Part shown: positions 1 to 64,000 of the stretch, piece by piece | Numbering within the stretch: the first letter of the stretch is position 1 | Layout of the letters: every line of letters starts with the position of its first letter | DNA from: a virus | IMG/VR virus record: IMGVR_UViG_3300030104_005063 | Coordinates: 1 to 64,000 of that record | Strand: one strand, 5' to 3' | DNA: 64,000 nucleotides | The notes under the pieces: generated by a model | Database searches by the model: none | Told to the model about the DNA's origin: nothing | What the model saw: only the letters and a program-made list of their open reading frames with translations | Program-made: the position numbers and the translations under genes

Positions 1-2
1 TG

Positions 3-614
3 AGTTTAAAATTAGAAGAGTTAGTAGGAAAGGTTCTCACAGAAGAACAATTTGATGAAGCTGCAGGTAAGAAGGATGCTTGTTACCACAAGGTAAAGGC
101 TCGTTACGATGTATGGCCATCTGCTTATGCTAGTGGTGCTTTGGTAAAGTGTCGTAAAGTTGGTGCAAAAAATTGGGGTAACAAGAGTAAAAAGAAAGAA
201 GGTGTTAATGAAGCTAGAGGAACTTGTTGGGTAGGATATCAACAAGTCGGTATGAAAAAGAAAGGCGATAAGATGGTGCCTAATTGTGTGAAAGAAATAT
301 ACTACGAAGAAAATGGTAAGGGTTATGGTTATACATTTGAATTTGGAGCTATTGAAGAGGCTGAATATCAAGGTCGTAAGGTAAAACTCAACAAGATTAT
401 GCAAGGTGACAAAAAGAAATTTAAAGTATATGTAAAAAATCCAAAGGGTAATGTCGTAAAGGTAAACTTCGGACAAGGTGGTGATGCCAAAGGTGGGACA
501 ATGAGAATCAGAAAATCTAATCCTGAGGCTCGTAAATCATTTAGGGCAAGGCACAATTGTGATAATCCAGGACCTAAACATAAAGCTCGTTATTGGAGTT
601 GTAGAAAGTGGTAA
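3..614 (+). CDS. Modular basic virion/internal-head-like protein (5' end probably at or just before the window edge)
   Basis: The frame is open from position 3 (SLKLEELVGKVLTEEQFDEAAGKKDACYHKVKARYDVWPSAYASGALVKCRKVGAKNWGNK...), upstream of the 141 start in the ORF track. Three small Cys/Trp/Lys-rich modules resemble those of T4-like marine phages and are separated by xxE-A junctions. Confidence 0.6.
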   Translation, partial: SLKLEELVGKVLTEEQFDEAAGKKDACYHKVKARYDVWPSAYASGALVKCRKVGAKNWGNKSKKKEGVNEARGTCWVGYQQVGMKKKGDKMVPNCVKEIYYEENGKGYGYTFEFGAIEEAEYQGRKVKLNKIMQGDKKKFKVYVKNPKGNVVKVNFGQGGDAKGGTMRIRKSNPEARKSFRARHNCDNPGPKHKARYWSCRKW

Positions 615-618
615 AATT

Positions 619-951
619 ATGGCTGTTCAACTACTAGATAAAACTCTTGTGATGAAACCTCGTAGGTCACATCATGTAAAACCTGTTAGGGTAGAAGAAG
701 TGGTTGATGAGACTATTGAGAATGTATATGGAGAACCAAAAGCCGATAGGTTCGATGAAATAATAGACTTACTGAAACAAGGTAATATTCATGGAGAGAA
801 GGAGAACATAACTTTAGGAGTGGTTGATGTTCCTATTGAGAAACAAATATCAATAGATAAAGTTTCAACTAAAGGATTAAAATCTGAAGAGTACGCTAAC
901 AACACAGAAAGTAAGTTAGATAAACTAAGGAAACTACGCCGTGGCAATTAA
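619..951 (+). CDS. Hypothetical protein
   Basis: ATG at 619 directly after the upstream stop (MAVQLLDK...); overlaps the next start. Confidence 0.6.
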   Translation: MAVQLLDKTLVMKPRRSHHVKPVRVEEVVDETIENVYGEPKADRFDEIIDLLKQGNIHGEKENITLGVVDVPIEKQISIDKVSTKGLKSEEYANNTESKLDKLRKLRRGN

Positions 952-1783
952 ACCAATAACAAATGATAATGCTAATTATGAGTCTAATGTAAATCGTGAG
1001 TCACAAACAAGCATTAGAAGTGAGAAAGGTAATCCTAAAGTAGTTATCAAAAAACCAGGTGGTCAAAATGCTGGTAAGGGATTCTCTATTGGTGTAAAAG
1101 AAATTGATACGGCAGTTATCAAACACATCCGAAACATAATGAAACCAAAGATAAAGGAGCAAAATGAGATTATTTCTGTGCCCGTTCTTTATGGTAATGA
1201 AGAAAGATGGAAGTCTATAAAAGATAGAGGAACACTAAGAGATAAAAACGGCGTGATAATTTTACCGATAATCGTAATTAAAAGAACATCTTTGGCGATG
1301 AATGACCAATTACCATTTTCATTTGATAACGATGTAAAAGGTAAGTTCATAAATGTTGTTCGTTCAAGTAGTGGTTGGAGTAAAAACAATAGGTATGATA
1401 GGTTTGCTGTTTTGACAGGTCAACAACCTGTACAAGAGTTTGTAAAGACAGGCATGCCTGATTTTGTGATTTGTAGTTATAGTGTAGTTATGATGACATC
1501 TTTTATAGAACAGATGAACGACCTAAATAATCTTTGGATAGAACACTTAGAAACTTATTTTGGTGACCAAACTAGTTATCGTTTTCTATCATCTCTTTCT
1601 GGTGATATATCAAATGAAGTAGAAATGGAATCACAAGGTGAGAGAATGATACGAAATGAATTAACTATTGAGATAAAAGGATATATGATACCTGAGTTTA
1701 CCGATACGGTATTTGGTAAAACTGCTGAATTGAGTAGAGCTTATACACCAAAAAAAGTCAGTTTTTCTGAAAAACTTTTATAA
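941..1783 (+). CDS. Tail terminator / sheath stabilizer (T4 gp15-like)
   Basis: VPVLYGNEERW...LPIIVIKRTS pattern typical of gp15-like proteins; lies upstream of the sheath gene. Confidence 0.6.
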   Translation: MAIKPITNDNANYESNVNRESQTSIRSEKGNPKVVIKKPGGQNAGKGFSIGVKEIDTAVIKHIRNIMKPKIKEQNEIISVPVLYGNEERWKSIKDRGTLRDKNGVIILPIIVIKRTSLAMNDQLPFSFDNDVKGKFINVVRSSSGWSKNNRYDRFAVLTGQQPVQEFVKTGMPDFVICSYSVVMMTSFIEQMNDLNNLWIEHLETYFGDQTSYRFLSSLSGDISNEVEMESQGERMIRNELTIEIKGYMIPEFTDTVFGKTAELSRAYTPKKVSFSEKLL

Positions 1784-1830
1784 TTATATATGTATATAAT
1801 TGTTATAACAAAATAAACAAGAGGTTTTAA

Positions 1831-2130
1831 ATGTCAGAAATTAAATTTACAGATGATGAACTAAAATCAATTCAAGAAATTAGTAATAAGAATAATGCGA
1901 TTACTAATCGTTTTGGTCAATTAGCAATTGCTAAAATTAATTTAGAAAAACAATCTGAACAAGTAGAAGAAGAAGAGTTTAAACTTCATGAAGAGTTAGA
2001 AGCCCTTAGAAAAGAAGAACAAGAAACTCTTAATAGTATCACAGAGAAGTATGGTCCTGGTACTTTAGATCCTACAACAGGTGTTTATACACCAACAACT
2101 GAAATTCAAACACCAGAATCGGAAAAATAG
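1831..2130 (+). CDS. Hypothetical coiled-coil protein
   Basis: GAGG SD; Glu/Lys-rich helical sequence ending in a KYGPGTLDPTTG motif. Confidence 0.7.
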   Translation: MSEIKFTDDELKSIQEISNKNNAITNRFGQLAIAKINLEKQSEQVEEEEFKLHEELEALRKEEQETLNSITEKYGPGTLDPTTGVYTPTTEIQTPESEK

Positions 2131-2162
2131 AATAACTTTTTCAGTCTTTCAAAAAATCAGTA

Positions 2163-2170
2163 ATATTTAT
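2163..2170 (+). promoter_or_regulatory. ATATTTAT late-type promoter motif upstream of sheath
   Basis: The same octamer is found in intergenic gaps at 4137, 5843, 17403, 22838, 35786 and 52980, with a CTATTTAT variant at 63702. Confidence 0.6.
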
Positions 2171-2216
2171 ATATGAATAATTATATTTAAATCTTACCTA
2201 AATTTGGAGACAGCAA

Positions 2217-4121
2217 ATGGCTGAAAAAATTGTATCACCAGGTGTATTTACAAATGAAATAGACCAATCATTTTTACCTGCAACTGCCGGTCCAATTGGA
2301 GCAGCTGTTGTCGGTCCAACAGTAAAAGGTCCTGTATTAGAACCAACGGTTGTAACTTCTTACAGTGAGTTTGTCAATATTTTCGGAGAGTTAGTAGAAA
2401 GTGGTAGTGACAAATATCAGTTTTTAACATCACACACCGCTAAAGAATATTTAAGACAAGGTGGTCCTTTAACAGTTGTTAGGGTTGCTGAACCAGAAGG
2501 TAACACAGCAAAAGCTACTGCACAAATTAATAGTGGTTCAACTTCAAATGAGTTATTTACACTTGAAGCTTTAGGTGACGGACCTCAATTTAATAATTTT
2601 GTAGGAACAGGTTCAAATTTTGGAACTAACGGCACACTACCAGTAAGAACTCACTCTGTTTCTAACAATCAACTTTTGTCTGGTAGTTATGGGGGAAGAG
2701 CTGATAATTTTAGATTTGAAATATCATCTAGGAATCTTGCTAAAGGTACTTTTACTTTAGTACTTCGTCAAGGTAATGATTCAAATAATAAAAAAGTAAT
2801 TATTGAAACTCATGAAAATTTATCACTTGATCCAGCATCTACAGATTATATTTTAAAAAGAATAGGAAATCAAACATCAACTGTTGTTGTTGAAGATGGA
2901 CTTGCTTATGTTAGACCAAGTGGAGAGTATCCAAATCGTTCAAATTTTGTTCGTGTCAGTAGTCTTCCAGATAACAGAAAGACACCAAATTATTTAGATG
3001 AAAATGGTGATGTAACTTCTGCATATTCTTCTAACTCGGGCTCTTTCTTTCCATTACTTGGTAGTGGAAGTTATGGTGGTGCTTTTGGAGCTGGTACAGA
3101 TATAGCTGGTAATGCTCTAGTGGGTACACAGACCGGACAAACTGCCGGTTCAAATGGTGACCAAAATCAACAACACCCATTTGGTTTTTACGAGAATATT
3201 TCTGCGACAAATAGTCAAGGTATTGATATGGCTACTTCTGCTGCAAGACCATCTGGTACAACACCAAATGGTGGATATGCTACGGCTTTAAGTATCTTAT
3301 CTAACAAAGACGAGTACGATATAAACTTACTTTTCCTACCTGGTGTAATTGACCAATTGGCAAATCACTCTGCTATTATAGGACAAGCTATTGAAGTGTG
3401 TGAGGATAGAGGTGACTGTTTCTTAGTATATGACAATACCGCTTTGACCTCTAATGTGGCTACTGCAAAAGCAAACACAGAAGCTCGTAATTCTAGTTAT
3501 GCTGCTGTCTACTATCCTTGGATACAAATTCAAGATGCTACTGCTGTAGTAAATAGATATGTACCACCATCAGTTGTTATTGCTGGTGTTTATCACTTCA
3601 ATGATACTGTAGGACAACCTTGGTTTGCTCCTGCTGGTTTAAATAGAGGTGGGATAGATAGTGCCGTACAGGCATATAGAAAATTAACACAAAGTAATAG
3701 AGATGACCTTTATGAATCAAATGTCAATCCTATTGCTACCTTTCCTGGTCAAGGTGTTACTGTCTTTGGACAGAAAACAACACAGAAGAAAGCTTCTGCT
3801 CTTGACCGAGTAAATGTAAGAAGATTATTAATCAATCTTAAGAAGTTCGTTGCTAACTCTTCAAGAACTCTTGTTTTTGAACAAAATACAAGTGATTTAC
3901 GAAATCAGTTCTTGAATGTGGTGAACCCATATATGGAACAAGTACAGGCAAATCAAGGTCTGAATGCTTTCAGAGTGGTAATGGATGATTCTAATAATAC
4001 ACCAGAGACTATAGACAGAAATCAGTTGATTGGTCAGATATTTATTCAACCAGCCAGAACTGCTGAATTCATTGTATTAGACTTTGTTGTTCAACCAACC
4101 GGAGCTGCTTTTCCTGAGTAA
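2217..4121 (+). CDS. Contractile tail sheath protein (gp18-like)
   Basis: N-terminal SPGVFTNEIDQS...GPTVKGP; C-terminal YYPW, PPS, PWFAPAG.NRG, NVNPI, LDRVNVRRL and IQPARTAEFI sheath motifs. Confidence 0.95.
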   Translation: MAEKIVSPGVFTNEIDQSFLPATAGPIGAAVVGPTVKGPVLEPTVVTSYSEFVNIFGELVESGSDKYQFLTSHTAKEYLRQGGPLTVVRVAEPEGNTAKATAQINSGSTSNELFTLEALGDGPQFNNFVGTGSNFGTNGTLPVRTHSVSNNQLLSGSYGGRADNFRFEISSRNLAKGTFTLVLRQGNDSNNKKVIIETHENLSLDPASTDYILKRIGNQTSTVVVEDGLAYVRPSGEYPNRSNFVRVSSLPDNRKTPNYLDENGDVTSAYSSNSGSFFPLLGSGSYGGAFGAGTDIAGNALVGTQTGQTAGSNGDQNQQHPFGFYENISATNSQGIDMATSAARPSGTTPNGGYATALSILSNKDEYDINLLFLPGVIDQLANHSAIIGQAIEVCEDRGDCFLVYDNTALTSNVATAKANTEARNSSYAAVYYPWIQIQDATAVVNRYVPPSVVIAGVYHFNDTVGQPWFAPAGLNRGGIDSAVQAYRKLTQSNRDDLYESNVNPIATFPGQGVTVFGQKTTQKKASALDRVNVRRLLINLKKFVANSSRTLVFEQNTSDLRNQFLNVVNPYMEQVQANQGLNAFRVVMDDSNNTPETIDRNQLIGQIFIQPARTAEFIVLDFVVQPTGAAFPE

Positions 4122-4136
4122 TTTTTAGGAAAAGAG

Positions 4137-4144
4137 ATATTTAT
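4137..4144 (+). promoter_or_regulatory. ATATTTAT late-type promoter motif upstream of tail tube
   Basis: Recurrent intergenic octamer followed by an AGGAG SD. Confidence 0.55.
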
Positions 4145-4163
4145 TACTAATAGGAGATAAATA

Positions 4164-4652
4164 ATGGCCGAATTACTAGAAGCGAATAAGATATTTTATA
4201 CACCATATGAACCTAAGTTAAAAAATAGGTTTATTATGGAAATATCGGGTATTCCAGCCTTTACAATCAAAACAGCACAAAGACCACAAATAACTTTTGA
4301 TGAAGTTGTTTTGGAACACATGAATATTACAAGGTATGTAAAGGGTAAAGGTAGATGGCAAACTCTACAAATTACATTATACGATCCTATTGTTCCATCT
4401 GCAGCTTCTGCTGTTATAGAATGGATAAGATTACACCACGAAAGTGCTACTGGTCGTGATGGATACGCAGATTTTTATAAAAAGAACATCACTTTTCAAG
4501 TATTAGGACCTGTAGGAGATATAATTGAGAAATGGACATTGAACGGTGCTTATATCTCAGACGCTGCTTTTGGTGATTTAGATTTTAGTGATTCCAATCC
4601 TGTTGAAATCACATTAACCTTAAGATACGACTACGCTATATTGGAGTTCTAA
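4164..4652 (+). CDS. Tail tube protein (gp19-like)
   Basis: Follows the sheath; NRF, W..L.ITLYD, YKKNITFQVLGPVGDIIEKWTL.GA and ITLTLRYD motifs; 162 aa. Confidence 0.9.
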   Translation: MAELLEANKIFYTPYEPKLKNRFIMEISGIPAFTIKTAQRPQITFDEVVLEHMNITRYVKGKGRWQTLQITLYDPIVPSAASAVIEWIRLHHESATGRDGYADFYKKNITFQVLGPVGDIIEKWTLNGAYISDAAFGDLDFSDSNPVEITLTLRYDYAILEF

Positions 4653-4846
4653 TGAAAAACATACTTAAATTAATACTTTCTGCTTTTATTCTTTTCGGTG
4701 CTGTACCAACAGTAAATGCTATGGACATGAACATGGCTGGTATGGAAGAAATTAAAAAGAAGAAAAAGAAGAAAGGTAAGAAGATTGGTAAAAAAGGAAA
4801 GAAATCTAAGAAAGGTTTCTTTTCAAAAATCTTCGGTTCAAAGTAG
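4652..4846 (+). CDS. Small secreted/membrane-anchored polycationic peptide
   Basis: Signal-peptide-like N-terminus (MKNILKLILSAFILFGAVPTVNA) followed by a Lys-rich tail; translationally coupled to the tube gene (TAATG). Confidence 0.6.
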   Translation: MKNILKLILSAFILFGAVPTVNAMDMNMAGMEEIKKKKKKKGKKIGKKGKKSKKGFFSKIFGSK

Positions 4847-4876
4847 TAAATAGTTACATAACACTAAGGAGTTATA

Positions 4877-5629
4877 ATGTCAGAACATAAGTTCCCTACG
4901 GAAGTTATTGATTTACCGTCTGGTGGAAAAGTATATTCAAAAGACTCACCACTTGCTGATGGTAAAATCGAATTAAAATATATGACCACAAAAGAAGAAG
5001 ACATTCTCATGTCTGAAAACCTTATAAAAAAAGGTGTGGTTATTGATAAATTATTAGATAGTCTTATCGTTACCAAAGGTGTCAAACAAGAACATTTGGT
5101 TTTAGGTGATAAGAATGCTGTATTGGTTGCTGCTCGTATTCTTGCTTATGGTCCCGAATATACTGCAGAAGTAACTAATCCAAAAAATATTGAACAAACA
5201 GTAGAACATACCTTTGACCTTACTGAATGTCCGTTCAAAGAAGCAGTCGATGGAGTAGATTATAGTGGTAATTCCTTTGACTTTGAAACACCAATTGGAA
5301 AAAACAAAATAAAGTTTAAATTACTCACAGGTGTTGAAGAAAAATTAATTGAAAAAGATTTAGACCAATCAAAAAAATATGGTTATAATACTGAAATATC
5401 AACACGACTTCGTTACACTATCATCGAAGTTGATGGTGATAATAAACCAGAAACAATAACTGCCTTTTCACAAAATATGTTGGCTCGTGACTCTGTGGCA
5501 TTGAGAAATTACATTCAAGAAATTTCTCCCGATATTGATTTGACATCGGAAATTGAGATAGGAGGTGAAGCTGTGAGTGTGTCAATTCCACTTACAGTTG
5601 AGTTTTTTTGGCCTAAGTCCATCCAATAA
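4877..5629 (+). CDS. Baseplate hub / tail assembly chaperone (T4 gp26-like)
   Basis: IDLPSGG, MTTKEEDIL, GDKNAVLVAARILAYG motifs and a C-terminal FFWP; lies between tube and tape measure. Confidence 0.75.
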   Translation: MSEHKFPTEVIDLPSGGKVYSKDSPLADGKIELKYMTTKEEDILMSENLIKKGVVIDKLLDSLIVTKGVKQEHLVLGDKNAVLVAARILAYGPEYTAEVTNPKNIEQTVEHTFDLTECPFKEAVDGVDYSGNSFDFETPIGKNKIKFKLLTGVEEKLIEKDLDQSKKYGYNTEISTRLRYTIIEVDGDNKPETITAFSQNMLARDSVALRNYIQEISPDIDLTSEIEIGGEAVSVSIPLTVEFFWPKSIQ

Positions 5630-5831
5630 ATTAGACATACATCAATCTATTTTTTATTTTATATATGGGACACCTGGATTTACATTTAGTGATGTCTATA
5701 ATATGCCTGTTCATTTAAAAAACTTTTATCTACGAGAGTTTATGGATTTTAAAAAGAAAGAAAAAGAGCAAATAGATAACGCACAACCAAAACAACAGTC
5801 AACAATCCCTCGTAGATTTTCCCCTAAATAA
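5604..5831 (+). CDS. Chaperone C-terminal extension (gp51/gpT-like), probably made by frameshifting from the upstream ORF
   Basis: Overlapping +1 frame entered at the T7 run 5603-5609; GFTFSDVYNMP..L..FY motif; no SD-associated start upstream of that motif. Confidence 0.6.
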   Translation, partial: FFGLSPSNKLDIHQSIFYFIYGTPGFTFSDVYNMPVHLKNFYLREFMDFKKKEKEQIDNAQPKQQSTIPRRFSPK

Positions 5832-5842
5832 CTCTTTTCTTT

Positions 5843-5850
5843 ATATTTAT
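5843..5850 (+). promoter_or_regulatory. ATATTTAT late-type promoter motif
   Basis: Recurrent intergenic octamer followed by an AGGAG SD. Confidence 0.55.
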
Positions 5851-5874
5851 TAATGTATATAGGAGAACTGTATC

Positions 5875-6096
5875 ATGTCGTTTATGAGTAATAAAGCAAT
5901 ATTGAAAGAAGGTATAATTGATTCAATTGTAAAAAAACTTTTTTTAAATAGAGCATTGAAAAAAGATAAAGGGTTTCAAAAACAAGTCAAAAAATTAAAT
6001 AAGGCTCTATCTGATTTTGAGAAAGCAGCTAATGCTGAAATGAAACTTATGGATCCAAACGCAAAACCAATAAAAGTAGACAAGTATAAAATTTAG
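5875..6096 (+). CDS. Small basic hypothetical protein
   Basis: AGGAG SD; 73 aa, Lys-rich. Confidence 0.7.
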   Translation: MSFMSNKAILKEGIIDSIVKKLFLNRALKKDKGFQKQVKKLNKALSDFEKAANAEMKLMDPNAKPIKVDKYKI

Positions 6097-6098
6097 AT

Positions 6099-8000
6099 AT
6101 GGCTGAAGATCCAAAAAAATTAGCAGAAGCTCAAAGAATTGCCAATAAGGCGATGGAAGAGGGTGTTGGAATTCAAAGGAATTTTGGTGAACTTTTAAAT
6201 CAAAACATTAAGACTTCTGGTAAACTTAATAGTATCATAAAAAACCGTCTTGAGACTATGAAGGCTATTGATGGTAGTCTTAAAGACCAATCTAAAAGTA
6301 TACTCGATAGCACCAAGTTAGAATCTCAATTACAATCTATATCTAAAAAACTTGCCGATAGTCGTAATAAAAGTGGTCAATTTCAAAAAGGTTATAATAA
6401 TCTTACTATAGCTGCTCTAAAAACTGATAAAGAGGGATTAAAAGCTGGTATAGAAAGAGTAAAGGCAATGAAAGAACTCAACGATGTTACAGGAGGGTTA
6501 GTTGAAAAAGCAGAAAATTTTGTAAAGGCAATTAGTGTTGGTGCAATATTTGCATCTTTAGTTGCAGCAGCAAAAAAGTTTGGTGCAACATTAGATACTA
6601 TCGGTCAACAATTTGGAAGTTTAGATGTTTTAGGAAAACCTGTCACCGATAATTTATTAAATTCACAGATAGAAGCTATTAAACTTGGTGGAAGTATACA
6701 AGATGTAGCCAGCATAACAAATACATTAGCATCAAACTTTGGAATGTCTTTAGAAGAGGCCAGTAAACTATCTGGTAAGGTTTTTGATACGAGTAAAGCT
6801 TTAGGATTATCTGCCGATGAAAGTGCAAATTTATTTGGTGCTCTAACACAAGTTGCTAATTTATCGGCTGAACAAGCTGAGTCACTTGCTGAAGGAGCTT
6901 TTCAATTAGCCAGACAAAGAGGAGTTGCTCCATCTGCTGTTCTTAGAGATATAAGTGGTTCAGCTGAAGAAATTGCTTTGTTTACAAAAGGTGGTGGTGA
7001 CAACATAGCAGAGGCAGCCGTTCAAGCAAGAAGTTTGGGGATGTCATTATCACAGACCGCGAAAATTGCTGAAGGATTATTAGATTTTGAAAGTTCTATA
7101 ACGAAAGAGGTTGAAGCTTCTGTATTAATAGGTAGACAAATTAATCTTCAGAAGGCAAGAGAGGCTGCCCTTAGTGGTGATATTGCCGGTGCCATGGAAG
7201 AGGTTGTAAAACAAGTTGGTTCGGAACAAGACTTTTTAAATTTAAATCTTATACAAAGAAAAGCTCTTGCTGACTCCATTGGGGTTTCAGTAAACGAGAT
7301 GGCAAAGTTAGTTGGACAAAGTGACAAACTATCCCTAAGTGGTGCTATGGCAGCTGGTAGTTTTGAAGATTTATTGGGTGAGGAAGGTATATCAACCATA
7401 AGTCAATTAACAAATACTATAAAGTCATTAGGTGCTTCACTAGTGAATAGTTTAGGTCCTGCTTTGATGGCAGTAACATCAGTTTTATTACCTTTCGTAA
7501 ATATGGCGGGTAGTTTAGTTAAAACTTTAAGTGAAATGGGAGCAATACTACCTATTGTTGCTGCTGGTCTTGCTTATATGGCTACTCAATCAGCAATTGG
7601 AACGGCAAAATCTATTAGGAATGCATACGCTAAAATGGCTGAGAATTCTTTTAAACTACCATTTCCAGCAAGTTTAGCAGCTGGTATTGCAGGTGCTGCA
7701 GCTATTGCTGCAATTGTTGCTCAATCAAGAAATGTAGATGACTTCACATCTAGTCCTGGTGGTATCACAACAATGATGGGACCTGCTGGTGTATTTAGTT
7801 TGAACCCAAGAGACTCTGTATTGGCAACAACCAATCCAATACCTGTAAATGATTTAAGGTCTTTTCCAGCAAGCACACAACAAGTTGCTACTAATGGTGG
7901 TGGAGAATATGTGCTCCGAGCTGAAGGAAATGACTTAGTAGCAAGAATTGCTTTAGGTGCGAATTTTGGTGGTGGTAGTCCTAGTGAGGGTATGGCATAA
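6099..8000 (+). CDS. Tail tape measure protein
   Basis: Long Ala/Gly/Leu-rich helical protein with hydrophobic C-terminal segments, downstream of tube and chaperones. Confidence 0.8.
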   Translation: MAEDPKKLAEAQRIANKAMEEGVGIQRNFGELLNQNIKTSGKLNSIIKNRLETMKAIDGSLKDQSKSILDSTKLESQLQSISKKLADSRNKSGQFQKGYNNLTIAALKTDKEGLKAGIERVKAMKELNDVTGGLVEKAENFVKAISVGAIFASLVAAAKKFGATLDTIGQQFGSLDVLGKPVTDNLLNSQIEAIKLGGSIQDVASITNTLASNFGMSLEEASKLSGKVFDTSKALGLSADESANLFGALTQVANLSAEQAESLAEGAFQLARQRGVAPSAVLRDISGSAEEIALFTKGGGDNIAEAAVQARSLGMSLSQTAKIAEGLLDFESSITKEVEASVLIGRQINLQKAREAALSGDIAGAMEEVVKQVGSEQDFLNLNLIQRKALADSIGVSVNEMAKLVGQSDKLSLSGAMAAGSFEDLLGEEGISTISQLTNTIKSLGASLVNSLGPALMAVTSVLLPFVNMAGSLVKTLSEMGAILPIVAAGLAYMATQSAIGTAKSIRNAYAKMAENSFKLPFPASLAAGIAGAAAIAAIVAQSRNVDDFTSSPGGITTMMGPAGVFSLNPRDSVLATTNPIPVNDLRSFPASTQQVATNGGGEYVLRAEGNDLVARIALGANFGGGSPSEGMA

Positions 8001-9664
8001 TGGCATTAGAAAATTTAAAAGATATATTTGAACAAGCTGGATTTGGTGGGGGTATTCAAACAAATGATCCTACTCCGGCACAACAACAATCACCTAATAT
8101 AGATAAAAATCTATTTGAAAGTAAATTGACAAGTGAATTAATTCTTGGTAATCCAAACACAACTACTTACGAGTTGGGTACAGGAACATATAGTGGTGCT
8201 GACACATTTAAAGAGTTAGATGGAGAAAATATAAAGAAAAGAACTTTTAGTGAAAATTTTATAATAGGTCAAAATCAAAGATTAGGTGAGAATAATTTTA
8301 AATTAGAAACACTTTATAATGTAAATCAAACTGCAAACACGAATAGAACAATTATTGATACTGGTGTAAAAGATCCAAATTCTGATGTAGGTGGTAACAT
8401 AGAGATTAACACAGGTAGAGCTGGTATAGGTTCTTTGGGTAATTTAGATATAAAAGGATACTCAAGTGGTTTTAGAACAAGTTTATTAGGACCTGAACCT
8501 TATGTGGTTAATGACATAGGAAGCAAAACAAATTCAATTGGAAATGATAGAGATTTGATTCCTTTTACTGCTGCTCTTGAAGATACATCAAGATTAGCAA
8601 AATTCTATACTTCACCAGCTGGTTTAGCTTTTGTAGCAAAAGAAAATATTATTAATTTTGCCATAGGTGACGGTGTTCCAATAGACAATCCACTTTCTGC
8701 AATTATGGCACCGCCTGTTCCTATACCAAATACAGGTTTCTTAAATTTTGTTCAACAATCTGTACAAGGTGCTTCACTTATACCTGGTGGTGGTACTATA
8801 AGAAAACCGTTTAGAATACAGTATAGTGATAGAACTAACTTTGGTGGATTTCCATTTAAAAATTTAGGTGATAAACCAGTAGGTTTAGGTGCTTTATCAA
8901 GAATAAAATTACCACAAGGTAGTAGTAAATTAGCCAGTTTAGGAAGGAAAATTTTAAAACCTATTAGAGATGCGGGACTCAGAGAGTTAACAAGAGTAGC
9001 ACAGATTCCAAAAGTAGAAAGACCAACTCCTTTTATAGATTTAAGTGGTGGTCCTAAAGATACAAGATACATTGATTTGTTTTCTTTAAATCCTGAAATT
9101 GACGAAAATGATGTAGATATTTTTGAATCTAACATTAAAAAAGGTGATTTTTATGTTAAAATAAAAGATTTAAGGACAAATCAATTTTTATATTTTAGAG
9201 GTTATGTTACAGGTATAACCGAAAATGTTAGTCCGTCATTTTCATCAGTCAATTACATTGGTAGAAGTGAACCTGTTTATTTATATGAAAGAGCCGATAG
9301 AGATTTATCTTTTAATTTAAAAGTATATCCTGCTAACTTTACAGAGCAAGATTCCATGTATAAAAAATTAGAACACCTAACAAGTTTGGCTTATCCTGAG
9401 TATATGGACGACAAGGGACTAACAAGAATGAAACCACCCTTTACAGAGCTTTTTATGGCTCATATAGGGACGAGAAAAAAAGGTCAATTTGGATTTATAA
9501 AATCTATAACTTATAATGTAAATGAACAAGGAGATTGGGATTCTGAGCGTATGTTACCAAGATTATTTGATATTGCTATTTCTTATCAGATATTAAGTAA
9601 ACGACCACCGTCACTTAGAGATGACCATAAATTTTATGGTGGAGAAAACGGAGTTTATGGGTAA
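8000..9664 (+). CDS. Baseplate / tail-tube initiator-like protein
   Basis: C-terminal FRGYVTGITE...YIGRSEPVYLY....RDLSFNLKV domain resembles tube-initiator (gp48/54-like) folds; position after tape measure. Confidence 0.6.
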   Translation: MALENLKDIFEQAGFGGGIQTNDPTPAQQQSPNIDKNLFESKLTSELILGNPNTTTYELGTGTYSGADTFKELDGENIKKRTFSENFIIGQNQRLGENNFKLETLYNVNQTANTNRTIIDTGVKDPNSDVGGNIEINTGRAGIGSLGNLDIKGYSSGFRTSLLGPEPYVVNDIGSKTNSIGNDRDLIPFTAALEDTSRLAKFYTSPAGLAFVAKENIINFAIGDGVPIDNPLSAIMAPPVPIPNTGFLNFVQQSVQGASLIPGGGTIRKPFRIQYSDRTNFGGFPFKNLGDKPVGLGALSRIKLPQGSSKLASLGRKILKPIRDAGLRELTRVAQIPKVERPTPFIDLSGGPKDTRYIDLFSLNPEIDENDVDIFESNIKKGDFYVKIKDLRTNQFLYFRGYVTGITENVSPSFSSVNYIGRSEPVYLYERADRDLSFNLKVYPANFTEQDSMYKKLEHLTSLAYPEYMDDKGLTRMKPPFTELFMAHIGTRKKGQFGFIKSITYNVNEQGDWDSERMLPRLFDIAISYQILSKRPPSLRDDHKFYGGENGVYG

Positions 9665-9933
9665 TGAGTAGATATGACAACATAACAAAAATTCAAAATA
9701 AAAAATTTACATCAGTAGGTACATCTTATCTTCCAAAGTTTGAGGAGAGTAATTCAGATGTGCTTCTTATTGCTACAGAGGGTGATAGGTGTGATTTGAT
9801 ATCACAAGAGTATTATGGTACACCCGACCTTTGGTGGTATATTGCTTCTGTAAATAATTTAAAATCCAATAACATTGAGGCTGGAACTCAATTGAGGGTG
9901 CCGGTTTCAATAGAAAATGCAATTCTAAAATAA
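9664..9933 (+). CDS. LysM-like baseplate wedge protein (gp53 / tail X-like)
   Basis: EGDRCDLISQEYYGTPDLWWYIASVN...GTQLRVP motif. Confidence 0.8.
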   Translation: MSRYDNITKIQNKKFTSVGTSYLPKFEESNSDVLLIATEGDRCDLISQEYYGTPDLWWYIASVNNLKSNNIEAGTQLRVPVSIENAILK

Positions 9934-9934
9934 A

Positions 9935-12900
9935 ATGGATTTATCAAAAAAAATTTTTGGTACGAATGTTGATAAAGAAATTCGTGATTACTTTAAATAC
10001 TTACAAGAAGGTACTTTTGACGCAGAACCAGGACAACCGATTGGTTTTAGTTTCAAACGAGCAGGTCCTCTAGGTGCAGCAACTGTTGGACAAAGTTATC
10101 TTGGGGATAGAACACCTTATGCTAGAATGTGGGTTGCTGTTAATGCTTATGAGGCTAAATACGACTCTGAAGATAAAAAGTATAAGAGGATAGGAGCGGG
10201 TAAAGTTAACATATACACAATAAACGAAAACTTAAATGACTCATATAGTGAATTAGATTCAGTATCAAATCAAAAATATCAACCAGAACTTCAAGATAAT
10301 CCTTATTTTAAACCAACAGCAGGTATAACCTCAGTAAATTCTAAATCAGAGGGTGCAGTTGGTGCTTTAAGAAGAACGACTGTAAATTTTACTGTTCATA
10401 ATAAACATGATTTTGACAACATATTTTTACCCTTTTTTCTAAAACCAGGTGCTACTGTATTTGTTGACTTTGGTTGGTCTGATAAAGCTTTGTCATTGTA
10501 CGATCCAAATAGTATTGTTAAAACTACAAATTTATCCATGAGTAAATTTTATGAAAGAATATACTCTAAAAACAATGATATAAAAAAAGGTCTTATGTCT
10601 ACACTTAGTGGTCAAGTAACAAAATATGATGTTAATGTTGATGAAAAAGGTTCATTTAATTGTAGTTTAGAATTTGTATCGTCTAATTATTCTTTGTTAG
10701 ATAAAACGATTAGTGATGATAATAATTTAAAATTTATATTTGATAATTCGATGGAAGAATTATTGATGGGATACTTATTAGCATTTTCTGGCATTCAAGT
10801 AGATGTTGATGCTCTTATTGCTGGTAGTAATAGACTTACAGCAAAACAAAGAAAGTCTTTAATAAAAGACTTTTTTGATGATGACGAAAGGAAAAACCAA
10901 AACAGAATAGATCAATCATTAGGAATGATTGATTTGGTTTCACGAAAATCAGGAATATATTATCAAAATGTAATACATGGTGATTCGGAAGAAGACAAAT
11001 TAGGTGACAAAGAAGCTGTTTACATCTCGTATGGTTTATTTGAAGATAAGTTTTTAAATCAGTTCATTTCTTTTTGGCAATATTTTGACGATGAGGGAAA
11101 TGATACTACAAAAATAGAAGAAAAAACAAACCCGTTTACAAATAGTTTTAGTAGTAAAGACTCTTGGGCTAGATTTGATGCTGATTTATTAAGTTTACAA
11201 AAACAAAAATTCTATAGTGATGACGATAGACTTTCCTTTTTATATCCAGAGACTTGGAACGATACATATAACAAATTAAAACCAAGTGATTGGACAACTG
11301 TAGATGATGACATAGAAAAAAGAAGAATACCATTAAGAGATTTATTTATATCTGTGCCCACCATATCTGAAGCATTTAAAAAAAGTCAAAATGTAAACGA
11401 TGCACTTGAATTTATTTTTGACCAAATATATGAAGACTCTGGCAATATCATTAACATCAAAATGATTTCTAATAATGACGCACAAGTATCATTAACTTTT
11501 ACTGATGTCAATGTTACAGCAGAATTGTTTGATGATGAAGTATTAATGTTTGATACCACATCAGGAAACACAGTAGTTCTTGATTCAGATTTGAAGTTTG
11601 AGACTCCAAAAGCTGGATTATCAAGTATGATTGCTATAGGAAACTTATCAGAACCACAATATTTTGATGAATTAGAATTGATGAAATTTAATTTTTTAAA
11701 TTCTATTATAGTTGATCCTAAAGCAACAAATAAAAAATATCAAATAAAACATTTACCAGACTATGGAGATCCTCCAAAAAGATACAAAGCTTTGACTGTA
11801 AATATGAATGATATAATAGCAAAAGAAACTGATGTCAGAGGTTCTTTCATAGGTCCTCCACAAAATTATAACACAAATGATTTAGTTAACGATGATTATC
11901 AAAGTTATTTACAACAGAAAAAAGACCTTTTAGATCCTGGTTTTTGGGAAAAAATATTTGGAAAGTCATCTGATGATGAACCTGAAACAGATGATGTGGT
12001 AAATGTAGAGGCTGAATTAGAAACAGAGATGCCTGATGGTACACCAATTCTTTACGCTAAAAGTAATAGAGATTTAAAATTATTAGATGCAAAAAGAAAT
12101 AATTTTATGAGTCCAAAAAATAATACTATTTCACCTGTTTTACCTGTTAATTTAACATTAAAAATATATGGAAACAATTTTTTAGGTATTGGTGATTTTT
12201 TCACGATTAATTTTTTACCAAAACATTATCAAGAAAGAGTTTATTTTCAAATAGTGGGGATTGACCATAGCATTGGAACTTCGATGTGGGACACGACTTA
12301 CACTACTGTAATGAGGTTAAAGCCTAATGAAAAACAAAAAACATTTAGTGATGATAAAAATCAAAATTTACCAGTAGTTAAACTACATCCACTTTATGAA
12401 GAAAAAATAGCAGAAGACTTGAGTAAACAAATTGGTAGTGTACAGTATGATAAAAAGGATGTAAAAACTACTAAATTAACTGTAAAAAATGTAAAAAAAG
12501 ATATAGAGGTTATTAAAACTACTGCTCCTAGTAATGATAGAGCAAATCTATCATATGATGATATACCTAACCTTAGTTGGGCAAGGTCATTTTTTATTTG
12601 GGACTCTGAAAATAAAAAAGAAAAACAAAAAAAAGCTGGTATAGGTAAACGGTCTAACAAATTAATAAATGGAGTTCAAATACCAGAGACGATAGATTCT
12701 GGAGAATTAGCTTGGTGGATTGCTATGACAAATGCTTTAATAGGTGATGATTTTATAGATTGGTCACTTTTAAAAGCTAAAGGAACACCTTTTTCATTAT
12801 TCAATACTAATAAACAAGCAAATGTGGTTGGAAAAGCAAAACCAGGAGTTTTTGTATCACAAAGACCATTTGACGATGGTATTATAGATAACTTTGACCA

Positions 12901-13294
12901 ACCAGGAGCATCTTGGGGGCTAGATGATTTTCAAGAGTCATTGTTAGAAAAACTTGGCTCTTTTAAAAATAAACAAAAAGTTTCAGCGTTTTTAGAACAG
13001 TATTTATTTTTTAGTAAAGATTTAAATTTACTATATGGAATATATTGGGATGTCTCTACAGAAACTTTTCTCTACAACACAAATGAGCAACTAGAAGGGG
13101 TAGGGGTTCATTTTTATGAGATTAGTGTAAATGGTCACTCAGATACTTCTATTTTTCCATCTTTTGTCATACCAAGACAATTGTACAAACCACAAGGTTT
13201 AAAAGATTTGGCAAATAAAGTTTGGAATGATTACTGCACGATAAAAGCAGATTTAAAAGTAATTTTTGAATCTGATAAAAGAGAGATGGAATAA
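9935..13294 (+). CDS. Large baseplate hub-like structural protein
   Basis: Follows the LysM gene; P.AGITSV, FLKPGATVFVDFGWS and LTLKIYG...IGDFF.I.FLP..Y....YFQIVGIDH hub-like segments. Confidence 0.55.
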   Translation: MDLSKKIFGTNVDKEIRDYFKYLQEGTFDAEPGQPIGFSFKRAGPLGAATVGQSYLGDRTPYARMWVAVNAYEAKYDSEDKKYKRIGAGKVNIYTINENLNDSYSELDSVSNQKYQPELQDNPYFKPTAGITSVNSKSEGAVGALRRTTVNFTVHNKHDFDNIFLPFFLKPGATVFVDFGWSDKALSLYDPNSIVKTTNLSMSKFYERIYSKNNDIKKGLMSTLSGQVTKYDVNVDEKGSFNCSLEFVSSNYSLLDKTISDDNNLKFIFDNSMEELLMGYLLAFSGIQVDVDALIAGSNRLTAKQRKSLIKDFFDDDERKNQNRIDQSLGMIDLVSRKSGIYYQNVIHGDSEEDKLGDKEAVYISYGLFEDKFLNQFISFWQYFDDEGNDTTKIEEKTNPFTNSFSSKDSWARFDADLLSLQKQKFYSDDDRLSFLYPETWNDTYNKLKPSDWTTVDDDIEKRRIPLRDLFISVPTISEAFKKSQNVNDALEFIFDQIYEDSGNIINIKMISNNDAQVSLTFTDVNVTAELFDDEVLMFDTTSGNTVVLDSDLKFETPKAGLSSMIAIGNLSEPQYFDELELMKFNFLNSIIVDPKATNKKYQIKHLPDYGDPPKRYKALTVNMNDIIAKETDVRGSFIGPPQNYNTNDLVNDDYQSYLQQKKDLLDPGFWEKIFGKSSDDEPETDDVVNVEAELETEMPDGTPILYAKSNRDLKLLDAKRNNFMSPKNNTISPVLPVNLTLKIYGNNFLGIGDFFTINFLPKHYQERVYFQIVGIDHSIGTSMWDTTYTTVMRLKPNEKQKTFSDDKNQNLPVVKLHPLYEEKIAEDLSKQIGSVQYDKKDVKTTKLTVKNVKKDIEVIKTTAPSNDRANLSYDDIPNLSWARSFFIWDSENKKEKQKKAGIGKRSNKLINGVQIPETIDSGELAWWIAMTNALIGDDFIDWSLLKAKGTPFSLFNTNKQANVVGKAKPGVFVSQRPFDDGIIDNFDQPGASWGLDDFQESLLEKLGSFKNKQKVSAFLEQYLFFSKDLNLLYGIYWDVSTETFLYNTNEQLEGVGVHFYEISVNGHSDTSIFPSFVIPRQLYKPQGLKDLANKVWNDYCTIKADLKVIFESDKREME

Positions 13295-13297
13295 TAC

Positions 13298-13326
13298 TTG
13301 ACATTTCACTAAATTATATGTAACTT
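13298..13326 (+). promoter_or_regulatory. Sigma70-like promoter; implies a leaderless mRNA
   Basis: TTGACA (13298)-N17-TAACTT (13321); the ATG at 13332 lies at the expected +1 and has no SD. Confidence 0.65.
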
Positions 13327-13331
13327 AACAT

Positions 13332-14528
13332 ATGATTAAATTGGTTATCTCTAAACCTAACTGGTCTAAATCTCACCCGTTAAATGACTTAGTTTTAGCT
13401 TACGATGCTATAAAACATAAGTTAGTTTATGCTAATCATTATGAGAAGATGACTATTGGTATAGATTATCCAGCAAACGAGGCGATGTTGATTGATAATT
13501 GGAAAGCTGGATATTCTTATGATTTTGCTGGTCGTAAACAATGTTGCGCTGATATTCTAAATTATTGGATGACCAACAAACCACTCAACCATATTCAATG
13601 GGATAATTTTTACGACCAAGATGATTTCACATATTATTATCCATTAGATAAAATGATAGAACAACTATGTGAAGATGTTCCACATTATAAAGATATGACA
13701 GATTTCAATAAGTTAGATAAATTTCACGATGACTTTATAAATGCTTTCGGTGAGTTAGAATCAAATGGTATCGGAGTCAATACAGACTTTACAAAGATAT
13801 TCGGTGACCATATGTTAAAGTATATCCACAAAAAGAAGATATATCAGAACTATAACTTTTTCACAACCACATCAAGACCATCTAACTCTATTCATAATCT
13901 TAACTTTGCTGCTCTTACACAAGAACAAAGAAAGGCATTTTCGCCACTTAATGATGTATTCGTAGAATTTGATTTTGAGTCTTATCACCCAAGGTTGATT
14001 GCCAAACTAATTGACTATGACTTTGGGAATAAATCAGTCTATGGTAAGTTAGCAGAAGACTTAGGTGTGACAGAGGGAGAAGCAAAAACACTAACATTCC
14101 AAAACCTATATGGTGGTGTCAGAAAAGATATTGCTAAGATGAGTGAGTTCTTCAGAGGTGTAGAGGATTTAGTGAAAGTTTTATATGACGAATATATGAC
14201 TCGGAATGGAATCTTAACACATATTTATAAACGACCAATGAAAAGAGCTAATTTAGGTGATTTAAATGCTCAAAAGTTATTTAATTATTACATACAGGCG
14301 TATGAAACTGAAAGGAATGTTACTATCTTAAATAAACTACACACATATTTATTAGAGAGAAAGACTAACATAGTTCATTACAACTATGATAGTTTTTTAT
14401 TTGATTATGCTAAAGAAGATGGGAAAGAAACAATACATGACATCCAAAAAATATTACGACAAGATGATTTTATTATACATAGCAAAGTCGGTAACACTTA
14501 TGGGACATTAAAAAATTATGAGTTTTGA
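13332..14528 (+). CDS. Minimal family-A DNA polymerase-like protein
   Basis: TTTSRPS, motif A DFESYHPR, motif B KTLTFQNLYG, NYYIQAYE and motif C YDS; 398 aa with no recognisable exonuclease domains. Confidence 0.8.
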   Translation: MIKLVISKPNWSKSHPLNDLVLAYDAIKHKLVYANHYEKMTIGIDYPANEAMLIDNWKAGYSYDFAGRKQCCADILNYWMTNKPLNHIQWDNFYDQDDFTYYYPLDKMIEQLCEDVPHYKDMTDFNKLDKFHDDFINAFGELESNGIGVNTDFTKIFGDHMLKYIHKKKIYQNYNFFTTTSRPSNSIHNLNFAALTQEQRKAFSPLNDVFVEFDFESYHPRLIAKLIDYDFGNKSVYGKLAEDLGVTEGEAKTLTFQNLYGGVRKDIAKMSEFFRGVEDLVKVLYDEYMTRNGILTHIYKRPMKRANLGDLNAQKLFNYYIQAYETERNVTILNKLHTYLLERKTNIVHYNYDSFLFDYAKEDGKETIHDIQKILRQDDFIIHSKVGNTYGTLKNYEF

Positions 14529-16404
14529 TTTAGGAAAACTTTTTTTAGATTGGAGACGAATTGTTCCAAATGGTGTACCAAATCCAAATAATGATTATCA
14601 TTTAGTTCTACTAAAAGAAATTTGTTTAGCAAGAGGTATTGATAAAAATGTGGTTGATAATGTTATTTTAACATTGGAACAAGACGATAAAGTTAAGTGG
14701 AAAGATAAAGACGGTAAAGATAGAGAAACATCTTTAGATACAATCAAACAATATGCCAGTGATATAAAGAAGGGTGACTCAGACAAAAACAAAAAACTTG
14801 CTGTAACGGCTGCTGGTTTAGACGACAAAGAAAAAGGTGGTGAAGAAGATAAAAAAGAAAAAGAAAAACAGAGTATAGATTTTTCTACTGATACTTATTC
14901 TGATTCTCTGTCAAGTAAGAAAGATGACGACATCGATGATAGTGATACTGAGACACAGTCTCAAATAAATAAAGATGAAAAAATTGATTATTGGTCTGAA
15001 CTAGAAAAGTTGGGAGATGAAGAAAGGGAAATAAGAAAAGCTGAATATTTAGAACAACAACTTGATTTTATAGCTGTTGAGAGTTCTATTCCAGCAGGTA
15101 AAGGTAGATTTAGATTATCCAAAAAGGATGTTGATGATTATAGAAAATATTTAAACGACCTATCTACACCTGAAAAAAGAGACAGGTGGATGGAAAAACA
15201 AAGGAAAGAACAAGAGAGAAGGATAAAAGAGTTTGGTGAAATATCAGATGAAGATGTAGATGATTTCATAGAGGTTCTAAGAGATAAATTAGGTGGTAAG
15301 GAATTTACTAGAATTAGAAATAGTATAATGAAAAAGGGAGATCCACCAAAAGACTTAGTTAATGACGAAAGGTTTAGAGCAGTTGTAAAAGCTTACATTC
15401 AAACTGGTGGCATTAGTCCGATAACTGGTGAAAGAGTTCCTTTTTCTGAAACACAATTAGACCATATTATTTCATTAGGAAATGGTGGTAAAGATGAGCC
15501 TTCTAATTGGATGTTTTTAGAGGAAAGGTTTAATCAGTATAAAGGTAAAAAAACTGATGAGGATGTTAGAGCTCTGCTAGAGAGAGATGGATACAAAACT
15601 CCGTCTGAGTATGATGCTGAGGTCGAATCTGATGAGTTTGAGAATTCAATAATTGCTGAAAATAGAGCTTTTTGGGAAAATCAATTTAAAAAGTTTGGAA
15701 GTGACATTCATTTAACTGAAAATATGCTTGAGTCAATGAGTGCTGACCAAATTAATGATTTAGTTAAAGCACATAATGATGTTTATCCAGATGACCAAAT
15801 TGCAAGATATCCAAGTAGAAGTCAAAAATTTACTTTAGATAATGGTGAAGAGGTTGATTTGCCATTGAATAGAGATGGTTTTTTAAGACCAATAAAAGAT
15901 AAACCAGAAACTTGGGGTTTAAAAATAAATTATGAAACTGGTGAAATAGAGAAAACTGATGTTGACACCTATGAAAAAGCTTATGACGATTTTAAAAAGG
16001 GTGCGAGAACAGGTGGTGGGGGTAAGAAAAAGAAACCTGATTTTATAAAAGATTTGATTGATAAAGGTTTAGTAGTCACAAAAGAGATAGGTGAGGGCAT
16101 TAATACTGAGATTGAAGCTTTATCTAAAGATTACGAAAGTGGTCAAGTTAAAAGAAAACAAGATATCAAAAATGCTATCAAAAAAGCTAAAGAGTCGCCA
16201 GGTTCAATGAAACAAAAAGAAGATATAGTAAATTCTAAAATGAAACAATGGGATTCTGAAAATCCTGAACCTGAATCAGTTGCTGGATTATCAAAGAAAG
16301 CAAAAGAAATGAATGATGAATATTTAAAATGGAAAGAGATGAGGGATATTGCTAGGTTTAACGCTTGGAGAGAATTTGATCCTTATTCAAAATTGGAACA
16401 ATAA
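14518..16404 (+). CDS. Large acidic/charged protein with central HNH endonuclease domain
   Basis: SPITGE...QLDHIISLGNGGKDEPSNWMFLEERFNQYKG HNH-type motif. Confidence 0.7.
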   Translation: MSFDLGKLFLDWRRIVPNGVPNPNNDYHLVLLKEICLARGIDKNVVDNVILTLEQDDKVKWKDKDGKDRETSLDTIKQYASDIKKGDSDKNKKLAVTAAGLDDKEKGGEEDKKEKEKQSIDFSTDTYSDSLSSKKDDDIDDSDTETQSQINKDEKIDYWSELEKLGDEEREIRKAEYLEQQLDFIAVESSIPAGKGRFRLSKKDVDDYRKYLNDLSTPEKRDRWMEKQRKEQERRIKEFGEISDEDVDDFIEVLRDKLGGKEFTRIRNSIMKKGDPPKDLVNDERFRAVVKAYIQTGGISPITGERVPFSETQLDHIISLGNGGKDEPSNWMFLEERFNQYKGKKTDEDVRALLERDGYKTPSEYDAEVESDEFENSIIAENRAFWENQFKKFGSDIHLTENMLESMSADQINDLVKAHNDVYPDDQIARYPSRSQKFTLDNGEEVDLPLNRDGFLRPIKDKPETWGLKINYETGEIEKTDVDTYEKAYDDFKKGARTGGGGKKKKPDFIKDLIDKGLVVTKEIGEGINTEIEALSKDYESGQVKRKQDIKNAIKKAKESPGSMKQKEDIVNSKMKQWDSENPEPESVAGLSKKAKEMNDEYLKWKEMRDIARFNAWREFDPYSKLEQ

Positions 16405-16800
16405 ATGAAAACACAATTACTTTGCACATTCACGACTCAACATAATCTTGAACAATCCATTCGTGACATCACGAAGAACTTCAAGGTCGTGTTTGAAAAG
16501 ATTTATGTATTACAAAATGAGGACAAACCAAAAGAATTAATTTGTACTTATAATGTCAATCAAGAAGATGATATAGATTTTAATGCTGTAAAGAATACAA
16601 TATCTTTACATCGTAAAAAGATAACCAATACACTATATACGATAAATGCCCTAAACGAACTGATAAAATTAATAAATAACGGAGTGTTAGATACTAATTA
16701 TCAAGTCGAATGGGATACATATAAGAATATGATTTTGATATCGAATAAAGAAGGTTTACAGAAAATACCGACAAGGATACTTAAAATAATCGAGTTATAA
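16405..16800 (+). CDS. Conserved phage hypothetical protein
   Basis: Clean ORF abutting neighbours; LLCTF...HRKK.TNTLYTINALN. Confidence 0.75.
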   Translation: MKTQLLCTFTTQHNLEQSIRDITKNFKVVFEKIYVLQNEDKPKELICTYNVNQEDDIDFNAVKNTISLHRKKITNTLYTINALNELIKLINNGVLDTNYQVEWDTYKNMILISNKEGLQKIPTRILKIIEL

Positions 16801-17342
16801 TGGCGTCACCAATATATTTTTTCACCAGAAGTGGATGTGTCTGGTGTCAGAAAATGAAGCCATCAATAGATGAAATAAATGAAACTCTGAATGACGAACA
16901 AAAGATTCAGATTCATTCTATTGATGAAGAAAAATCTAAAGTAACATATGATAGTATTGTTCGTATGAATAAGTTACAAAGTGTTGTTCCACTTATGTAC
17001 AATTCAAATATAGGTACGACTCTTTTAGGTTATAAAGATAAAAGAGACATACAGAAGTTCTTACGAGCAGAACCGAGTGAACAAGTAAGACCACTTAAAT
17101 CTATCCCAAAAATAGACATTCCAAACTCTACAAAAAAAGACTTGGATAATTGGAAAAAAGATGTTATATTATGGTACGAGGAGAATAAAAGTAATCTTCC
17201 GTCAAATGTAATACCTAAAGATAGGATGATAGATATGGTTTACAAACAATATATGGCATACAAAACTAAACCTACTACTGTAGAAGATAGGTTGTCTGCC
17301 TTAGAAGAGAAAGTTGATAATATTCTTGAAAAATTATCTTGA
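16800..17342 (+). CDS. Thioredoxin/glutaredoxin-fold protein with C-terminal extension
   Basis: YFFTRSGCVWCQKM (CxxC) and a VVP cis-Pro motif. Confidence 0.75.
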   Translation: MASPIYFFTRSGCVWCQKMKPSIDEINETLNDEQKIQIHSIDEEKSKVTYDSIVRMNKLQSVVPLMYNSNIGTTLLGYKDKRDIQKFLRAEPSEQVRPLKSIPKIDIPNSTKKDLDNWKKDVILWYEENKSNLPSNVIPKDRMIDMVYKQYMAYKTKPTTVEDRLSALEEKVDNILEKLS

Positions 17343-17367
17343 CTCTTTCATCAAAAGTTTGTATATT
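17339..17367 (+). promoter_or_regulatory. Sigma70-like promoter upstream of ssb
   Basis: TTGACT-N17-TATATT; a second ATATTTAT motif follows at 17403. Confidence 0.65.
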
Positions 17368-17451
17368 ATATAAATTGGTTATCTACAAATTTTACTTTAG
17401 TAATATTTATAGATGTAACAATAATAATAAACATAAACTAGGAGAATAATA

Positions 17452-18195
17452 ATGGACTTAGATGCTATAAAAAGCCGTCTTAATCAGTTACAGAACACAC
17501 AAACAAATGCGTTTTGGAAACCTCAACCTGGAAAATCTCAAATCAGAATTGTACCTTATAAGCACGACAAGAACAACCCGTTTAGTGAGTTGTTCTTTCA
17601 TTACAGTTTAGTTCCAAATAAAACTGTATTGTCACCACTTTCATATGGTCGTCCTGATCCTGTTCAACAATTTGCCGATAAGTTGAAATCAACTGGCAAC
17701 AAAGATGAGTGGATTCAAGGTAAGAGAATCGAACCAAAAATGAGAACTTTTGTTCCTGTAGTGGTTCGTGGTGAAGAAAACGAAGGTGTTAAGTTTTGGG
17801 GATTTGGTAAAACTGTTTATCAAGAACTTCTTGGTATCATAGCCGATCCAGACTATGGTGATATATCCGATGCTACAACAGGTCGTGATATTGTTGTTGA
17901 AAGACAAACACCTGCTGAAGCTGGTAACCAATATGGTAAGACCACCATTCGTGTCAAACCAAATGTTACAGCACTTTCCGATGATTCTAACTCACTTACC
18001 AAGTTGTTAGATGAACAACCAGACATCAAAGAGTTGTATAATGAACCAACTTTTGATGAGTTGAAAGAACATCTTAGTAACTTTCTGAATCCATCAGATT
18101 CTACAGAAGAAACAACAGAAAAAGAACCAGAAATGGTTACTACTGAAGCTTCTTCAAATGTAGAAGACGATTTCGATAAGTTATTTAATTCATAA
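17452..18195 (+). CDS. Single-stranded DNA-binding protein (gp32-like)
   Basis: FWKP..G...IRIVP, GVKFWGFGKTVYQEL, DISD..TGRDI motifs and an acidic tail EDDFDKLFNS. Confidence 0.85.
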   Translation: MDLDAIKSRLNQLQNTQTNAFWKPQPGKSQIRIVPYKHDKNNPFSELFFHYSLVPNKTVLSPLSYGRPDPVQQFADKLKSTGNKDEWIQGKRIEPKMRTFVPVVVRGEENEGVKFWGFGKTVYQELLGIIADPDYGDISDATTGRDIVVERQTPAEAGNQYGKTTIRVKPNVTALSDDSNSLTKLLDEQPDIKELYNEPTFDELKEHLSNFLNPSDSTEETTEKEPEMVTTEASSNVEDDFDKLFNS

Positions 18196-18206
18196 ACCGT
18201 GCGGTG

Positions 18207-18257
18207 GGGTGAGCTGGTTTCCTCCTTTTTCCGGCTCACCCAAATTTTTAGGAGAAA
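18207..18257 (+). promoter_or_regulatory. GC-rich hairpin with anti-SD loop in the ssb-recA intergenic region (terminator and/or translational control)
   Basis: GGGTGAGCTGG (18207-17) pairs with CCGGCTCACCC (18231-41); the loop TTTCCTCCTTTTT is complementary to AGGAGAAA (18250-57). Confidence 0.6.
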
Positions 18258-18260
18258 CAA

Positions 18261-19358
18261 ATGTCTAATAGAGATGAATTAGCGGATATAATTGCGGGTG
18301 AACTAAACAAACAATTCAAATCAAATCAAGTTGCTTATTTCTTGGATGGTGTTCAAGAAACTCCAACTGATGTTACTGATTGGGTTGGTACAGGTTCAAC
18401 CTTGTTAGATTTGGCAATATCAAACAGACCACACGGTGGTTTAGCTGCTGGTAGGATTACAGAAATCAATGGATTAGAGGGAAGTGGTAAATCACTTATC
18501 GGTGCTCACGCTCTTGCTTCTACCCAAAGAAAAGATGGTCTGGCAGTATACATTGATACTGAATCTGCTGTTTCAAGTGAGTTCTTACAGGCTATTGGTG
18601 TGAATACTGATAGTATGTTATATGTTCACTTAGAAACAATCGAGGATATATTTGATACAATCGAAACAATAGTTACAAAAATTCGTGAATCAAGTAAAGA
18701 TAAATTGGTTACAATATTAGTCGATAGTTTGGCTGCTGCTTCTACTAAAGTAGAGATGGATGCTGACTTTGACAAAGATGGTTGGGCTACAAGTAAAGCC
18801 ATCGTTCTGTCTAAAGCTATGAGAAAGATTACACAAATGATTGCTAGACAAAAAGTTTGTTTAATCTTTACCAATCAGTTAAGACAAAAATTAGGTGTGA
18901 TGTTTGGAGATCCTTGGACTACTTCTGGTGGTAAGGCTCTTCCTTTTCATGCATCAACTCGTATTCGGTTAAAGAATATGGGACAAATCAAAGATACCAA
19001 AAAAGATACTATTGGTATCAAGATAAGAGCTCAAGTAATCAAGAACCGATTAGGTCCACCTTTGAGAAGTGCTGAGTTTCCACTTTTCTTTGATAAAGGT
19101 ATTGATGATTATGGGAGTTGGTTAACTGTAATGAAAGACCACAAGTTGGTAAAACAAGCTGGTGCTTGGTATACTTTCGTTGACCAAAATGGAGAAGAAC
19201 ACAAGTTCCAATCCAAAGACTTCGGTGCTCTTATATCCGATGTAGAAACTCAAAAATACATCTATGACTCTATCTGTGAAAAACTAATACTAAAGTATGA
19301 CTCTGCTCAACTTGGTATTGACGATGTAACTACAGAACAAGAGTTTGTTGATGAGTAG
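18261..19358 (+). CDS. recA: RecA/UvsX recombinase
   Basis: GRITEINGLEGSGKS Walker A, YIDTE, VDSLAA, FTNQLR and TTSGGKALPFHAS motifs. Confidence 0.95.
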   Translation: MSNRDELADIIAGELNKQFKSNQVAYFLDGVQETPTDVTDWVGTGSTLLDLAISNRPHGGLAAGRITEINGLEGSGKSLIGAHALASTQRKDGLAVYIDTESAVSSEFLQAIGVNTDSMLYVHLETIEDIFDTIETIVTKIRESSKDKLVTILVDSLAAASTKVEMDADFDKDGWATSKAIVLSKAMRKITQMIARQKVCLIFTNQLRQKLGVMFGDPWTTSGGKALPFHASTRIRLKNMGQIKDTKKDTIGIKIRAQVIKNRLGPPLRSAEFPLFFDKGIDDYGSWLTVMKDHKLVKQAGAWYTFVDQNGEEHKFQSKDFGALISDVETQKYIYDSICEKLILKYDSAQLGIDDVTTEQEFVDE

Positions 19359-20409
19359 TGCCAACAAGAATCTATTAAATAAAAGATTCTATGAGTTTAA
19401 GGATGAGATTGATGTAAATCCTGAAACTAAAAACTTAAACGACCATGTTCTATTGGTCGATGGTTTCAATACATTTATTCGTAGTTTCAGTGTCAATCCA
19501 TCCTTAAATGAAGATGGTGCTCATGTTGGTGGTTTGGTAGGGTTTTTAAAATCGATAAGATATACAATTAACAAGTTTAAACCAACTCGTTGTATTATTG
19601 TATTTGACGGTAAGAACTCCTCCAAACCACGACAAAAGATATATCCCCAATATAAAGCAGGTCGTAAAATTAGAAGTCGTTTGAATCGTCTTGTTGATTG
19701 GGGTGGAGGTCCTCATGATGAACGAGAAAGTATGGCTCTCCAACTTAAGAGACTTGTTGAGTATTTGGAATGTCTTCCACTAACGATTGTATCAATAGAC
19801 AACTTAGAGGCTGATGATATAATGAGTTATATCCCAAGTGTTGTTCTTAAAGATAGTAAGTTTACAATTATGTCAGCTGATAAAGACTTCTATCAGTTGG
19901 TAGATGATAGAGTGAAACTTTATTCACCTACTAAAAAAATACTCTATGATAGAGAATTAGTAAAAAAAGAGTTTGGAGTTTACCCACAAAATGTGTTAAC
20001 TTGTAGAGTGGTAGATGGAGATAAATCAGACGATATACCTGGTGTAAGAGGCATAGGTGTTAAAACCTTAATAAAAGAGTTTCCACTTTTAGTAGAGGAT
20101 AGAGAGTTTAATACCAAAGACCTTATAGACATGGCAAAATCACGAAACACAAGAATATCAAAGATGATACAGGATAATGAGTTGATAATAAAGAGGAACT
20201 ATCTTCTTATGCAGTTAGGAGATCCTGATATCAAAAATCAGACAAAACTAAAAATCGGAGATTCGGTCAGAGGAATGGCGCCAAAATTAGTAAAATATCA
20301 GTTGCAAACTTTGTTCGTAAAGGATAAATTATGGGGACAAATACCTAATTTTGACAACTGGTTAACAGAGTTTAATATCCTTGACCACTATTGGAAGAAC
20401 AAAAAATGA
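19351..20409 (+). CDS. 5'-3' exonuclease / flap endonuclease (Pol I N-terminal / T4 RNase H-like)
   Basis: LLVDGFN, VFDG, YKAGR, EADD, SADKDFYQL and GDKSDDIPGVRGIG.KT motifs. Confidence 0.92.
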   Translation: MSSANKNLLNKRFYEFKDEIDVNPETKNLNDHVLLVDGFNTFIRSFSVNPSLNEDGAHVGGLVGFLKSIRYTINKFKPTRCIIVFDGKNSSKPRQKIYPQYKAGRKIRSRLNRLVDWGGGPHDERESMALQLKRLVEYLECLPLTIVSIDNLEADDIMSYIPSVVLKDSKFTIMSADKDFYQLVDDRVKLYSPTKKILYDRELVKKEFGVYPQNVLTCRVVDGDKSDDIPGVRGIGVKTLIKEFPLLVEDREFNTKDLIDMAKSRNTRISKMIQDNELIIKRNYLLMQLGDPDIKNQTKLKIGDSVRGMAPKLVKYQLQTLFVKDKLWGQIPNFDNWLTEFNILDHYWKNKK

Positions 20410-21767
20410 GTAAGACAAAAAATATATCAGAGTTTGGATATAATTTTCAAGTAAAGTTTGTCGTATGTTTAATTAGTGATAAACTTTTTTTAGAGCAAAT
20501 TGTAGACATCTTAGATGAAAAGTATATAACTAATGATGGTTTCAAGTGGATTGTAAAAGCTATTCGTGAGTATTATCAAGAATACAAAACAAACATCACG
20601 ATGGAAGTATTTAAGATAAAGATACAAGAGATTGATTCAGATTTACTACAAGTAAATGTAAAGGACTCTTTGAAAGAAGTCTACAAACATATGGAAGCCG
20701 AAGACTTGGAATATATCAAAGATAAGGCATTAGACTTCCACAAAACACAAGTTTTAAAAGATGCTGTTATTCAATCTGCTAAGATATTAGAGGTTGATGG
20801 TAATACTGATGAAATAAAATCCCTTATCGACTCTGCTATGCAAGCTGGTGTTGAGAGAAACTTAGGACACGACTACTTACAAGATATAGAACAAAGATAT
20901 GAGGAGTCTGCTCGTGTAACATCACCAACACCTTGGGATATTATGAACGAACTGATGCAAGGTGGTTTGGGTGGTGGAGAACTTGGTGTTGTTGTGGCAC
21001 CTGCTGGTATTGGTAAGTCTTGGGTGTTAAGTGCTATGGGTGCTTATGCTTTATCACAAGGACTAAATGTAGTTCATTATACTTTGGAGTTAAACGAGGC
21101 CTATGTCGGATTAAGATATGATAGTATCTTTAGTGGTGTGGAAAGTCAGAATCTAAAATATCACAAAGAAGAAGTGATGGAAAAACTGTTCAACCTAAAA
21201 GGTAACTTGACTATTAAATACTATCCAACCAAATCTTGTACTGTTAATACACTTTCTGCTCATCTGAAAAAAGTGGTTACATTTGGTCAAAAAGTTGATA
21301 TGGTTTTAGTAGATTATGCTGATATTATGAGAGATGTTCATAAGTCAAGTGAGATGAGACATGCTCTTGGAAATATTTACGAAGACTTACGAGGTTTGGC
21401 TGGTGAGTTACAAGTTCCAATATGGACAGCAAGTCAGGCAAACAGAAGTGCTTTAGATGAAGATGTGATTGAGGCCACTAAAGTAGCTGAATCTTATGCA
21501 AAAGTAATGACAGCAGATTTCGTAATGTCGTTAAGTCGTAAGATAGAAGATAAGATAGGTAATACTGGTCGTTTTCATGTGATAAAGAACAGATTTGGTC
21601 CTGATGGATTAACTTATCCAGCTCGTATTAATACAAACATCGGTAAGATAGAGATTTTTGAAAGTAGTTCTGTTCAAGGTAAGGATGTTCAGCATAAAAT
21701 CAATAATAGAGACAACCAAACCAAACAAATGTTGTCTGCTCGTTATGAGGATTTGATGAGTGAATAG
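20406..21767 (+). CDS. Replicative DnaB-like helicase (gp41-like)
   Basis: APAGIGKS Walker A, TLEL, VDYADI, WTASQANR, ESYAK and KNRFG motifs. Confidence 0.92.
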   Translation: MSKTKNISEFGYNFQVKFVVCLISDKLFLEQIVDILDEKYITNDGFKWIVKAIREYYQEYKTNITMEVFKIKIQEIDSDLLQVNVKDSLKEVYKHMEAEDLEYIKDKALDFHKTQVLKDAVIQSAKILEVDGNTDEIKSLIDSAMQAGVERNLGHDYLQDIEQRYEESARVTSPTPWDIMNELMQGGLGGGELGVVVAPAGIGKSWVLSAMGAYALSQGLNVVHYTLELNEAYVGLRYDSIFSGVESQNLKYHKEEVMEKLFNLKGNLTIKYYPTKSCTVNTLSAHLKKVVTFGQKVDMVLVDYADIMRDVHKSSEMRHALGNIYEDLRGLAGELQVPIWTASQANRSALDEDVIEATKVAESYAKVMTADFVMSLSRKIEDKIGNTGRFHVIKNRFGPDGLTYPARINTNIGKIEIFESSSVQGKDVQHKINNRDNQTKQMLSARYEDLMSE

Positions 21768-22824
21768 TAATTCTGATATATTAACAAGTGTTTTTGGATA
21801 TGATGAGAGGGATGTTGAGTTTGAGAGAATTGTAAACCATCTTGAGGTTTATGATATAGAGCACGGCATAGAAGTTATCTTTGATTACTACAGAAGACAT
21901 GGTTTTCCACATTATACAATTCGTGAAGATGAAAAACATGACCATATGAGAAAATTACAAAAATTTGATACAGACACCATCTTCATTGACAATCAAATAA
22001 TACAAACTATGCATGCTTTGCGTATGGCATGGACTTACTTTCCACATTTTTGGGAAATTAAGTGTGGTAATGCTAAAAGAACACCTATGGAAACATTTTT
22101 AGATGATGATAAGTTTAAATCGGTCATTAGAAAATGTTGGAATTGGTGTTTGAAACATGAAGATGGGGATAAAAGTATTTTTCATGAAAATAGACTAAGA
22201 CAATCCCTAAAAATCTATACCGGTACACAAGCCGTCAGTAACTTTAGACCAACTGCTGCTAAACTAATATACGAGAAGTTTGGTGGTGATGTAATTTGGG
22301 ATATGTCTTGTGGATGGGGTGGAAGACTAATAGGTTTTCTGGCAAGCTCACGAAAAAAGTATATTGGGACAGAACCATCGAGTTTGACATTCGAGGGACT
22401 ACAAAAAATAAAAAAAGATTTTTTTTACTTGAAAAAGTCAGTAGAATTATATAGATTAGGCAGTGAAGAGTTTATACCAGATAGAAACTCTTTGGATTTA
22501 TGTTTTACATCGCCTCCTTATTTTGATACGGAAAAGTATAGTGACGAAGACACACAAAGTTACATAAAGTTTCCGACAAAAGAAGAGTGGGTGAATGGTT
22601 TTTTAAGAAAAACAATAGAGAACTGTTACAGAGGTTTAAAAGATGGCAAATATATGTTAATTAATATTGCTAACACACCGAAGTATAAGTTCATAGAGGA
22701 AGAGACTCAGAGGATAGCAAAGGAACTTGGGTTTGTTCAAAATGATACACTACAACTAACATTATCAAGTGTGATGGGTGCGGGATATAAATATGAACCA
22801 ATTTTTGTATTTAAAAAGAATTAA
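21760..22824 (+). CDS. Amino-DNA methyltransferase (N4-C or N6-A)
   Basis: SAM-binding DMSCGWGG followed by catalytic TSPPY; no cognate restriction gene adjacent. Confidence 0.8.
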   Translation: MNSNSDILTSVFGYDERDVEFERIVNHLEVYDIEHGIEVIFDYYRRHGFPHYTIREDEKHDHMRKLQKFDTDTIFIDNQIIQTMHALRMAWTYFPHFWEIKCGNAKRTPMETFLDDDKFKSVIRKCWNWCLKHEDGDKSIFHENRLRQSLKIYTGTQAVSNFRPTAAKLIYEKFGGDVIWDMSCGWGGRLIGFLASSRKKYIGTEPSSLTFEGLQKIKKDFFYLKKSVELYRLGSEEFIPDRNSLDLCFTSPPYFDTEKYSDEDTQSYIKFPTKEEWVNGFLRKTIENCYRGLKDGKYMLINIANTPKYKFIEEETQRIAKELGFVQNDTLQLTLSSVMGAGYKYEPIFVFKKN

Positions 22825-22837
22825 GAGATGATTGTTA

Positions 22838-22845
22838 ATATTTAT
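22838..22845 (+). promoter_or_regulatory. ATATTTAT motif upstream of nrdJ
   Basis: Recurrent intergenic octamer. Confidence 0.5.
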
Positions 22846-22884
22846 GAATGTGTCCACACAAAAAAGTTAACATAGGGAAAGTTT

Positions 22885-24897
22885 ATGATTAAAAAGTTTG
22901 TTCTATCGGAGAATTTCATCAACAAGTATAAAAGAAGAAAAGCTCCTTTCGGTTTTAATGGATTAGGTGAATTAGTTTACATGAGAACCTATTCAAGAAT
23001 CAAAGAAAATGGTAAAAATGAAAGATGGTGGGAAACCGTACAGCGTGTTGTAGAGGGAACTTACAATATGCAAATGAATTGGATTGAATCACATCAATTA
23101 GGGTGGAATGCGTGGCAAGCTCAAAAGTCGGCTCAAGATATGTATGACCGAATTTTCAACATGAAGTTCTTGCCTCCTGGACGCGGTCTGTGGGCTATGG
23201 GTACACCTATCACAGAGAAAAAGGGTTTATATGCCGCCCTAAACAATTGTGCTTTCGTATCAACAAAAACACTCAAAGAAGATTATGCTAAACCTTTCTG
23301 TTTCCTTATGGATGCAAGTATGTTGGGTGTTGGAGTTGGATTTGATACGAAAGGTGCTGGAGAGATAGTAATAAAAGGTATAGATGAAAAAAGAGACGAA
23401 CAAGTCTATGAAATACCTGATACGCGTGAAGGTTGGGTTGAGTCGTTAAAATTACTATTGGAAAGTTACTTTCATGGTCAAGCACCGATGGAATTTGACT
23501 ATAGAAAGATAAGACCAGCAGGAGAACCTATAGCTGGTTTCGGTGGTGTATCAAGTGGGCATGAACCTTTAGAAGAAGTACACGAAGATATTAGAAAGGT
23601 ATTAGAAAAAAATAGTGGAGAACCAATCACTATCACGACCATCGTAGACATCATGAACTTAATTGGTAAATGCGTCGTAGCTGGTAATGTAAGAAGAACC
23701 GCAGAGATTGTATTTGGAGATTCCCATTCAGAAGAGTATTTAGATTTAAAAAATTATAAAGTAAACCCACACAGAGAAACTTATGGATGGACAAGTAATA
23801 ATAGTATATTTGCAGAATTGGGTATGGATTATACAGAGGCTGCCAAACGAATCGTGGATAATGGTGAGCCTGGATTTGCGTGGTTGGATAATATGAGAAA
23901 ATATTCTCGTATGAAAAATGGTGGAGATAATAAAGACCATAGAGCTATGGGTGGTAACCCTTGTTTAGAACAAACTCTTGAGTCATATGAGTTGTGTTGT
24001 TTAGTAGAAACATTTCCAAACAATCACGATTCATTTGAAGATTATGCTAAAACCCTTAAATATGCTTATCTATATGCCAAAACAGTAACACTTGGTAGAA
24101 CACATTGGAGTGATACAAACAGAGTTATGTTAAGAAACAGAAGAATTGGATGTAGTGTAAGTGGAGTTGCTCAGTTTGTTACCAATAGAGGATTAGATGA
24201 GTTCAAGGAATGGTTAAATAATGGCTACGATGTCATCCAAAAATGGGATAAACAATATTCAGATTGGATGGCAGTTCCAAGAAGTATCAAAACCACTTCA
24301 GTTAAACCAAGTGGAACTGTATCTTTACTTGCTGGTGCTACACCAGGTCTTCACTATCCTGAATCAAGATTTTATATAAGAAGAATTAGGTTATCAAAAC
24401 ACTCAGAATTAATAGAACCATTAGAAAAAGCTGGATATAAATTAGAACCAGCATTTGGTTCTGAAGACACTACTATGGTTGTCGATGTGCCCGTAGATGT
24501 AGGGGAAGGTATCAGAACTGCTTCTGAACTATCCATATGGGAACAATTCTCGTTAGCTGCGTTTTTACAACGACATTGGGCTGACAACCAAGTAAGTTGT
24601 ACGGTTACATTCAATCCTGAAACAGAGGCAAATCAGATTGCTCCTTGTTTAAACTATTATCAGTATCATCTAAAGGGTATTAGTTTATTACCAAGACATG
24701 ATTGGGGAGCATATCCACAAATGCCATATGAAGCGATTGATGAAGAAACTTACAACAAAGAAGTTGCAAAACTTGGTAAGTTATCATTTGGTGTGATAAA
24801 GAACGAAGAGGCTGATGTCGATAAGTTCTGTAACAACGATAGTTGTGAAATTCCACCTATGCATGGTGACAATGACGACCAAGAGTATGCTAACTAA
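22885..24897 (+). CDS. nrdJ: Class II (adenosylcobalamin-dependent) ribonucleotide reductase
   Basis: YMRTYSR, FLPPGRGLW, LNNCAF, VAGNVRRTAE, GNPCLEQ.L...ELCCL and TSVKPSGT motifs, plus a C-terminal C..DSC shuttle pair. Confidence 0.92.
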   Translation: MIKKFVLSENFINKYKRRKAPFGFNGLGELVYMRTYSRIKENGKNERWWETVQRVVEGTYNMQMNWIESHQLGWNAWQAQKSAQDMYDRIFNMKFLPPGRGLWAMGTPITEKKGLYAALNNCAFVSTKTLKEDYAKPFCFLMDASMLGVGVGFDTKGAGEIVIKGIDEKRDEQVYEIPDTREGWVESLKLLLESYFHGQAPMEFDYRKIRPAGEPIAGFGGVSSGHEPLEEVHEDIRKVLEKNSGEPITITTIVDIMNLIGKCVVAGNVRRTAEIVFGDSHSEEYLDLKNYKVNPHRETYGWTSNNSIFAELGMDYTEAAKRIVDNGEPGFAWLDNMRKYSRMKNGGDNKDHRAMGGNPCLEQTLESYELCCLVETFPNNHDSFEDYAKTLKYAYLYAKTVTLGRTHWSDTNRVMLRNRRIGCSVSGVAQFVTNRGLDEFKEWLNNGYDVIQKWDKQYSDWMAVPRSIKTTSVKPSGTVSLLAGATPGLHYPESRFYIRRIRLSKHSELIEPLEKAGYKLEPAFGSEDTTMVVDVPVDVGEGIRTASELSIWEQFSLAAFLQRHWADNQVSCTVTFNPETEANQIAPCLNYYQYHLKGISLLPRHDWGAYPQMPYEAIDEETYNKEVAKLGKLSFGVIKNEEADVDKFCNNDSCEIPPMHGDNDDQEYAN

Positions 24898-24907
24898 TGA
24901 AATGCGG

Positions 24908-24968
24908 ACAGGCAGACGACACACCTGTGAATAAAAATGTGTCTTAACAATAACAAAGCTAGGAGACA
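24908..24968 (+). ncRNA. Candidate cis-regulatory H-type pseudoknot (riboswitch-like) in the TonB receptor leader
   Basis: P1 ACAGG/CCTGT, P2 GACACA/TGTGTC, A-rich loop 3; alternative TGTCTT/GAGACA helix over the SD. Confidence 0.5.
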
Positions 24969-24972
24969 GATT

Positions 24973-27705
24973 ATGAATTATCGTAATCTCATCTCTGTTC
25001 TGATGATGTCAGTTGGTCTTGTCTTTGGACAAGCTGTTACTGGTTTTGTTGGAAACGGAGAAGAACCACTTGTTGGAGCAAATCTTGTGGTTGAAGGAAC
25101 TGAGCTTGGTGGCGTAACTGATTCCGAAGGAAAGTTCGTCATCGAAACAGGTACAGGTACTTTCGACTTAACTGCTTCATACATCGGTTATGTATCCCAA
25201 ACCAAAAGTGTAAGGGTTGGGGACATAGTTGGGAGTGTTAGTTTCGACTTAGAAACTGATGTTGTTGCTCTCACAGCACTTGAAGTTTTGGCTTCTCGTG
25301 CCGATGAAACAACACCCGTAGCCTACACTAATGTTAGTAAAGAGGAAATGGAAGTTCGTCTTGGTTCTCAAGACATTCCAATGATTCTTAACACAACACC
25401 AAGTGTATATGCTACTCAACAAGGTGGCGGTGCGGGAGATGCCCGTATCAATGTTCGTGGATTCAATCAGAGAAATGTTGCTGTCATGATAAACGGTGTT
25501 CCCCAAAATGATATGGAGAACGGATGGGTTTATTGGTCTAATTGGGATGGGGTAGGTGATGCTACTTCCTCAATTCAGATGCAAAGAGGTCTATCAGCCG
25601 TCAATCTAGCAACACCATCTATTGGTGGAACTATGAACATTATCACCGATCCTGCTGCCCAAGAAAAGGGTGGAAAGTTCAAACAGGAAGTCGGTGAGGG
25701 TGGATTTCTAAAATCTACCTTGAATTATAACTCAGGTCTAATCAATGATAAACTGGCAGTAAGTGGAACGATTGTTCGTAAAACCGGTGATGGTTTTATA
25801 GACGGAACATGGACAGACGCTTGGGCTTATTATCTTGGTACATCTTATGCTGTATCAGACAAACAGAGGTTTGAGTTATACGCAATAGGTGCACCACAAA
25901 GACATGGTCAGAACCTATACAAACAGAACATAGCAACCTACTCTCAAGAGTTGGCTGGAAGTATCGATGGATATAATGATTCAGCTTATGTTGAAGGGGA
26001 GAAGTTTGAACATGAAGCTGGTAGGTTCTTCAACCAAAATTGGGCTCCAGTATCTTCGGATTACAAAGGACAACAATATTGGTATATGTATGGCGCCAGA
26101 ACAACAGATAGGTACAATCCTAATCTGTTGAATGAAAGAGAAAACTTCTTTCATAAACCACTTGTAAATCTAAACCATTTTTATGATATCAATGATGAGA
26201 TGAGATTATCTTCGGTATTATATTGGAGTGGTGGTTCTGGTGGTGGTACTGGTACTTATGGAAGTGTCAGTAGAAAACCAGCTATTGAAGGAAACCAATG
26301 GTGGGCTAGTTCACCTTGGATGTGGGATTGGGATGCTGAGATTGAACAGAACTCTGCTAATGTAGACTCTGCTTGGTCTGATACAGAAAATCGTTCCACA
26401 GGTATCCTAAGAAACTCAATCAATAGACAGAATACTTATGGTTTGATTTCTAAATTAAACTATGATGTATCAGATGAACTTGAAGTTCAAGTTGGTATTG
26501 ATTGGAGAACTGCTGGTATTGAACATGCTAGAGAAGTTCGTGACTTACTTGGTGGAGATTACTATGTAGACTTTGCTGATGACAATTTTGCTGATGGTAA
26601 GAAAGTTGGGTTAGGTGATATAATTGCTTATCACAACGAAACCACAGTAGATTGGTTTGGTGCTTTCTTACAAGGTCAATACGATACAGAGAAGATTAAT
26701 CTTTATGGTATGGGTGGTATTTCAACCATCGAGTATACTTACAAAGACTTTTTCTCTGTTGAGAAAGAACTTGTAGAAGCTCCATCTATTACAACCTTTC
26801 AAGTAAAAGGTGGTGGTAGATATAATCTTGACGACAGACTTTCGGCATTTGCTAATGTCGGATATGTTCAGAAACCACCAATTCTTGATAATGTAATTGA
26901 CTATGATGGAAATGTATCTACAAATCCAGACAATGAGAAATTTACATCTTTTGAAATCGGTGGTGAGTATGGAAGTGAGTTAGTTGCTATCAAAGGTAGT
27001 TATTACAACACCCAATGGAAAGATAGGAACTTAACTAAATCTGTAACCACAGGTCAAGGTGACTCAGGTGACACAGACATCATTTATTTAACAGGTGTGA
27101 ATCAATCACATTCTGGTGTAGAGGTTGAATCTAAGATTGCTCTACACGAAATGGTGGACTTAGATGTTGCTGTTAGTATCGGTGATTGGTATTTTGATGG
27201 AGATGCGAAGGGTGATTATACTGAGATGGAATACAACGATGATAACCAAATCATTGGACAAACATCTACAGAATATCAGTATGCTTTAAGTAATCTTAAA
27301 GTTGGTGACATGCCACAAACTGCTTATGTTGGTGGATTAACATTAAAACCAATTAAAGGATTGAGTGTACAAGGACTTTACAGATGGTATGACAATCATT
27401 ATGCTGATTGGAGTCCTGATGCTCGTGAGGTTGACGAAGATGGTGCTGATAGGGCACAAGTATGGAAAACACCATCCTATGGTAAGTTAGACATACATGC
27501 TTCTTATAAGTTACCAGAAGTTGCTGGTTTAGACATGACATTAAGTGCTCATTTATTCAATGCACTTGATGATGTTTATATCCAAGATGCAACAGATAAC
27601 AGTAAGTATAATGGGTACGGTGATAAACTTCACTTGGCTCATAACGCTGAAGTATTCTTGGGAACACCAAGAAGTTTTAATTTAGGACTTTCTGTTAATT
27701 TCTAA
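24973..27705 (+). CDS. TonB-dependent outer-membrane receptor
   Basis: AGGAG SD with ATG at 24973; signal peptide, carboxypeptidase-regulatory-like N-domain (PLVGANLVVEGT..G..TD.EGKF), plug (INVRGF...VMINGVP), beta-barrel and terminal PRSFNLGLSVNF with C-terminal Phe. Confidence 0.93.
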   Translation: MNYRNLISVLMMSVGLVFGQAVTGFVGNGEEPLVGANLVVEGTELGGVTDSEGKFVIETGTGTFDLTASYIGYVSQTKSVRVGDIVGSVSFDLETDVVALTALEVLASRADETTPVAYTNVSKEEMEVRLGSQDIPMILNTTPSVYATQQGGGAGDARINVRGFNQRNVAVMINGVPQNDMENGWVYWSNWDGVGDATSSIQMQRGLSAVNLATPSIGGTMNIITDPAAQEKGGKFKQEVGEGGFLKSTLNYNSGLINDKLAVSGTIVRKTGDGFIDGTWTDAWAYYLGTSYAVSDKQRFELYAIGAPQRHGQNLYKQNIATYSQELAGSIDGYNDSAYVEGEKFEHEAGRFFNQNWAPVSSDYKGQQYWYMYGARTTDRYNPNLLNERENFFHKPLVNLNHFYDINDEMRLSSVLYWSGGSGGGTGTYGSVSRKPAIEGNQWWASSPWMWDWDAEIEQNSANVDSAWSDTENRSTGILRNSINRQNTYGLISKLNYDVSDELEVQVGIDWRTAGIEHAREVRDLLGGDYYVDFADDNFADGKKVGLGDIIAYHNETTVDWFGAFLQGQYDTEKINLYGMGGISTIEYTYKDFFSVEKELVEAPSITTFQVKGGGRYNLDDRLSAFANVGYVQKPPILDNVIDYDGNVSTNPDNEKFTSFEIGGEYGSELVAIKGSYYNTQWKDRNLTKSVTTGQGDSGDTDIIYLTGVNQSHSGVEVESKIALHEMVDLDVAVSIGDWYFDGDAKGDYTEMEYNDDNQIIGQTSTEYQYALSNLKVGDMPQTAYVGGLTLKPIKGLSVQGLYRWYDNHYADWSPDAREVDEDGADRAQVWKTPSYGKLDIHASYKLPEVAGLDMTLSAHLFNALDDVYIQDATDNSKYNGYGDKLHLAHNAEVFLGTPRSFNLGLSVNF

Positions 27706-27717
27706 AACGATAAATTT

Positions 27718-27745
27718 AGGGGGGTTGAAATATATCCCCCTTTTT
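27718..27745 (+). terminator. Rho-independent terminator
   Basis: AGGGGGG...TCCCCCT stem followed by a T tract, right after the TonB receptor stop. Confidence 0.8.
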
Positions 27746-27760
27746 ATCAAAGGTATTTAA

Positions 27761-28264
27761 ATGAAAAAGTTATTATTTTTATTATTATTATTATTTGGAT
27801 GTGACGATAGGATTGAAGAACCAAATAAATCAAATATTATAGTTACAATGCTAAGAATACCTAGAATAGAAATATTAGATAATATATGGATTACACCAGC
27901 TCCAATATGGGGACATTTAGAATCAGAAGATAGTATACCCGTTGAAAGAATGATTGTACATTGGTGGAGTAATATGTATTGGGATGAAGATGATTCAAGT
28001 GGACATTACAGATTGTTATCTAATCGTAGAAACAAAGCAATATGGTATGATAAATTTGGTAACAGAGATACTATGGATGTAGATGTAGATACATTAAGAT
28101 GGACTACAGATAGATACTCTGAAGTAGATAGTTTAGGATATTTTTTTAATACACTAAGACCTACAAGAGTAATGCAAAATAAAGGTTCGGGTAGTTATAT
28201 GAAATTGTATTGGAGTATTGAAAATACACTAATAGATTCACAAGAAGTTTTTTTAATGGATTAA
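27761..28264 (+). CDS. Lipoprotein of unknown function
   Basis: MKKLLFLLLLLFG-C lipobox signal. Confidence 0.75.
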   Translation: MKKLLFLLLLLFGCDDRIEEPNKSNIIVTMLRIPRIEILDNIWITPAPIWGHLESEDSIPVERMIVHWWSNMYWDEDDSSGHYRLLSNRRNKAIWYDKFGNRDTMDVDVDTLRWTTDRYSEVDSLGYFFNTLRPTRVMQNKGSGSYMKLYWSIENTLIDSQEVFLMD

Positions 28265-28272
28265 AAAAACAC

Positions 28273-28302
28273 TTGACTTGTATATGGTTTTGTTGTTATA
28301 TT
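28273..28302 (+). promoter_or_regulatory. Sigma70-like promoter upstream of polB
   Basis: A-tract, TTGACT-N18-TATATT with an extended TG. Confidence 0.6.
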
Positions 28303-28334
28303 TACATATCGAAAATGGGGATTTTATAATCTAA

Positions 28335-30860
28335 ATGTATCAGAATATTTGGTGTGAAAAAAGAGGTGGTAATCAAGTAGAAGTTCATCTTTGGGATGAT
28401 GTTGCTGGTTATCAAAACTTTATATTTAAAAATTATGCTTATGTCCGAGATGGTGGTGGGCAATATCGTTCTATTTATGGGGATAAGTTGAAGAAAGTTA
28501 CATATTGGACAGAACAAGATTTTAAAACTGGTCGAGTCTTTGAATCAGATATTCCATTGGAAACTCGTATCTTATTAGATAGATATGAGGATTCAGATGA
28601 GCCGTCCAAAGACCACAGAGAATTATTTTTTGATATAGAGGTGGAAGTCACAGATGGTTTTCCTGAACCATCAAAAGCACAAAACAAGGTGACTTCGGTT
28701 GCCATGTATACCAAACACGATGGTAAATATCGTGTTTATGTTTTAGGAGAAGGACAAGATAATTTAAAAGACGAAGTTGATATTCGTTTTTATTCTACAG
28801 AGAATGAGTTACTCAAAGAGTTTTTAAGATATTGGATAGATGTGAAACCAACAGTTGTTACTGGTTGGAACACTAATGGTTTTGATATTCCTTACTTATA
28901 TAATCGTCTATCAAAAGTTTTAGGTGAAGAGTTTGCTAATGCTTTGTCACCGATACAAATTGTAAAATATAATCCAAACAAAAAGATGTATAGAATCGCT
29001 GGTGTTAGTTCTTTGGATTATATGGATTTATATAGAAAATTTACATACACACAACAATCAAGTTATCGTCTAGACCATATCGGAACAATAGAGGTAGGGT
29101 TAGGTAAGGTCGAGTATGAGGGAACATTAGATGACTTATATAGAGATGACATTGATAAGTTTATTGAATACAACCTAAACGATGTTGAGATAGTTAAGGC
29201 ACTTGACCAAAAGTTCAAACTCTTGGATTTGGCTCGTGCTGTATCTCACTTGGGTAGAATACCTTACGAAGAGGTATATTTTAGTTCTCGATATATTGAG
29301 GGTGCTATGTTGGTGTATCTTCGTAGTTTAGGTTTAGTTGCTCCAAGTAAAGGAGCTAATGTGACATATGATGGTTCAGAGGGTAGATTTAGTGGTGCTT
29401 ATGTTAAGTCACCGACACCAGGTCGTTATGATTGGGTATTTGATTTAGATTTAACATCTATGTATCCAAGTATCATTATGTCTTTGAATATGTCACCAGA
29501 AACTAAAATAGGTAAGATAAATGGTTGGGATGCGGAAGAATTTATTAGAGGGGAAGAAAAACACTATTCTGTAGAAAAGGATGGTAAAACTATTAGAACC
29601 TTTACGAGTGGACAACTCAAAGATTTTTTTAACAAAAATGAAATATCCATTTCATCAAATGGTGTATTGTATGACCTTACCCAAAAGGGTGTCATACCGG
29701 CAATACTTGAGAAATGGTTTAATGAAAGAGTAGAGTATAGAAAACTGGCAAAGAAGTATGGTGAAGAAGGGAATGACGAACTACATGGTTATTTTGATAG
29801 ACGACAATTGGTACAGAAGATTCTTCTAAATAGTCTGTATGGAGTTTTGGGTTTGACGGTGTTTCGATTTTATGATATTGACAATGCTGAAGGTACGACA
29901 ACGACAGGTCAAAAGCTGATTCAGTTTACAGAGAAGATTGCTAACAATTACTACAATAACATATTAGGAACGAAAGAGGATTATTGTATTTACACAGATA
30001 CAGACTCAGTTTTCTACTCTGCTCTTCCACTTGTTCAAAACAGACATCCAAATGCCGATGTCAAGGATGACAAGTTCATGACCGAACAGATTCTTGAGAT
30101 TGCTGGTGAGGTACAAGATTACATTAACAAATCTTACAATTACTTCAGTAGTAAGTTTCTAAACATCAGAGGTGACCATCGTTTTGAGATTAAACAAGAA
30201 ATGATTGCTAAGTCTGCTTTTTGGGTGACTAAGAAAAGATATGGTCAATGGATTATCAACGATGGTGGTTTGGAAGTAGAGAAACTTGATGTTAAAGGTT
30301 TGGATATTGTTCGTAGTTCATTCCCACCAGCATTTCGTGACTTCATGACTAAGGTTCTAAAAGCTATCCTTGCTAAAGTTCCAAAAGAAAAGATTGATGA
30401 GTTTATTTTGAACTTCAAGAACAATCTACAGAATGAAGAGTTAGATAAGATTGCTCTTCCAACAGGTGTCAAGGGATTGAATAAATACATTGATAAATCA
30501 AAGGGTGGTTTTCAAAGTAAAACTATGTTTACATCAATGAAGAAAGGTGCACCTGTTCACACAAAAGCCTCAGTTATCTATAATGACTTATTGAGACATT
30601 TTAAAGCTATGAATCACGAACCTATTTCAAATGGTAATAAAGTTCGTTGGGTATACCTAAAACAAAATCCCTTTAATATTGATGGGATTGCTTACAAAGG
30701 TTATGATGATCCTAAACAAATCATAGATTTCATTAATCAGTACATTGACCGAGATAAATTATTTGATAAAGCTCTTAATAAAAAGATAAAGATGTTTTAT
30801 GATGCGATGTCTTGGGATATGCCAGTAGAGAAGAAAAATACAATTGAAAAGTTTTTTTAA
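28335..30860 (+). CDS. Family-B DNA polymerase with 3'-5' exonuclease (gp43-like)
   Basis: Exonuclease motifs FFDIEV, GWN...FDIPY and YN..DV; polymerase motifs DLTSMYPS, KILLNSLYG, YTDTDS and KKRY. Confidence 0.96.
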   Translation: MYQNIWCEKRGGNQVEVHLWDDVAGYQNFIFKNYAYVRDGGGQYRSIYGDKLKKVTYWTEQDFKTGRVFESDIPLETRILLDRYEDSDEPSKDHRELFFDIEVEVTDGFPEPSKAQNKVTSVAMYTKHDGKYRVYVLGEGQDNLKDEVDIRFYSTENELLKEFLRYWIDVKPTVVTGWNTNGFDIPYLYNRLSKVLGEEFANALSPIQIVKYNPNKKMYRIAGVSSLDYMDLYRKFTYTQQSSYRLDHIGTIEVGLGKVEYEGTLDDLYRDDIDKFIEYNLNDVEIVKALDQKFKLLDLARAVSHLGRIPYEEVYFSSRYIEGAMLVYLRSLGLVAPSKGANVTYDGSEGRFSGAYVKSPTPGRYDWVFDLDLTSMYPSIIMSLNMSPETKIGKINGWDAEEFIRGEEKHYSVEKDGKTIRTFTSGQLKDFFNKNEISISSNGVLYDLTQKGVIPAILEKWFNERVEYRKLAKKYGEEGNDELHGYFDRRQLVQKILLNSLYGVLGLTVFRFYDIDNAEGTTTTGQKLIQFTEKIANNYYNNILGTKEDYCIYTDTDSVFYSALPLVQNRHPNADVKDDKFMTEQILEIAGEVQDYINKSYNYFSSKFLNIRGDHRFEIKQEMIAKSAFWVTKKRYGQWIINDGGLEVEKLDVKGLDIVRSSFPPAFRDFMTKVLKAILAKVPKEKIDEFILNFKNNLQNEELDKIALPTGVKGLNKYIDKSKGGFQSKTMFTSMKKGAPVHTKASVIYNDLLRHFKAMNHEPISNGNKVRWVYLKQNPFNIDGIAYKGYDDPKQIIDFINQYIDRDKLFDKALNKKIKMFYDAMSWDMPVEKKNTIEKFF

Positions 30861-30861
30861 C

Positions 30862-30890
30862 TTGACATTTAGTCAAATATTTAGTAAATT
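30862..30890 (+). promoter_or_regulatory. Sigma70-like promoter upstream of the clamp operon
   Basis: TTGACA-N17-TAAATT; the -35 is one arm of the inverted repeat TTGAC-N5-GTCAA. Confidence 0.65.
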
Positions 30891-30916
30891 AAATAATAAT
30901 ATGGAGAATAATAATA

Positions 30917-31639
30917 ATGAATAAAATCACATTAGATACCTTTATCCAAAAGTACAATCTTGGTGGTAGTATAAATTCAGTAAAGTGGGAGTCAAATGGT
31001 GACACACTTTCTACTCGTTTTATATCACCAGATAAAAGTCTTTTGGGTGAGTTATCACTTAGTAAACAATCACTTCCTAACTTTGAGGTAGGTGTTTATG
31101 ACACACCACTTCTATCTAAGATGTTAGGTACTCTTGCTGATAAGATTGATTTCAATGTAATAAAATCACCATCAGATGAAGAACAACCTGTAGCATTCGG
31201 ATTTTCAGATGGTAAGATATCTGTTAGTTATGTTCTTGCTGCTCTTGGTGTTATTCCTGATGTGCCAGAACTAAAGAATGTACCTGAGTTTGATACTCTT
31301 ATCAATATTGATACTCAGTTCATCAACTCTTTTATTCGTGGTAAAGGTGCTCTTGCAGATGTTGAACATTTTTCTATTCAACCAGTAAATGGTGGTGTGG
31401 AGTTCGTCATTGGTTTTAGTGATATTAATTCCAATCGTATTAGTATTAAAGTTCAAAGTGGTGCAGTAAAACTAACTGAACCAATCGTCTTTAATGCCAA
31501 CTTATTCAAGGAAGTTCTAAATGCGAACAAAGAATGTTCTAAGGCAGTTCTTCAAGTAAGTTCTGGTGGTCTTGCTCACATCGAGTTTAAGATAGACGAC
31601 TTCAATGTTAAATATTACTTAGTATCACAGCAGGTATAA
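30917..31639 (+). CDS. Sliding clamp (gp45/PCNA-like)
   Basis: 240 aa between polB and clamp loader; EVGVYD..LL and VSSGGLAHIEF.......YYL patterns. Confidence 0.75.
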   Translation: MNKITLDTFIQKYNLGGSINSVKWESNGDTLSTRFISPDKSLLGELSLSKQSLPNFEVGVYDTPLLSKMLGTLADKIDFNVIKSPSDEEQPVAFGFSDGKISVSYVLAALGVIPDVPELKNVPEFDTLINIDTQFINSFIRGKGALADVEHFSIQPVNGGVEFVIGFSDINSNRISIKVQSGAVKLTEPIVFNANLFKEVLNANKECSKAVLQVSSGGLAHIEFKIDDFNVKYYLVSQQV

Positions 31640-31640
31640 T

Positions 31641-32552
31641 ATGAGTTCACATGGATTATGGGTGGAGCGTTATCGTCCATCGACATTAGACACTTATGTT
31701 GGTAATGAAACTCTCAAAACAAAGGTCGAGAGGTTCATAGAGGAGCAAAATGTTCCACACCTATTATTATATGGTAGAGCCGGTGGGGGTAAAACAACCC
31801 TTGCCAAGATTATCGTAAATGCTATCGAATGTGACTATCTCTATATTAATGCTTCGGATGAACGAAACATAGACTTGGTTAGGGACAAACTTAAGAACTT
31901 TGCTTCTTCTGTTGGTTTTAAACCAAACAAAATCGTAATCTTGGATGAGGCTGATTATCTTAATGTTAATTCAGCCCAACCGGCTCTTCGTAATCTTATG
32001 GAGACTTTCTCTGCTCATTGTAGATTTATCTTGACTTGTAACTATGTTGAAAAGATAATCGATCCGATTCAGAGTAGATGTCAGACCTATAAGATTATTC
32101 CACCATCAAAGAAAGATGTGGCAGTTCACGCTAAGTATATCTTGGAAGAAGAGAATATCTCTTTTGATTTAGATGACTTGGCTCTCGTGGTAACTGCTGG
32201 TTATCCTGACTTGAGAAAGGTTATCAATGACTTACAGAGACAGGCGATTGATGGTCAGTTAAAGATAGATAAAGATGGAATGTTACATAACGAGTTCAAA
32301 CTTCAGTTCTTGGATATGATAAAACAAGGTGTTGATTTGAGAACCATTCGTAAGTTTGTAGCTGATAGTAACTTTACAGATTACACAGAGCTGTATCGTT
32401 TTCTATATGATGAGGTAGAGAATATTTCTGTGGAGAAACTACCAGAGATTATCATTGATATATCAAATGGTTCTTATCAAGATGTGTTGGTCGTGGATAA
32501 AGAGATAAATTTTATGGCTACCATCTCTAACATACTTAGGAGATTACAATGA
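31641..32552 (+). CDS. Clamp loader AAA+ subunit (gp44/RFC-like)
   Basis: LWVERYRP, GRAGGGKTT, INASDER, ILDEAD, QPALR and SRC motifs. Confidence 0.95.
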   Translation: MSSHGLWVERYRPSTLDTYVGNETLKTKVERFIEEQNVPHLLLYGRAGGGKTTLAKIIVNAIECDYLYINASDERNIDLVRDKLKNFASSVGFKPNKIVILDEADYLNVNSAQPALRNLMETFSAHCRFILTCNYVEKIIDPIQSRCQTYKIIPPSKKDVAVHAKYILEEENISFDLDDLALVVTAGYPDLRKVINDLQRQAIDGQLKIDKDGMLHNEFKLQFLDMIKQGVDLRTIRKFVADSNFTDYTELYRFLYDEVENISVEKLPEIIIDISNGSYQDVLVVDKEINFMATISNILRRLQ

Positions 32553-32788
32553 ACATGAAACCACAAAAACCATTACCACAACAACAAGTTCAAATAGACT
32601 TGAGTGATGCAGATACAATGAAATGTCAGAAGTGTGAAAATAGTATTTTCATACAAGGATATGTTATAAAGAAAATATCTGCTATCGTATCGCCTACAGG
32701 TAAAGAAGTTATCGCTCCAATTCAAGTTTTCAATTGTGGAAATTGTGGAGAGATGTTACCACTACAGGAATTAGATGAACTTATTTAA
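32549..32788 (+). CDS. Small Zn-ribbon protein
   Basis: CQKC...CGNCG. Confidence 0.7.
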   Translation: MNMKPQKPLPQQQVQIDLSDADTMKCQKCENSIFIQGYVIKKISAIVSPTGKEVIAPIQVFNCGNCGEMLPLQELDELI

Positions 32789-33194
32789 GTGGATAGATGA
32801 ACTATTCACTAAGAAAAGACCTTGGGATAGTTTTTCAGAAGAAGAACAAAAGAAGTTTAGTCCGTTTATGGTAAATCGTTATTTAAGTATGAATAATGAT
32901 TTCTTACCTATTGTTAATCACTTTCAGAAGTTGACCATTGAGGTAATGCCACATTCTGCTGTCTATAAATTCTATTGTTCCTTACTCCCAAACAAGAAAA
33001 CTTTTTTAAGGTATCTTAGTGGTAAAAAAACAAAGGTCAACGAAAAAGTTGTTCCTTTTATTCAAGAATACTTCGAGGTTAGTAAGATACAAGCTGGTGA
33101 ATATTATCAGTTGATGAATAAAGACGAATTGAAGTCTTTACTAACCAAGTATGGTAAAACAGAAAAGGAAATAAAAAAGATGGGTGTTAAATGA
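32775..33194 (+). CDS. Clamp loader small subunit (gp62-like)
   Basis: FSPFMVNRYLSM pattern; position after the gp44-like gene. Confidence 0.6.
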   Translation: MNLFKWIDELFTKKRPWDSFSEEEQKKFSPFMVNRYLSMNNDFLPIVNHFQKLTIEVMPHSAVYKFYCSLLPNKKTFLRYLSGKKTKVNEKVVPFIQEYFEVSKIQAGEYYQLMNKDELKSLLTKYGKTEKEIKKMGVK

Positions 33195-33535
33195 ATAAGT
33201 TACTCATGGCTATGTCTATATCATTAGTAGGGCATGTTATTGCATGGTTTCATATGCAAGGTCAATTCAAATATGAATGGGCAAAAAGTTTATGGTGGAT
33301 AGTTCTTGGTGGGATACCTATAAGTTTTTGTTTTTTCTATGGAACAAAGTGGTATTATGATTATTTCCAAAATTATTGGTATGTTAGACCAATAGGATTT
33401 GGTATGGCAACGCTAACTATGGGTGTTTTAACTTGGTTGGTTTTGAATGAAGTGCCAGATACAAGAACTATCATATCGTTAGTTTTATCAGTTGTTATTA
33501 TAGCAATACAGTTATCACATTTAATTATAAAATAG
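33191..33535 (+). CDS. Small four-helix membrane protein (DMT/SMR-like)
   Basis: About four hydrophobic segments in 114 aa; W.VLNE motif before the last helix. Confidence 0.6.
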   Translation: MNKLLMAMSISLVGHVIAWFHMQGQFKYEWAKSLWWIVLGGIPISFCFFYGTKWYYDYFQNYWYVRPIGFGMATLTMGVLTWLVLNEVPDTRTIISLVLSVVIIAIQLSHLIIK

Positions 33536-33542
33536 AGGTTAT

Positions 33543-33920
33543 ATGAAAATAAAAGAAAGAGAACTTAATAAGTCAAGTGACACTCATCCAGTTGTAGAAC
33601 AAATGGAAAAAGAATGGCCACAGATGACTAGAGAGTTTAAGAGATTACAGAGAGAACAATATGAATTGTTTTGTAGAAAACAACATGATTATGGTCCTGG
33701 TAATATTTCAGTTGGAACTATGTTACAGACCGATGATGAAGTTCACTTATCACTTACAGGTTTGTGGTTTAGAATGAATGATAAAATTCAGAGGTTAAAG
33801 ACTTTGATTATGACCGGCAGAGAATCTGCTGTAGACGAACCATTAGAGGATGCTTATTTAGATGTATCTAACTATGGTATTATGGCAACAATCGTTAAAA
33901 ATGGTAAATGGGGTAAATAA
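33543..33920 (+). CDS. Nucleotide-modification-associated domain protein (DUF1599/Nmad1-like)
   Basis: KQHDYG..N...RMNDKIQRL...EDAYLDVSNYGI. Confidence 0.7.
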   Translation: MKIKERELNKSSDTHPVVEQMEKEWPQMTREFKRLQREQYELFCRKQHDYGPGNISVGTMLQTDDEVHLSLTGLWFRMNDKIQRLKTLIMTGRESAVDEPLEDAYLDVSNYGIMATIVKNGKWGK

Positions 33921-34519
33921 TGGAAAGACATTGGGGTGAGAAACAAAAACCAACGCCAAGAAAAGCTGGTGCTGAGGCTACTGAAAAACACATTTCAGTA
34001 CAAGATAACAAGATATATTTTTACTCTGGTGTGAGTAGAAACGCTTGTAGTGAATTAAACAAAAAAATAAGTGAGTTAGAATCTAAGGCTATAACTTTGT
34101 CCAATAGTCTCTCCATTGAACCACCACCTATTAAACTTTTCATTAATTCTGGCGGTGGAACTATCGTGAGTGGTATCGCTTCTATGGATACCATTATTAG
34201 AAGTCAAGTGCCTGTTTGGACTTATGTTGATGGTTTTTCCGCTAGTGCAGCTACATTTATGACAGTTGTTGGTAATCGTAGATTTATGAGTAGAAATTCT
34301 TACATGTTAGTTCATCAACTGTCCACCACATTTTGGGGAACATACTCTAATTTTGAAGATGAAAAACAAAATTTAGATTTGATGATGAAGAACATAAAAA
34401 ATATCTACAAGCAATATACTAAGATTCCTATGAAGAAACTTAACGAAATACTAAAACACGACTTGATGTGGGATGCTAAAACTTGTTTGGAATATGGAAT
34501 GATTGACGAGATTATATAA
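33920..34519 (+). CDS. ClpP-like serine protease
   Basis: LFINSGGG, SASAA (catalytic Ser), LVHQ (His) and D..WDA..CLEYGMIDEII. Confidence 0.85.
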   Translation: MERHWGEKQKPTPRKAGAEATEKHISVQDNKIYFYSGVSRNACSELNKKISELESKAITLSNSLSIEPPPIKLFINSGGGTIVSGIASMDTIIRSQVPVWTYVDGFSASAATFMTVVGNRRFMSRNSYMLVHQLSTTFWGTYSNFEDEKQNLDLMMKNIKNIYKQYTKIPMKKLNEILKHDLMWDAKTCLEYGMIDEII

Positions 34520-35382
34520 TGGCTCATGTCTCACATAGTCAATTTACCACTTATAACGATTGTAACCTTAAATGGAAACTTCGTTATATAGATAAGTTAG
34601 GTACTTTTGTTGGTAACATACATACTCTTTTTGGGACAGCGATGCACACCGTAATACAAGAGTATCTATCGGTGATGTATAATAAATCTATTGTTGCTGC
34701 TGATAAACTTAATATGGAGTCTCGACTAAAAGAAGAGATGGTTACTGAGTTTACCAAGATAAAAGAAAGTCAGAATGTTTTACCTTGCACCCAAGATGAG
34801 ATGATGGAGTTCTATCAAGATGGTATTGCCATCTTACAACATTTCAGAAAGTATCGTAATAAATACTTCATGAAACAGAATTGGGAGTTAGTTGGTATAG
34901 AAGTTCCAATCGTGAAAGGCGTGCAAGAAGGTGTTGATGTAATGGGATACTTAGATGTTGTTTTAAGAAATAAAATATCTGGTAGAGTGGTCATTATCGA
35001 CCTTAAAACTGCTACTCGTGGTTGGACAGATTTTCAGAAGAAGGACTTTAATAAAAAGTCTCAGTTGTTAATTTACAAAAAGTTTTACTCTGAATTGTTT
35101 GATGTATCGTTAGACAAGATTGATGTTTACTTTTTAATACTGAAAAGAAAGATAGCAAAAAATCCTGACTTTCCTATAACAAGACTACAGAAGTTTGAAC
35201 CGGCAAACGGAGTTCCAAGTATCAATAAGGTTATGACTAAGTTTGATGAGTTTAGAAAAGGTGTCTTTGATGATAAGGGTAAATATCTATTAGAAAGAAC
35301 TTACGCTGCGAAACCAGGTAAGGCATGTAAATTTTGTGAATTTTATGATACGGAGCATTGTGAATGGGGGAAAATCCTTTAA
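34519..35382 (+). CDS. PD-(D/E)XK nuclease (RecB/Cas4-like)
   Basis: SHSQ...Y..C, FGTAMH, GYLDVV...IIDLKT, QLLIY and C-terminal CKFC......C motifs. Confidence 0.85.
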   Translation: MAHVSHSQFTTYNDCNLKWKLRYIDKLGTFVGNIHTLFGTAMHTVIQEYLSVMYNKSIVAADKLNMESRLKEEMVTEFTKIKESQNVLPCTQDEMMEFYQDGIAILQHFRKYRNKYFMKQNWELVGIEVPIVKGVQEGVDVMGYLDVVLRNKISGRVVIIDLKTATRGWTDFQKKDFNKKSQLLIYKKFYSELFDVSLDKIDVYFLILKRKIAKNPDFPITRLQKFEPANGVPSINKVMTKFDEFRKGVFDDKGKYLLERTYAAKPGKACKFCEFYDTEHCEWGKIL

Positions 35383-35780
35383 AGGTAGGAATTGTCGGTA
35401 GTCGTGAATACGAAAACCGAAAGAAGATAAAAGAATTTATTTTTAAATTAAAAAAGGAAAAAGGCGCTGACACTATCATCGTAAGTGGTGGTTGTCCGAA
35501 AGGAGCTGATTTTTATGCTAAAAAATATGCTCTTGAATTGGGATTACAATATGAAGAGTATCCACCAGCACATCAGGCACATAATTTATACTGTCCTTTA
35601 CATGAAAGAAATTATGGTAAACCATATAGTGTGAAAAACTTTTTTGCTCGTAATAAACAGATTGCTATTCATTCAGAGTATGTTGTGGCATTTATTCCAA
35701 GAGGAGTTGAATCACCAGGTTCTGTATCAACCATAAATTATGCTAAAAAATTTGGAAAAAAAACACTCGTTATTAATTAA
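35364..35780 (+). CDS. SLOG/YspA-like (DUF2493) protein
   Basis: VGIVGSR, IVSGGCPKGAD, RNKQIA and SPGS..TI.YA motifs. Confidence 0.75.
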   Translation: MGENPLKVGIVGSREYENRKKIKEFIFKLKKEKGADTIIVSGGCPKGADFYAKKYALELGLQYEEYPPAHQAHNLYCPLHERNYGKPYSVKNFFARNKQIAIHSEYVVAFIPRGVESPGSVSTINYAKKFGKKTLVIN

Positions 35781-35785
35781 ATCGT

Positions 35786-35793
35786 ATATTTAT
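35786..35793 (+). promoter_or_regulatory. ATATTTAT motif heading the glycan island
   Basis: Recurrent intergenic octamer. Confidence 0.55.
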
Positions 35794-35826
35794 ATATATA
35801 GTTATTAACTTAACAAGGAATTGGTT

Positions 35827-36024
35827 ATGAAGCATGAGACAAAATTAACATCTGTTAAAATTTTAAGAAGTTTATATGAACGATTTAAATTTAAAACAGT
35901 TAATTCTTCTATGAACTTACAAAAATTGGTTAATCGTTCTATTGATCAATACATACATGATAATGTAATACAAGAACAAATGGAAACTTATGACCGACTA
36001 CATATAAGTGGGAGTCAGTTTTGA
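35827..36024 (+). CDS. Small ribbon-helix-helix-like protein
   Basis: KLTSVKI strand followed by two helices (LYERFK...LQKLVNRSIDQY). Confidence 0.5.
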   Translation: MKHETKLTSVKILRSLYERFKFKTVNSSMNLQKLVNRSIDQYIHDNVIQEQMETYDRLHISGSQF

Positions 36025-36266
36025 TGAGAGAAGAATTAATTAAAGCTAGTAAAATGCATTTTGAAGCACATATAGAAAAACATCGTGTAAATGTAGAAAA
36101 CATTTTACATAATTCAGTTGGTGTAGCTGAACACTCGGATATAATTGACACTATAGAAAAAGAGTTAGAAGTTATTGCCGAGTACGATGATAAACTTAAT
36201 GTTTTAAAAAAATATTTTCCTAATGATTATCAAGGAGACGATGTGAGGAAGTTAATAAATGGCTAA
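36021..36266 (+). CDS. Hypothetical helical protein
   Basis: VGVAEHSDI...IEKEL motif; coupled to neighbours. Confidence 0.7.
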   Translation: MMREELIKASKMHFEAHIEKHRVNVENILHNSVGVAEHSDIIDTIEKELEVIAEYDDKLNVLKKYFPNDYQGDDVRKLING

Positions 36267-37620
36267 GAAAAAAATATTATTAATGTCAGATGATTTAAGA
36301 ATGCATAGTGGAGTGGCTACCGTATCTAAAGATATTGTATTTGAGACATTGAATGAATATGATTGGGTACAAATCGGTGGTGCTATAAAACATCCTGAGG
36401 TCGGTAAAATTATTGATATGTCTCAAGGTCTTAATGAATTTGGTATCAAAGATGGTTATTTAAAAATATATCCTGTAGATGGATATGGTAATGAGGATAT
36501 ACTTAGAGAGGTAATGGAAATAGAAAAACCAGATGCTATACTTCACTATACAGATCCTCGTTTTTGGATTTGGTTTTATAATATGGAGTCTGAAATTCGT
36601 AGAGAGATTCCAATATTTTACTATAACATTTGGGATGACTTACCAGATCCACAATACAATACTAACTACTATAAAAGTTGTGATTTGTTGATGGGTATAT
36701 CAAAACAAACTTATGGTATTAATAAAAGACTTCTACCAGAATATGAAGATTGGCAAGTAACTTATGTTCCACATGGAATATCTGAAAGAAGATTTAATAA
36801 AGTTGAAGATGATAATACCTCGCTATTAGATTTTGAAGCTAAACACAACATAGGTGATAAGAAGTTTAAGATACTTTACAGTAATAGGAACATTAGAAGA
36901 AAACAACCTAATGATTTAATTTTAGCGTACAAGTATTTTATGGATGAACTAACACCAGAACAAAGAAAAGAATGTGTGTTGATTTTTCATTGTAATCCAA
37001 CCGATGAAAATGGAACAGATTTACCAAGAGTTCACAAACATTTAATTCCTGAATATGATATTTGTTTTACATACGATACAGATGGTAGACCTTTCAATGA
37101 CCAAGAAATGAATCTATTATTCAATTCAGCTGATGTTTATGTCAATATGGCTTCCAATGAAGGATTTGGATTGGGTAGTGCTGAAGCACTTACAGTAGGC
37201 ACACCAATAATTGTAAATGTTACAGGTGGTCTGCAAGACCAATGTGGATTTAGAAATGATGGTGGTGATTTTTTAATACCTGAAGATTATGTCGAATTAG
37301 GAACTAATCATAGAGGTCGATATAAAACTCATGGTGATTGGGTAAAACCTGTTTATCCAACTTCAATATCATTACAAGGTTCTCCAATGACACCTTACAT
37401 ATGGGATGACAGATGTCAGCCAGAAGATGTTGCTAAAAATTTAAGAGAATTTTATGATATGGGTAGAGAAGAAAGAAAAAGACTTGGTTTACTAGGAACA
37501 GAGTTCTGTAAAGAAAATCAAATGACATCAAAAGCTATGGGACAAAATTTTATTGATTCTATGAATGGTGCTTTTGAAAATTGGAAACCACAACCTAAAT
37601 ATCATATGGAGGCAGTATGA
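36259..37620 (+). CDS. GT4-like (GT-B) glycosyltransferase
   Basis: SGVA, VPHGI, RNIRRK and SNEGFGLGSAEAL..GTPII motifs. Confidence 0.88.
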   Translation: MAKKKILLMSDDLRMHSGVATVSKDIVFETLNEYDWVQIGGAIKHPEVGKIIDMSQGLNEFGIKDGYLKIYPVDGYGNEDILREVMEIEKPDAILHYTDPRFWIWFYNMESEIRREIPIFYYNIWDDLPDPQYNTNYYKSCDLLMGISKQTYGINKRLLPEYEDWQVTYVPHGISERRFNKVEDDNTSLLDFEAKHNIGDKKFKILYSNRNIRRKQPNDLILAYKYFMDELTPEQRKECVLIFHCNPTDENGTDLPRVHKHLIPEYDICFTYDTDGRPFNDQEMNLLFNSADVYVNMASNEGFGLGSAEALTVGTPIIVNVTGGLQDQCGFRNDGGDFLIPEDYVELGTNHRGRYKTHGDWVKPVYPTSISLQGSPMTPYIWDDRCQPEDVAKNLREFYDMGREERKRLGLLGTEFCKENQMTSKAMGQNFIDSMNGAFENWKPQPKYHMEAV

Positions 37621-38972
37621 AACGAAATGTGTTGATGATTGCACCTTTCAATACTCGTAGTGGTTACGGTGACCACGCTCGTTCAATATATTATTCTATT
37701 ATGGATAGAGAAGATTTGGATATAAAGTGTATTGATGTTAAGTGGGGAAATACACCACGAAATCATCTTAAATCAGAAATCCCTAGACATAAAAAGTTGT
37801 TAGACAGTTTTATTGCACATGATAAAGTACAAGGACAACCAGATGTTCTTATTGACATAAGAATACCAAATGAGTTTGCTACTGGCGCTAAACTTAATAT
37901 TGGTATAACCGCTGGTGTTGAAACTGATGTTGTCTCACCTGAATTTTTAGATGGGATGAATCGTATGAACTTTAATATCGTACCATCTCGTTTTACAGCA
38001 GACACATTTAATCGTTGTACTTATGACCGAATGGAAGATTTACCTAATGGTCAAAAAAGAAAGTCTGGTGAAGTTAGAAACGAAAAACCAATTCATGTTT
38101 TGTTTGAAGGAGTGGATACCGATGTATATTATCCTAAACAAAAACATCAGTTAGAGAAAAAATTGTGTAGTGAACTAGATGAACTTATCAAAGAAGATTT
38201 TGCTTATCTTCATGTTGGACAATGGGGACAAGCTAGTTTTGGAGAAGACAGAAAAAACATTGGAATCTTGATAAAGTCTTTCTTAAAGGCATTTGCTAAT
38301 ATTCCTAACCCACCAGCACTTGTTTTAAAAACTAATGGTGCTAATTTTAGTATTCTTGATAGACAAGAGATTAAGAAAAGAATAAATCATGTTAAAGATA
38401 TGTTTGATGGTGTTAATTTACCAAACATTTATTTAATACATGGTGATTTTACTATTGAAGAAATGTCAACACTTTACAACCATCCAAAAATTGGTGCTTT
38501 TATTACTTGTACTCATGGTGAGGGTTATGGCAGACCGATGGCTGAAGCTACTTGTTGTGATTTACCTGTTATTGCCACTAAATGGAGTGGACACATGGAC
38601 TTTCTCACAGACTCAGAATCTATGTTAATTGATGGTTTTTTACAACCTGTACCTAAATCTTCTATTTGGAAGCCGATTATTGTAGAACCATCAAGGTGGT
38701 TTAATGTAAATGAAGCTGATGTGGTTAGAAAGATTAGAACTTTTCATAAGAAAAGAAAACTAATACAAAAGAAAGCCACTCGTTTGGGTAAGAAGAATAG
38801 ACGAGAGAAGTCTTTGAAAGCTATGAAAATTCAATTTAATAAAATATTAGATGAAGCACTAAAATCAATTCCGCAAGCTGTTGGTTTAAAACTGCCTAAA
38901 TTGAAAAAAGTTGGTGGAGACACTTCTAAACCTGCAAAGTTAAAGTTACCTAAATTAAAAAAAGTAACATAA
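37617..38972 (+). CDS. GT4-like (GT-B) glycosyltransferase
   Basis: SGYGDHAR, GVDTDVY, RKNI and HGEGYGRPMAEA...LPVIATKWSG motifs. Confidence 0.88.
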   Translation: MKRNVLMIAPFNTRSGYGDHARSIYYSIMDREDLDIKCIDVKWGNTPRNHLKSEIPRHKKLLDSFIAHDKVQGQPDVLIDIRIPNEFATGAKLNIGITAGVETDVVSPEFLDGMNRMNFNIVPSRFTADTFNRCTYDRMEDLPNGQKRKSGEVRNEKPIHVLFEGVDTDVYYPKQKHQLEKKLCSELDELIKEDFAYLHVGQWGQASFGEDRKNIGILIKSFLKAFANIPNPPALVLKTNGANFSILDRQEIKKRINHVKDMFDGVNLPNIYLIHGDFTIEEMSTLYNHPKIGAFITCTHGEGYGRPMAEATCCDLPVIATKWSGHMDFLTDSESMLIDGFLQPVPKSSIWKPIIVEPSRWFNVNEADVVRKIRTFHKKRKLIQKKATRLGKKNRREKSLKAMKIQFNKILDEALKSIPQAVGLKLPKLKKVGGDTSKPAKLKLPKLKKVT

Positions 38973-39385
38973 TGGAAGATTTCATCCTAAGAGTAAAATG
39001 TCCTATCTGCCTACAAGAAGACGGAGAGAAAAATACATCAGACACTCTTGTATTACTTGGTGATGATGAACAAAATATGCAATGTTTAGGTTGTGGGTAT
39101 GGTTCTAATAACAAAATGAAAACTCATATTCAACCTTTACCTGAAGACTTTAAGGATGTTTGTGTTACGACTGGTGAAGATAGATTTTGGGCACCATCTG
39201 TGTTTACAACAGAAAATTATCAAGTAGTTCCTATGGTTAATAAAAAAGAATTGAAATGGAGAGTGTTTGCTCACACTGATCCTGAGACAGAGGTGGTAGT
39301 TCCGACTTTTGGTGATGCTTTTAAAATGGTAGAGAAAATGGAGAATTTAATTGGCAAGACGATACAACAACAGACGGATAATTAA
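38972..39385 (+). CDS. Hypothetical Zn-binding protein
   Basis: CPIC...CLGCG. Confidence 0.65.
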   Translation: MEDFILRVKCPICLQEDGEKNTSDTLVLLGDDEQNMQCLGCGYGSNNKMKTHIQPLPEDFKDVCVTTGEDRFWAPSVFTTENYQVVPMVNKKELKWRVFAHTDPETEVVVPTFGDAFKMVEKMENLIGKTIQQQTDN

Positions 39386-39809
39386 GTCGATTCAAACAGT
39401 CCCATCTCGTAGGCTAATACCTGGTATGATAGTCACATTTAACTATTCTGAACAAGGTGTTATGGATCCTCGTCCTATTTTACTTTTTTTACATGAAGAC
39501 AGTAAGACAAAAAATATTGAAGGTTTAAATTTAAATTATCTTAACCCAACTAAGTTAAAAAAATTATTCCAAGTAATGGATTTCAAAAAAACTAAGTTGG
39601 ATGAAGTCGAAAATCTAATTAATTTGACTGATGAGTATTTTAGGATTCAGATTTCTAACCCAAAGAAAAGATCTGCAATGTCCACCAAAAGATTTTATAG
39701 TGATGTAATATTATCTGATAAATTTTTTAAAGAAGCATATAGAGCTTATAAAATAGGTAAATTGACCTCACTAAAAGTTACACAAATAAATACTCAATTT
39801 ATTCAATGA
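39351..39809 (+). CDS. DNA end-protector-like protein (T4 gp2-like, tentative)
   Basis: PGMIVTFNY...DPRPILL...GLNLNYL resembles the gp2 core. Confidence 0.45.
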   Translation: MARRYNNRRIIKSIQTVPSRRLIPGMIVTFNYSEQGVMDPRPILLFLHEDSKTKNIEGLNLNYLNPTKLKKLFQVMDFKKTKLDEVENLINLTDEYFRIQISNPKKRSAMSTKRFYSDVILSDKFFKEAYRAYKIGKLTSLKVTQINTQFIQ

Positions 39810-40429
39810 AAATTAGTTACTCAATGTTGGTTCATAATGAAACCGACACTCTTGAAAAATTATTAGAATTTTTAGTAAAGTATAAACAACCACGAGATGA
39901 AATTGTTATATTAGATGATTATTCTGATAACGAAAAGACTAAAATTATATTAGATTATTATTCTTCAGCAGAGGGTGTCGTACTTGAACAAAGAAATCTT
40001 CTAGGTGACTTTGCTACTCAAAAAAACTATCTTAAGAATATGTGTTCTGGTGATTATAGTTTTAATTTAGATGCTGATGAGATAGTAACACATTGGTTTA
40101 TGAAAGATATTCATGAAATATTAAATGGTAATGAGGTTGATTTAATTTTTGTGCCTAGAATAAATACAGTAGAGGGAATTACAGAACAACACATAAGGGG
40201 TTGGGGTTGGCAAGTAAATGAAAAAGGTTGGATAAATTATCCTGATTGGCAAGGTCGTATTTTTCGTAATAGACCAAACATTCGTTGGGAAAAACCAGTT
40301 CATGAACAGCTCATAGGATTTCAAACTTATGCTCACTTACCAATGGAACAAAAATATTCTATTATTCATCCAAAGACCATAGATAGACAAGTGAAACAAA
40401 ATCAAAAATATTCAGAAATTTTAAGATGA
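39806..40429 (+). CDS. GT2 glycosyltransferase
   Basis: HNE, ILDDYS, NLDADE, RIFRN and VHE motifs. Confidence 0.88.
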   Translation: MKISYSMLVHNETDTLEKLLEFLVKYKQPRDEIVILDDYSDNEKTKIILDYYSSAEGVVLEQRNLLGDFATQKNYLKNMCSGDYSFNLDADEIVTHWFMKDIHEILNGNEVDLIFVPRINTVEGITEQHIRGWGWQVNEKGWINYPDWQGRIFRNRPNIRWEKPVHEQLIGFQTYAHLPMEQKYSIIHPKTIDRQVKQNQKYSEILR

Positions 40430-41442
40430 TAAAAATTAAATTACTAGAACTAGACAAACACAGAAATGAAACTACATTTAGACCTTTTCTTTTTGCCGCA
40501 GAATTGTTTAAAGAAGTAGGTATAGAATTTACAAATTCTGATGATTGTGACTACGCGTTTGTAGGTCAAGCTAGTATCATAGATAAAAAGAAACCTTTAA
40601 AAGAATCAATAAATGATGGCTTAGATTTTGTTTCTAAAATTAGTGGAGATTATTTCATAGTTGATGGACAAGACTCTACCACTTTGATAGGAACAATTGA
40701 TGTTTTTCGTGAGTCAAATGCTAAACTATTTTTAAAAAATACATACTTAAAAGATTTTAATTTGTACAAACAAGGTTGGGCTAATGGTAGAATGTATTGG
40801 GGAGAGGGTAATTATTCTGTACCAGACATACACGATTTAGAGCCTAATATGGAGTTAACAGGTTGTAATTGGTTACACACTCTGCAACCAAATTGGTATG
40901 ATTATAATCAAGATAAACCATATGATTTGTCTTGTATGTTTAGTTATCCAACAAAAGAACCAGTTTATGAACATGATTTATGTCAGACAGATTATTATGA
41001 TCCTCACAGAAAAAATTTAATGGACATCTTAGGTGATAAATATAATGTAGCTAAATTAGTAGATGGTGTAAGATTACCACCACAAGAGTATTATAAAAAA
41101 ATGTTCAACTCTAAGATTATTTTAGCACCAATTGGTTATGGTGAAATGGCACCTAGAGACTTAGAATCTGCTATGTTTGGTTCAGTATTGATGAAGCCTG
41201 ATATGAGTTATATTGATTCCAAACCTTTTATATATGAAGATGATGAGACATATATTGCTGTAAATTATGATTGGTCTAATCTTGAAGAGAAGATAGACTA
41301 TGTGTTATCAGATTATAGTAACATTAGAGAAAAACTCGTCCAAAATATGAGAAAAAAATATCATGAGAAGTATGATTTAAAAAATTTAGTGTTGCATATT
41401 TATGATATTTTTAGTAGATTAGATGAGGTAGAAACATCATGA
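40426..41442 (+). CDS. GT-B-like glycosyltransferase (paralog of 58178)
   Basis: SKIILAPIGYGEMAPRDLE..MFGSVLMKPDMS. Confidence 0.7.
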   Translation: MIKIKLLELDKHRNETTFRPFLFAAELFKEVGIEFTNSDDCDYAFVGQASIIDKKKPLKESINDGLDFVSKISGDYFIVDGQDSTTLIGTIDVFRESNAKLFLKNTYLKDFNLYKQGWANGRMYWGEGNYSVPDIHDLEPNMELTGCNWLHTLQPNWYDYNQDKPYDLSCMFSYPTKEPVYEHDLCQTDYYDPHRKNLMDILGDKYNVAKLVDGVRLPPQEYYKKMFNSKIILAPIGYGEMAPRDLESAMFGSVLMKPDMSYIDSKPFIYEDDETYIAVNYDWSNLEEKIDYVLSDYSNIREKLVQNMRKKYHEKYDLKNLVLHIYDIFSRLDEVETS

Positions 41443-42449
41443 AATTTGGTTTAATAACAGACGACACAGCAATAAATTCTTATTACATAAAAGATGGAAC
41501 TGCTTTTGGTTATCATAATGATGAACCATACATTTACCACCATGCTTTTTCACCTGAGTGTTTTGTTGCTATGATGAACTTACCATTTTTATTTGATTTT
41601 GGGTGTTATATAAATTGGATAGAGTGGCAAGACAAAGAGCTACCAGATTATGATTTGGATTTAATACTTTATGACAATGGAAAAATTGGACTTGAAGAGA
41701 AATATTATGATGACTACAAAGTAGATATATTGAGAGAAAAATACCCTAATGCTAAAATAATGGGTTGGATAAAAGAGGTAAATGTAAAAACACACAGACT
41801 TGAAAACAGAGTTAAGTTTTTAAATGATTGCGACTCTGTGATAACATCAGGTATATCAGATAATTTTAAGAATTTGGATATGTTTAAATATTTGAAATCA
41901 GTTGTTGATAAAGATTTTTATTTTATATCACAACCTGTAAATGTAAATTATTTATTTGATAATTTTTATTCCGAAGAAAAAGAAAATGTTATTTGGGCAT
42001 ATTTACCTAATCCAATGTATAGGAGAGGTAGAACTTATGAGTTTACAAATTATCTTGGTGAAAAATATGGTGTTGAAGTTAGAAGAAAACCACTTCAACC
42101 AGGTCAAAAGTTTGACCATATTAGTCAATGGGATTTTATAGAAATGTGGTCAAAATGTGCTTATCATTTTAACATGGATCCTTCTGATATTCATCCAGGT
42201 AATCAAGTTATGCAAACCGCTGCTGTAGGGTGTATAAATTTTGGTGGATTTAATGAATCTCATAGTATATTATATCCGAAAACAGCAACTTGTGATGAAA
42301 AAATTTTAGAAGAAAAATTTGTAGAATATTTAAATAATGAAAATAAAAGATTTGAAGCAATACAGTACGCTTGGGATAAAGTAAATGAGGTGTATGGTTT
42401 TAAATCAGTTGTAAATCAAATAAATCAAATATATGGAGAACTTGGATGA
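41439..42449 (+). CDS. Putative GT-B glycosyltransferase
   Basis: Glycan-island context; C-terminal FNMDP...PG.QVMQTAAVG segment is reminiscent of a GT-B donor domain. Confidence 0.45.
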   Translation: MKFGLITDDTAINSYYIKDGTAFGYHNDEPYIYHHAFSPECFVAMMNLPFLFDFGCYINWIEWQDKELPDYDLDLILYDNGKIGLEEKYYDDYKVDILREKYPNAKIMGWIKEVNVKTHRLENRVKFLNDCDSVITSGISDNFKNLDMFKYLKSVVDKDFYFISQPVNVNYLFDNFYSEEKENVIWAYLPNPMYRRGRTYEFTNYLGEKYGVEVRRKPLQPGQKFDHISQWDFIEMWSKCAYHFNMDPSDIHPGNQVMQTAAVGCINFGGFNESHSILYPKTATCDEKILEEKFVEYLNNENKRFEAIQYAWDKVNEVYGFKSVVNQINQIYGELG

Positions 42450-43324
42450 AAGTTTTAGTAACAGGTGGTGTTGGGTTTATAGGCACTAATTTAATAAAAA
42501 GATTATTAGACGATGGACATAAAGTTGTTAGCTTAGATAACTATTCCACAGGAATAAAAGAAAATGAGTTACAACAAAAAGGAGTTCAGTACTTTGATGT
42601 TGATTTAAGATATGTACATGATTATGATTTTTTTATGGATAAACCTGACATTATTTTTCATATCGCTGCACTTGCTAGAATACAACCATCAATGGAAGAT
42701 CCGACAACATCTATTCAAAATAATTTTGATAGTACACTTAACATATTAGAGTGGGCTAGAGCTAAAAAATGTCCTGTTATTTTTGCTGGTTCAAGTTCTT
42801 TTCATCAAGGGTTGTGGGACAGTCCTTACGCGTGGTCTAAATTTGCTGGAGAACAACTTTGTGAACTATATAATAAAGTGTATGATTTACCAACCACCGT
42901 TTGTAGGTTTTATAATGTATACGGTCCACATCAAATAGAAGGTGGTGATTATGCTGCTGTAATTGGTATTTTTGAAAGACAATATAAAAACAATGAATCA
43001 CTAACCATTACAGGTGATGGGGAACAGAGAAGAGATTTTACTCATGTGGATGATATTGTCGATGGTTTAGTCAAGTGCGGTGAAATGATTGTTACAGATC
43101 GTGGTTATGAAATTAGTGGTGAGGAGTTTGAACTCGGAAGAGGAATTAACTTTTCAATTAATGAAATAGCAAATATGTTTGGGGAGGACTATTCAAAGGA
43201 ATATATCGATGCTAGACCTGGAGAATATGAAATGACATTATGTACTGATGATAAAGCTAAAAAATTATTAAATTGGGATGCAAAAATTAACATTGATGAT
43301 TACATCGAGGGAGTTATAAAATGA
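42446..43324 (+). CDS. NAD-dependent sugar epimerase/dehydratase
   Basis: TGGVGFIG, SPYAWSK, RFYNVYGP and GDGEQRRDFTHV motifs. Confidence 0.92.
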   Translation: MKVLVTGGVGFIGTNLIKRLLDDGHKVVSLDNYSTGIKENELQQKGVQYFDVDLRYVHDYDFFMDKPDIIFHIAALARIQPSMEDPTTSIQNNFDSTLNILEWARAKKCPVIFAGSSSFHQGLWDSPYAWSKFAGEQLCELYNKVYDLPTTVCRFYNVYGPHQIEGGDYAAVIGIFERQYKNNESLTITGDGEQRRDFTHVDDIVDGLVKCGEMIVTDRGYEISGEEFELGRGINFSINEIANMFGEDYSKEYIDARPGEYEMTLCTDDKAKKLLNWDAKINIDDYIEGVIK

Positions 43325-43953
43325 GTGTTAGAATACCAAAACATCTTGAGAAAAAAAGAGATGTTACAATTACAAAAGAAGAGCTCATTGAGTTTGAAAC
43401 TGAAGTGAAAAATAGATATGAAGCTGGAGAGGTAAAAGCACCAATTCATTTAGCAAAAGATAATGAAGATGAACTCATCGAAATTTTTCAGTACATAGGT
43501 TTAAACGATTGGGTGTTTCAGGCTTGGAGAAATCATTACCATGCTTTACTACATGGTTTTGATAGACAACAATTAATGGACGACATTGTTGAAGGTAGAA
43601 GTATGGCTACAAGTAGTAATGTTAACAAGTTTTATTCTTCTGCAATAGTAGGAGGTGTAATACCAATTGCTCTCGGTGCTGCCATGGCATTGAAGAGAAA
43701 CAATTCAGATGATAAGGTTTGGTGTTTTGTTGGGGATATGACTTTTGAAACTGGTGTTTTTTACGAATCATATAAATATGCCCAAAACTTTGAATTACCA
43801 ATTCAGTTTGTAGTTGAGGATAATAATTTAAGTGTCCACACACCAACTGATGCTGCTTGGGGTATCAGACAAGAAGTGCCAGATGATGTTGTGTACTATA
43901 GATATGAAAATGGATATCCACACCACGGTACTGGTGCTTGGGTTAACTTTTAA
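43321..43953 (+). CDS. TPP-dependent enzyme, E1-alpha-like subunit
   Basis: HLA...E, WRNHYHAL, SAIVGG and the TPP motif GDM....G...E...FVVEDNN. Confidence 0.85.
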   Translation: MSVRIPKHLEKKRDVTITKEELIEFETEVKNRYEAGEVKAPIHLAKDNEDELIEIFQYIGLNDWVFQAWRNHYHALLHGFDRQQLMDDIVEGRSMATSSNVNKFYSSAIVGGVIPIALGAAMALKRNNSDDKVWCFVGDMTFETGVFYESYKYAQNFELPIQFVVEDNNLSVHTPTDAAWGIRQEVPDDVVYYRYENGYPHHGTGAWVNF

Positions 43954-43962
43954 GGGGTTATC

Positions 43963-44493
43963 ATGAAATATAAAGATGAATTAATTAGGTCAATGAAATG
44001 GCTTGGTGAAAAAGAAAACACATTATTTTTAGGTCAAGCTACAGCATTTAGTGGTCACGCTATTTCTGGTACTTTAACTGAAGTTCCTAAAGACAGACTA
44101 ATTGAGTTACCTGTAATGGAAGAAGTTCAAATGGGTATGTGTGCTGGTCTTTCACTTGAAGGGTATGTACCAATATCAATATATCCAAGATTTAACTTTA
44201 TGATGTTAGCAATAAATCAGTTAGTTAATCATATTGATAAAATGAAAAAAATGAGTAAGAACATGTTAGTTCCGAAAGTGATTGTTAGAGTTGCCGTTGG
44301 TGCTAGAAAACCATTAGATGGTGGAGAACAACACACTCAAGATTTTACTAAATCAATAGAATGTATGTTAACCGATACAACTTTAGTTGAGTTAACGGAG
44401 CCAGAACAAGTATTTGACACTTTTGTTGATGCTTATAATAGAAATGGCTCTACTGTAATTGTTGAGTGGGGAGATTTTTATAGTGAAAAATAA
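43963..44493 (+). CDS. TPP-dependent enzyme, E1-beta/transketolase pyrimidine-binding subunit
   Basis: FLGQ, ELPVMEEVQMGMCAGLSLEG.P, NQLVNH and QHTQD motifs. Confidence 0.85.
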   Translation: MKYKDELIRSMKWLGEKENTLFLGQATAFSGHAISGTLTEVPKDRLIELPVMEEVQMGMCAGLSLEGYVPISIYPRFNFMMLAINQLVNHIDKMKKMSKNMLVPKVIVRVAVGARKPLDGGEQHTQDFTKSIECMLTDTTLVELTEPEQVFDTFVDAYNRNGSTVIVEWGDFYSEK

Positions 44494-45652
44494 GTTCAAG
44501 TGGCAACTGATAAATGATAGTATCACAGATGGTGACAAAAAAGCATTAACAGATTTTATCAATACACCCAATCAAAGGTTTACAAATGGTCCTAAGGTTA
44601 AAGAGTTTGAAAAAGCTTGGTCTGAATATGTGGGATGTGATTTTAGTGTATTTGTAAACTCAGGTGCCTCAGCTAACTATGTTATGGCTTCAATCATGAA
44701 AGAAGAGAAGGGAGTTGGTGAGGTTATTGTGTCTCCATTGGGATGGGTTTCTGATGTATCTCCGTTAGTTAACTTGGGATTTACTCCTGTATTTGTTGAT
44801 GTCAGTATGGAGAATATGTCTATAACTCTTGATAATATCAAGGCTGCCGTTACAGATAAAACAGTTGGTGTTTCTTTAGTTCATGTTCTTGGGTTTGCTG
44901 CTGTTACAGACGAGATGGTAAAGTTCTGTGAAGATAACGATTTATTTTTTATAGAGGACTGTTGTGAATCTCATGGTGCTACTTACAAGGGAACAAAAGT
45001 TGGTAACTTTGGTAATGTATCTAACTTTTCTTTTTATTTTGGTCATCATATCACTACAATTGAGGGTGGTATGGTTTGTACAAATGATGAAAAGTTATAT
45101 GATTATGCTAAATTGTTTAGGTCACATGGAATGACGAGAGAAGCGTCAAGTCAAGTCCAAGAGCAATATGAAAGAACCAGACCTGATTTAAATCCATTAT
45201 TTACTTTTGCTGTTCCTGGTTACAACATGAGAAACCAAGAGTTAAACGCTGTCTTAGGATTAGAACAATTAAAAAGACTTAACTATAATTGTGATAAAAG
45301 ACGAGACAACTTTAAGACTTGGGTTGAGTCATTAGATTCAGATAAATTTTTCATTGACTTTCATCAAAATGGAAATAGTAATTTTGCATTACCATTAGTT
45401 TTAAAAGAAAAAGACTTGGAATTGTTTGAAAGATGTTGTATATTATTGAATAACGAAAAAGTAGAATATCGCATTGGAACTGCAGGTGGTGGTAATCAGG
45501 CAAGACAACCTTACTTGGACAAGTATGATTTCGTCAAACATGACTTATCAAATGTAGACCACATACATGATTTTGGGTTATATATTGGCAATCATCCAGA
45601 GTTAGTAGAAAAAGATATTATTAATTTATGTGAGGAATTAAATAGGTTATGA
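44483..45652 (+). CDS. PLP-dependent GDP-4-keto-6-deoxymannose 3-dehydratase (ColD-like)
   Basis: DegT fold (VNSGASAN, IEDCCESHGA) with His in place of the Schiff-base Lys (SFYFGHHITTIEGG) and no Fe-S Cys cluster. Confidence 0.8.
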   Translation: MKNKFKWQLINDSITDGDKKALTDFINTPNQRFTNGPKVKEFEKAWSEYVGCDFSVFVNSGASANYVMASIMKEEKGVGEVIVSPLGWVSDVSPLVNLGFTPVFVDVSMENMSITLDNIKAAVTDKTVGVSLVHVLGFAAVTDEMVKFCEDNDLFFIEDCCESHGATYKGTKVGNFGNVSNFSFYFGHHITTIEGGMVCTNDEKLYDYAKLFRSHGMTREASSQVQEQYERTRPDLNPLFTFAVPGYNMRNQELNAVLGLEQLKRLNYNCDKRRDNFKTWVESLDSDKFFIDFHQNGNSNFALPLVLKEKDLELFERCCILLNNEKVEYRIGTAGGGNQARQPYLDKYDFVKHDLSNVDHIHDFGLYIGNHPELVEKDIINLCEELNRL

Positions 45653-46557
45653 TTGATTTAAACAATAAAAACATATTAGTTACTGGAGCCAATGGGATGA
45701 TTGGTAAAGAACTAGTTAGAATATTAAAGAAAGAGTATCAGCCAAGATACATAAGTGAAGTTGATTTACCAGAGTACGATTTAAGAGAACGAATTGATTG
45801 TGAAACCATATGTGACGGTCAAGAAATAGTTTTTCATTTAGCTGGTATAAAAGGTTCACCTCAGAGGTGTATGGAGGCACCAGCCTCATTTAGTGTTCCT
45901 ATGATTCAGTTCAACGCCAACATGATTGAAGCATCATACAATGCAGGTGTAGATTGGTTTCTTTACACTAGTTCGGTTGGAGTATATCATCCAGCAGAAG
46001 TATTTGTGGAAGACCATGTATGGGGTACACTTCCAAGTGAAAACGATTGGTATGCGGGTTGGGCAAAAAGAATCGGTGAAATGAATGTTGAAGCTTATAT
46101 GAAACAATATGATTGGAATAAATGCTCAATAGTAAGACCAGCAAATGTATATGGTCCTAATGATAATTTTGGTAAGTGGTCAATGGTCGTACCATCATTA
46201 ATTAAAAAAGCCATGGAGAATGATACTTTATCAGTATGGGGTGATGGTTCACCGATAAGAGATTTAATATATGCTGAAGATGTTGCTCGTGGTATGATAC
46301 ACATGGTAGAAAACCAAGTTACCCAACCAGTTAATCTTGGTAGTGGTACAGGAGTTACTGTAAAAGAAGTAGCAGACATTGTAGCTGGATATTTTAACAA
46401 AAAAATAGAATGGGATACTAGTAAACCTATGGGTGATATGAAAAGATTGATGAGTACGAAGAGAGCAGAGAGTCATGGTTTTACACCTAAAGTTAGTTTA
46501 GAACAAGGTATAATAAAAACAATACAATGGTACAAGGAGAATAAAGATGTTTTATAA
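45649..46557 (+). CDS. GDP-fucose/colitose synthase-like epimerase-reductase
   Basis: TGANGMIG, YAGWAKR, RPANVYGP.DNF and VWGDGSPIRD motifs. Confidence 0.8.
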   Translation: MIDLNNKNILVTGANGMIGKELVRILKKEYQPRYISEVDLPEYDLRERIDCETICDGQEIVFHLAGIKGSPQRCMEAPASFSVPMIQFNANMIEASYNAGVDWFLYTSSVGVYHPAEVFVEDHVWGTLPSENDWYAGWAKRIGEMNVEAYMKQYDWNKCSIVRPANVYGPNDNFGKWSMVVPSLIKKAMENDTLSVWGDGSPIRDLIYAEDVARGMIHMVENQVTQPVNLGSGTGVTVKEVADIVAGYFNKKIEWDTSKPMGDMKRLMSTKRAESHGFTPKVSLEQGIIKTIQWYKENKDVL

Positions 46558-47494
46558 AAATAAAAAAGTGTTAGTAACTGGTGCTGGTGGTTTACTTGGT
46601 TCACAAGTAGCAAAGATGTTAGTTGAACAAGGTGCTATTGTTAGAGCTAGTTACAGAGGTAGAGAAGTTCCGAGTTGGGTTGGAGATGTTGAGTCTGTAA
46701 AGGCAGACTTTATGAACATTGAAGATGTTAAGAAGTGTGTTAAAGATATGGATATAGTTTTTGTTTGTTCTGCTAACACATCAGGTGCTGGAGTTATGGC
46801 TCATGATCCACTACAACATGTAACACCTAATTTGATTATGAACTCTACATTAATGGAAGAGTCTTACAGAGCTGGAGTAGAGAGATTTTTCTTTGTTAGT
46901 AGTGCAACAACCTATCCACCAGCGGACTACCCAATAAAAGAGGACGAAGTTTATAATGGAGAACCTTACAAAACTTATTTTGGTGTTGGTTGGATGAAAA
47001 GATACACCGAGATACTTGGTCAATTTTATCAAAGAAACGAAATGATGAAAATAGCCACAGTTAGACCAGCGAATATATACGGTATTCAAGGTGACTTTAC
47101 TGATGAGACTGGTCATGTCTTACCTGCTTTAATAAGAAGAGCTCTAGAAAAACAAACACCTTACATGGTTTGGGGTAATCCAGATGTAGTTAGAGACTTC
47201 ACACACTCAGTAGATATGGCTCGTGCTTGTTTGGATGTGGTTGAACACTACGCTGTTTGTGATCCTATCAATATCGCTTCTGGTAATTTAGTTACTATAG
47301 GAGAGAGTGTTGATTTGATATTAAAGTGTGCAGGTCATGATGTCACACCAGAGTATGATGAAAGTAAACCTGTCACCATTCAATATAGAGCATTAGATAC
47401 TACAAAAGCTAAAGAGGTGATTGGTTATGAGCCAACCATACCTTTTGAAGATGGTATACAAGAAACTGTAAATTGGATTAGGGAGAATATGTAG
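46547..47494 (+). CDS. Second GDP-fucose synthase-like SDR
   Basis: TGAGGLLG, GWMKRY, RPANIYG, HVLPALIRR and VWG....RDF motifs. Confidence 0.8.
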   Translation: MFYKNKKVLVTGAGGLLGSQVAKMLVEQGAIVRASYRGREVPSWVGDVESVKADFMNIEDVKKCVKDMDIVFVCSANTSGAGVMAHDPLQHVTPNLIMNSTLMEESYRAGVERFFFVSSATTYPPADYPIKEDEVYNGEPYKTYFGVGWMKRYTEILGQFYQRNEMMKIATVRPANIYGIQGDFTDETGHVLPALIRRALEKQTPYMVWGNPDVVRDFTHSVDMARACLDVVEHYAVCDPINIASGNLVTIGESVDLILKCAGHDVTPEYDESKPVTIQYRALDTTKAKEVIGYEPTIPFEDGIQETVNWIRENM

Positions 47495-49176
47495 TGTGGC
47501 CACCGAGGCATACTTCACAGTTAGAAATAACTGTTAACATCGCACACAAGGGTTGTGCTGTAGCTTGTATAGTTTGCCCACAAGACAAGTTATCTAAGAC
47601 CTACAACTTATATCCAGAAAATAAATTAATTAGAGACTTATCATTTGATACATTTAAAACTGCTATTGATAAAGTTCCACTTACTACTCGTATTGATTTT
47701 TCAGGATATACAGAACCTTATCTAAATAAAGATTGTTCTAAAATGATAAAGTATGTTCATGATAGAGGACATACTGTTTCAGTTTACACAACTTTAGTCG
47801 GTGCTACTGAAAGTGATGTGGATTTGCTGCTAGATATATGTCAACATCCAACTAGACCTTTTTCGGCGTTTGACCAAGAAAATCCATTGTGTATACACTT
47901 ACCTGATGAGGGTGGTGTTATGCCAGTAAAAATAACTAAAAAATATAAAAGAGTACTAAAGTATTTAATAACTAAAGCTCAAAGTCTTAGGTTGGGACTA
48001 GGAACTCACATTAGAATGATGACAATGGATAAAAATGGCAAATTAAGTAAGAAAATTTTGGATGTTTTTCCTGTTGACAAAATACCTTTCCAATTTAAAG
48101 CAATATCTCGTGCTTCAAATTTAGATGATGACGGTGTTAAAAGAAAAGCACCAACTATGACAAATTATGAGGGTGGTGTTGGTATGAAAACTGGTAAAAT
48201 TATTTGTAAGTCTAATAGTTTACATAATAATGTTTTAATACCTAACGGAGATGTACATTTGTGTTGTATGGATTATGGTTTGGAAGCAAAGGTTGGAAAT
48301 TTGTTGGAGAATGATTATGATTACCTCCACAATGGTGAGGGGATGAAGTATATTACCGATAGGATGACAGACGATTCATTAGATGGTGATATAATTTGTA
48401 GGAGATGTGAAAATGCTGATTATGAATTTAACGAGGATTTTGTAATGAAAACTATAGATATGCAGGACACTTTAAATTACTTGTATGAAAAATTAGATTC
48501 GGAGAGTAAAGTTTATTATAGTCGTTTTGGTGATGGGGATTTTGAAATAATGAAAGGTAAAAGGGAAATGATGCATAGATATTCACCAGAGTTAGCAGAA
48601 GAGTTAAGAGAATCTTTTGGTATATTAGATAATAATTACATCAGAGGAACAATGTTTAATGAACCAACCTACAATGGAAGGGAATTAGTTCATCAATCTC
48701 CTGATAACTTTAAAGATTTGTTTGGATTTATACAAAATAACTATGAAAATTTTAACGACTTTATTTTGTATTCGCATGTTTTACTAACTTACATTTTTAT
48801 ACATGAACAAGACATTTTTTTAGATTTTATGAATAATTTTATCAGACCAAAGAGAAAACTCTTTATAGGATCTATAAAAAAATCATCAATAGAAAAATTA
48901 GTTGGTGAAGTTCATTATCATGTAGAAACACCGTCAAGAGATGCTTATTACAACATAGACGAGTGGTGGCCAAAAGTTTTAGAATGTGTTGATGATGTTG
49001 ATTTAGTCTTACCAGCAGCTGGTATGGCTGGTAGAGTTGTTCAAAAAAGATTATGGAAACTAGATAAGAATGTTCATAGTATTGAGTTAGGCTCTATGGT
49101 CGATACTGTAGATGATTTAAATACAAGAAGTTGGATGGTTAATAAAAAAGAAATTATTGATAGGATTTTAATATGA
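47494..49176 (+). CDS. Radical SAM/SPASM domain fused to GT-D-like (DUF1792-type) domain
   Basis: CAVACIVC, FSGYTEP, C...PNGDVHLCCMD...C..C; C-terminal YSRFGDGD...AAG...IELGS. Confidence 0.75.
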   Translation: MWPPRHTSQLEITVNIAHKGCAVACIVCPQDKLSKTYNLYPENKLIRDLSFDTFKTAIDKVPLTTRIDFSGYTEPYLNKDCSKMIKYVHDRGHTVSVYTTLVGATESDVDLLLDICQHPTRPFSAFDQENPLCIHLPDEGGVMPVKITKKYKRVLKYLITKAQSLRLGLGTHIRMMTMDKNGKLSKKILDVFPVDKIPFQFKAISRASNLDDDGVKRKAPTMTNYEGGVGMKTGKIICKSNSLHNNVLIPNGDVHLCCMDYGLEAKVGNLLENDYDYLHNGEGMKYITDRMTDDSLDGDIICRRCENADYEFNEDFVMKTIDMQDTLNYLYEKLDSESKVYYSRFGDGDFEIMKGKREMMHRYSPELAEELRESFGILDNNYIRGTMFNEPTYNGRELVHQSPDNFKDLFGFIQNNYENFNDFILYSHVLLTYIFIHEQDIFLDFMNNFIRPKRKLFIGSIKKSSIEKLVGEVHYHVETPSRDAYYNIDEWWPKVLECVDDVDLVLPAAGMAGRVVQKRLWKLDKNVHSIELGSMVDTVDDLNTRSWMVNKKEIIDRILI

Positions 49177-50141
49177 ACATATTAATAACGGGTGGTACAG
49201 GTTTTGTAGGTAGTCACATGATTGACTACATTTTAAAGTATGCTATAAAACCGAATCAAAAATTATATTGTACAAAACGATGGATGGAAGATACTAAGAA
49301 TGTCGACCATATTAATGATGATAGATTTGAGTTCATTGATTGTGATTTACTAGACGCTAATAGTATACGAAGGGCAGTAGAAATTTCTAAACCAGAAAAG
49401 GTATTTCATTTTGCTGCTCAAAGTTTTCCTGAAGTTAGTTTTAAAATACCAATCATAACACTACAGACAAACACGATTGGTACAACACATTTATTAGAAG
49501 CAATAAAAGAGTCGGAATACGATCCTGTAATTGTTAGTGTTTCAACAAGTGAGGTTTATGGTATGCCAAAAGAAGATGAAGTTCCGATTAAAGAGACAAA
49601 CCCTATCAGAGCTGCTAATCCATACTCGATATCAAAGGTTGGTCATGATTTGATGTCTCAGTATTATTACAAAGCATACGGTATGAAAATTATCATAACT
49701 CGTATGTTTAGTCATGAGGGTGCTCGTAGGGGTAAACAATTTGCTCTATCTTCTTTTGCGTATCAGATTGCTAAAGCTGAAAAACTTGTGGGTGAACAAT
49801 TTATATATCATGGTAATTTAGAATCAACGAGAACCTATGCTCACATCGATGATGCGATAAGTGCTTATTGGGTATGTTCTAGTAGTAATAAATTTGGAGA
49901 GGTTTACAATATCGGTGGGAGTGAAACTTGTACAGTTGGTGATGCTTTAGATAAATTAATTAGTATGTCCACAAAAAAAGATTTGAAAAAGAAATTAGAT
50001 GAGGATAGAGTAAGACCTACTGATATTACACTACAGATACCAGATACCACAAAGTTCAGACATGAATTTGCTTGGACACCAATGAAAAATCTAACAAATG
50101 TATGTGAGGATTTATTAAACTATTGGAGAGGTGTTTTATGA
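49173..50141 (+). CDS. GDP-mannose 4,6-dehydratase / Rmd-like SDR
   Basis: TGGTGFVGSH, HFAAQS, STSEVYG, NPYSISK and GNLESTR motifs. Confidence 0.85.
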   Translation: MNILITGGTGFVGSHMIDYILKYAIKPNQKLYCTKRWMEDTKNVDHINDDRFEFIDCDLLDANSIRRAVEISKPEKVFHFAAQSFPEVSFKIPIITLQTNTIGTTHLLEAIKESEYDPVIVSVSTSEVYGMPKEDEVPIKETNPIRAANPYSISKVGHDLMSQYYYKAYGMKIIITRMFSHEGARRGKQFALSSFAYQIAKAEKLVGEQFIYHGNLESTRTYAHIDDAISAYWVCSSSNKFGEVYNIGGSETCTVGDALDKLISMSTKKDLKKKLDEDRVRPTDITLQIPDTTKFRHEFAWTPMKNLTNVCEDLLNYWRGVL

Positions 50142-50611
50142 TAAACGGTGTGGTAATCAGAGAACAAGATACTTTTACTGATTATAGAGGTGACCTTTAT
50201 ACTATTTGGAAAGATGGTGATTTTAATTTAGAATTTAATCATGATAAAGTTTCTACATCAAGAAAAAATGTTTTGCGTGGTATACACGGTGACCATAAAT
50301 CTTGGAAATTGGTAACTTGTCTTCATGGAGAAATATATTTTGTTATTGTAGACAATAGAGAATCTTCAGATACATTTACAGAATGGGAATCTATGCTACT
50401 AAGTGATAGAAACAACAAACAAGTTTTGTTACCTCCAGGTGTTGGTAATGGTTTTTTAGTGATGAGTGATACTTCAGTTTTTCATTATAAGTGGTCCTAT
50501 GAAGGAGAGTATCCAGATGTAGATAAACAATTCACAATAAAATGGAATGATCCAATAATAGGAATAGATTGGCCGATACAAAATCCTATTCTATCGAGGA
50601 GAGATAAATGA
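50138..50611 (+). CDS. rmlC: dTDP-4-dehydrorhamnose 3,5-epimerase-like
   Basis: D.RG, SRKNVLRGIH, KLVTC..G, LPPGVGNGF and WNDP.IGIDWP motifs. Confidence 0.85.
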   Translation: MINGVVIREQDTFTDYRGDLYTIWKDGDFNLEFNHDKVSTSRKNVLRGIHGDHKSWKLVTCLHGEIYFVIVDNRESSDTFTEWESMLLSDRNNKQVLLPPGVGNGFLVMSDTSVFHYKWSYEGEYPDVDKQFTIKWNDPIIGIDWPIQNPILSRRDK

Positions 50612-51387
50612 AAATTAGCATAATGTGGATGACTAGAAAAAGATCACACGAACTAATTTATTCTTTATCATCTTTTATCATGAGAGCAAAAGATAATTCT
50701 AATGTGGAATACATAGTTATTTCAGATCCTGATGATGAAGAGACATATGAAGCTGTTGACAAAGTAAGTAGAATGTGTTTCGTTGATGATGCTAATATAG
50801 AAAATCTAGTTTCTGATAAAAGATATGGATATGAAGAATTAGAACAGTATCAAAATATTGTTGGTGAAGTGTTTACGGGTGATTGCTTGTTTATAATGAA
50901 TGATGATGTTGTTTGTTTAAATGAAGGATGGGATGAAGAAATAAGAAATATATTAAAACCACATGTTGAAGATGCAAGATGGATAGGTTTGGCTGGTGTG
51001 AATGAAAATTGGAAAGGTTCTACGACTTTTGTGGGTATTAATCGAAAGTGGTATGAGGTAACAAATAGAGTTTCAGGAAACAGAGCTACAGATGGTTACA
51101 TAATGGCACTTGGTAAAAAGTTAGGAATAAATCCACTAAGACCTAAAGTAGAAATGGTTCACTTACAAAGAGGTAGAGAAACTGTTACATTTGAGCGAAA
51201 CAACAAGCGATATATTACTGGTGGATTGCCAGACGATGGTTTAGGTGGATATCCAACTAAAAGTCCAAAACCACCAAAATATTATCACGATTCTAATGAG
51301 TTCACCAACAACTACACCGATTTTGTAGAGGGTAAAAAAAGATTTGATAACGACTTTAAAAAATTGAAGGAACACTATGCAGAATAG
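50608..51387 (+). CDS. GT-A fold glycosyltransferase
   Basis: TRKR, D.DD and MNDDV....GWD motifs. Confidence 0.65.
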   Translation: MKISIMWMTRKRSHELIYSLSSFIMRAKDNSNVEYIVISDPDDEETYEAVDKVSRMCFVDDANIENLVSDKRYGYEELEQYQNIVGEVFTGDCLFIMNDDVVCLNEGWDEEIRNILKPHVEDARWIGLAGVNENWKGSTTFVGINRKWYEVTNRVSGNRATDGYIMALGKKLGINPLRPKVEMVHLQRGRETVTFERNNKRYITGGLPDDGLGGYPTKSPKPPKYYHDSNEFTNNYTDFVEGKKRFDNDFKKLKEHYAE

Positions 51388-51766
51388 AAAATACTTACCA
51401 ACAGTAGCAGAGTTGATAGATAGGCTTTCTATCATTCAATTAAAAGAGGTTTTTATTACAGAACATAAGGAAGAGTATGCTAAAGAAATCAAAGACATAG
51501 TTCACGATTTGTCAGAGTTGGGTTTGAACGGTGAGATGATAAGAGCAACCATAGTATTGGCTCAAATGAATCTACACATTTGGCATAACGAGACAAAATA
51601 CAGAGCTGGGGATGGTGATGGTAATCTTGGTTTGACTCATGGACTAAATGGTATTAGAAATACAGCAAAAAACATCATACAAGACCATGTTGATGATAAC
51701 AGTAGAAAAGATTATAAGATAGATTGTATTGCTGCTGAGTTTAAAGATTGGGAAGTGAGCTGGTAA
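51377..51766 (+). CDS. Hypothetical helical protein
   Basis: ELIDRLSI.QLK...N..IW..E...R...N..R...KN pattern. Confidence 0.7.
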   Translation: MQNRKYLPTVAELIDRLSIIQLKEVFITEHKEEYAKEIKDIVHDLSELGLNGEMIRATIVLAQMNLHIWHNETKYRAGDGDGNLGLTHGLNGIRNTAKNIIQDHVDDNSRKDYKIDCIAAEFKDWEVSW

Positions 51767-52212
51767 TGTTACAACATGGTAAAATAAAAACACCAGTTAA
51801 TATGGAGAGTTGTCACATCCCAAAGGGTTGGGGTGAAGAGATAATAATAGAAAACAATGAAATGTATTGTGGGAAGATATTGGTATTCAAGGCTGGTTGT
51901 AAGTTTTCAATGCACTACCATATGAAAAAAGATGAGACTTGGTGGGTTGAGGAGGGTGAGTTTAAATATACATTTATTGATACTGAAAATGCCTTACAAA
52001 CCACACTAAAATTAGAACCTGGTTGGGTGGTCAGACAATATCCTGGTCAACCACATCAATTAGAAGCTTTAACAGATGGTAGAATATTCGAGGTGTCAAC
52101 TCACCATGAGGATTCGGATTCATACAGAGTGTTGCCAGGAGACAGTCAAGCAGAAGTTTGGAAGAGTGTAGAAGAATTTAAAAGAGACAAAGGATTGGGA
52201 GACAAAAAATGA
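51766..52212 (+). CDS. Cupin sugar isomerase-like protein
   Basis: KGWG.E, SMHYH..KDET, PH.L and EVST motifs. Confidence 0.8.
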   Translation: MLQHGKIKTPVNMESCHIPKGWGEEIIIENNEMYCGKILVFKAGCKFSMHYHMKKDETWWVEEGEFKYTFIDTENALQTTLKLEPGWVVRQYPGQPHQLEALTDGRIFEVSTHHEDSDSYRVLPGDSQAEVWKSVEEFKRDKGLGDKK

Positions 52213-52976
52213 AAGTATTGATAATAGGAGATAGTTGTAAAGATATTTTTATTTATGGTAAAGTTAAGAGGTTAACACCAGAAGCACCAGTGCCTGTATT
52301 TAATCCAACTAAAGAAAAATCCAATGATGGGATGGCAAAAAATGTTACCAATAACATTGAAGCATTGGGTGTTAGTATATTTACGATAACTAATAGAAAT
52401 AGTATTAAGAAAATTCGTTATGTAGATGATAAGTCAAATCAATTAGTGATAAGAGTTGACGAACATGATTACTGTGATAGAATAGATTGGGCTTTGCTTC
52501 ATAGAATTCAAAAAAATGAATGTAATTTACCAATGAATGGTGTAGTTGAAGTTGATGCTATTGTTATTTCTGATTATGACAAAGGTTTTTTAGAAGAATA
52601 TGATATCAAATGGATTTGTGAGAATAACAAAAATGTTTTTATTGATACTAAAAAGAAAATGGGTGATTGGATACTAGATGCTGATTTTTTAAAAATAAAT
52701 GATTTAGAATTTGAACAAAATAAAGAATTTTTTGAATCATCAAAAGTTATGTTAGACAAAACAATAATAACTAGAGGTAGAGAGGGTTGTATATACAAAG
52801 GTAAGGTCTATCCAACCGATGATGTGCCAGTCAAAGATATATCTGGCGCAGGTGATACTTTTCTTGCTGGGTTAGTGGTAGAGTATGTAAGGAGTGGTGA
52901 CATAGAAAAGGCAATAGATTTTGCTCAAGATTGTACGAAAATAGTTGTACAAAAACATGGAGTTTCCACTATTTAG
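52209..52976 (+). CDS. PfkB-family sugar kinase (HldE/RfaE kinase-domain-like)
   Basis: IGDSCKD....G...RL.PEAPVPV, ISDYDKG and DISGAGDTF motifs. Confidence 0.85.
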   Translation: MKVLIIGDSCKDIFIYGKVKRLTPEAPVPVFNPTKEKSNDGMAKNVTNNIEALGVSIFTITNRNSIKKIRYVDDKSNQLVIRVDEHDYCDRIDWALLHRIQKNECNLPMNGVVEVDAIVISDYDKGFLEEYDIKWICENNKNVFIDTKKKMGDWILDADFLKINDLEFEQNKEFFESSKVMLDKTIITRGREGCIYKGKVYPTDDVPVKDISGAGDTFLAGLVVEYVRSGDIEKAIDFAQDCTKIVVQKHGVSTI

Positions 52977-52979
52977 TTT

Positions 52980-52987
52980 ATATTTAT
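52980..52987 (+). promoter_or_regulatory. ATATTTAT motif inside the glycan island
   Basis: Recurrent intergenic octamer. Confidence 0.55.
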
Positions 52988-53006
52988 ATATATATAAAGG
53001 TTATGA

Positions 53007-53612
53007 ATGTATAAAAAAGTTTTAGCACTAGCACCACATACGGATGATGTTGAATTAGGTTGTGGCGGATTTTTATCTAAATTGACAAAAGAAAAAGTTA
53101 TCGTAGATGTTGTCTCTTTCTCTGAGGCACAACCCTTGTCTATTGGAGATCCTGTTCAAGAATTTAAAGATGCTATGAAAATAATAGGAATTGACAAGAC
53201 AGATTTTTTAGGTTATAAACCAAGATATTTTCACGAGAGAAGACAAGAAATACTAGATTACCTTTGGAACAGAAACAAAAATGTTAAGTATGACTTGGTT
53301 CTATGTCCGTCATCTTATGATCATCATCAAGACCACCAAGTAATATACGAAGAATGCTTTCGTGCATTTAAAAAGACAAGTATATTTGGTTATGAAATGC
53401 CTTGGAATAATAGAACTTTTTCAACAGACATTTTCATAAAACTAACAAAAGAAAATTTAAATGAAAAATTTAAAATGTTAGATTGTTATAAGACTCAAGG
53501 TGAAAGAGCCTTTATGAACAAAGATTACATCTTTGATATGGCTAGAACAAGAGGTTTACAAATAGGTTCTGAGTTTGCAGAATGTTATGAGGCAATAAGG
53601 GTAGTCATATGA
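53007..53612 (+). CDS. PIG-L/LmbE-family N-acetylsugar deacetylase
   Basis: APHTDDVELGCGG and DHHQDH motifs. Confidence 0.88.
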   Translation: MYKKVLALAPHTDDVELGCGGFLSKLTKEKVIVDVVSFSEAQPLSIGDPVQEFKDAMKIIGIDKTDFLGYKPRYFHERRQEILDYLWNRNKNVKYDLVLCPSSYDHHQDHQVIYEECFRAFKKTSIFGYEMPWNNRTFSTDIFIKLTKENLNEKFKMLDCYKTQGERAFMNKDYIFDMARTRGLQIGSEFAECYEAIRVVI

Positions 53613-54949
53613 GTAAAAATGTAGTTTTTTGGGTTGGGGTGAAGAACGAAAAGTATTCGGAGAAATATGGTGGATGGGAATGGATGGATATTAGTCGTAA
53701 GACTTGGGAGTATTGGTGTAAAAAACACGATGTAATATTCTTTCCTTTTGAAGAACCAATTAATGATGATTTAGTAAACTATAGAATTAACTGGCAAAAA
53801 TCAATATATTGTTTTGATTTGTTGGACGAGGCTGGTATTGATTATGACCAAATATTTTTAGCAGATGCCACTTGTATGGTCAAATGGGACATGCCAAATA
53901 TATTTGAATTAACAGATAACAAGTTTACTGCTTGGAGAGAAACAGATAATTTAAATTGGGTTTACGATAGTGTAAAGGGTTACGAAGAATTCTTTTCTTA
54001 TAAACTAAATAAACACAACTATTTTAGTTCTGGTGTAATTATTTTTAACAAATCACATAAGGATATATTTTTAGATTTTAAAGATTTGTATCTTAACAAC
54101 ACCGAAGAGTTTGTAGAGTTGCAAGATAAAATTGTTCGTAAGGGTACAGAGCAAACACCTTTAAATTATTGGGTTCAGAAAAATAATGTAGAACTTAATT
54201 TAGATTTACCTTTCAGTTATAAGTTAACTCACATACATCGTAAAGATATGTTTAAACCTAACTGGCAACTAAATGAAGATTCGACACCGTTTTTTATTAA
54301 ATATGGTTACAATTGGGTTTTTAATGGCATACCAAAAAATCAAAGAACTGAAGTGATGTCTCAAACTTGGGGGTTTGTAAAAGATAACTATGATGAGAAT
54401 TATTTTCTTAATAGAGTTGTCCATAAAGATAAGTGGTGTAAAACAACATCAAGAAAATTCAAAGAAGATGTGCTTAGAATTTTTAGAGATAGAAAAATGG
54501 ACAATTGTATAGAAATAGGCTCGTGTAGAGGTGATACTACAAGAGTGTTGTCTGAGTGTTTCAAAAAAGTATATTCATTTGAACAATCATCGGATAACAT
54601 AACTTACATAAAAGAAAGGTGTTCTGATGTAGACAATGTAGAAATAAGTCAAGCTGATGTGTATGACTCAAACTTTGAAATACCAGATGTTAGTGTAGCA
54701 TTTATTGACGCTGGTCATTCAACTGAATTAGTAAAAAAAGATATCAGTAGATTTCTAAACAAAAATCCAAATATGGTTTTAGTATTTGATGATTATGGAC
54801 AAAAAGATGAATCTATAAAGAAAGCTATTCTTGAGACTGGTGTAAAGATAAGTAGACATATTGGTGAATATAATGGATTTAAGTTTAACAGAATTAACGG
54901 AGAAGAAGTTACCATGATGGGTAGAGAAGGAGTTATTTGTAACTTATGA
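53609..54949 (+). CDS. GT8-like glycosyltransferase fused to class I SAM methyltransferase
   Basis: WQK, DAT, YFSSGV and EQTPLNY in the N-part; IEIGSCRG, FIDAGH and VFDDY in the C-part. Confidence 0.75.
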   Translation: MSKNVVFWVGVKNEKYSEKYGGWEWMDISRKTWEYWCKKHDVIFFPFEEPINDDLVNYRINWQKSIYCFDLLDEAGIDYDQIFLADATCMVKWDMPNIFELTDNKFTAWRETDNLNWVYDSVKGYEEFFSYKLNKHNYFSSGVIIFNKSHKDIFLDFKDLYLNNTEEFVELQDKIVRKGTEQTPLNYWVQKNNVELNLDLPFSYKLTHIHRKDMFKPNWQLNEDSTPFFIKYGYNWVFNGIPKNQRTEVMSQTWGFVKDNYDENYFLNRVVHKDKWCKTTSRKFKEDVLRIFRDRKMDNCIEIGSCRGDTTRVLSECFKKVYSFEQSSDNITYIKERCSDVDNVEISQADVYDSNFEIPDVSVAFIDAGHSTELVKKDISRFLNKNPNMVLVFDDYGQKDESIKKAILETGVKISRHIGEYNGFKFNRINGEEVTMMGREGVICNL

Positions 54950-55725
54950 AGAATGTAGTTTTTATAGTAGACATAACTTTAAAAGGTTCACAAAGAGAGG
55001 TTGGTAGATGGGCTGAAACTCGTAGTGATCCTTATGTGTTTTGTACGAAAGCTTGGAAGAAATGGTGCGATAAAAATGATTGTGAGTTATTTGTTTTGAA
55101 TGAAGAAGTCTTATCACACAGCACGATGCCTGTTTCTTGGCAAAGATATTATGTTTTTGATTTATTAGAAGCTAGTGGTATTGAGTATGACCAAATTTTA
55201 TATGTTGATGCTGATACTATTCCACATCCTGATTGTCCTAATGTATTTGAGATGAGTGATAGGAAGTTCTGCTTCGTTCACAATGAAGGTAGTTATGATT
55301 GGATTTTGAGAAGTATTGAGAATTATGGTAAATATTTTTTTGATGGATATATGATACCTTGGACAGACTATTTTGATTCTGGTATGTTAATATTCAATAA
55401 ACAACACAAACAATTTTTTCAAAAAATAATAGAGTTTTTTCATGATAATAGAGAAAACTTGTTAAAGGTAGAGAGTGAGTGGCATGCCGGTACAGACCAA
55501 ACTCCTGTTAATTTTTTGACTCATATCTTAAACATTGACTACAAGAGGTTACCATATGAATTCAATATGTGTGATATGTTCAGAAAAGAAATATTAAATA
55601 ATGATATGACTTTTACAAAATGGGGTTGGATATATCAGTATAATAGCATTCCAAACAATGTAGACGACAGGTTAACTTTTCATTGGATGGAAAAAACTTA
55701 TAATCATTTGTGGAAAGGTATATAA
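54946..55725 (+). CDS. GT8-like glycosyltransferase
   Basis: YVDADT, YFDSGMLIFN, DQTPVN and LPYEFN motifs. Confidence 0.8.
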   Translation: MKNVVFIVDITLKGSQREVGRWAETRSDPYVFCTKAWKKWCDKNDCELFVLNEEVLSHSTMPVSWQRYYVFDLLEASGIEYDQILYVDADTIPHPDCPNVFEMSDRKFCFVHNEGSYDWILRSIENYGKYFFDGYMIPWTDYFDSGMLIFNKQHKQFFQKIIEFFHDNRENLLKVESEWHAGTDQTPVNFLTHILNIDYKRLPYEFNMCDMFRKEILNNDMTFTKWGWIYQYNSIPNNVDDRLTFHWMEKTYNHLWKGI

Positions 55726-56237
55726 TGGCTGAAGGCATAACAATAAACAAAAATTGTGTAAACTTAATAAAAAAATTATTACCAGATGGTGGGACTATAT
55801 TAGAGTTTGGTAGTGGTGAGGGAACAACTTGGTTGTCTGATGCTGGATATACAATGTTCTCCGTAGAAAATCAAGAGGAGTGGATGGATAAGTTTCCAAA
55901 TCATACTACATATATAAATTGTAGGATAAAATATTATGATTCAGAATATGTGGCTCCTGACAACATATTTGACCAAACAGGTTGGTATCATCCTGATGAT
56001 TTATTTTCTAACTTACCTAATGATTATGATTTGATTTTAATTGATGGTCCTGGTGGTAGGTGGGGAAGAGCCGGTTTTTTCAAACACATAGATAAGTTTA
56101 ATACTGATGTTCCTATGATTTTTGATGACATACATAGAACTCAAGATTCTGATGTAATGGAAAGTGTGTCCGAATATGTTGGTAGAGAATACGATGTAAT
56201 AGACATTTATACTGGAGTAATATATGGTAAATCTTAG
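55725..56237 (+). CDS. Class I SAM-dependent methyltransferase
   Basis: ILEFGSG.GT, SVE, DLILIDGP and FDD..R motifs. Confidence 0.8.
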   Translation: MAEGITINKNCVNLIKKLLPDGGTILEFGSGEGTTWLSDAGYTMFSVENQEEWMDKFPNHTTYINCRIKYYDSEYVAPDNIFDQTGWYHPDDLFSNLPNDYDLILIDGPGGRWGRAGFFKHIDKFNTDVPMIFDDIHRTQDSDVMESVSEYVGREYDVIDIYTGVIYGKS

Positions 56238-57225
56238 TAAAACATATGTGATTGGCACTCATGTTATGTGGTTTGAGATAGAGATGTATGCTGACTTTAT
56301 CGATGGTATGGTTAATTTATTGGAAACTGTCGATAATACAGAGAATGTAACCATAGATTTATGTTTTAATATGTTACAGCATTTTGAAGAGGTTGATTAT
56401 GATAAGATAAAGAAACATGAGTTGGTAATTAAATTTAAAAAGGGTGTGGCCATATTGGAGTCTATGGGATTTATTGTCAATCAAGAGATTAAAGATGGTG
56501 ATGAGTTTTACTTTCATGCTGACTACAGAAGAGATTTAAACTACAACTATTGTAAGAAAGTGGACTATGTGATGTGGGGTGAAACAGATAGTTTCTTTCC
56601 ACGAGAAGCATTTCAGGTGGTAGAGGCATTATCAAAGTACACCGATGAACAAAATATACATAGATATTTACTTAGTTTTTCTGATAGAAAGATGTGGGAT
56701 GCTAGCTGGGATGCTTTAGTTCATAATGATTATGTTAACTTAGAATTTGTAGACGATGATGAAGGTCACTTAAATCCAAATCAAGCTAAATCACCGATGT
56801 CTATAGAAAAAATGAACGAGATAAATTCTAAAGCTGAAGAGTTCGATTTTTCTTATATACAGTATCCAAAGATAAGTGGTGCTTGTTTGGTGTTGTCATC
56901 TGATTTAATAAAGTCTGGAGTAAACATACCACCTTGTTTACTGTATAATGATGATGAGGGTTTATCAATAATGTCACATAAGTTACTTGGGGATAAATAT
57001 ATTCAGTTTGTGGTTAAAAATGTCTTACATGTTCATGCTAGAAGACACCCTCAAAAGAGAATGTATGTTAAAGGTGAAGATAATCCTTATTCTTTTATCG
57101 GTGACAAAAATGATAATTTTCAAAAGTTTTTAAGTATGTCAAAACAAAATATACAAACTCTTGCTACAGAGCAAGGTAAATTTAAAGAGTATAATGATTT
57201 AAAAAATATATTGGAGTCAAAATGA
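56224..57225 (+). CDS. Putative GT-A fold protein
   Basis: WGETDS (DxD-like position); glycan-island context. Confidence 0.45.
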   Translation: MVNLSKTYVIGTHVMWFEIEMYADFIDGMVNLLETVDNTENVTIDLCFNMLQHFEEVDYDKIKKHELVIKFKKGVAILESMGFIVNQEIKDGDEFYFHADYRRDLNYNYCKKVDYVMWGETDSFFPREAFQVVEALSKYTDEQNIHRYLLSFSDRKMWDASWDALVHNDYVNLEFVDDDEGHLNPNQAKSPMSIEKMNEINSKAEEFDFSYIQYPKISGACLVLSSDLIKSGVNIPPCLLYNDDEGLSIMSHKLLGDKYIQFVVKNVLHVHARRHPQKRMYVKGEDNPYSFIGDKNDNFQKFLSMSKQNIQTLATEQGKFKEYNDLKNILESK

Positions 57226-58181
57226 AAAGAGTATTAATCACAGGTATTAACGGTATGGATGGAAGTCACCTTGCAGATTTTCTTTTAGAGAAAGGATACG
57301 AGGTGTATGGGATGGAAAGAAGAACATCGAGTCCAAATAGAACTAACACTAAACATCTTGAAGGTCAGATAACATTTGTTAATGGTGATTTAACAGATCA
57401 AAACTCGTTAGTAAGGTGTTTGAGAGAGTCAAATCCAGACGAGGTTTATAATCTTGCTGCACAATCATTTGTGGGAGAAAGTTGGAACACGCCTGAACAA
57501 ACAGGTGATGTCACAGGTCTCGGTGCTTTGAGAATGTTAGAGGCAATAAGAGAGTATGGAAAAGAAATTAGATTTTATCAAGCATCAACTTCAGAGCTTT
57601 ATGGTAGAATGATTGAAAATCCAGCGAATGAAAACACACCATTCTATCCTCGTTCACCATATGGAGTTGCTAAATTATATGGTCATTGGATTACGAAAAA
57701 CTACAGAGAGTCTTATGACATGTTCAATGTAAGTGGTATATTATTTAATCACGAATCCGAGAGAAGAGGTGTTGAATTTGTAACTCGTAAGATTACTGAT
57801 GGTGTTGCTCGTATTCACTTAGGGTTAGAAGATTATATTACTTTGGGTAATTTAGATTCAAAGAGAGATTGGGGATATTCTCCAGATTATGTTAAGTCAA
57901 TGTGGATGATGTTGCAACAAGATGAGCCAGATGATTATGTTATTGCTACAGGAGTTGAACACTCTATAAGAGATTTTTTAGATTGTGCTTTTCAACACAT
58001 CGGTGTTACTGAATGGTCTAAATATGTTTTACAAGATGAGAGATATATGCGACCAGCAGAAGTCGCTGTATTATGCGGAGACTCATCAAAAGCTCGTCAA
58101 GTTATAGGATGGGAGCCAGAAACATCCTTTAAACAGATGGTTTCTAACATGGTGGACAATGATATACAATTGTTATCATGA
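57222..58181 (+). CDS. gmd: GDP-mannose 4,6-dehydratase
   Basis: LITGING.DGS.LA, YNLAAQS, FYQASTSELYG, PRSPYGVAK, FNHES.RRG..FVTRKI and RDWG motifs. Confidence 0.95.
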   Translation: MKRVLITGINGMDGSHLADFLLEKGYEVYGMERRTSSPNRTNTKHLEGQITFVNGDLTDQNSLVRCLRESNPDEVYNLAAQSFVGESWNTPEQTGDVTGLGALRMLEAIREYGKEIRFYQASTSELYGRMIENPANENTPFYPRSPYGVAKLYGHWITKNYRESYDMFNVSGILFNHESERRGVEFVTRKITDGVARIHLGLEDYITLGNLDSKRDWGYSPDYVKSMWMMLQQDEPDDYVIATGVEHSIRDFLDCAFQHIGVTEWSKYVLQDERYMRPAEVAVLCGDSSKARQVIGWEPETSFKQMVSNMVDNDIQLLS

Positions 58182-59191
58182 TAAAAGTAAAATTAACAGA
58201 CTCAAGTAATATGAAATGTTTTAGTGGGTTGATTCACACTAAAGATTTATTAAGAGATTACAGCATAGATATAACCGACTCGGATGATTATGACTACGAG
58301 TTTGTTCATGCTGATGAGTTTGTTAATTTGTCTTTACCACTACAAGAAAGCATAGATAGAGGTATAGATAACTTAAGTAAAAAGTCTGGAGATTACTTTT
58401 TGTTTCACGGTGGAGATTCCACCTCTATAATGGGAGCATATGAAGTGTTCATAGAATCTGAAGCTAAATTTCTTTTTAAAAAACAACTTCTATCTCAAGA
58501 TGACTATAAGAATAAAACTACCATAAATAAATGGTTCTTCGGAAACGATTCAGATTTAGATAAAGGTTATGATATATCAGATGATGTTTATGATAGGATG
58601 AAACTTACTGGTTATAATGTTGCTCATAACTGGCCTCATTTACAACAGATGCAAGTTGGTAACATAAATAGAGATGTAGATGTTTGTGCTATATATCAAG
58701 GTATATTAGATAATGGTAATATGGATCACGAGTTGAGAACTGATGTGTTGTATACTAAACATAGAAAAACAGCTTGGGATATACTTGATAATTTGAATGA
58801 TAAATATAATGTGGTAAAAGGTCAATCAACTCCACAACAATTTGTTGAAGTGATGAAAAGGTCAAAAGTAGGATTATCTCCATTTGGTATGGGAGAGTTA
58901 TGTTACAGAGACTTAGAGTTAATTCAATGGGGTTGTTTGTTAGTCAAACCTGATATGAGTAAGGTTATAACAGAGCCAGACTTTTTTAAACCAATGGAAA
59001 CCTATGTGCCAGTAAAAGCAGATTGGTCAGATTTAAATGAAACGATAGAAAAAGTTCTTGCTAATTTTAAAGATTATCAGTATATTATAGACAACTCTAG
59101 AAAGAAAGTAGTGGAAATGTATAGTTATGAAAATGTTTGTATGTATTGGTATAAATTTTTTTCCAATTTAAGTGGGGTAGGTAATGCATAA
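58178..59191 (+). CDS. GT-B-like glycosyltransferase (paralog of 40426)
   Basis: SKVGLSPFGMGELCYRDLE...GCLLVKPDMS. Confidence 0.7.
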   Translation: MIKVKLTDSSNMKCFSGLIHTKDLLRDYSIDITDSDDYDYEFVHADEFVNLSLPLQESIDRGIDNLSKKSGDYFLFHGGDSTSIMGAYEVFIESEAKFLFKKQLLSQDDYKNKTTINKWFFGNDSDLDKGYDISDDVYDRMKLTGYNVAHNWPHLQQMQVGNINRDVDVCAIYQGILDNGNMDHELRTDVLYTKHRKTAWDILDNLNDKYNVVKGQSTPQQFVEVMKRSKVGLSPFGMGELCYRDLELIQWGCLLVKPDMSKVITEPDFFKPMETYVPVKADWSDLNETIEKVLANFKDYQYIIDNSRKKVVEMYSYENVCMYWYKFFSNLSGVGNA

Positions 59192-60092
59192 AATAACATC
59201 GGTGATTCCGACTTACAACAATTTACCATTTTTAAAATTAACTGTCACATCGGTTAGACAGAATTGTTATTATAACGATATGCCGATTGTTATATTTGCT
59301 GAAAATTGTACCGATGGTACAAACGATTGGCTACATAATCATGCTGACGAGCTTGGTATTGAATACTACATAGAAGATGGAAAGGATAGAGAAGACCAGC
59401 GAGGTATCGGTGGTGGTATTGATTATTGCGTTAGTAAGGTTAAAACAGAATTTGTCAATATATTACACTCAGACTTTTGGGTTGGTCCTAATCAAGATAT
59501 CGAGTTACTAAAGTTATATGATGACATAGAATTAAATGAAAGATTGATTGCTTCTTCATTCAGAGTTCAACCGAACATATTTCCTAATGATCCTCCTTAT
59601 AGACCTGGTACTATCTTTGTTGACTTTGATGAATTTGGTGCTCACGATACAGATTTTGATGGTGATTATTTTGACCAATGGTCTAATGAATTTACAAAAG
59701 ACAACGACATTTATGTCAGAAAAGGTGGTGGTGCTGGTTATTTCTGTAGAGTAGAAGACCATATTTACATAGGTGGTAATGATCCTAGATTTGAACCAAT
59801 GTATTGGGAAGATAAAGATTTATTTATGAGAATGCAAATGGAGGGGTATAAATTTATAATGACAAGTAAATCTCTTATCTGGCATTTTACATCAAGGACA
59901 TCAAGATTTCCTGATGGTACAAAGGTGTTGGATAATAATAAAAGACCAGCACATTTAGTTCATTGGGAACAAAGAGCAACACAAAGATTCATAGAAAAAT
60001 GGGGTAGGCTTCCAAATGAAGATAGTGAGTCGTTTGTTGTTCCGATTGAAGGAACAAATAACCCAAATAGAATAGAGTGGCCTTTCGTATGA
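59184..60092 (+). CDS. GT2 glycosyltransferase
   Basis: VIPTYNN, CTDGT, HSD, GGND..F....EDKD and WHF.S motifs. Confidence 0.85.
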   Translation: MHKITSVIPTYNNLPFLKLTVTSVRQNCYYNDMPIVIFAENCTDGTNDWLHNHADELGIEYYIEDGKDREDQRGIGGGIDYCVSKVKTEFVNILHSDFWVGPNQDIELLKLYDDIELNERLIASSFRVQPNIFPNDPPYRPGTIFVDFDEFGAHDTDFDGDYFDQWSNEFTKDNDIYVRKGGGAGYFCRVEDHIYIGGNDPRFEPMYWEDKDLFMRMQMEGYKFIMTSKSLIWHFTSRTSRFPDGTKVLDNNKRPAHLVHWEQRATQRFIEKWGRLPNEDSESFVVPIEGTNNPNRIEWPFV

Positions 60093-60967
60093 AATTAAAA
60101 CAAAAAATAGGTGTTGTAGGAAATGGTTTTGTAGGTGGAGCTGTCAAGTTTGGTTTTTCACCACAAGTTGGTTGTGATGCTGAAGTTAGGGTTTATGACA
60201 AAAACCCAAACAAATCAACACATACACTAGAAGAGACAGTTAATGAATCTGATTTCATATTTTTATCAGTACCAACACCGTCAAATGAAGATGGTTCTAT
60301 TAACATTGACACATTAAACGATGCTTTAAATGATATTAATGAAGTTCACAATGGTAAACATAATATAATATTAATTAGGTCAACTGTAATACCTGGAACT
60401 ACTTGGGCTTTACAAAAAAAGTATCCTGAGTTAAAAATATTATTTAATCCAGAATTCTTGACTGAAAGGTCTGCTAATTTTGATTTTATAAATCAATCTC
60501 GTTTCATAATAGGACATAATGGAAATCAATTAAGTATGATGCACTCTGAAAGCTTTTCTGATTTGATTAGAGATAGATTTGGTGATTGTGTTGCAATATT
60601 AGAAACTAATTATGAAACGGCTGAACTTATTAAATATATGAGTAATTGTTTTTTTGCCACTAAAGTATCTTTTATGAATGAGATGTATCAAATAGCAGAG
60701 AAAATAGACGCTGATTGGGACGCAGCAGTTGATGGTTTTGTGGGTGATGGTAGGATAGGACACTCACATTTAGGGGTGCCAGGACATGATGGTAAGTTTG
60801 GATTTGGTGGTAGTTGTTTCCCTAAAGATATACAGGCGATGATTGAATTTGCTGAAATGTTTGGAATTGAACCAAGTGTCTTAAAAGGTGTTTGGAAAAA
60901 GAATTTAGATGTGAGGCCGGAACAAGATTGGAAAAAACTAAAGGGGAGAGCTGTTGTAGATGAGTAA
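60089..60967 (+). CDS. UDP-glucose/GDP-mannose 6-dehydrogenase (short form)
   Basis: GNGFVG, VPTP, RSTV.PGT, NPEFL, AELIKY..N and FGGSCFPKD motifs. Confidence 0.9.
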   Translation: MKLKQKIGVVGNGFVGGAVKFGFSPQVGCDAEVRVYDKNPNKSTHTLEETVNESDFIFLSVPTPSNEDGSINIDTLNDALNDINEVHNGKHNIILIRSTVIPGTTWALQKKYPELKILFNPEFLTERSANFDFINQSRFIIGHNGNQLSMMHSESFSDLIRDRFGDCVAILETNYETAELIKYMSNCFFATKVSFMNEMYQIAEKIDADWDAAVDGFVGDGRIGHSHLGVPGHDGKFGFGGSCFPKDIQAMIEFAEMFGIEPSVLKGVWKKNLDVRPEQDWKKLKGRAVVDE

Positions 60968-61793
60968 AATATTATTAGTTGTAACAACTTATAATCAATC
61001 TGAATATACTAAGTTGTGTTTTGATTCTTTAAAAAAACTAGATGACAACTTTGATGTGTTAGTGGTTGACGATTATAGTACAGATAATACTGTTGAACTT
61101 TGTAATGAATATGGGTATGAGGTCATGACAAAAAGTGAGGGTAAAGGTTTAACTCACTCTTGGAATTTAGGGTATCAGAGATTTAAGAAACATTGGTTTT
61201 ATAATTCAAGTGGCATGGATGACCAATATGAGTATTTAATTATAGCTAATAATGATGTATTAATTCCAAATGGAGCTATGAATCAATTACTTGAATCATT
61301 TTATCAATGGCCTTATTCATTGATAGTTCCATTATCTACAACTTATGGTGCTGGTTCTAATGCTCAATTTCAATCAATTGAAAATTATTATCAAGGTATG
61401 GCGCCATCTTGTAATGATCCTAAATACTATCAAGAGATACAAGACAAAATACTTGATGTAAAAGAACAGACAAGAAAATCCAATAATCTATACATGCTGG
61501 ATACTTGTAGAATGAAGATGTTTAATGGTTTTTTCTTCATGATGAACAGGAATATAATTAATTATGAACACGATAATGATATTCTATTTAATCCTGATTT
61601 CAATATGACCAAGAATGAAGATGAATTTAATTGGAGTAAGTTAATACCTAACAATGATTTTCCAGCAGTTTGTAAAACATCTTTTATTTTTCACTATAAG
61701 GGTGTGTCCACATTTGAAGTTTTTGATAACTATGGTAAAATATCAAATGATGTTTCAGAATGGAAACGACAAAGGGAATTAAAAGGTGGATAA
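60960..61793 (+). CDS. GT2 glycosyltransferase
   Basis: TTYNQ, VVDDYSTD, WN.G, ANNDV, NEDE and FHYKG motifs. Confidence 0.85.
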   Translation: MSKILLVVTTYNQSEYTKLCFDSLKKLDDNFDVLVVDDYSTDNTVELCNEYGYEVMTKSEGKGLTHSWNLGYQRFKKHWFYNSSGMDDQYEYLIIANNDVLIPNGAMNQLLESFYQWPYSLIVPLSTTYGAGSNAQFQSIENYYQGMAPSCNDPKYYQEIQDKILDVKEQTRKSNNLYMLDTCRMKMFNGFFFMMNRNIINYEHDNDILFNPDFNMTKNEDEFNWSKLIPNNDFPAVCKTSFIFHYKGVSTFEVFDNYGKISNDVSEWKRQRELKGG

Positions 61794-62448
61794 AATAAAT
61801 TATATCACAGACACTTATCCTTTCAGAGAAATTGTAGAGTGTTGGTTTTGGGATGAATCCATATTACCGCTAAGTGGTATTTCAAATTTACATCTTGAGA
61901 AAACTTATGATTTATTTGAAAGAAAAAATGACCAGTCAACAATATGGCATAAATGTTTTTATAAAGAAATTAGAGAGGATGATTCGTTTAACGACATCTA
62001 TTTAAAATTTTTAGAAGATATAATTAAACCAAGATTTGGTGAAAAAATAGTATATCAAAAAATACCAACATTTAGAGTTCATTTGCCAGGTAATGTATCT
62101 GTTGGTGAGTTTCATAAAGACAGACATTATAGGGATGAAGAATGGGCTAATAAGGTTCAAGAATTGAATTACTTTGTGCCATTAACTAAAGCTTATGGGA
62201 CTAACACGATATGGGCAGAAACAGAGGAAGACTTGAGTGATTTTAAAGAGATAAGAGCAAATTACGGTGAGTGTGTAGAGTGGAATGCTAGTAAGTTGAC
62301 TCATGGTAATAAACAAAATATGACTAGAGTGACAAGAGTAAGTTTTGATTTCAGAGTGATACCAAAATCGAGATATGTAAATAGTGAGCATTTAACAATT
62401 AACACCAATGTGCCTTTTGAAATTGGTGGATATTATGGGGTTTTATAG
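61786..62448 (+). CDS. Fe(II)/2-oxoglutarate dioxygenase-like protein (StrG/PhyH-like)
   Basis: PTFRV, FHKD (HxD), N.FVPLT and HGN..N....TRVSFDFR motifs. Confidence 0.75.
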   Translation: MDKINYITDTYPFREIVECWFWDESILPLSGISNLHLEKTYDLFERKNDQSTIWHKCFYKEIREDDSFNDIYLKFLEDIIKPRFGEKIVYQKIPTFRVHLPGNVSVGEFHKDRHYRDEEWANKVQELNYFVPLTKAYGTNTIWAETEEDLSDFKEIRANYGECVEWNASKLTHGNKQNMTRVTRVSFDFRVIPKSRYVNSEHLTINTNVPFEIGGYYGVL

Positions 62449-63701
62449 TGAATGAAGTTATAAGTTTTATACAACCAAGTAGAAACAATTTAAAGTATCT
62501 GAAGTGGTCTTATGACAGCATCAGAAAGAACTTAGGATACCGACACGAAATATGTTGGGCTGATGATTTCTCTGATGATGGGACTTGGGAGTGGATGCAA
62601 GAGATTGCTGAAAAAGATAAGAATGTTAAAATACATCGTAATGAAGGTCCTACAAGATTAGGTCATACGATACTTTATGATACATTAATTAATGACTATG
62701 CTACAAACGACATCGTAATGATTTATCATGCTGATATGTATGCCTGTCCTAAAATGGATGAGGAAGTTCTAAAACATTTAGAACGAGGTAAGGTAGTCAG
62801 TGCAACTCGTATAGAACCACCACTACATCCTGATGGACCAGAAAAGATACTCAAAGACTTTGGTATAGAACCTGAAGAATTTGATGAGATGGGACTAATG
62901 AACTTTCTTAAATTTGCTAGGGAACAAAGAGAAGTAAATAAAAATAATGGAGAAGGAAAGACTACCAATGGTATATTTGCACCTTGGGCTATATACAAAG
63001 ATGACTTTACCAGTATTGGTGGACATGATCCGTTATATGCTCCACAATCTAAAGAAGACTCTGATATATTCAATCGATTCAAGTTAGCTGGGTATGAGTT
63101 TATTCAAACCTGGCAAGGATTCGTATATCATATGACTTGTAGAGGTAGTAGATTCAAAGATGGAGCTATGAGGAATCCAGCAGGTCAAGTCTTCATGAAA
63201 AATAGAGAATCATCAGAGTGGTTAGCTCAAAATCTTAGGTCAACTCGTAATTTCATTCGTAAGTGGGGACATATGGTAAAACATGATGAGTATTTGAAAC
63301 CGATAGTGCCACCAAAATACAAAGTGTATTTCAAAGCATATAACTGTAATCTTCAGTTGTTACATGAGTTAGAACCGTGGTGTGACTCCATATATTTAGA
63401 TTATGGCTCTGTTGGAAAGTATTCTCATGAGTATAGAAAAAAAGAACAACCAAATACTCAATTCAACTTAGACGAGAGAATATGGATGTATGGAAATAGC
63501 AAGATAACAGATAAAGATGGTGTCGTTGTAGAGTTTGATTGTAATAAATTAACACCAACTAACTTTCAAATAATAGTAAATTTGTCAGAAATAGTTCAAG
63601 AAAGCGGAGAGTTGGGTGAAATGGAACTCGACATATTTAAATTTTATATTAATTCGTTAGAGACTTACGAAAAAAACTTAATCGTTTGTAAGACTAACTA
63701 A
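62448..63701 (+). CDS. GT2 glycosyltransferase with C-terminal extension
   Basis: PSRNN, DDFSDDGT, HADM, GGHD..YAPQSKEDSD and YH motifs. Confidence 0.85.
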   Translation: MNEVISFIQPSRNNLKYLKWSYDSIRKNLGYRHEICWADDFSDDGTWEWMQEIAEKDKNVKIHRNEGPTRLGHTILYDTLINDYATNDIVMIYHADMYACPKMDEEVLKHLERGKVVSATRIEPPLHPDGPEKILKDFGIEPEEFDEMGLMNFLKFAREQREVNKNNGEGKTTNGIFAPWAIYKDDFTSIGGHDPLYAPQSKEDSDIFNRFKLAGYEFIQTWQGFVYHMTCRGSRFKDGAMRNPAGQVFMKNRESSEWLAQNLRSTRNFIRKWGHMVKHDEYLKPIVPPKYKVYFKAYNCNLQLLHELEPWCDSIYLDYGSVGKYSHEYRKKEQPNTQFNLDERIWMYGNSKITDKDGVVVEFDCNKLTPTNFQIIVNLSEIVQESGELGEMELDIFKFYINSLETYEKNLIVCKTN

Positions 63702-63710
63702 CTATTTATA
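63702..63710 (+). promoter_or_regulatory. CTATTTATA variant of the late-type motif
   Basis: Intergenic, about 20 nt upstream of the ATG, matching the recurrent TATTTAT core. Confidence 0.45.
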
Positions 63711-63729
63711 AGTGTAATAAGAGGTTATA

Positions 63730-63957
63730 ATGGAAAATAAATTAGGTTCTTACATCAATAATTTGATGACCACCATAGTAGATAAAGAAGAAAGATTTTT
63801 CGTCAGAAAGTTAGCTTTTAGTGAACTAACTAAATTAAAGACAGACATCACAGATTTTATATTTGAGTATATAGATGAGATGGAAGATGGTCCTTGGAAA
63901 GACGAAGATAAAAACCAAACTGAACTTAAATTTGGAGATAAAAATGAAAATAAGTAA
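63730..63957 (+). CDS. Hypothetical protein
   Basis: GAGG SD; clean 75-aa ORF. Confidence 0.65.
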   Translation: MENKLGSYINNLMTTIVDKEERFFVRKLAFSELTKLKTDITDFIFEYIDEMEDGPWKDEDKNQTELKFGDKNENK

Positions 63958-64000
63958 TGAAGTCGTTGTGGAGTTAAAAAAAGTTAGAGCTGCACTTGAC
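63944..64000 (+). CDS. Partial ORF (runs off window)
   Basis: GGAG SD, ATG at 63944, MKISNEVVVELKKVRAALD... Confidence 0.5.
   Translation, partial: MKISNEVVVELKKVRAALD

Follow-up and report, generated by a model that had tools for sequence, protein, structure and literature searches.

Why should a phage that encodes a family-B replicative polymerase also carry a miniature polymerase of family A, and what might the smaller enzyme do? The window analyzed here comprises positions 1-64,000 of an IMG/VR record that is 100.5 kb long and has a CheckV completeness of 55%. Every gene in it lies on the plus strand, and its GC content is ~32%. A single open reading frame, running from ATG to TGA, encodes a protein of 398 residues, here called mini-PolA (Table 1). 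On its 5' side are T4-type structural genes (gp15-like, sheath, tube and baseplate), and on its 3' side a replication module that includes a gp32-type single-stranded DNA-binding protein (SSB), RecA, a 5'-3' exonuclease, DnaB, PolB and a clamp loader. A methyltransferase, a class II ribonucleotide reductase (RNR) and a TonB-receptor-like gene are also found downstream. A scan for promoters and terminators around the mini-PolA gene gave nothing better than shuffled sequence, and no enrichment of the ATATTTAT motif was found.

Table 1. Features of the window and residue correspondences between mini-PolA and E. coli Pol I
Feature	Position	Strand	Remarks	Basis
Mini family-A DNA polymerase gene (mini-PolA)	13332..14528	+		ORF, family profile against Klenow, AF2 model, VIA
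Shrunken exonuclease-like domain	13332..13691	+	residues 1 to ~120, without DxE	VIA alignment, model secondary structure, column counts
Motif 1, thumb stub and TGR-type motif	13758..13880	+	E143..G146 (aligned to Pol I 518-558); stub of ~25 residues; T180-S181-R182-P183	HMM alignment
Motif A, DFESYHPR	13971..13994	+	contains D214 and H219	ungapped alignment to Pol I
Motif B / O-helix	14073..14114	+	E248, K252, F256, Y260, G261	HMM alignment, column counts
Motif 6	14283..14312	+	N318, Q322, family-invariant E325	alignments
Motif C, YNYDSFLFD	14379..14405	+	Y352, D353, S354, D358	alignments, column counts
Charged ORF, 628 aa	14518..16404	+	weak HNH-like motif	Pfam and PHROG HNH matches below threshold
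p131, conserved 131-aa protein	16405..16800	+	next conserved gene after the polymerase	72 of 80 loci (best 80 of at least 585)
gp32-type ssDNA-binding protein	17452..18195	+		PF08804 1.4e-15
RecA-type recombinase	18261..19358	+		PF00154 1.8e-57
Pol I-type 5'-3' exonuclease / flap endonuclease (FEN)	19345..20409	+	proposed partner	PF02739 4.3e-31
DnaB-family replicative helicase	20391..21767	+		PF03796, TIGR00665
Family-B replicative DNA polymerase	28335..30860	+	with exonuclease domain	PF00136 2.7e-37, PF03104 6.5e-24
Clamp-loader large (gp44-like) and small (gp62-like) subunits	31641..33194	+		AAA, Gp44_lid; phrog_225 3.8e-18
D214 = Pol I D705			motif A, catalytic	HMM alignment
H219 = Pol I E710			motif A, steric gate	HMM alignment
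R221 = Pol I R712				HMM alignment
E248 = Pol I R754			motif B / O-helix	HMM alignment
K252 = Pol I K758			motif B	HMM alignment
F256 = Pol I F762			motif B	HMM alignment
Y260 = Pol I Y766			motif B	HMM alignment
N318 = Pol I N845			motif 6	HMM alignment
Q322 = Pol I Q849			motif 6	HMM alignment
Y352 = Pol I H881			motif C	HMM alignment
D353 = Pol I D882			motif C, catalytic	HMM alignment
S354 = Pol I E883			motif C	HMM alignment

Used as a single query, the window protein matched nothing in Pfam, PHROG, NCBIfam or the PDB sequences, so profiles were needed to detect its kinship. A phmmer search of 1.84 billion representatives (E up to 1e-3) gathered a family of 931 clusters at 50% identity, whose full-length members mostly measure ~380-460 aa, and a scan of IMG/VR gave at least 599 pattern matches, at least 585 of them loci encoding mini-PolA relatives. 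The profile of an alignment of 63 relatives (A1) matched Klenow at E 1e-9, followed by Bst, apicoplast and Taq Pol I. PF00476 was matched individually by 35 of these 63 (best 1.5e-15), with the window protein alone below threshold, and PHROG 17 'DNA polymerase' by 27. The top Foldseek matches of an AlphaFold2 model (pLDDT 88, pTM 0.89) were Pol I-type polymerases (E ~1e-13 to 1e-11, top rows 2.6e-13 to ~1e-12), and VIA laid model residues 1-394 over residues 315-876 of the Bst large fragment (Z 26.5, rmsd 3.7 Å, 382 residues aligned). A structure search of BFVD returned full-size PolAs only, at 10-20% identity. The PolA-type core recognized in the initial annotation is thus borne out by the profile match to Klenow and the superposition on Bst, and the family belongs genuinely to family A despite its very strong divergence. 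Scored with the family profile, E. coli Pol I reached 38.7 bits and T7 DNA polymerase -0.9, while T7 RNA polymerase was not detected, which places the lineage closer to bacterial-type Pol I than to the T7-like enzymes. A search of prokaryote genomes with a single mini-PolA protein found no relatives, and none turned up as fused or longer proteins over the lengths searched (812-2315 aa). The lineage is purely viral, common in marine metagenomes and present in many aquatic T4-like phages.

The fold is that of the bacterial Pol I large fragment (Klenow, Bst, KlenTaq), with a vestigial exonuclease domain, palm and fingers, in a protein ~180 residues shorter than the Bst large fragment. Since the alignment spans that fragment, the whole of mini-PolA can be read as a miniature 'large fragment', including the N-terminal stub that overlays the exonuclease. 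In the model this stub superposes on the vestigial 3'-5' exonuclease domain of Bst; its first strand reads KLVIS and contains no DxE. The initial annotation, which had recognized no exonuclease domain, was therefore right about the lack of a working proofreading site and missed the shrunken domain itself. Conserved stub residues in most relatives are E/D6, H15, H36, E/D38 and D72; the subclade of the window protein has I6 and C72 and an N-terminus 30-50 residues shorter. Among phage PolAs, mini-PolA shares the lack of a functional 3'-5' exonuclease with APEX, the truncated CCPol and the split T7-like enzymes of a recent survey (PMC10201439).

A thumb is regarded as a fixture of the right-hand architecture common to all polymerases. 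The HMM alignment passes over Pol I 559-647, the thumb, for which mini-PolA has no counterpart: the jump between Pol I residues 558 and 648 takes three profile positions. In the AF2 model a stretch of only ~25 residues leads from the motif 1 helix (125-145) to the strand preceding the TGR motif. As read from alignment and model, the ~89-residue thumb is absent throughout the mini-PolA family. The initial annotation made no mention of the thumb. The fingers are trimmed as well: the span from D705 to K758 shrinks from 53 residues in Pol I to 38 in mini-PolA, and that from Y766 to Q849 shrinks from 83 to 62.

Active-site residues were mapped by translating polA from E. coli MG1655 and aligning it to the family HMM, in which motif A aligns without gaps (family LVEFDFDAYHLRLIA against IVSADYSQIELRIMA, residues 701-715 of E. 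coli Pol I). Every residue that the initial annotation had named (D214, H219, E248, K252, F256, Y260 and Y352-D353-S354) is present in the translated ORF, D214 being encoded by GAT at 13971-13973 and H219 by CAC at 13986-13988. Shared with bacterial Pol I are motif 1, the Arg of the TGR motif, the Asp of motif A, the Lys, Phe, Tyr and Gly of motif B, the N..Q pair of motif 6 and the Asp of motif C. Ten columns are invariant among the 63 relatives of A1 (R182, P183, N191, D214, H219, K252, Q322, E325, Y352 and D353), with R182 corresponding to Pol I R668. In a wider alignment of 349 family sequences, no substitution is seen at D214 (346 aligned) or D353 (345 aligned); F256 and Y260, kept in 61 and 62 of the 63, recur there in 341 and 342 of 346. 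Four of the five motif B positions examined (R754, K758, F/Y/L762, Y766 and G767) are retained, the Arg being the exception. The conservation of the Asp pair, of the O-helix Lys, Phe and Tyr, and of the minor-groove readers R668 and Q849 argues for an active templated, primer-dependent polymerase.

Textbooks treat Glu710, with its hydrogen bond to Tyr766, as an invariant of family-A polymerases. Mini-PolA lacks the family-A steric-gate Glu and has His219 in its place. Among the 349 family sequences the gate column holds His in 345 and Gln in one, with three gaps, and it is His in all 63 members of A1; a His gate common to 345 of 346 relatives is a family-wide invariant rather than a quirk of a single genome. 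The R754 column is occupied by Y, I, E, V or L and seldom by R or K, the E883 column by Ser in 299 sequences and Ala in 44, and the H881 column by Tyr in 344. His at the Glu710 position, Glu at the mostly non-basic Arg754 position and YDS in place of HDE, all read initially from this one protein, hold up in these alignments and, along with the missing thumb and trimmed fingers, set mini-PolA apart from bacterial Pol I. In Klenow, E710 is the steric gate, and the E710A and E710Q variants are mutators with poor fingers closing (Hohlbein et al., PMC3715850); the same study describes Glu710 as universally conserved in A-family polymerases. With E710 replaced by His, R754 by a non-basic residue and E883 by Ser or Ala, a plain Pol I-like mechanism is not guaranteed. 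The invariant E325, close by Q322, may make up for the loss of E883.

A nucleotide pocket this unusual, with H219 at the gate and R754 and E883 lost, might be taken to serve modified nucleotides or templates, as in DpoZ or YerA41, and phage PolAs specialized for modified DNA do exist (PMC10201439). We consider such a role very unlikely for mini-PolA, because the changed residues touch the sugar, the phosphates and the metals and not the base edge, no base-modification pathway was seen beside the gene in its module, and PolB too would have to copy a modified genome.

Locus context was drawn from the best 80 of at least 585 IMG/VR loci, and module counts from those with at least 6 kb of downstream sequence. 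Across the best 80, mini-PolA is invariably found where the baseplate/tail genes give way to the replication module, which runs in the order mini-PolA, p131, gp32, (RecA), Pol I-type 5' nuclease, DnaB; the annotations of Flavobacterium phage immuto and Microcystis phage Mel-JY01 have the identical order. Among the matches listed, all 33 loci with 6 kb or more of downstream sequence have p131, gp32 and the flap endonuclease (FEN); 31 of them have DnaB and 20 have RecA. In comparisons with solved structures, the FEN comes closest to the 5' nuclease domains of Taq Pol I (2.7e-18) and mycobacterial Pol I, a group in which T4 RNase H does not appear. Thus, like bacterial Pol I, the mini-PolA module includes a Pol I-type 5' nuclease. 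Whereas bacterial Pol I fuses its 5' nuclease and a DxE exonuclease domain to the polymerase, here the nuclease is a separate gene and the DxE is missing. The mini-PolA phages encode both halves of Pol I as separate genes.

We propose that mini-PolA is an active, primer-dependent accessory polymerase that fills gaps and forms, with the FEN, a split miniature Pol I, an account that we regard as about equally likely to be right or wrong. The enzyme would be DNA-templated and primer-dependent, with a palm, trimmed fingers and a vestigial exonuclease-like stub in ~400 residues, and it would act as a helper beside the phage PolB/clamp replisome. Having neither thumb nor proofreading, it would work distributively and be suited to short patches. 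The FEN would remove RNA primers and damaged or recombination-intermediate strands, and mini-PolA would fill the resulting gaps, so that the two genes jointly would stand in for a small, divided Pol I; other short-patch repair and recombination synthesis would also be within the pair's reach. The analysis establishes homology, fold, conserved catalytic residues, synteny and co-occurrence with PolB and primase, whereas catalytic activity, a distributive mode and work with the nuclease are what we infer for this enzyme. Of the three options offered in the initial annotation, a gap-filling partner for the split 5' nuclease is the best match, since the FEN lies in the same module in all 33 of the listed loci; we advance it as a proposal. 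Two observations count against it: several genes part mini-PolA from the FEN (~5 kb in the window, 2.3-7.9 kb in related loci among the matches listed) with no fused form found, and the tightly linked p131 plays no role in the model. Moreover, the need for mini-PolA is not obvious, as a T4-type PolB together with a FEN could in principle complete Okazaki fragment maturation with no second polymerase.

Alternatively, mini-PolA could be a low-fidelity repair, translesion or recombination polymerase in the manner of Pol theta/nu or African swine fever virus (ASFV) Pol X, free of exonuclease and working at gaps or at D-loops made by RecA and gp32 instead of on Okazaki fragments. The lack of a thumb and of proofreading would suit such an enzyme, as would a module shared with gp32 and RecA, and changes at E710 turn Klenow into a mutator (PMC3715850). 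ASFV Pol X provides a precedent: it is a minimal, thumbless polymerase of a large DNA virus with PolB replication, and it is presented as a gap-filling repair enzyme (PMC5330486). It belongs to family X, with an unrelated fold and no homology to mini-PolA, and the functional parallel is by inference only. Against a repair role, RecA is missing from the module in ~40% of the loci while the FEN is present in all (among the matches listed), and the sequence offers no recognizable features of lesion bypass. We judge this alternative unlikely. It overlaps heavily with the gap-filling model.

Mini-PolA had also been noted as standing beside a complete PolB replisome, with no primase gene visible in the window. 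PolB, both clamp-loader subunits, DnaB and the 5'-3' exonuclease are indeed present; the clamp could not be confirmed, its candidate ORF (30917-31639) having no match. Searches of the 100.5 kb record with PF13155, PF08275 and the immuto primase as queries found no primase, and the mini-PolA protein contains no primase domain (Toprim/DNAG_N or AEP). With the record only 55% complete, this negative does not count as a true absence; it is an artefact of contig truncation. A DnaG-type primase of ~310-330 aa (PF13155, PF08275) is encoded by immuto, where it is annotated 'DNA primase, DnaG', by Mel-JY01 and by the 484 kb phage LR756508, all three of which carry mini-PolA. Three IMG/VR mini-PolA genomes that are 94-100% complete each encode PolB and a primase with 42-47% identity to that of immuto. 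PolB and a DnaG-type primase are therefore both present in six of six complete or near-complete relatives. In one IMG/VR genome (G001) the primase lies ~66 kb upstream of mini-PolA, which would put the equivalent position beyond the left end of the present contig.

These findings bear directly on the suggestion that mini-PolA synthesizes primers in place of a missing primase. Its main support was the lack of a primase in the record, and this support is lost now that the complete relatives have proved to encode one, the outcome that had been named beforehand as refuting the idea. The incompleteness of the record and the likely off-contig position of the gene weigh in the same direction, and we know of no family-A DNA polymerase that initiates de novo. 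The suggestion is largely refuted, and we find it scarcely credible.

A role in handling RNA need not involve priming. Mini-PolA might tolerate ribonucleotides and insert rNMPs by virtue of its His gate and YDS motif, or its open cleft, lacking a thumb, might let it extend RNA primers made by DnaG before handing over to PolB, much as DnaE in Bacillus extends RNA primers before hand-off to PolC. The mini-PolA phages combine bacterial-type DnaB, DnaG and RecA with T4-type PolB, clamp loader and gp32, and the pairing of DnaB/DnaG with such a PolB speaks for this option, as do the near-universal His gate and the non-basic residue at the R754 position. T7-like single-subunit RNA polymerases share a PolA-related right-hand fold, and in T7 RNA polymerase the motif C Asp is likewise followed by Ser (H811-D812-S813, in IHDSF, compared with YDSF in mini-PolA), so that S354 matches S813. 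In other respects T7 RNA polymerase (read from NC_001604) differs: it has Gly542 at the gate, equated by motif register (D537+5), keeps the Arg equivalent to R754 (Arg627), and is an 883-aa protein with promoter-recognition elements. It is also missed by the family profile, and mini-PolA retains F256 (F762 in Pol I) and Y260 as DNA polymerases do. In Klenow, replacing Glu710 by the small Ala lets the ribose 2'-OH be accommodated more easily (PMC3715850). His, unlike Ala or the Gly542 of T7 RNA polymerase, keeps side-chain bulk beyond the C-beta that could still block the 2'-OH, and His219 therefore probably still excludes ribonucleotides. Nothing in the sequence bears on the sugar preference for the primer strand. 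Altered sugar selectivity, or a taste for RNA-primed or A-form substrates, is conceivable; as a whole, we consider an RNA-handling role quite unlikely.

The gap-filling model concerns an enzyme whose membership of the superfamily is not new, since the GenBank label of the immuto homologue is 'DNA polymerase family A'. A literature search that included Immutovirus, Mel-JY01, a His steric gate and myoviruses with PolA plus PolB found no description of the family. The survey cited above distinguishes 19 PolA subfamilies seeded from PF00476-tagged UniProt entries and treats position A2 as highly conserved; its available part describes no thumbless cluster of ~400-450 residues and none with His at A2 (Czernecki et al. 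2023, PMC10201439). Mini-PolA represents a large, minimal and uncharacterized subfamily of PolA whose combination of active-site substitutions is without precedent. The lineage keeps the catalytic and minor-groove-reading residues and drops the thumb, the gate Glu, the O-helix Arg and the third carboxylate, and it can be regarded as a natural experiment on the minimal needs of templated DNA synthesis and on alternative sugar selection. Its small size (~400 residues) might also suit it as a scaffold for engineering polymerases. Aquatic T4-like phages of a widespread clade would run two polymerases, PolB and a split mini-Pol I, and the cultured member immuto makes this two-polymerase system testable.

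The small protein p131 follows mini-PolA directly, or comes after a variable ORF of 400-830 aa inserted between the two. It is more strongly conserved than the polymerase, with 39-60% identity to non-close relatives (≥89% to the nearest) against 24-38% for mini-PolA, and it has 25 invariant columns, including the block HRKK..NTLYTINALN. Its AF2 model is confident (pLDDT 95). Profile comparisons with the PDB and PHROGs and structure searches (Foldseek against the PDB, a wide VIA search and the ESM Atlas) assigned p131 to no family or fold; its structural matches were generic ferredoxin/ACT-like half-domains (Z up to 6.5) and otherwise its own unnamed viral cluster. A predicted complex of mini-PolA and p131 scored 0.00, a value obtained without controls that weighs neither way. 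It is conceivable, though distinctly doubtful, that the rebuilt pocket (His gate, no O-helix Arg, Ser, E325) follows a different substrate rule, such as the use of rNTPs, 2'-modified NTPs or RNA-primer extension, with p131 perhaps serving as a thumb substitute in a two-subunit enzyme.

In the window, the slot between the two genes is filled by the charged 628-aa ORF, which overlaps the mini-PolA stop by 11 nt. The large ORFs inserted at other loci have no Pfam match, and among the matches listed about half of the related loci carry a large ORF in the slot after mini-PolA.

Downstream of the mini family-A DNA polymerase (mini-PolA), the next conserved gene encodes a 131-aa protein (p131) in 72 of the 80 best related IMG/VR loci, drawn from at least 585, and in all 33 long loci with at least 6 kb of downstream sequence. 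p131 is more strongly conserved than the polymerase itself, and a HRKKxxNTLYTINALN block is invariant in its family alignment. No known family was found for p131. AF2 modelled the protein confidently (pLDDT 95), and the matches obtained were generic ferredoxin/ACT-like ones only.

The slot between the two genes is variable: in about half of the related loci it is filled by a large ORF (400-830 aa), for which a Pfam search returned no match, and in the other half no large ORF is present. In the window, this slot holds a highly charged ORF that overlaps the mini-PolA stop by 11 nt and contains a sub-threshold HNH motif at residues ~310-350. Within the N-terminal stub of the polymerase, E/D6, H15, H36, E/D38 and D72 are kept in most family members and might constitute a residual active site; the subclade of the window's mini-PolA carries I6 and C72 and has a shorter N-terminus.

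Coordinates of features in the window and in the relative G003
Feature	Position	Strand	Remarks
RNase-H-like stub of mini-PolA	13332-13691	+	N-terminal
Highly charged ORF	14518-16404	+	628 aa
p131	16405-16800	+	131 aa
TonB-dependent-receptor-like protein	24937-27705	+	922 aa; Plug, CarboxypepD_reg domains
ORF between PolB and clamp loader	30917-31639	+	240 aa
Head maturation protease fragment-like gene	33920-34519		adjoins exonuclease
Exonuclease	34519-35382	+	287 aa; phrog_69, phrog_1218 (exonuclease)
PolB match in G003	92572-94080, 94814-95692		two separate open frames

The initial annotation listed a sliding clamp. The 240-aa ORF does occupy the place expected for a gp45-type clamp; since it had no match in Pfam, PHROG or PDB sequence searches, the assignment itself is unconfirmed. 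In G003, the 155-kb contig of a relative carrying mini-PolA, the family-B replicative polymerase (PolB) was matched in two open frames (query residues 67-542 and 546-841) separated by ~730 nt, an arrangement that points to either a split gene or an insertion (intron, intein or homing endonuclease).

The exonuclease also matches phrog_1706 (CRISPR/Cas system associated). The TonB-dependent-receptor-like gene sits within the phage replication module, directly following a class II (B12-dependent) ribonucleotide reductase gene.

Follow-up and report, generated by a model that had tools for sequence, protein, structure and literature searches.

The window (the whole 64,000-nt stretch analyzed here) covered positions 1 to 64,000 of the IMG/VR record IMGVR_UViG_3300030104_005063, a 100.5-kb virus fragment with an estimated completeness of ~55%, and its source phage was a T4-like myovirus with a genome of ~180 kb. 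All the sizeable ORFs of the window were located on the plus strand, and its GC content was ~33%. The window contained a tail sheath gene (2217–4121), a long sugar-biosynthesis cluster (~36 kb to 64 kb), and a region in which nrdJ and a TonB-dependent transporter (TBDT) gene were bracketed, as the preliminary description of this DNA had stated, by phage replication genes: gp32-like SSB, UvsX/RecA, 5'–3' exonuclease, and DnaB-like helicase genes (plus a DNA methylase gene) upstream, and PolB and gp44-like clamp loader genes downstream. The following features were annotated, the last of them outside the window:

22885–24897, plus strand: nrdJ, monomeric class II adenosylcobalamin-dependent ribonucleoside-triphosphate reductase (RTPR type), 670 aa (Pfam, TIGR02505, and phrog_367)
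24908–24943, plus strand: H-type pseudoknot of the TBDT leader (P1 ACAGG/CCTGT, P2 GACACA/TGTGTC, and A-rich loop 3)
24961–24975, plus strand: Shine-Dalgarno (SD) AGGAG and true ATG (24973) of TBDT, read from the sequence and recurring in relatives
24973–27705, plus strand: TBDT, 910 aa (domains, fold, selection, and phylogeny)
TBDT residues ~1–20: signal peptide (basic n-region and hydrophobic h-region, read by eye)
TBDT residues ~21–95: CarboxypepD_reg N-terminal extension
TBDT residues ~103–109: TonB-box-like LEVLASR (read by eye)
TBDT residues ~112–232: plug
TBDT residues 233–910: barrel of roughly 22 strands (approximate count from DSSP)
~27718–27746, plus strand: intrinsic terminator after TBDT (8-bp stem with 5 GC pairs, followed by T-run)
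27761–28264, plus strand: orf167, small lipoprotein (lipobox LLFGC, from the translation)
28273–28330, plus strand: sigma-70-like promoter pair before polB (promoter scan 10/12 and 11/12)
91945–92259 of the same phage genome (G000), outside the window: secreted TonB C-terminal-domain protein, 104 aa (signal peptide plus TonB_C, 49.5 bits)

NrdJ matched Pfam RNR_Alpha and the class II (RNR-II) insertion domain, scored 371.7 bits against TIGR02505 RTPR (cut-off 340), and was 76–97% identical among related phages. A protein search of five host genomes (see below) found no RTPR, which is a weak negative.

The start of TBDT was placed at ATG 24973, because AGGAG lay 7 nt upstream of it and this SD–ATG arrangement was repeated in the leaders of 65 distinct relatives; ATG 24937, opening a 922-aa frame, fell within the leader pseudoknot and was rejected. 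The protein displayed the hallmarks of the TonB-dependent transporter superfamily, namely a Plug domain (PF07715: 53.1 bits versus the cut-off of 23.9, and 57.3 bits in the genome search) and a barrel of about 22 strands with a C-terminal aromatic residue (terminal ...SVNF); CarbopepD_reg_2 and Plug occupied residues 40–113 and 124–232, respectively, in the numbering of the 922-aa frame, and the Pfam barrel model gave no match. The plug was nearly invariant over 40 phage and host sequences, and E104, V105, A107, S108, and R109 of LEVLASR were invariant in the alignment of phage and host sequences. The AlphaFold2 model had a TBDT barrel (mean pLDDT 71.8; barrel ~80), with the plug modelled poorly (<50) because the alignment was shallow, and its best Foldseek matches were Fiu (6.6e-26), PqqU, FhuA (1e-22), YncD, and FecA (1e-22), with E values from 1e-26 to 1e-22; these matches of a predicted structure reflect the shared fold and say nothing about which substrate is carried. 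The intact 910-aa receptor of the preliminary description, with signal peptide, N-domain, plug, barrel, and terminal Phe, was confirmed.

No named TBDT subfamily accommodated the protein. The NCBIfam scan at E ≤ 0.01 yielded only three models, all far below their cut-offs: (i) SusC/RagA (TIGR04056: 50.9 bits versus 368, confined to N-terminal residues 34–192), (ii) the haem/transferrin subfamily (TIGR01786: 48.3 bits versus 323.75), and (iii) MxcH (19.4 bits versus 925), so that neither SusC/RagA nor siderophore/haem TBDT membership was assigned. No SusD-like lipoprotein gene adjoined TBDT, either in the phage or in the gene neighbourhood conserved among hosts. PHROGs returned only phrog_5687 (function unknown), covering the plug region, and ESM Atlas added no name.

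The stretch between nrdJ and TBDT contained the leader, with an H-type pseudoknot of which 98.3% of cells were paired over 53 distinct sequences, with compensatory changes in five of its 11 pairs and nearly invariant loop residues; its score was reached by none of 500 shuffles, and slid controls came nowhere near it. Rfam gave no match to the leader, nor to the surrounding 8 kb. The pseudoknot was single-copy within the window, did not precede any of 58 host orthologues, and had no match at E ≤ 0.01 in ~60 host loci searched whole; it therefore arose in the phage lineage. Another motif, TTCACAT[AG], preceded the pseudoknot in 28 of 75 relatives; of 58 host leaders, 3 contained it, L082 and L084 among them being essentially one sequence. 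It was missing from the window's own leader and not enriched in the window.

The plus-strand scan detected neither a terminator nor a promoter-like site in the nrdJ–TBDT gap, and the strong terminator previously noticed after TBDT was confirmed by the terminator scan, which placed a GC hairpin plus T-run at 27718–27741. The preliminary description had also taken the two genes to be co-transcribed; their adjacency stood, as did the uninterrupted gap, from which we infer co-transcription. Beyond the terminator, the gap between TBDT and polB was hypervariable: orf167 had no match in Pfam, NCBIfam, or PHROG, an ORF of ~166–172 aa (orf167 or one of similar size) was found in only 10–11 of 70 related loci, and orf167 was a variable passenger of this gap.

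Relatives of TBDT were encoded on 326 IMG/VR stretches, and the 80 loci retrieved from them were 74–92% identical. In these 80 loci, nrdJ lay immediately upstream of TBDT wherever upstream DNA existed, and the pair was located between DnaB/methylase and PolB. When nrdJ was taken as the starting point, TBDT was the next gene in 63 of the 71 related viral contigs with downstream DNA, while the remaining eight kept nrdJ alone; any benefit from TBDT is therefore conditional. Two kinds of TBDT-less loci were resolved: (i) L197, in whose backbone most replication proteins were 91–100% identical to their counterparts in the window (methylase 80%), had TBDT cleanly absent, with the nrdJ stop joined straight to the polB promoter segment and a missing segment corresponding to window positions 24898–28264 (leader, TBDT, terminator, and orf167), the promoter segment 28273–28330 thereby marking the right-hand boundary of the TBDT plus orf167 indel; and (ii) L249, L254, and L259 retained the leader, SD, and first TBDT codons, after which the sequence broke off and was followed by an ORF of 483 aa, matching in size the ORF after TBDT in L014, L017, and L022. 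The junctions in L249, L254, and L259 are deletion scars.

The sequence comparison was also applied to selection on TBDT. Its dN/dS was ~0.13–0.15 (NG86, 2,989 viral pairs), and this range held out to saturated dS. The pN/pS, computed along the gene in 20-codon windows, was 0.01–0.06 over plug residues 161–220, 0.12–0.25 in the plug flanks, 0.17 at the TonB-box region, 0.03–0.35 in the barrel, and 0.44–0.51 in the signal peptide plus N-terminal extension, and no 20-codon window exceeded 0.51; this is the pattern predicted for a working transporter, not for an arms-race decoy. Mean pairwise identity over 36 loci was 85% for NrdJ, 81% for TBDT, 63% for DnaB, and 56% for PolB, and TBDT was still 76% identical in loci whose PolB was ~28% identical. 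In the comparison with the closest relative, the barrel was less conserved than the backbone. At the DNA level, the window was 84–85% identical to L003 and L011 across 22904–27751 (extending to 28269 in L011), while the flanks were at most ~71% identical. The suggestion that nrdJ and TBDT formed a jointly mobile cassette was toned down, since nrdJ was as highly conserved in TBDT-less phages (88–92%) as in TBDT carriers; the high conservation of both genes would rather reflect strong constraint plus some recombination.

Cellular relatives of TBDT (51–68% identity, from species-representative genomes) were mostly labelled Marinimicrobia/Fidelibacterota or unclassified MAGs, and one labelled "Winogradskyella" (L082) was nearly identical to one Marinimicrobia sequence. 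The phylogeny against host receptors, proposed earlier as a check, was built with FastTree (151 rows) and IQ-TREE (53 rows): in both trees, the viral TBDTs formed a single clade with support of 100 and a stem of 0.24–0.26, nested several supported nodes inside the Marinimicrobia (SAR406) TBDTs, which points to a host origin. On these trees, the phage host is probably SAR406. The host orthologues stood alone among the housekeeping genes SRAP, DnaG, CvpA, and YqeY, and their neighbourhoods contained no SusD, btuFCD, or other partner naming a substrate; a deoxynucleoside kinase gene, found within nine genes in 12 of 79 host loci and directly downstream in three, was too weak a clue to be retained. 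Each host genome contained 7–24 Plug-domain genes.

Two observations accompanied these searches. A 72% match in a "Flavobacteriales" MAG (L081) was rejected as a cellular relative, being a misbinned phage contig. In addition, a cellular 4.3-kb contig (L083), on which the gene lay upstream of a second tandem TBDT, fell within the viral clade, and it may represent a phage-to-host return or an artefact.

Taken together, TBDT is best read, with a probability of roughly 0.6, as a functional host-derived outer-membrane importer that was captured once from Marinimicrobia, is carried as a dispensable module, and likely sustains the host's uptake of a scarce substrate. It resembles recognized phage auxiliary genes in having a viral clade inside host homologues, phage genes on both sides, and purifying selection. 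The following course is proposed. An ancestor of a widespread marine T4-like myovirus lineage would have captured the gene once from Marinimicrobia (SAR406), which would therefore be the probable host; the captured gene would be orthologous to a TBDT that is conserved in Marinimicrobia and stands alone there, one of the 7–24 per genome. Leader, TBDT, and terminator would constitute a dispensable module between nrdJ and the polB promoter, presumably transcribed via read-through from the replication-gene transcript, with translation putatively governed by the phage-evolved pseudoknot leader. The protein would then be exported by Sec, inserted by BAM, and energized by host TonB–ExbBD, and it would keep up or increase the import of the scarce substrate that the host normally takes up, over a long latent period.

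The preliminary description had offered two roles for the receptor, namely auxiliary uptake feeding dNTP synthesis through B12 import for NrdJ, or a decoy/exclusion factor. The B12 link, in which TBDT imports cobalamin for the adjacent adenosylcobalamin-dependent NrdJ, was not supported and is judged distinctly improbable. It draws on the position of nrdJ directly upstream in every TBDT locus with upstream DNA, on the terminator-free gap, on nrdJ and TBDT being the most conserved genes of the locus, and on a preprint on RTPR viruses, which suggests enhanced B12 uptake as speculation and does not mention TonB (10.1101/2023.03.13.532061). Against this, a cobalamin riboswitch (RF00174) was found neither around the phage TBDT nor before 13 host orthologues, no BtuB model was matched in the NCBIfam scan at E ≤ 0.01, the search of the 100-kb fragment yielded no cobalamin adenosyltransferase, and the eight TBDT-less relatives kept a highly conserved nrdJ. 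The host genomes G001, G002, G003, and G005 (four of five) had exactly one cobalamin riboswitch each, and in the three riboswitch loci examined it was followed, after ~60–80 nt, by an ORF that matched CarbopepD_reg and/or Plug and thus had TBDT domains; two of these three open frames were ~690 aa, and comparison with the phage TBDT gave ~22% identity over the N-terminal 176 residues for one and nothing significant for another. The riboswitch-preceded host TBDT was thus a different paralogue from the orthologue of the phage gene, and since hosts carry 7–24 Plug genes with the riboswitch before another of them, the phage took a different TBDT. BtuB shares with the phage protein the general TBDT fold and TonB dependence, while the phage protein differs in its 910 aa, its N-terminal extension, and the lack of a BtuB-model match and of a cobalamin riboswitch. 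B12 import for a B12 enzyme, an attractive story, is accordingly corrected here as unsupported. That host DNA was chimerically joined to a phage contig during assembly or binning, the refuting condition named for the preliminary description, has a probability next to nil: the TBDT GC content of 0.39 was above the window mean of 0.33, but dozens of independent contigs, coming from many samples, shared identical junctions, the TBDT GC3 of 0.26 equalled that of phage PolB, DnaB, and UvsX, and the long stem separated the viral clade from host sequences; the layout shared by 63 of 71 contigs and the phage-like GC3 therefore exclude both chimerism and recent insertion. The reverse error did occur, in the binning of phage contig L081 as a "Flavobacteriales" MAG. 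That TBDT is a nearly neutral passenger of a hypervariable insertion site, bringing no consistent benefit, agrees with its loss in eight of 71 relatives, of which three bear scars, and with the many different passengers in the neighbouring TBDT–polB gap; it is nevertheless very unlikely, given a dN/dS of 0.13–0.15 out to saturated dS, the retention of TBDT in phages with PolB only 26–55% identical, and the gene's own conserved, covarying leader.

The secreted TonB_C protein bears on the remaining readings. Homologues with 48–56% identity were found in four of 10 other TBDT-phage fragments and on at least 22 IMG/VR contigs, nearly all of 103–113 aa and without the TM anchor and linker of host TonBs, whose open frames were 209–229 aa and which matched the phage proteins in the C-terminal domain only (28–37% identity). 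Without an anchor, a TonB domain in the periplasm cannot transduce energy, and we infer that it may compete for TonB boxes. From experiments in Escherichia coli, an anchorless TonB C-terminal domain is expected to inhibit TonB-dependent uptake and not to boost it; by this analogy, the phage protein would be expected to inhibit uptake and so counts against an uptake-boosting role of TBDT. TBDTs are common phage receptors, and a non-transport surface role can be conceived in which TBDT serves superinfection exclusion, as a receptor decoy, or as a replacement of the resident receptor, possibly with the TonB_C protein blocking competitors' TonB-dependent entry. The FhuA–T5 complexes among the fold matches, the co-occurrence of a signal-peptide plus TonB_C protein (104–113 aa) in the same genome and in four of 10 other TBDT-phage fragments, and a barrel somewhat more diverged than the backbone between closest relatives speak for such a role. 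The strongest constraint, however, fell on the plug and TonB-box region, which is relevant to transport rather than to surface recognition, no arms-race signature appeared at 20-codon resolution (pN/pS never >0.51), and an extra receptor would raise, not lower, adsorption to infected cells and debris. The role in exclusion or as a decoy is thus disfavoured and held to be unlikely, while auxiliary uptake remains the best reading of an intact, host-derived gene under purifying selection. A rather more doubtful proposal combines both components into a phage toolkit that takes over TonB-dependent outer-membrane traffic: a pseudoknot-gated captured TBDT plus a secreted anchorless TonB_C protein, the latter silencing or redirecting the host's other 7–24 TBDTs via their TonB boxes. 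Under such a takeover, the pseudoknot could act as a riboswitch that senses a ligand, and the identity of this ligand would then reveal the cargo; alternatively, it could be an operator bound by an RNA-binding protein of the phage, like the T4 gene 32 operator.

If TBDT is the captured importer proposed above, it bears on a group that is abundant and uncultured: no characterized phage of SAR406/Marinimicrobia was described in the papers searched, and TBDT allows a phage lineage present in >300 IMG/VR contigs to be assigned to a host by phylogeny. The maintenance of a large beta-barrel transporter under strong selection in a lytic-type T4-like phage implies that outer membrane is still being built during infection and that the infected cells still import a specific scarce substrate; that substrate, if identified, would tell what limits phage production in SAR406 cells. 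Two short elements that lend themselves to testing are the pseudoknot leader and the secreted TonB fragment.

The phage TBDT was compared with its host orthologue and with known phage-borne uptake genes. The stand-alone Marinimicrobia/Fidelibacterota TBDT (~900–990 aa) shared CarboxypepD_reg, Plug, and barrel with the phage TBDT at 51–68% identity, while the phage TBDT stood apart through its long stem branch, its phage-like GC3, and the pseudoknot leader specific to the phages; the surroundings were nrdJ and polB in the phage but SRAP and DnaG-side housekeeping genes in the host. Cyanophage/pelagiphage pstS is an established host-derived uptake gene (PMC12379486), and it resembles the phage TBDT as a host-derived nutrient gene with a viral clade within host sequences, variably present in T4-like marine phages; pstS encodes a periplasmic binding protein, whereas TBDT is an outer-membrane beta-barrel needing Sec/BAM insertion and TonB energy. 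A SusC-like TBDT gene of the marine megaphage Mar_Mega_1 (PMC9723777) and TBDT genes in phages of ammonia-oxidising bacteria (10.64898/2026.05.02.722434) are likewise phage-borne and host-like and were interpreted in those reports as auxiliary uptake genes, in other phage groups and hosts, while the present lineage differs in having a lineage-wide TBDT module beside nrdJ with an RNA leader. The literature searched contained no paper on this phage lineage or its nrdJ–TBDT arrangement. GenBank phage records gave distant TBDT matches only, and tblastn of TBDT against the megaphage records covered 22–29% of the protein at 24–27% identity.

The 100.5-kb record of the same phage (G000) harbored, outside the window, a gene for a small secreted TonB_C protein:

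G000:C1:91945-92259 (equal to L165:1387-1701), + strand: TonB_C protein of 104 aa with a signal peptide

This gene adjoined that of an AAA_5 (CobS/MoxR-like) ATPase, and the 104-aa protein was kept in several related phages carrying the TonB-dependent transporter (TBDT); it contained neither anchor nor linker, whereas host TonBs possessed both.

The whole TBDT module was missing from four phage relatives (L197, L204, L219, and L270). In three other relatives, a remnant behind nrdJ is a deletion scar:

L249:8025-8130 (likewise in L254 and L259): pseudoknot leader, SD, and first TBDT codons remaining after nrdJ

Of 75 phage loci, 28 had the motif TTCACAT[AG] 5′ of the pseudoknot, about 81 nt before the TBDT ATG; the motif was absent from the window's own TBDT leader. 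It was found at a similar distance in 3/58 host leaders, namely L082 and L084 (87 nt; near-identical to each other, and both counted) together with L086; the motif could be a relic of a host promoter or leader.

Among the Marinimicrobia loci, L161 to L163 showed the single cobalamin riboswitch of these genomes ahead of an ORF that encodes TBDT domains (CarboxypepD_reg and/or Plug) and whose open frame spans ~690 aa; this ORF is a candidate for the B12 receptor of the phylum. Another locus lay on a contig of 4.3 kb assigned to a Neomarinimicrobiota MAG:

L083:986-4265: two tandem TBDTs

The first of the two fell within the viral clade, which may reflect return transfer from phage to host, or else a binning or assembly artefact. 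The MAG labels of three loci are unreliable: L081, labelled 'Flavobacteriales', was a phage contig; L082, labelled 'Winogradskyella', displayed near-identity to a Marinimicrobia sequence; and L094, labelled 'Woeseiaceae', was positioned inside the Marinimicrobia clade.

Two features of the window lay downstream of the TBDT:

27761-28264: orf167, small lipoprotein with lipobox LLFGC
36259-63701: sugar-biosynthesis cluster of ~27 kb, with glycosyltransferases, NAD-dependent epimerases/dehydratases, a DegT-type aminotransferase, a GDP-mannose dehydratase, and a SPASM-domain protein

orf167 gave no family match and was one among many alternative passengers of the TBDT–polB gap. The sugar-biosynthesis cluster was larger than is usual for a phage.

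Follow-up and report, generated by a model that had tools for sequence, protein, structure and literature searches.

What does a compact RNA pseudoknot do immediately upstream of a TonB-dependent receptor gene carried by a phage? The question is raised by a gap of 75 nt in the window, as we call the whole stretch of 64,000 nucleotides of viral DNA analyzed here. The gap separates the stop codon (24897) of a gene for an AdoCbl-dependent ribonucleoside-triphosphate reductase ('nrdJ', 22885..24897; Pfam RNR_Alpha and RNR-II_ins_dom), which is of the RTPR type according to NCBIfam TIGR02505 (371.7 bits, over the cut-off), from the ATG of the gene for a receptor of 910 aa (24973..27705; Pfam CarbopepD_reg_2 and Plug). 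The receptor starts at 24973 and not at the in-frame ATG at 24937, the N-termini of its relatives aligning from 24973. Direct reading of the sequence indicates that a hairpin followed by a T run, resembling an intrinsic terminator, ends the transcription unit (27719..27745), and a promoter and terminator scan of the gap between nrdJ and the receptor found none. Both genes, this hairpin and all elements of the leader described below lie on the plus strand. The T4-like replication module of the phage includes the receptor gene and also a gene for a gp32-family SSB (17452-18195; PF08804, 58 bits).

The earlier note had described a pseudoknot in this gap, ahead of a phage TonB receptor; every one of its coordinates for P1, P2, the loops, the Shine-Dalgarno (SD) sequence and the ATG was confirmed by re-reading the sequence, and the Pfam and NCBIfam matches bear out the receptor as well as the reductase. 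In the window the knot begins 10 nt after the reductase stop and comprises 36 nt (34-36 nt across the family). The 5' strand of P1 (24908..24912) forms five Watson-Crick pairs with its 3' strand (24924..24928), and the 5' strand of P2 (24918..24923), which abuts the 3' strand of P1 with no L2, forms six pairs with 24938..24943, a strand that contains an AUG. Bases 1-3 (CAG) of the 5-nt L1 (24913..24917) are nearly invariant and its last two are free, whereas L3 (24929..24937) is A-rich, seven of its 9 nt being A, with a 3' A run that is invariant in relatives. The stems are short and marginally stable (about -6 kcal/mol for the P2 hairpin). A linker that is A/C-rich and G-poor (24944..24960) leads from the knot to the SD of the receptor gene, AGGAG (24961..24965), which is conserved in all relatives.

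The nested folding energy of the leader is no better than that of its shuffles (z -0.56 and -0.13), a perfect 5+6 knot arose in 7 of 20000 shuffled gaps, and there are 18 such knots on both strands of the 64-kb window. Because of these 18 knots and the insignificant folding z, the window sequence alone proves nothing. The way it is conserved and covaries among relatives puts the knot far outside what chance would produce. It is present in 77 of the 77 related phage loci of the first set that have upstream sequence, members of a clade in which receptor identity falls to about 62%. In the alignments, 97.6-98.4% of cells are paired, with changes on both sides in 5-6 of the 11 pairs, and none of 500 shuffles matched the score of the knot or its percentage paired. 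Mapped on a tree of 133 loci, the pair states show at least 12, 18, 7, 6 and 4 changes. Across an alignment of 88 sequences, P1 has two covarying pairs that are never unpaired (C-G/U-A, 80:8, and A-U/U-A, 74:14), two inner G-C pairs that are invariant and a weak outer pair (unpaired in 19), and P2 has three covarying pairs (A-U/G-C, 62:26; A-U/G-C, 69:15 plus 4 G-U; and G-C/A-U). The three inner pairs of P2 are constant across these 88 sequences, the later rows of which were fetched with a pattern fixing several such positions; the innermost is an A paired to U in 88/88, and becomes an A-C mismatch in the distant members L468 and L476. Lengths of 4-8 nt are tolerated in L1, and variants of its nearly invariant bases are confined to a few distant members, among them one whose L1 differs; L3 has 7 nt in most relatives (range 4-9, and 9 in the window). 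The invariant bases cluster around the P1/P2 junction: they are the inner stem pairs, the opening bases of L1 and the final A's of L3, which is the pattern that a triple-helical core would give. The claim of a genuine H-type pseudoknot is therefore upheld by the compensatory changes in both stems and by the strong conservation.

Rfam 15 returned no relevant match for the whole window at the gathering score, and only four weak, unrelated matches (E 1.4-6.6) for positions 24700-25200 at E<=10 with permissive filters, in agreement with the earlier remark that the sequence belongs to no recognized class; the knot is a well-supported structured RNA without a counterpart in Rfam 15. The leader bearing it was found in hundreds of related marine phage contigs. 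Among 119 viral stretches retrieved by a DNA pattern scan, all but 2 chance matches bear the leader, and the receptor follows it wherever the downstream sequence is long enough, except at two degraded loci. The pattern scan of bacterial and archaeal genomes gave one real occurrence among the 120 matches listed, on a phage-like contig of 1.5 kb in a MAG. The knot occurs as one copy; neither the window nor the 100.5-kb record contains a second. Covariation had been proposed as a check in the leaders of both phage and host homologues of the receptor; it holds for the phage receptors, but the cellular homologues (55-69% identity, about 60%) lack the knot altogether. The genes next to these cellular receptors lie on the other strand or some 500 nt distant, and the knot is seen only where the receptor sits behind a gene on the same strand. 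No match was found in the INPHARED phage collection by nucleotide search, and the protein search brought up only remote receptors from megaphages and fragments of gut phages; query P0122 had no match in viral contigs.

Relatives also share a conserved 10-nt box upstream of the knot, which is missing from the window. Pairing of this box with the 3' strand of P2 or with the coding end of the reductase gene was rejected for lack of consistent covariation, and its interpretation as a general promoter motif was rejected too, the box occurring once per locus and showing no enrichment in the window. In locus L323, a copy of the box on the opposite strand corresponds to the Cys-Glu-Ile codons of the reductase.

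The position of the knot is tied to the receptor. In the window the knot ends about 29 nt 5' of the receptor AUG, and 97 of the 117 distinct leaders have 15-19 nt between the end of P2 and the SD (range 11-27), the linker remaining G-poor and its sequence being scrambled among relatives while the spacing holds. Between the reductase stop codon and the knot lie anywhere from 2 to more than 50 nt, or 0.5-1 kb where genes have been inserted, while the spacing to the receptor start stays constant; in the five loci whose nrdJ is followed by an insertion of 0.5-1 kb, the knot remains beside the receptor. The AUG in the 3' strand of P2 was rejected both as an alternative start and as a fixed uORF, because its frame relative to the receptor is not fixed (33, 37 and 47 leaders in the three frames).

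The earlier note had further proposed that the 3' strand of P2 pairs alternatively with the SD region, in a helix mutually exclusive with the knot. Such an anti-SD helix (24940..24945 with 24963-68; five Watson-Crick pairs and one G-U) is present in the window sequence, where its duplex energy is -8.1 kcal/mol (z -2.0), and in the subclade of the window locking the knot is predicted to lift the accessibility of the SD from 0.33 to 0.96. The helix is confined to this subclade and does not extend to the family; only about 15% of the distinct leaders can form it. Duplex energies between the 3' strand of P2 and the SD region equal on average those of shuffled controls (mean z -0.3), the mean probability of the SD pairing with the knot region is 0.04 (117 leaders), and RNAalifold found no conserved helix at the SD, the AUG or the linker in 113 whole leaders; the anti-SD helix is thus rejected as a trait of the family and is not supported as the mechanism.

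Taken as a whole, the leader of the receptor mRNA contains a cis-regulatory RNA specific to this lineage, the knot, which probably controls receptor translation. We tentatively favor the interpretation that the knot is a translational operator recognized by a trans-acting factor, although the binding of a factor, its identity and the direction of control are what we infer. The factor would recognize the folded knot and, once bound, would block or license the loading of 30S subunits onto the linker and SD, the end of the knot being placed at the 5' edge of the region that the 30S would cover and being followed by an unstructured A-rich linker and a strong SD. With the T4 gene 32 operator as the analogue, we would favor a phage protein as this factor. 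A conserved structure that is linked to the receptor, fixed in position, present in a single copy and accompanied by no conserved alternative helix is consistent with an operator, and the phage encodes a candidate factor, the gp32-family SSB, for which the gene 32 operator offers a precedent. It speaks against an operator of this kind that the regulated gene is not that of the SSB and that the linker has 15-19 nt compared with more than 40 in T4; moreover, tertiary contacts alone could explain the strong sequence conservation without any factor, and the unrelated knots of other receptor clades, if real, would favor a purely structural role. A search for the RegA family gave no match in the phage (about 55% of the genome) or in the control genomes.

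That purely structural role is a possible, if somewhat doubtful, alternative to the operator. The knot would be a constitutive element that senses nothing, and would insulate the receptor RBS from the upstream sequence of the polycistronic mRNA, delimit on its 5' side a single-stranded platform for standby or S1 binding, and/or protect the distal cistron after processing. The findings that no expression platform or alternative fold is conserved, that the linker is unstructured, G-poor and constrained in length, and that the knot occurs behind same-strand genes and is missing from the cellular homologues all speak for it. Of 42 other receptor leaders, 5 also have an H-type knot of unrelated sequence at a like position, with its end 23-28 nt ahead of the ATG; in this post hoc comparison, 1.8% of shuffles had one. 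However, these analogous knots of other clades are single sequences without covariation (for that of L464, closer relatives for covariation were not found in viral contigs), and the shortness and marginal stability of the stems speak against it as well. The invariance of five of the 11 pairs and of most loop bases, with few distant exceptions, is also more than pairing alone requires.

The same invariant unpaired bases and junction pairs would make a plausible pocket for a ligand, and a third reading, which we consider unlikely, is the earlier note's idea of a new riboswitch without its anti-SD platform: a small-molecule ligand would bind the triplex core close to where P1 meets P2 and change receptor translation. 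Equally unlikely is its more specific form, a new riboswitch class that arose in a phage lineage, senses a metabolite linked to the receptor cargo or to the reductase, such as a corrinoid or a nucleotide, and operates with no canonical anti-SD platform, by ligand-dependent compaction at the 5' edge of the RBS. In size and architecture the knot is like the preQ1-I and SAM-II/V aptamers, a transporter gene lies downstream and a cobalamin-dependent enzyme adjoins it, and in the subclade of the window locking the knot is predicted to raise SD accessibility. On the other hand, Rfam has no match even at E<=10, the motif is limited to one gene in one phage clade, the single phage-like contig among the listed cellular matches included, the cellular receptor homologues have no knot, and changes in the length of L1 (4-8 nt) and L3 (4-9 nt) are tolerated. 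The SD is 15-19 nt off, and the mutually exclusive helix is not conserved. Of the features generally taken to define riboswitches, a covarying conserved aptamer is found here and a conserved expression platform, whether alternative helix or terminator, is not. The riboswitch reading is accordingly unproven, the anti-SD helix being restricted to a subclade and the family having no conserved expression platform.

It is extremely improbable that the knot is a recoding signal (a stimulator of frameshifting or readthrough) or a 3' end structure for the reductase gene, in spite of its lying just past the reductase stop in the window, given that the distance from stop to knot runs from 2 nt to about 1 kb at a constant distance from the receptor start. 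A functionless, chance pairing pattern, which the number of comparable perfect knots in the window and the insignificant folding z would allow, has practically nothing left in its favor in view of the universal conservation and the repeated, independent compensatory changes.

The receptor is an unusual auxiliary gene, a full-length TonB-dependent receptor beside a B12-dependent ribonucleotide reductase and inside a replication module, and the leader indicates that its translation from a polycistronic mRNA is under phage control, or at any rate is carefully engineered by the phage. If the knot binds a protein, it would extend the pseudoknot operators of the gene 32 type to a target that is not autogenous, and if it binds a metabolite, it would represent a riboswitch class that is new and originated in phages. 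Its small size, 34-36 nt, puts it within reach of direct biochemistry and structural work.

Among known systems, the preQ1-I riboswitch (RF00522) has about 34 nt, a P1 of 5 bp, a hairpin loop of 11-12 nt and an A-rich 3' tail of 7-8 nt, the end of which pairs back into the loop. The knot resembles it in total length, in the length of P1 and in the A-rich tail that pairs again into the loop, and differs from it in a P2 of 6 bp that abuts P1 with no L2, therefore leaving no counterpart for the C that pairs with the preQ1-I ligand. It differs also in its SD, which lies outside P2 and 11-27 nt beyond it, and in a gene context unrelated to queuosine, and the RF00522 covariance model gave no match at the gathering score in the window or at E<=10 in 24700-25200. 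SAM-II and SAM-V (RF00521 and RF01826) are classic H-type knots with loop-helix triplexes, SAM-V being marine. Unlike the present knot, they hold the SD in their 3' strand and precede genes of methionine and SAM metabolism; the models of SAM-II, SAM-V, NAD+-II and the other pseudoknot riboswitches in Rfam had no match here. Frameshift and readthrough knots of the luteovirus type are compact, coaxial two-stem structures in which an A-rich loop 3 crosses the minor groove of stem 1. These viral knots share with ours the compact two-stem form and the A-rich loop, whereas ours has no slippery site and no fixed spacing to a stop codon or frame, and stands in a leader before an SD.

The operator of T4 gene 32 consists of a pseudoknot of about 28 nt followed by an unstructured stretch rich in UUAAA/UAAA that contains the RBS (PMC535899). 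In T4 the 5' pseudoknot nucleates the cooperative spreading of gp32 over that stretch, including the RBS. The target is the SSB gene in T4 and a TonB-dependent receptor here, and the leader of the phage's own gp32-family gene (17452-18195) contains no knot, which does not fit autogenous control. The linker of 15-19 nt is shorter than the more than 40 nt of T4 and has no regular UUAAA repeats. The likeness to the gene 32 operators of T4 and RB69 is one of layout, with no similarity of sequence claimed: a small 5' H-type pseudoknot of a phage, after which an unstructured, A/U-rich segment extends into the SD and AUG, in an intercistronic position within a replication gene cluster, and in a phage that, here too, encodes a gp32-family SSB.

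The gap of 75 nt after 24897, between the reductase gene (22885-24897, plus strand) and the TonB-dependent receptor gene (24973-27705, plus strand), holds a 36-nt H-type pseudoknot (24908-24943) with stems P1 (24908-24912/24924-24928) and P2 (24918-24923/24938-24943) and loops L1 (24913-24917) and L3 (24929-24937). It is followed by the Shine-Dalgarno sequence (SD) AGGAG (24961-24965), upstream of the receptor ATG at 24973 on the plus strand; the positions at which the earlier note had placed knot, SD and ATG were exact on direct check. The ATG at 24937, taken by an ORF lister in an extended frame, was ruled out as the receptor start by the relatives. From the window sequence alone the knot is not beyond chance: the nested folding energy of its region was no better than that of shuffles (z -0.56 and -0.13), and perfect short-loop knots of 5 + 6 pairs occur 18 times over the two strands of the window together, although shuffling the gap alone produced such a knot in only 7 of 20000 trials. 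The case for the knot therefore rests on its relatives.

The window is part of a virus record of 100.5 kb, approximately 55% complete by the CheckV estimate; all its long ORFs are on the plus strand, and its genes include those for a tail sheath, a gp32-family SSB, a UvsX-like recombinase, a DnaB-like helicase, a family B DNA polymerase and a clamp loader. The reductase, earlier labelled nrdJ, is by NCBIfam of the adenosylcobalamin-dependent, monomeric triphosphate reductase type (TIGR02505, above cut-off), and not of the NrdJ diphosphate reductase type. A hairpin with a T run (27719-27745) ends the transcription unit, and adjoining this terminator is an ORF of 167 aa (27761-28264) with a hydrophobic, signal-peptide-like N-terminus and no match in Pfam, NCBIfam or PHROG, which might encode a receptor partner. 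At 17343-17451, the leader of the SSB gene (gp32 family) has an unstructured, UAA-rich stretch 3' of a ATATTTAT motif and no pseudoknot, similar to the T4-like phages said to be without the gene 32 knot.

A protein-guided search turned up receptor homologues on 327 viral contigs, and among the best 80 of these 327 (74-92% identity) the same knot was present in all 77 loci having upstream sequence. In five loci with an insert of 0.5-1 kb between reductase and receptor, it lies approximately 30 nt 5' of the receptor ATG, away from the reductase stop, and because it tracks the receptor in this way it is an element of the receptor leader. The outcome was the same in another protein-guided set, built round a receptor of 62% identity, which also had rare variants at positions where the first set seemed not to vary. 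In viral contigs, a scan with a DNA pattern matched at least 119 stretches; among those listed, 117 are this leader and 2 of 119 are chance matches, and the receptor follows wherever the downstream sequence suffices, two loci having a degraded one. At L178 (5115-5270) and L191, two retrieved loci, the leader and the first approximately eight receptor codons are kept with one P2 mismatch, the frame stops after 27 codons, and the next 3 kb has no receptor homology; the receptor gene there is degraded or replaced. The same pattern gave at least 120 rows in 185,579 species genomes, with one real motif among the matches listed, which lies in a MAG on a phage-like contig of 1.5 kb. The covariance model found a single copy when run on the window and no further one in the whole 100.5-kb record. 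At L071 (3940-3973), and also in the L053 type, the knot overlaps the reductase coding sequence, whose frame enters it and stops within L1 and the 5' strand of P2.

Covariation in homologous leaders bore out both stems, with paired double changes in sets of 52 and 88 sequences. Among the 52 distinct sequences, aligned from protein-guided loci only, pairing holds in 98.4% of cells, both partners have changed in 5 of the 11 pairs, and the observed score was reached by 0 of 500 shuffles. Among the 88 distinct sequences, the second (C-G 80, U-A 8) and third (A-U 74, U-A 14) pairs of P1 and the second (A-U 69, G-C 15, G-U 4) and fourth (A-U 62, G-C 26) pairs of P2 are never unpaired, and the signal is lost when partners are shifted by 1-3 columns; the outermost P1 pair is unpaired in 19/88, so that P1 is effectively of 4-5 bp. 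On a FastTree phylogeny built for 133 loci from the 5'-most 1500 nt of the receptor gene, the five pairs that vary require at least 12, 18, 7, 6 and 4 state changes, counts that leader-gene recombination could inflate, and such repetition means that the covariation is not a single inherited event.

Invariance is seen at inner pairs of both stems (the two inner G-C pairs in P1, three inner pairs in P2), at the opening bases of L1 and in the final four or five A's of L3; these statements rest on the protein-guided sets because loci L082-L200 were retrieved with a pattern fixing several positions. Rare members have an L1 of 4-8 nt and an L3 of 4-9 nt. All invariant positions surround the P1/P2 junction, and farther out lie the covarying pairs and the loop bases that are free to change, a layout expected of a triple-helical core; with standard H-type geometry, L1 would occupy the P2 major groove and L3 the P1 minor groove. 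Most clades also have a conserved box of 10 nt, TTTCACATAC, which follows the reductase stop and lies 1-15 nt 5' of the knot (L016, L026, L052, L081 and most of the later retrieved loci), with G as fifth base in a few. Each such locus has a single copy, and the box is no general motif of these phages. It is missing at 24898-24907, by a deletion that the window shares with its subclade; it is a candidate promoter, processing site or factor site.

Of the 80 loci of more distant receptor homologues given by a profile-guided metagenome search, the covariance model matched none but the 28 of the phage clade. The motif is absent from receptors at 55-69% identity in other contexts, such as the 322-kb contig L430, where the neighbours are Lon protease and peptidase U32, a contig on which DnaG adjoins the receptor, and loci behind an SRAP or a RecA-like gene. 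In L430 and L444, receptors of approximately 58-61% identity lie among cellular genes (Lon protease, peptidase U32, DnaG primase), with a strong SD and no knot, and may represent the host lineage or the origin from which the phage gene came. In 5/42 of these other leaders (shuffles, 1.8%), an H-type knot unrelated in sequence ends 23-28 nt 5' of the ATG, a distance window picked post hoc, and the like position of these knots would be a lead only. The knots of L464 (2365-2394) and L443 (approximately 2445-2473), before receptors of 62% and 69% identity, have the architecture of the window's knot in unrelated sequence (4-5 bp, 5-nt L1, 5-6 bp, no L2, short A-rich L3) and end 26-28 nt before the ATG; no closer relatives of the L464 locus turned up among viral contigs.

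In 117 distinct leaders, P2 ends 11-27 nt from the SD (15-19 nt in 97), and the linker sequence is not conserved, longer linkers often having, by eye, a small A/U hairpin. The earlier note had proposed a helix of 24940-24945 with 24963-24968, covering the SD and mutually exclusive with the knot. Within the window this helix is a strong one (-8.1 kcal/mol), and the SD there goes from 33% to 96% unpaired with the knot locked, but it is not a family feature, since P2-SD duplex energies across the family are those of shuffled controls (mean z -0.3). Pairing of the SD with the knot region has a mean probability of 0.04 and is below 0.1 in 101/117 leaders, the co-occurrence of the two anti-SD arms was not significant (Fisher p 0.15), and P2 was the sole helix predicted by RNAalifold in 113 whole leaders. 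Taking the receptor frame as reference, the AUG within P2 occurs in each of the three frames. The knot is folded, sequence-constrained and kept at constant spacing from a strong SD, with which nothing conserved pairs.

The earlier note had recognised no known RNA class in the knot; an Rfam 15 scan gave no family match, and the motif was not described in any paper that full-text literature searches brought up. Reports of TonB-dependent receptors in phages are from marine megaphages only (PMC9723777). Leader pseudoknots are known as a kind of element; the knot family, its target gene and the lack of an expression platform are new. What the analysis establishes for the knot is its structure, conservation and position. 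Among the proposed mechanisms, a putative constitutive role as insulator, standby boundary or stabiliser is possible and ranks second, after an operator. A true riboswitch, also putative, ranks third and is less likely; pseudoknot riboswitches hold the SD in or beside their aptamer, which fits this leader poorly. We therefore lean, tentatively, toward a putative translational operator recognised by a factor, since the order of knot, linker and ribosome-binding site matches that of the T4 gene 32 operator, in which a knot of approximately 28 nt precedes an unstructured stretch holding the ribosome-binding site (PMC535899), and the window phage itself encodes a gp32-family protein.

Follow-up and report, generated by a model that had tools for sequence, protein, structure and literature searches.

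What does a phage do with 28 kb of genes for making and linking sugars, and on which molecule is the resulting glycan built? The question is raised by an island of genes at positions 35786-63701 of the window (the whole 64,000-nt stretch of DNA that was analysed), part of a 100.5-kb record of an uncultured marine phage, probably one with a host in the Flavobacteria. The PolB of the record is 31-33% identical to cyanophage PolB, and the lineage is immuto/RM378-like, different from the T4-like marine myophages with sugar islands. We consider glycosylation of the phage's own virion to be the best reading of the island, at somewhat less than an even chance, with a candidate acceptor proposed from gene content, synteny and motifs.

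Organization of the island

The island comprises 34 ORFs, all on the plus strand, and both its coordinates and its gene content had been given correctly by an earlier, sequence-only reading. Adjacent ORFs overlap at 31 of the 33 junctions, mostly by ATGA, and there are only two gaps, of +9 and +30 nt. This bears out the two translationally coupled runs described in that reading. Each is headed by the promoter-like motif ATATTTAT, located at 35786..35793 for run 1 (in the extended form TATATTTATATATA) and at 52980..52987, within the +30-nt gap, for run 2. The last GT2 gene ends with its stop at position 63701. The genes encode glycosyltransferases (GTs) together with deoxysugar, amino-sugar, methylation and radical-SAM enzymes. 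The island adjoins replication and recombination genes and lies outside the structural module, a location that we counted against virion glycosylation.

Genes unrelated to glycans are also found at the island head. Two small conserved ORFs (35821..36266), a 67-aa RHH-like ORF and an 81-aa phrog_1811 ORF, are both present in 5/5 full islands. They are followed, after the first two GTs, by a 137-aa Zn-ribbon ORF and a 152-aa homologue of the T4 gp2 DNA end protector (38972..39809). The latter was assigned through Atlas clusters with PF26869 (Phage_T4_gp2), and its true start may be Met26.

The nucleotide-sugar and tailoring genes noted earlier were recovered, with Gmd the only one to reach an equivalog cut-off. 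A nucleotide-sugar block (42446..47494) encodes an SDR epimerase/dehydratase, a split TPP E1-like enzyme, an RfbH/ColD-type DegT enzyme and two Fcl-like reductases. Next comes a rare fusion of a radical-SAM/SPASM-like N-terminal part and a GT-D-like C-terminal part (47494..49176), of which IMG/VR has a single close relative. The next segment (49173..52976) contains a 4,6-dehydratase-like SDR, an RmlC-like epimerase, a weak GT2 and a conserved trio (a 129-aa protein without assignment, a cupin and a PfkB kinase). Run 2 begins with a PIG-L deacetylase, a methyltransferase with an N-terminal domain that lacks an assignment, a GT8, a small methyltransferase-like ORF and a virus-only 333-aa ORF (53007..57225), followed by the GDP-mannose 4,6-dehydratase Gmd (57222..58181; TIGR01472, 425 bits against a cut-off of 415). 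The conserved island tail (58178..63701) consists of a Glyco_trans_1_2-like GT, a GT2, a UDP-glucose dehydrogenase-like (Ugd-like) ORF without its C-terminal domain, a second GT2, an unassigned 220-aa ORF and a 417-aa GT2.

Glycosyltransferases

We counted seven firm GTs and up to 13 possible ones, so that the "about 14" GT-like genes of the sequence-only reading stand as an upper bound. Six exceed their Pfam cut-off: the ORFs starting at 36259 (GT4), at 39806, 59184, 60960 and 62448 (GT2) and at 54946 (GT8). The seventh, at 37617, is supported by PHROG, fold and a conserved EX7E motif. Six leads are sub-threshold: the Glyco_trans_1_2-like ORFs at 40426, 58178 and 41439, 47494 in its C-terminal part (GT-D, 25 bits, cut-off 27), 50608 (GT2, 16 bits) and 56224. 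The ORFs at 40426 and 41439 (40426..42449) are putative GT-B enzymes (Pfam E 1.2e-3), the second more distant; in hhalign comparisons with 58178 they scored 100% and 83% probability, respectively. The short GT2 at 39806..40429 (207 aa) is without a membrane anchor and is conserved in 5/5 islands.

Two GT4-like enzymes stand at the island head. GTa (36259..37620; PF00534, 39 bits) has a GT-B fold, keeps the EX7E motif and is a lineage core gene. Its AF2 model has a pLDDT of 80.8, its Foldseek matches are GT4 enzymes, and its best PDB sequence match is chlorovirus B736L. GTb (37617..38972; phrog_2170) also carries EX7E, and ends in a basic, Lys-rich C-terminal tail of repeated LPKLKK. Its AF2 model (pLDDT 85.3) has 3oy2 as top Foldseek match (E 2e-17), the nearest solved structure being the chlorovirus GT B736L. 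The viral models nearest to GTb are giant-virus GT4 enzymes, and a T4-type DNA alpha-GT ranks only 42nd; we counted these matches towards virion glycosylation.

The island enzymes could instead serve some other intracellular acceptor: they might build a soluble glycoconjugate, or modify proteins of the host or a phage protein outside the virion structure, perhaps redirecting host metabolism or countering a defence system. The solubility of the island enzymes fits this, as do the small-molecule GTs among the fold neighbours of GTa and GTb (MshA, BshA, GlgM and sucrose-phosphate synthase) and a borderline GTa match (25.9 bits, cut-off 26) to GT4-conflict (PF20706), a family also precomputed on most homologues. 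However, the PF20706 match spans the donor-binding motif only, hypervariability between close relatives is hard to explain for a non-surface product, and the link to the tail-gene motif and the virion peptide motif described below would be left unexplained. We consider such an acceptor improbable.

Membrane, priming and export functions

By Kyte-Doolittle analysis, the island ORFs contain no membrane segment except for one marginal match inside the TPP enzyme, in line with the earlier statement that no multi-pass membrane protein is visible. Membrane proteins were likewise not detected among the 425 ORFs that follow GTa in 38 related loci or in the four full islands of relatives. The claimed lack of a priming transferase and flippase also held up: we found no member of the Bac_transf, Glycos_transf_4 or Polysacc_synt families in the record, three relatives or the complete immuto genome, and no flippase, polymerase or transporter among the 87 gene families of five full islands. 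In O-antigen and capsule loci of bacteria, diverse GTs go with a cognate Wzx/Wzy pair or ABC transporter, and a given Wzx or Wzy usually accepts its own repeat unit only. Soluble GTs without export or priming genes were counted in favour of cytoplasmic glycan assembly for the virion.

This evidence bears on an alternative in which the phage GTs act at the inner membrane face on undecaprenyl-linked intermediates of the host and depend on the host for priming, for a flippase or ABC transporter and for a ligase, changing the LPS O-chain or capsule of the infected cell. Such remodelling could block superinfection or keep progeny from being trapped on debris. Since GT-A and GT-B enzymes working on undecaprenyl-linked intermediates are likewise soluble or peripheral, missing membrane spans are compatible with this route, and the basic tail of GTb could bind anionic membranes. 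Several gene families of the island (Gmd, RfbH-like, RmlC, Ugd, GT2, GT4 and GT8) are typical of O-antigen and capsule loci, the conserved ends and mosaic middle resemble serotype loci, and envelope modification is the published reading for islands of cyanomyophages (PMC12801897) and pelagimyophages (PMC7029224). Against it stand the absence of primer enzyme, flippase, polymerase and ligase from the 87 families and the immuto genome, the retention of the GT pair across hosts with unrelated envelopes, and the virion-specific peptide motif, which it does not explain; expression from a tail-gene motif would also leave scant time for replacing the cell surface. We regard envelope remodelling as rather unlikely, if a serious competitor.

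Conservation and variability among relatives

Comparable islands, of 25-32 kb and between the same flanks, occur in four long relatives. Together with the island of the window they show conserved ends and a mosaic middle, the five full islands containing 55 singletons among their 87 gene families. GTa and GTb are core genes of the lineage (at least 8000 protein clusters), with homologues in the cultured Flavobacterium phage immuto, Microcystis phage Mel-JY01 (host as labelled) and Rhodothermus phage RM378. That the pair is core across phages of such different hosts argues for a phage-encoded acceptor.

A promoter-like motif shared with tail genes

The sequence-only reading had linked the island runs to the sheath and tube genes by a common motif, which we confirmed. 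The number of ATATTTAT copies is not above chance (16 against 12.3 expected), though their placement is non-random (p = 2e-5): of the plus-strand copies in the 100.5-kb record, 11/17 are intergenic, 12-138 nt before a start codon, as compared with 17.4% of 8-mers of the same composition and an intergenic share of 5.8%. Copies lie upstream of the genes for sheath and tube, of the next tail operon and of both runs of the island. The motif is kept at the island head in 73/75 related loci and in immuto, where the 10-mer is further found upstream of the baseplate hub gene, of a tail-fibre module and of the gene that follows the one for the major capsid protein. This may point to late expression of the island together with the tail genes. 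As ATATTTAT is also found upstream of nrdJ (22838), it may not mark a strictly late class. The gp2 homologue lies within run 1, in the same operon as the GT pair; in T4, gp2 is a late protein and part of the virion.

A tripeptide motif in virion proteins

The tail sheath (2217..4121, plus strand) is a candidate acceptor, with [S/T]-G-S at residues 62, 106, 131, 155, 274 and 283. These are six sites where 0.77 are expected; every other protein of the record has at most one, and in this record the sheath alone shows the enrichment. Sheath homologues, 76 in all, carry 4.6 sites on average where 0.76 would be expected, and three of the sites are each retained in 71-76 of them. The structural blocks of immuto contain 107 sites against 31.3 expected, as compared with 10 against 14.4 in its other proteins, and SGS and TGS are about 5 times commoner than permutations of the same residues. 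No enrichment was seen in a T4 control of 18 structural proteins (7 against 9.6 expected), and the pattern was not found in the RM378 sheath. The motif could be a structural repeat of fibre proteins.

DNA as a possible acceptor

The island sugars and GTs might instead decorate hydroxylated or hydroxymethylated phage bases, going beyond the mono- to trisaccharides known on DNA. Consistent with this, a DNA-modification-type module lies 10 kb downstream of the island. Its genes are a TAGT gene (PF20691, scoring above cut-off), a GT-B-like ORF, three paralogues resembling N6_N4_Mtase, and one gene each for a PLP enzyme, an HD hydrolase and a GmrSD/HNH nuclease. The GTs known to act on DNA resemble GT4 enzymes and occur with sugar-synthesis genes (PMC13326640; bioRxiv 10.1101/2023.12.21.572611), the island is beside replication genes, the RM378 GT pair sits between PolA-like and RNR genes, and GTb has its Lys-rich tail. 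However, LC-MS of digested DNA from immuto, which has a homologous island, gave dA, dC, dT and fdPreQ1 replacing dG, with no glycosylated nucleoside reported (bioRxiv 10.1101/2023.04.13.536721), and a DNA target is unlikely for this reason. Neither Mel-JY01 nor RM378 has ThyA-family, Tet_JBP or TAGT genes, known DNA glycans take 1-3 GTs against 7-13 here, the TAGT module is served by GTs of its own and by another promoter type (TTGAC...TAnnTTTAG), and a T4-type DNA alpha-GT is a distant structural match. We judge DNA to be the least probable acceptor, and highly improbable.

A proposed model of virion glycosylation

The core GT pair, the gp2 homologue, the immuto DNA and the virion [S/T]-G-S sites shift the odds towards a phage-made acceptor. 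The earlier proposal of a complex glycan assembled late and in the cytoplasm on capsid or tail proteins is partly supported: the soluble enzymes and missing export and priming genes, the promoter-like motif shared with sheath and tube genes, the core pair, gp2 in the operon and the virion-only motif speak in its favour, while the late timing and the virion acceptor are predictions. In the corresponding model, whose timing, acceptor, GTa and GTb roles and chemical steps we infer, the island would be a self-contained cytoplasmic assembly line, co-expressed with tail genes from a ATATTTAT-type promoter. Host GDP-mannose, UDP-glucose and similar precursors would be converted into rare deoxy, amino, branched and methylated sugars by phage enzymes, among them Gmd, the 3-dehydratase-type DegT enzyme, the Fcl-like reductases, the TPP enzyme and the RmlC-like epimerase, and further the Ugd-like enzyme, methyltransferases, the deacetylase and the radical-SAM enzyme. 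The 7-13 soluble GTs would link these sugars into a chain, probably started on the phage-made acceptor by GTa and GTb, and the variable middle genes would make the glycan strain-specific. The most likely acceptors would be surface proteins of the virion, those of sheath, baseplate, spike and fibres, with [S/T]-G-S as possible attachment sites.

Comparison with known systems

Mycobacteriophages reportedly have one to four GTs beside structural genes and are said to carry glycans on the C-termini of their capsid and tail tube subunits. The present case differs in its 34 genes with their own sugar pathways, a Gram-negative host, internal [S/T]-G-S candidate sites and a virion glycan that is predicted. 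What the mycobacteriophage system shares with it are soluble phage GTs, proposed or shown to glycosylate virion proteins within the cytoplasm and without export (Freeman et al. 2023, Cell Host Microbe, on virion O-glycosylation, as cited in PMC12619734 and PMC12801897).

Giant viruses glycosylate autonomously, as in the N-glycans of chlorovirus Vp54 and the fibril glycans of Megavirinae (PMC9614988, PMC4691112), and likewise use soluble viral GTs, rare bacterial-type sugar pathways and clade-specific clusters. They are eukaryotic viruses, unlike the phage studied here, and sequence identity is 13-18%. The acceptor of B736L, from chlorovirus NY-2A, the nearest structure to GTb and nearest PDB sequence to GTa, is not known (PMC9614988), which we counted against virion glycosylation.

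Phage DNA glycosylation systems (glucosyl-hmC of T-even phages, arabinosyl-5hoC of RB69 and DLP3 (PMC13326640), TET-associated GTs (bioRxiv 10.1101/2023.12.21.572611)) also combine soluble GT4-like GTs with phage sugar-nucleotide genes, and the record shares with them a TAGT gene, outside the island. Unlike in those systems, no base hydroxylase or hydroxymethylase was found here, and the island GTs far outnumber the need of any known phage DNA glycan. Moraphages and related large Bacteroidota phages are likewise large aquatic phages with predicted Flavobacteriia hosts and Rhodothermus phage kin; they have four core GT orthogroups that lack an assigned role, and no 25-32 kb variable sugar island or acceptor is described for them (PMC12619734).

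The sequence-only reading set the island apart from known phage systems. This was too strong, as hypervariable sugar/GT islands of marine myophages are already published (PMC7029224, PMC12801897): the pelagimyophage "host recognition cluster" is one (PMC7029224), and cyanophages P-SSM2, S-SCSM1 and S-SCSM2R have cell-wall/LPS gene sets (PMC12801897). Like the present island, those of T4-like myophages are large GT and deoxysugar blocks of putative function, at a fixed locus, with content that varies between relatives. They lie between VrlC and gp14, whereas the present island is beside replication genes, lacks tail-fibre genes and forms one contiguous, translationally coupled 34-ORF block. S-SCSM2R has 13 GTs, described as possibly the most in any marine phage (PMC12801897); our upper count equals this within one island. 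The T4-like myophage papers favour modification of the host surface (PMC7029224, PMC12801897), the O-chain in particular. If the virion reading is true, the island would most likely provide a strain-specific glycan coat on the phage's own tail proteins without export genes.

Genome context and host

The record is a linear contig of 100,504 bp with an estimated completeness of ~55%, and its first 64 kb form the window. Window genes lie on the + strand throughout, at a GC content of 29-40%. They encode a contractile tail (sheath, 2217; tube, 4164) and a T4-type replisome comprising UvsX (18261), helicase (20391), PolB (28335) and clamp loader (31641 and 32775), all on the + strand. No integrase was seen. 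Two tRNA genes, tRNA-Ala(TGC) and tRNA-Cys(GCA), lie side by side at L003:12663-12819, in a record part beyond the window, and are the sole Rfam matches in the last 18.5 kb. The even composition and strand, together with the same flanks of the glycan island in four independent contigs, rule out a chimeric or host-derived contig.

A megablast search with 20-24 kb pieces found no nucleotide-level relative in the phage collection, so relatives had to be sought by protein. The nearest isolates are the Microcystis phage Mel-JY01 (PolB 45.6%) and the cultured Flavobacterium phage vB_FspM_immuto, here called immuto (sheath 46%; GTa, the first GT4 enzyme of the island, 45%); the Rhodothermus phage RM378 is farther off. 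Directly 3' of the B12-type RNR gene, the phage encodes a TonB-dependent receptor (window 24937-27705) with CarboxypepD_reg and Plug domains, an architecture that we take to be SusC-like. From this receptor and the nearest relatives, we infer a host among the Bacteroidota, probably the Flavobacteriia.

Gene content of the glycan island

The glycan island comprises 34 ORFs over 35821-63701. As proposed from the sequence-only reading, they form overlapping runs: 31 of the 33 junctions overlap, and the only gaps measure +9 nt and +30 nt, the latter containing the second copy of the promoter-like motif ATATTTAT. About 15% of the estimated 180-kb genome is devoted to glycan synthesis.

We annotated the island by Pfam, PHROG and NCBIfam scans and used hhalign for Glyco_trans_1_2-like proteins; ORFs are named by their start in the window. 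The two GT4-type enzymes (36259 and 37617) are accompanied by GT2 enzymes (39806, 59184, 60960, 62448 and, weakly, 50608), a GT8 (54946) and Glyco_trans_1_2-like proteins (40426, 58178 and, distantly by hhalign, 41439). A further ORF (window 47494-49176) fuses a radical-SAM/SPASM-like part to a GT-D-like part and has a single close relative in IMG/VR. Its N-terminal half is a separate 251-aa ORF in one relative. The initial count of about 14 glycosyltransferase-like genes is an upper bound: seven are firm and the total is at most thirteen. Pfam searches at E up to 1 gave no match for 41439, 61786 or the N-terminal part of 53609.

Nucleotide-sugar enzymes include five SDR enzymes, among them two Fcl-like reductases and a genuine Gmd (57222), which scores 425 bits where the cut-off is 415, as well as an RfbH/ColD-type DegT, a split TPP E1-like enzyme and an RmlC-like epimerase. 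The 296-aa UDP-glucose/GDP-mannose dehydrogenase-like (Ugd-like) ORF (window 60077-60967) has the N-terminal and central domains and is missing the C-terminal nucleotide-sugar-binding domain; the islands of three out of four relatives have an equally shortened ORF (294-297 aa). Tailoring and other genes encode a cupin, a PfkB kinase, a PIG-L deacetylase and methyltransferases.

A conserved glycosyltransferase pair heads the island

GTa (36259..37620) and the GT4-like GTb (37617..38972) are distant paralogues that share 23% identity over the donor domain. EX7E columns are invariant in both, and a GtfA/GtfB-like arrangement, in which only one of the partners is active, was therefore rejected. 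AF2 models show GT-B folds (pLDDT 80.8 for GTa and 85.3 for GTb). Of the solved structures, chlorovirus NY-2A B736L comes closest to GTb (E 2e-17; next match 2e-13), and it is also the top PDB sequence match of GTa; the PDB sequence search gave no match for GTb, the radical-SAM fusion or the TAGT protein encoded beyond the window. The acceptor of B736L is not known (PMC9614988). Among viral fold matches, giant-virus GT4 enzymes came first and the T4-type DNA alpha-GT only 42nd. Overall, fold searches of GTa and GTb returned generic GT4 matches that indicated no acceptor.

The GTb C-terminus (window 38886-38969) carries two basic LPKLKK copies in a disordered tail (pLDDT <50). LPKLKK is invariant in 22 relatives, and immuto GTb has three degenerate copies. 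The tail may serve in docking or in binding to membranes or DNA.

The island is a fixed locus with a mosaic middle

More than 100 GTa relatives were found in IMG/VR at 62-87% identity, and GTa formed at least 8000 clusters in a set of 5.8 billion proteins; in marine metagenomes this lineage is very common. In four long contigs that were extended, the island measures from 25.5 to at least 31.8 kb. Its borders are the same each time, with a DprA/SLOG-like gene on the upstream side and small ORFs related to 63730-64875 on the downstream side. The conserved head covers 35821-40429 and also the SDR at 42446; the conserved tail consists of a methyltransferase, GT8, 56224, Gmd, 58178, GT2, the Ugd-like ORF and the final GT2. 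Between them, the middle is a mosaic. The 179 proteins of the five islands fall into 87 families, of which 12 occur in all five islands and 55 in one only. Phage immuto has an 11-kb version in the equivalent place, 3' of the PD-(D/E)XK nuclease gene; the Mel-JY01 version spans ~6.5 kb, and RM378 has the GT pair only.

Promoter-like motifs and expression

The proposal that the motif heading both island runs also precedes the sheath and tube genes was borne out. The total count of ATATTTAT is not above expectation, and its placement is distinctive: 11 of the 17 + strand copies in the record are intergenic, 12-138 nt 5' of a start codon, compared with 17.4% for 8-mers of the same composition (p = 2e-5). 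Other copies precede the next tail operon, the gene at 17452, nrdJ (window 22838-22845) and four sites beyond the window. Because one copy precedes nrdJ, ATATTTAT may not be a purely structural or late class marker. At the island head, 73 of 75 related loci retain the extended form TATATTTATATA despite the variable spacer around it. So does immuto, where the identical 10-mer is also found 5' of the baseplate hub gene, a tail-fibre module and the gene that follows the one for the major capsid protein. Judged by the motif, a late timing of the island is plausible. The gene that separates GTb from the conserved GT2 encodes a homologue of the DNA end protector gp2, which in T4 is a late protein and part of the virion.

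Replication genes have another signal, TTGAC followed after ~17-20 nt by TAnnTTTAG (window 13295-13331, 28265-28334 and 30861-30916; L002:14851-14930, in a record part beyond the window). This signal resembles the Bacteroidota -33/-7 promoter consensus and is a putative second promoter class distinct from ATATTTAT. Sigma-70-type promoters and terminators within the island were at chance level. At L003:9243-9543 (record 91243-91543), a 300-nt GC-richer intergenic stretch carries a repeated GTTAAAGCGATACTTTAA element followed by ATATTTAT; it has no Rfam match.

Export and priming genes are absent

The expected lack of multi-pass membrane proteins was confirmed, as no island ORF has a hydropathy-predicted membrane span. 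There were also no multi-span ORFs in 38 related loci or in the full islands of four relatives. Nor did we find a priming transferase or flippase: Bac_transf, Glycos_transf_4 and Polysacc_synt are absent from the record, three relatives and the complete immuto genome, and the same searches gave matches in 10, 12 and 13 of 14 control genomes, respectively.

These results bear on the host envelope as the target of the island glycan. Similar cyanomyophage and pelagimyophage islands have been read in this way in the literature, and lipid-linked intermediates would be accessible to soluble GTs. Nevertheless, we consider this target unlikely, given that the primer enzyme, flippase, polymerase and ligase are absent both from the 87 families of the five islands and from a whole isolate genome, and that the GT pair is conserved among hosts with unrelated envelopes. 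In bacterial loci, GT diversity is paired with the locus's own Wzx/Wzy or ABC transporter. If true, host-surface remodelling would make the island one of the largest known phage auxiliary pathways.

DNA as a candidate target

A DNA-hypermodification-type module lies 10 kb beyond the island, outside the window (L002:10322-19794; record 73322-82794). It encodes three N6_N4_Mtase-like paralogues (with N-terminal domains that have no assignment), a PLP enzyme, a GT-B-like ORF, TAGT (record 76984-77850; 38.3 bits against a Pfam cut-off of 27.5), a GmrSD-N/HNH nuclease and an HD hydrolase. No ThyA-family or TET/JBP base-modifying enzyme was detected in the 100.5-kb record (~55% complete), and the Tet_JBP search had no match in any control genome. 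The occurrence of this module in the same record would fit a role of the island in DNA glycosylation, as would the known phage DNA glycans, in which GT4-like enzymes and sugar genes of the phage assemble up to three sugars. However, the TAGT module is separate from the island, with its own GTs and the other promoter type. ThyA-family, TET and TAGT genes were not found in the complete genomes of Mel-JY01 and RM378. One ThyA-family gene is present in immuto, for which LC-UV-MS/MS of virion DNA detected dA, dC, dT and fdPreQ1 replacing dG, and no glycosylated nucleoside was reported. We therefore regard DNA glycosylation by the island as highly improbable.

A peptide motif is enriched in virion proteins

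The sheath of the record (2217..4121) contains six [S/T]-G-S sites, compared with 0.77 expected from composition shuffles; every other protein has at most one. Its 76 homologues average 4.6 sites (0.76 expected), and those at residues 62, 155 and 283 recur in 71-76 of these proteins. In the complete immuto genome, the structural blocks contain 107 sites (31.3 expected) and all other proteins 10 (14.4 expected). The twelve most enriched immuto ORFs are all structural, including tail spike gp101 with 26 sites against 5.8 expected. SGS and TGS are ~5 times commoner than their own permutations, and in fibre-type proteins the motif context is hydrophobic-[S/T]-G-S-[F/L/I].

As a control, 18 T4 structural proteins contained 7 sites (9.6 expected), and the T4 sheath had no site at all. 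Occurrence of the motif is not simply tied to the GT pair, since the sheath of RM378 shows no enrichment. The adjacent RM378 hypothetical proteins p077 and p078 (L181:45326-48048; RM378 record 64825-67547) have 3 and 5 sites, against ~0.6 expected for each. We note that the enrichment is a correlation and could mark a structural repeat rather than a glycosylation site.

The initial interpretation, a virion glycan, is partly supported. The soluble enzymes and the lack of export genes held up, and the virion acceptor stands as a lead from sequence. Our best reading, which we favour tentatively, is a phage-made acceptor, most likely virion tail proteins. A more specific model appears possible although doubtful: an abundant lineage of Bacteroidota phages would perform export-free protein O-glycosylation. 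The sequon [S/T]-G-S, present on proteins of the sheath, baseplate, spikes and fibres, would be recognised by the pair of core GT4 enzymes, and a swappable 15-20 kb cassette would then supply the virion with a glycan coat that differs between strains in the manner of a serotype. If true, no earlier example would be known from phages of Gram-negative bacteria. A virion coat of this kind would give particles serotype-like surface diversity, with effects on adsorption, grazing, aggregation, enzymatic attack and recognition by antibodies or lectins, and would add a hidden layer to marine phage-host arms races. The question is directly testable in immuto, which is cultured, has a homologous island of 11 kb and shares the peptide motif.

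Comparison with known systems

Like O-antigen and capsule loci, the island is strain-variable and combines nucleotide-sugar pathway genes with several GTs. Wzx/Wzy or ABC-transporter loci, however, have an initiating phosphoglycosyltransferase (WbaP/PglC, WecA) and a multi-pass flippase or transporter, polymerase and ligase, none of which was found in the island. Serotype-converting Gtr/Oac modules of temperate phages encode membrane GtrA, GtrB (a GT2 with C-terminal spans) and a type-specific Gtr or acetyltransferase, whereas the island has no membrane ORFs; a 207-aa GT2 matched GtrB-like PHROGs over its N-terminal 120 residues only (E 1e-4).

In mycobacteriophage-type virion glycosylation, the GT genes lie in or beside the structural module. 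The island instead follows clamp loader, ClpP-like, PD-(D/E)XK and DprA/SLOG genes, and shares with late genes only the promoter-like motif and the gp2 homologue. The mycobacteriophage glycan is on capsid or tail subunits; the counterpart here is the [S/T]-G-S enrichment, a lead from protein sequences only, and the system, if real, would be far more complex. Giant-virus autonomous glycosylation is similar in its virus-encoded soluble GTs, rare-sugar pathways and clade-specific clusters; its glycan is on capsid or fibril proteins, and the island product would be a candidate counterpart. The host recognition cluster of pelagimyophages and cyanomyophages is also hypervariable, but it lies inside the structural region with tail-fibre genes, while the island has no fibre genes and has replication-type flanks. 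The general kind is thus known, both as hypervariable sugar islands in marine myophages and as virion glycosylation in mycobacteriophages and giant viruses. What sets the present case apart is its distinct lineage and fixed locus, the core pair of GTs, the candidate peptide motif, and the lack of export genes anywhere.
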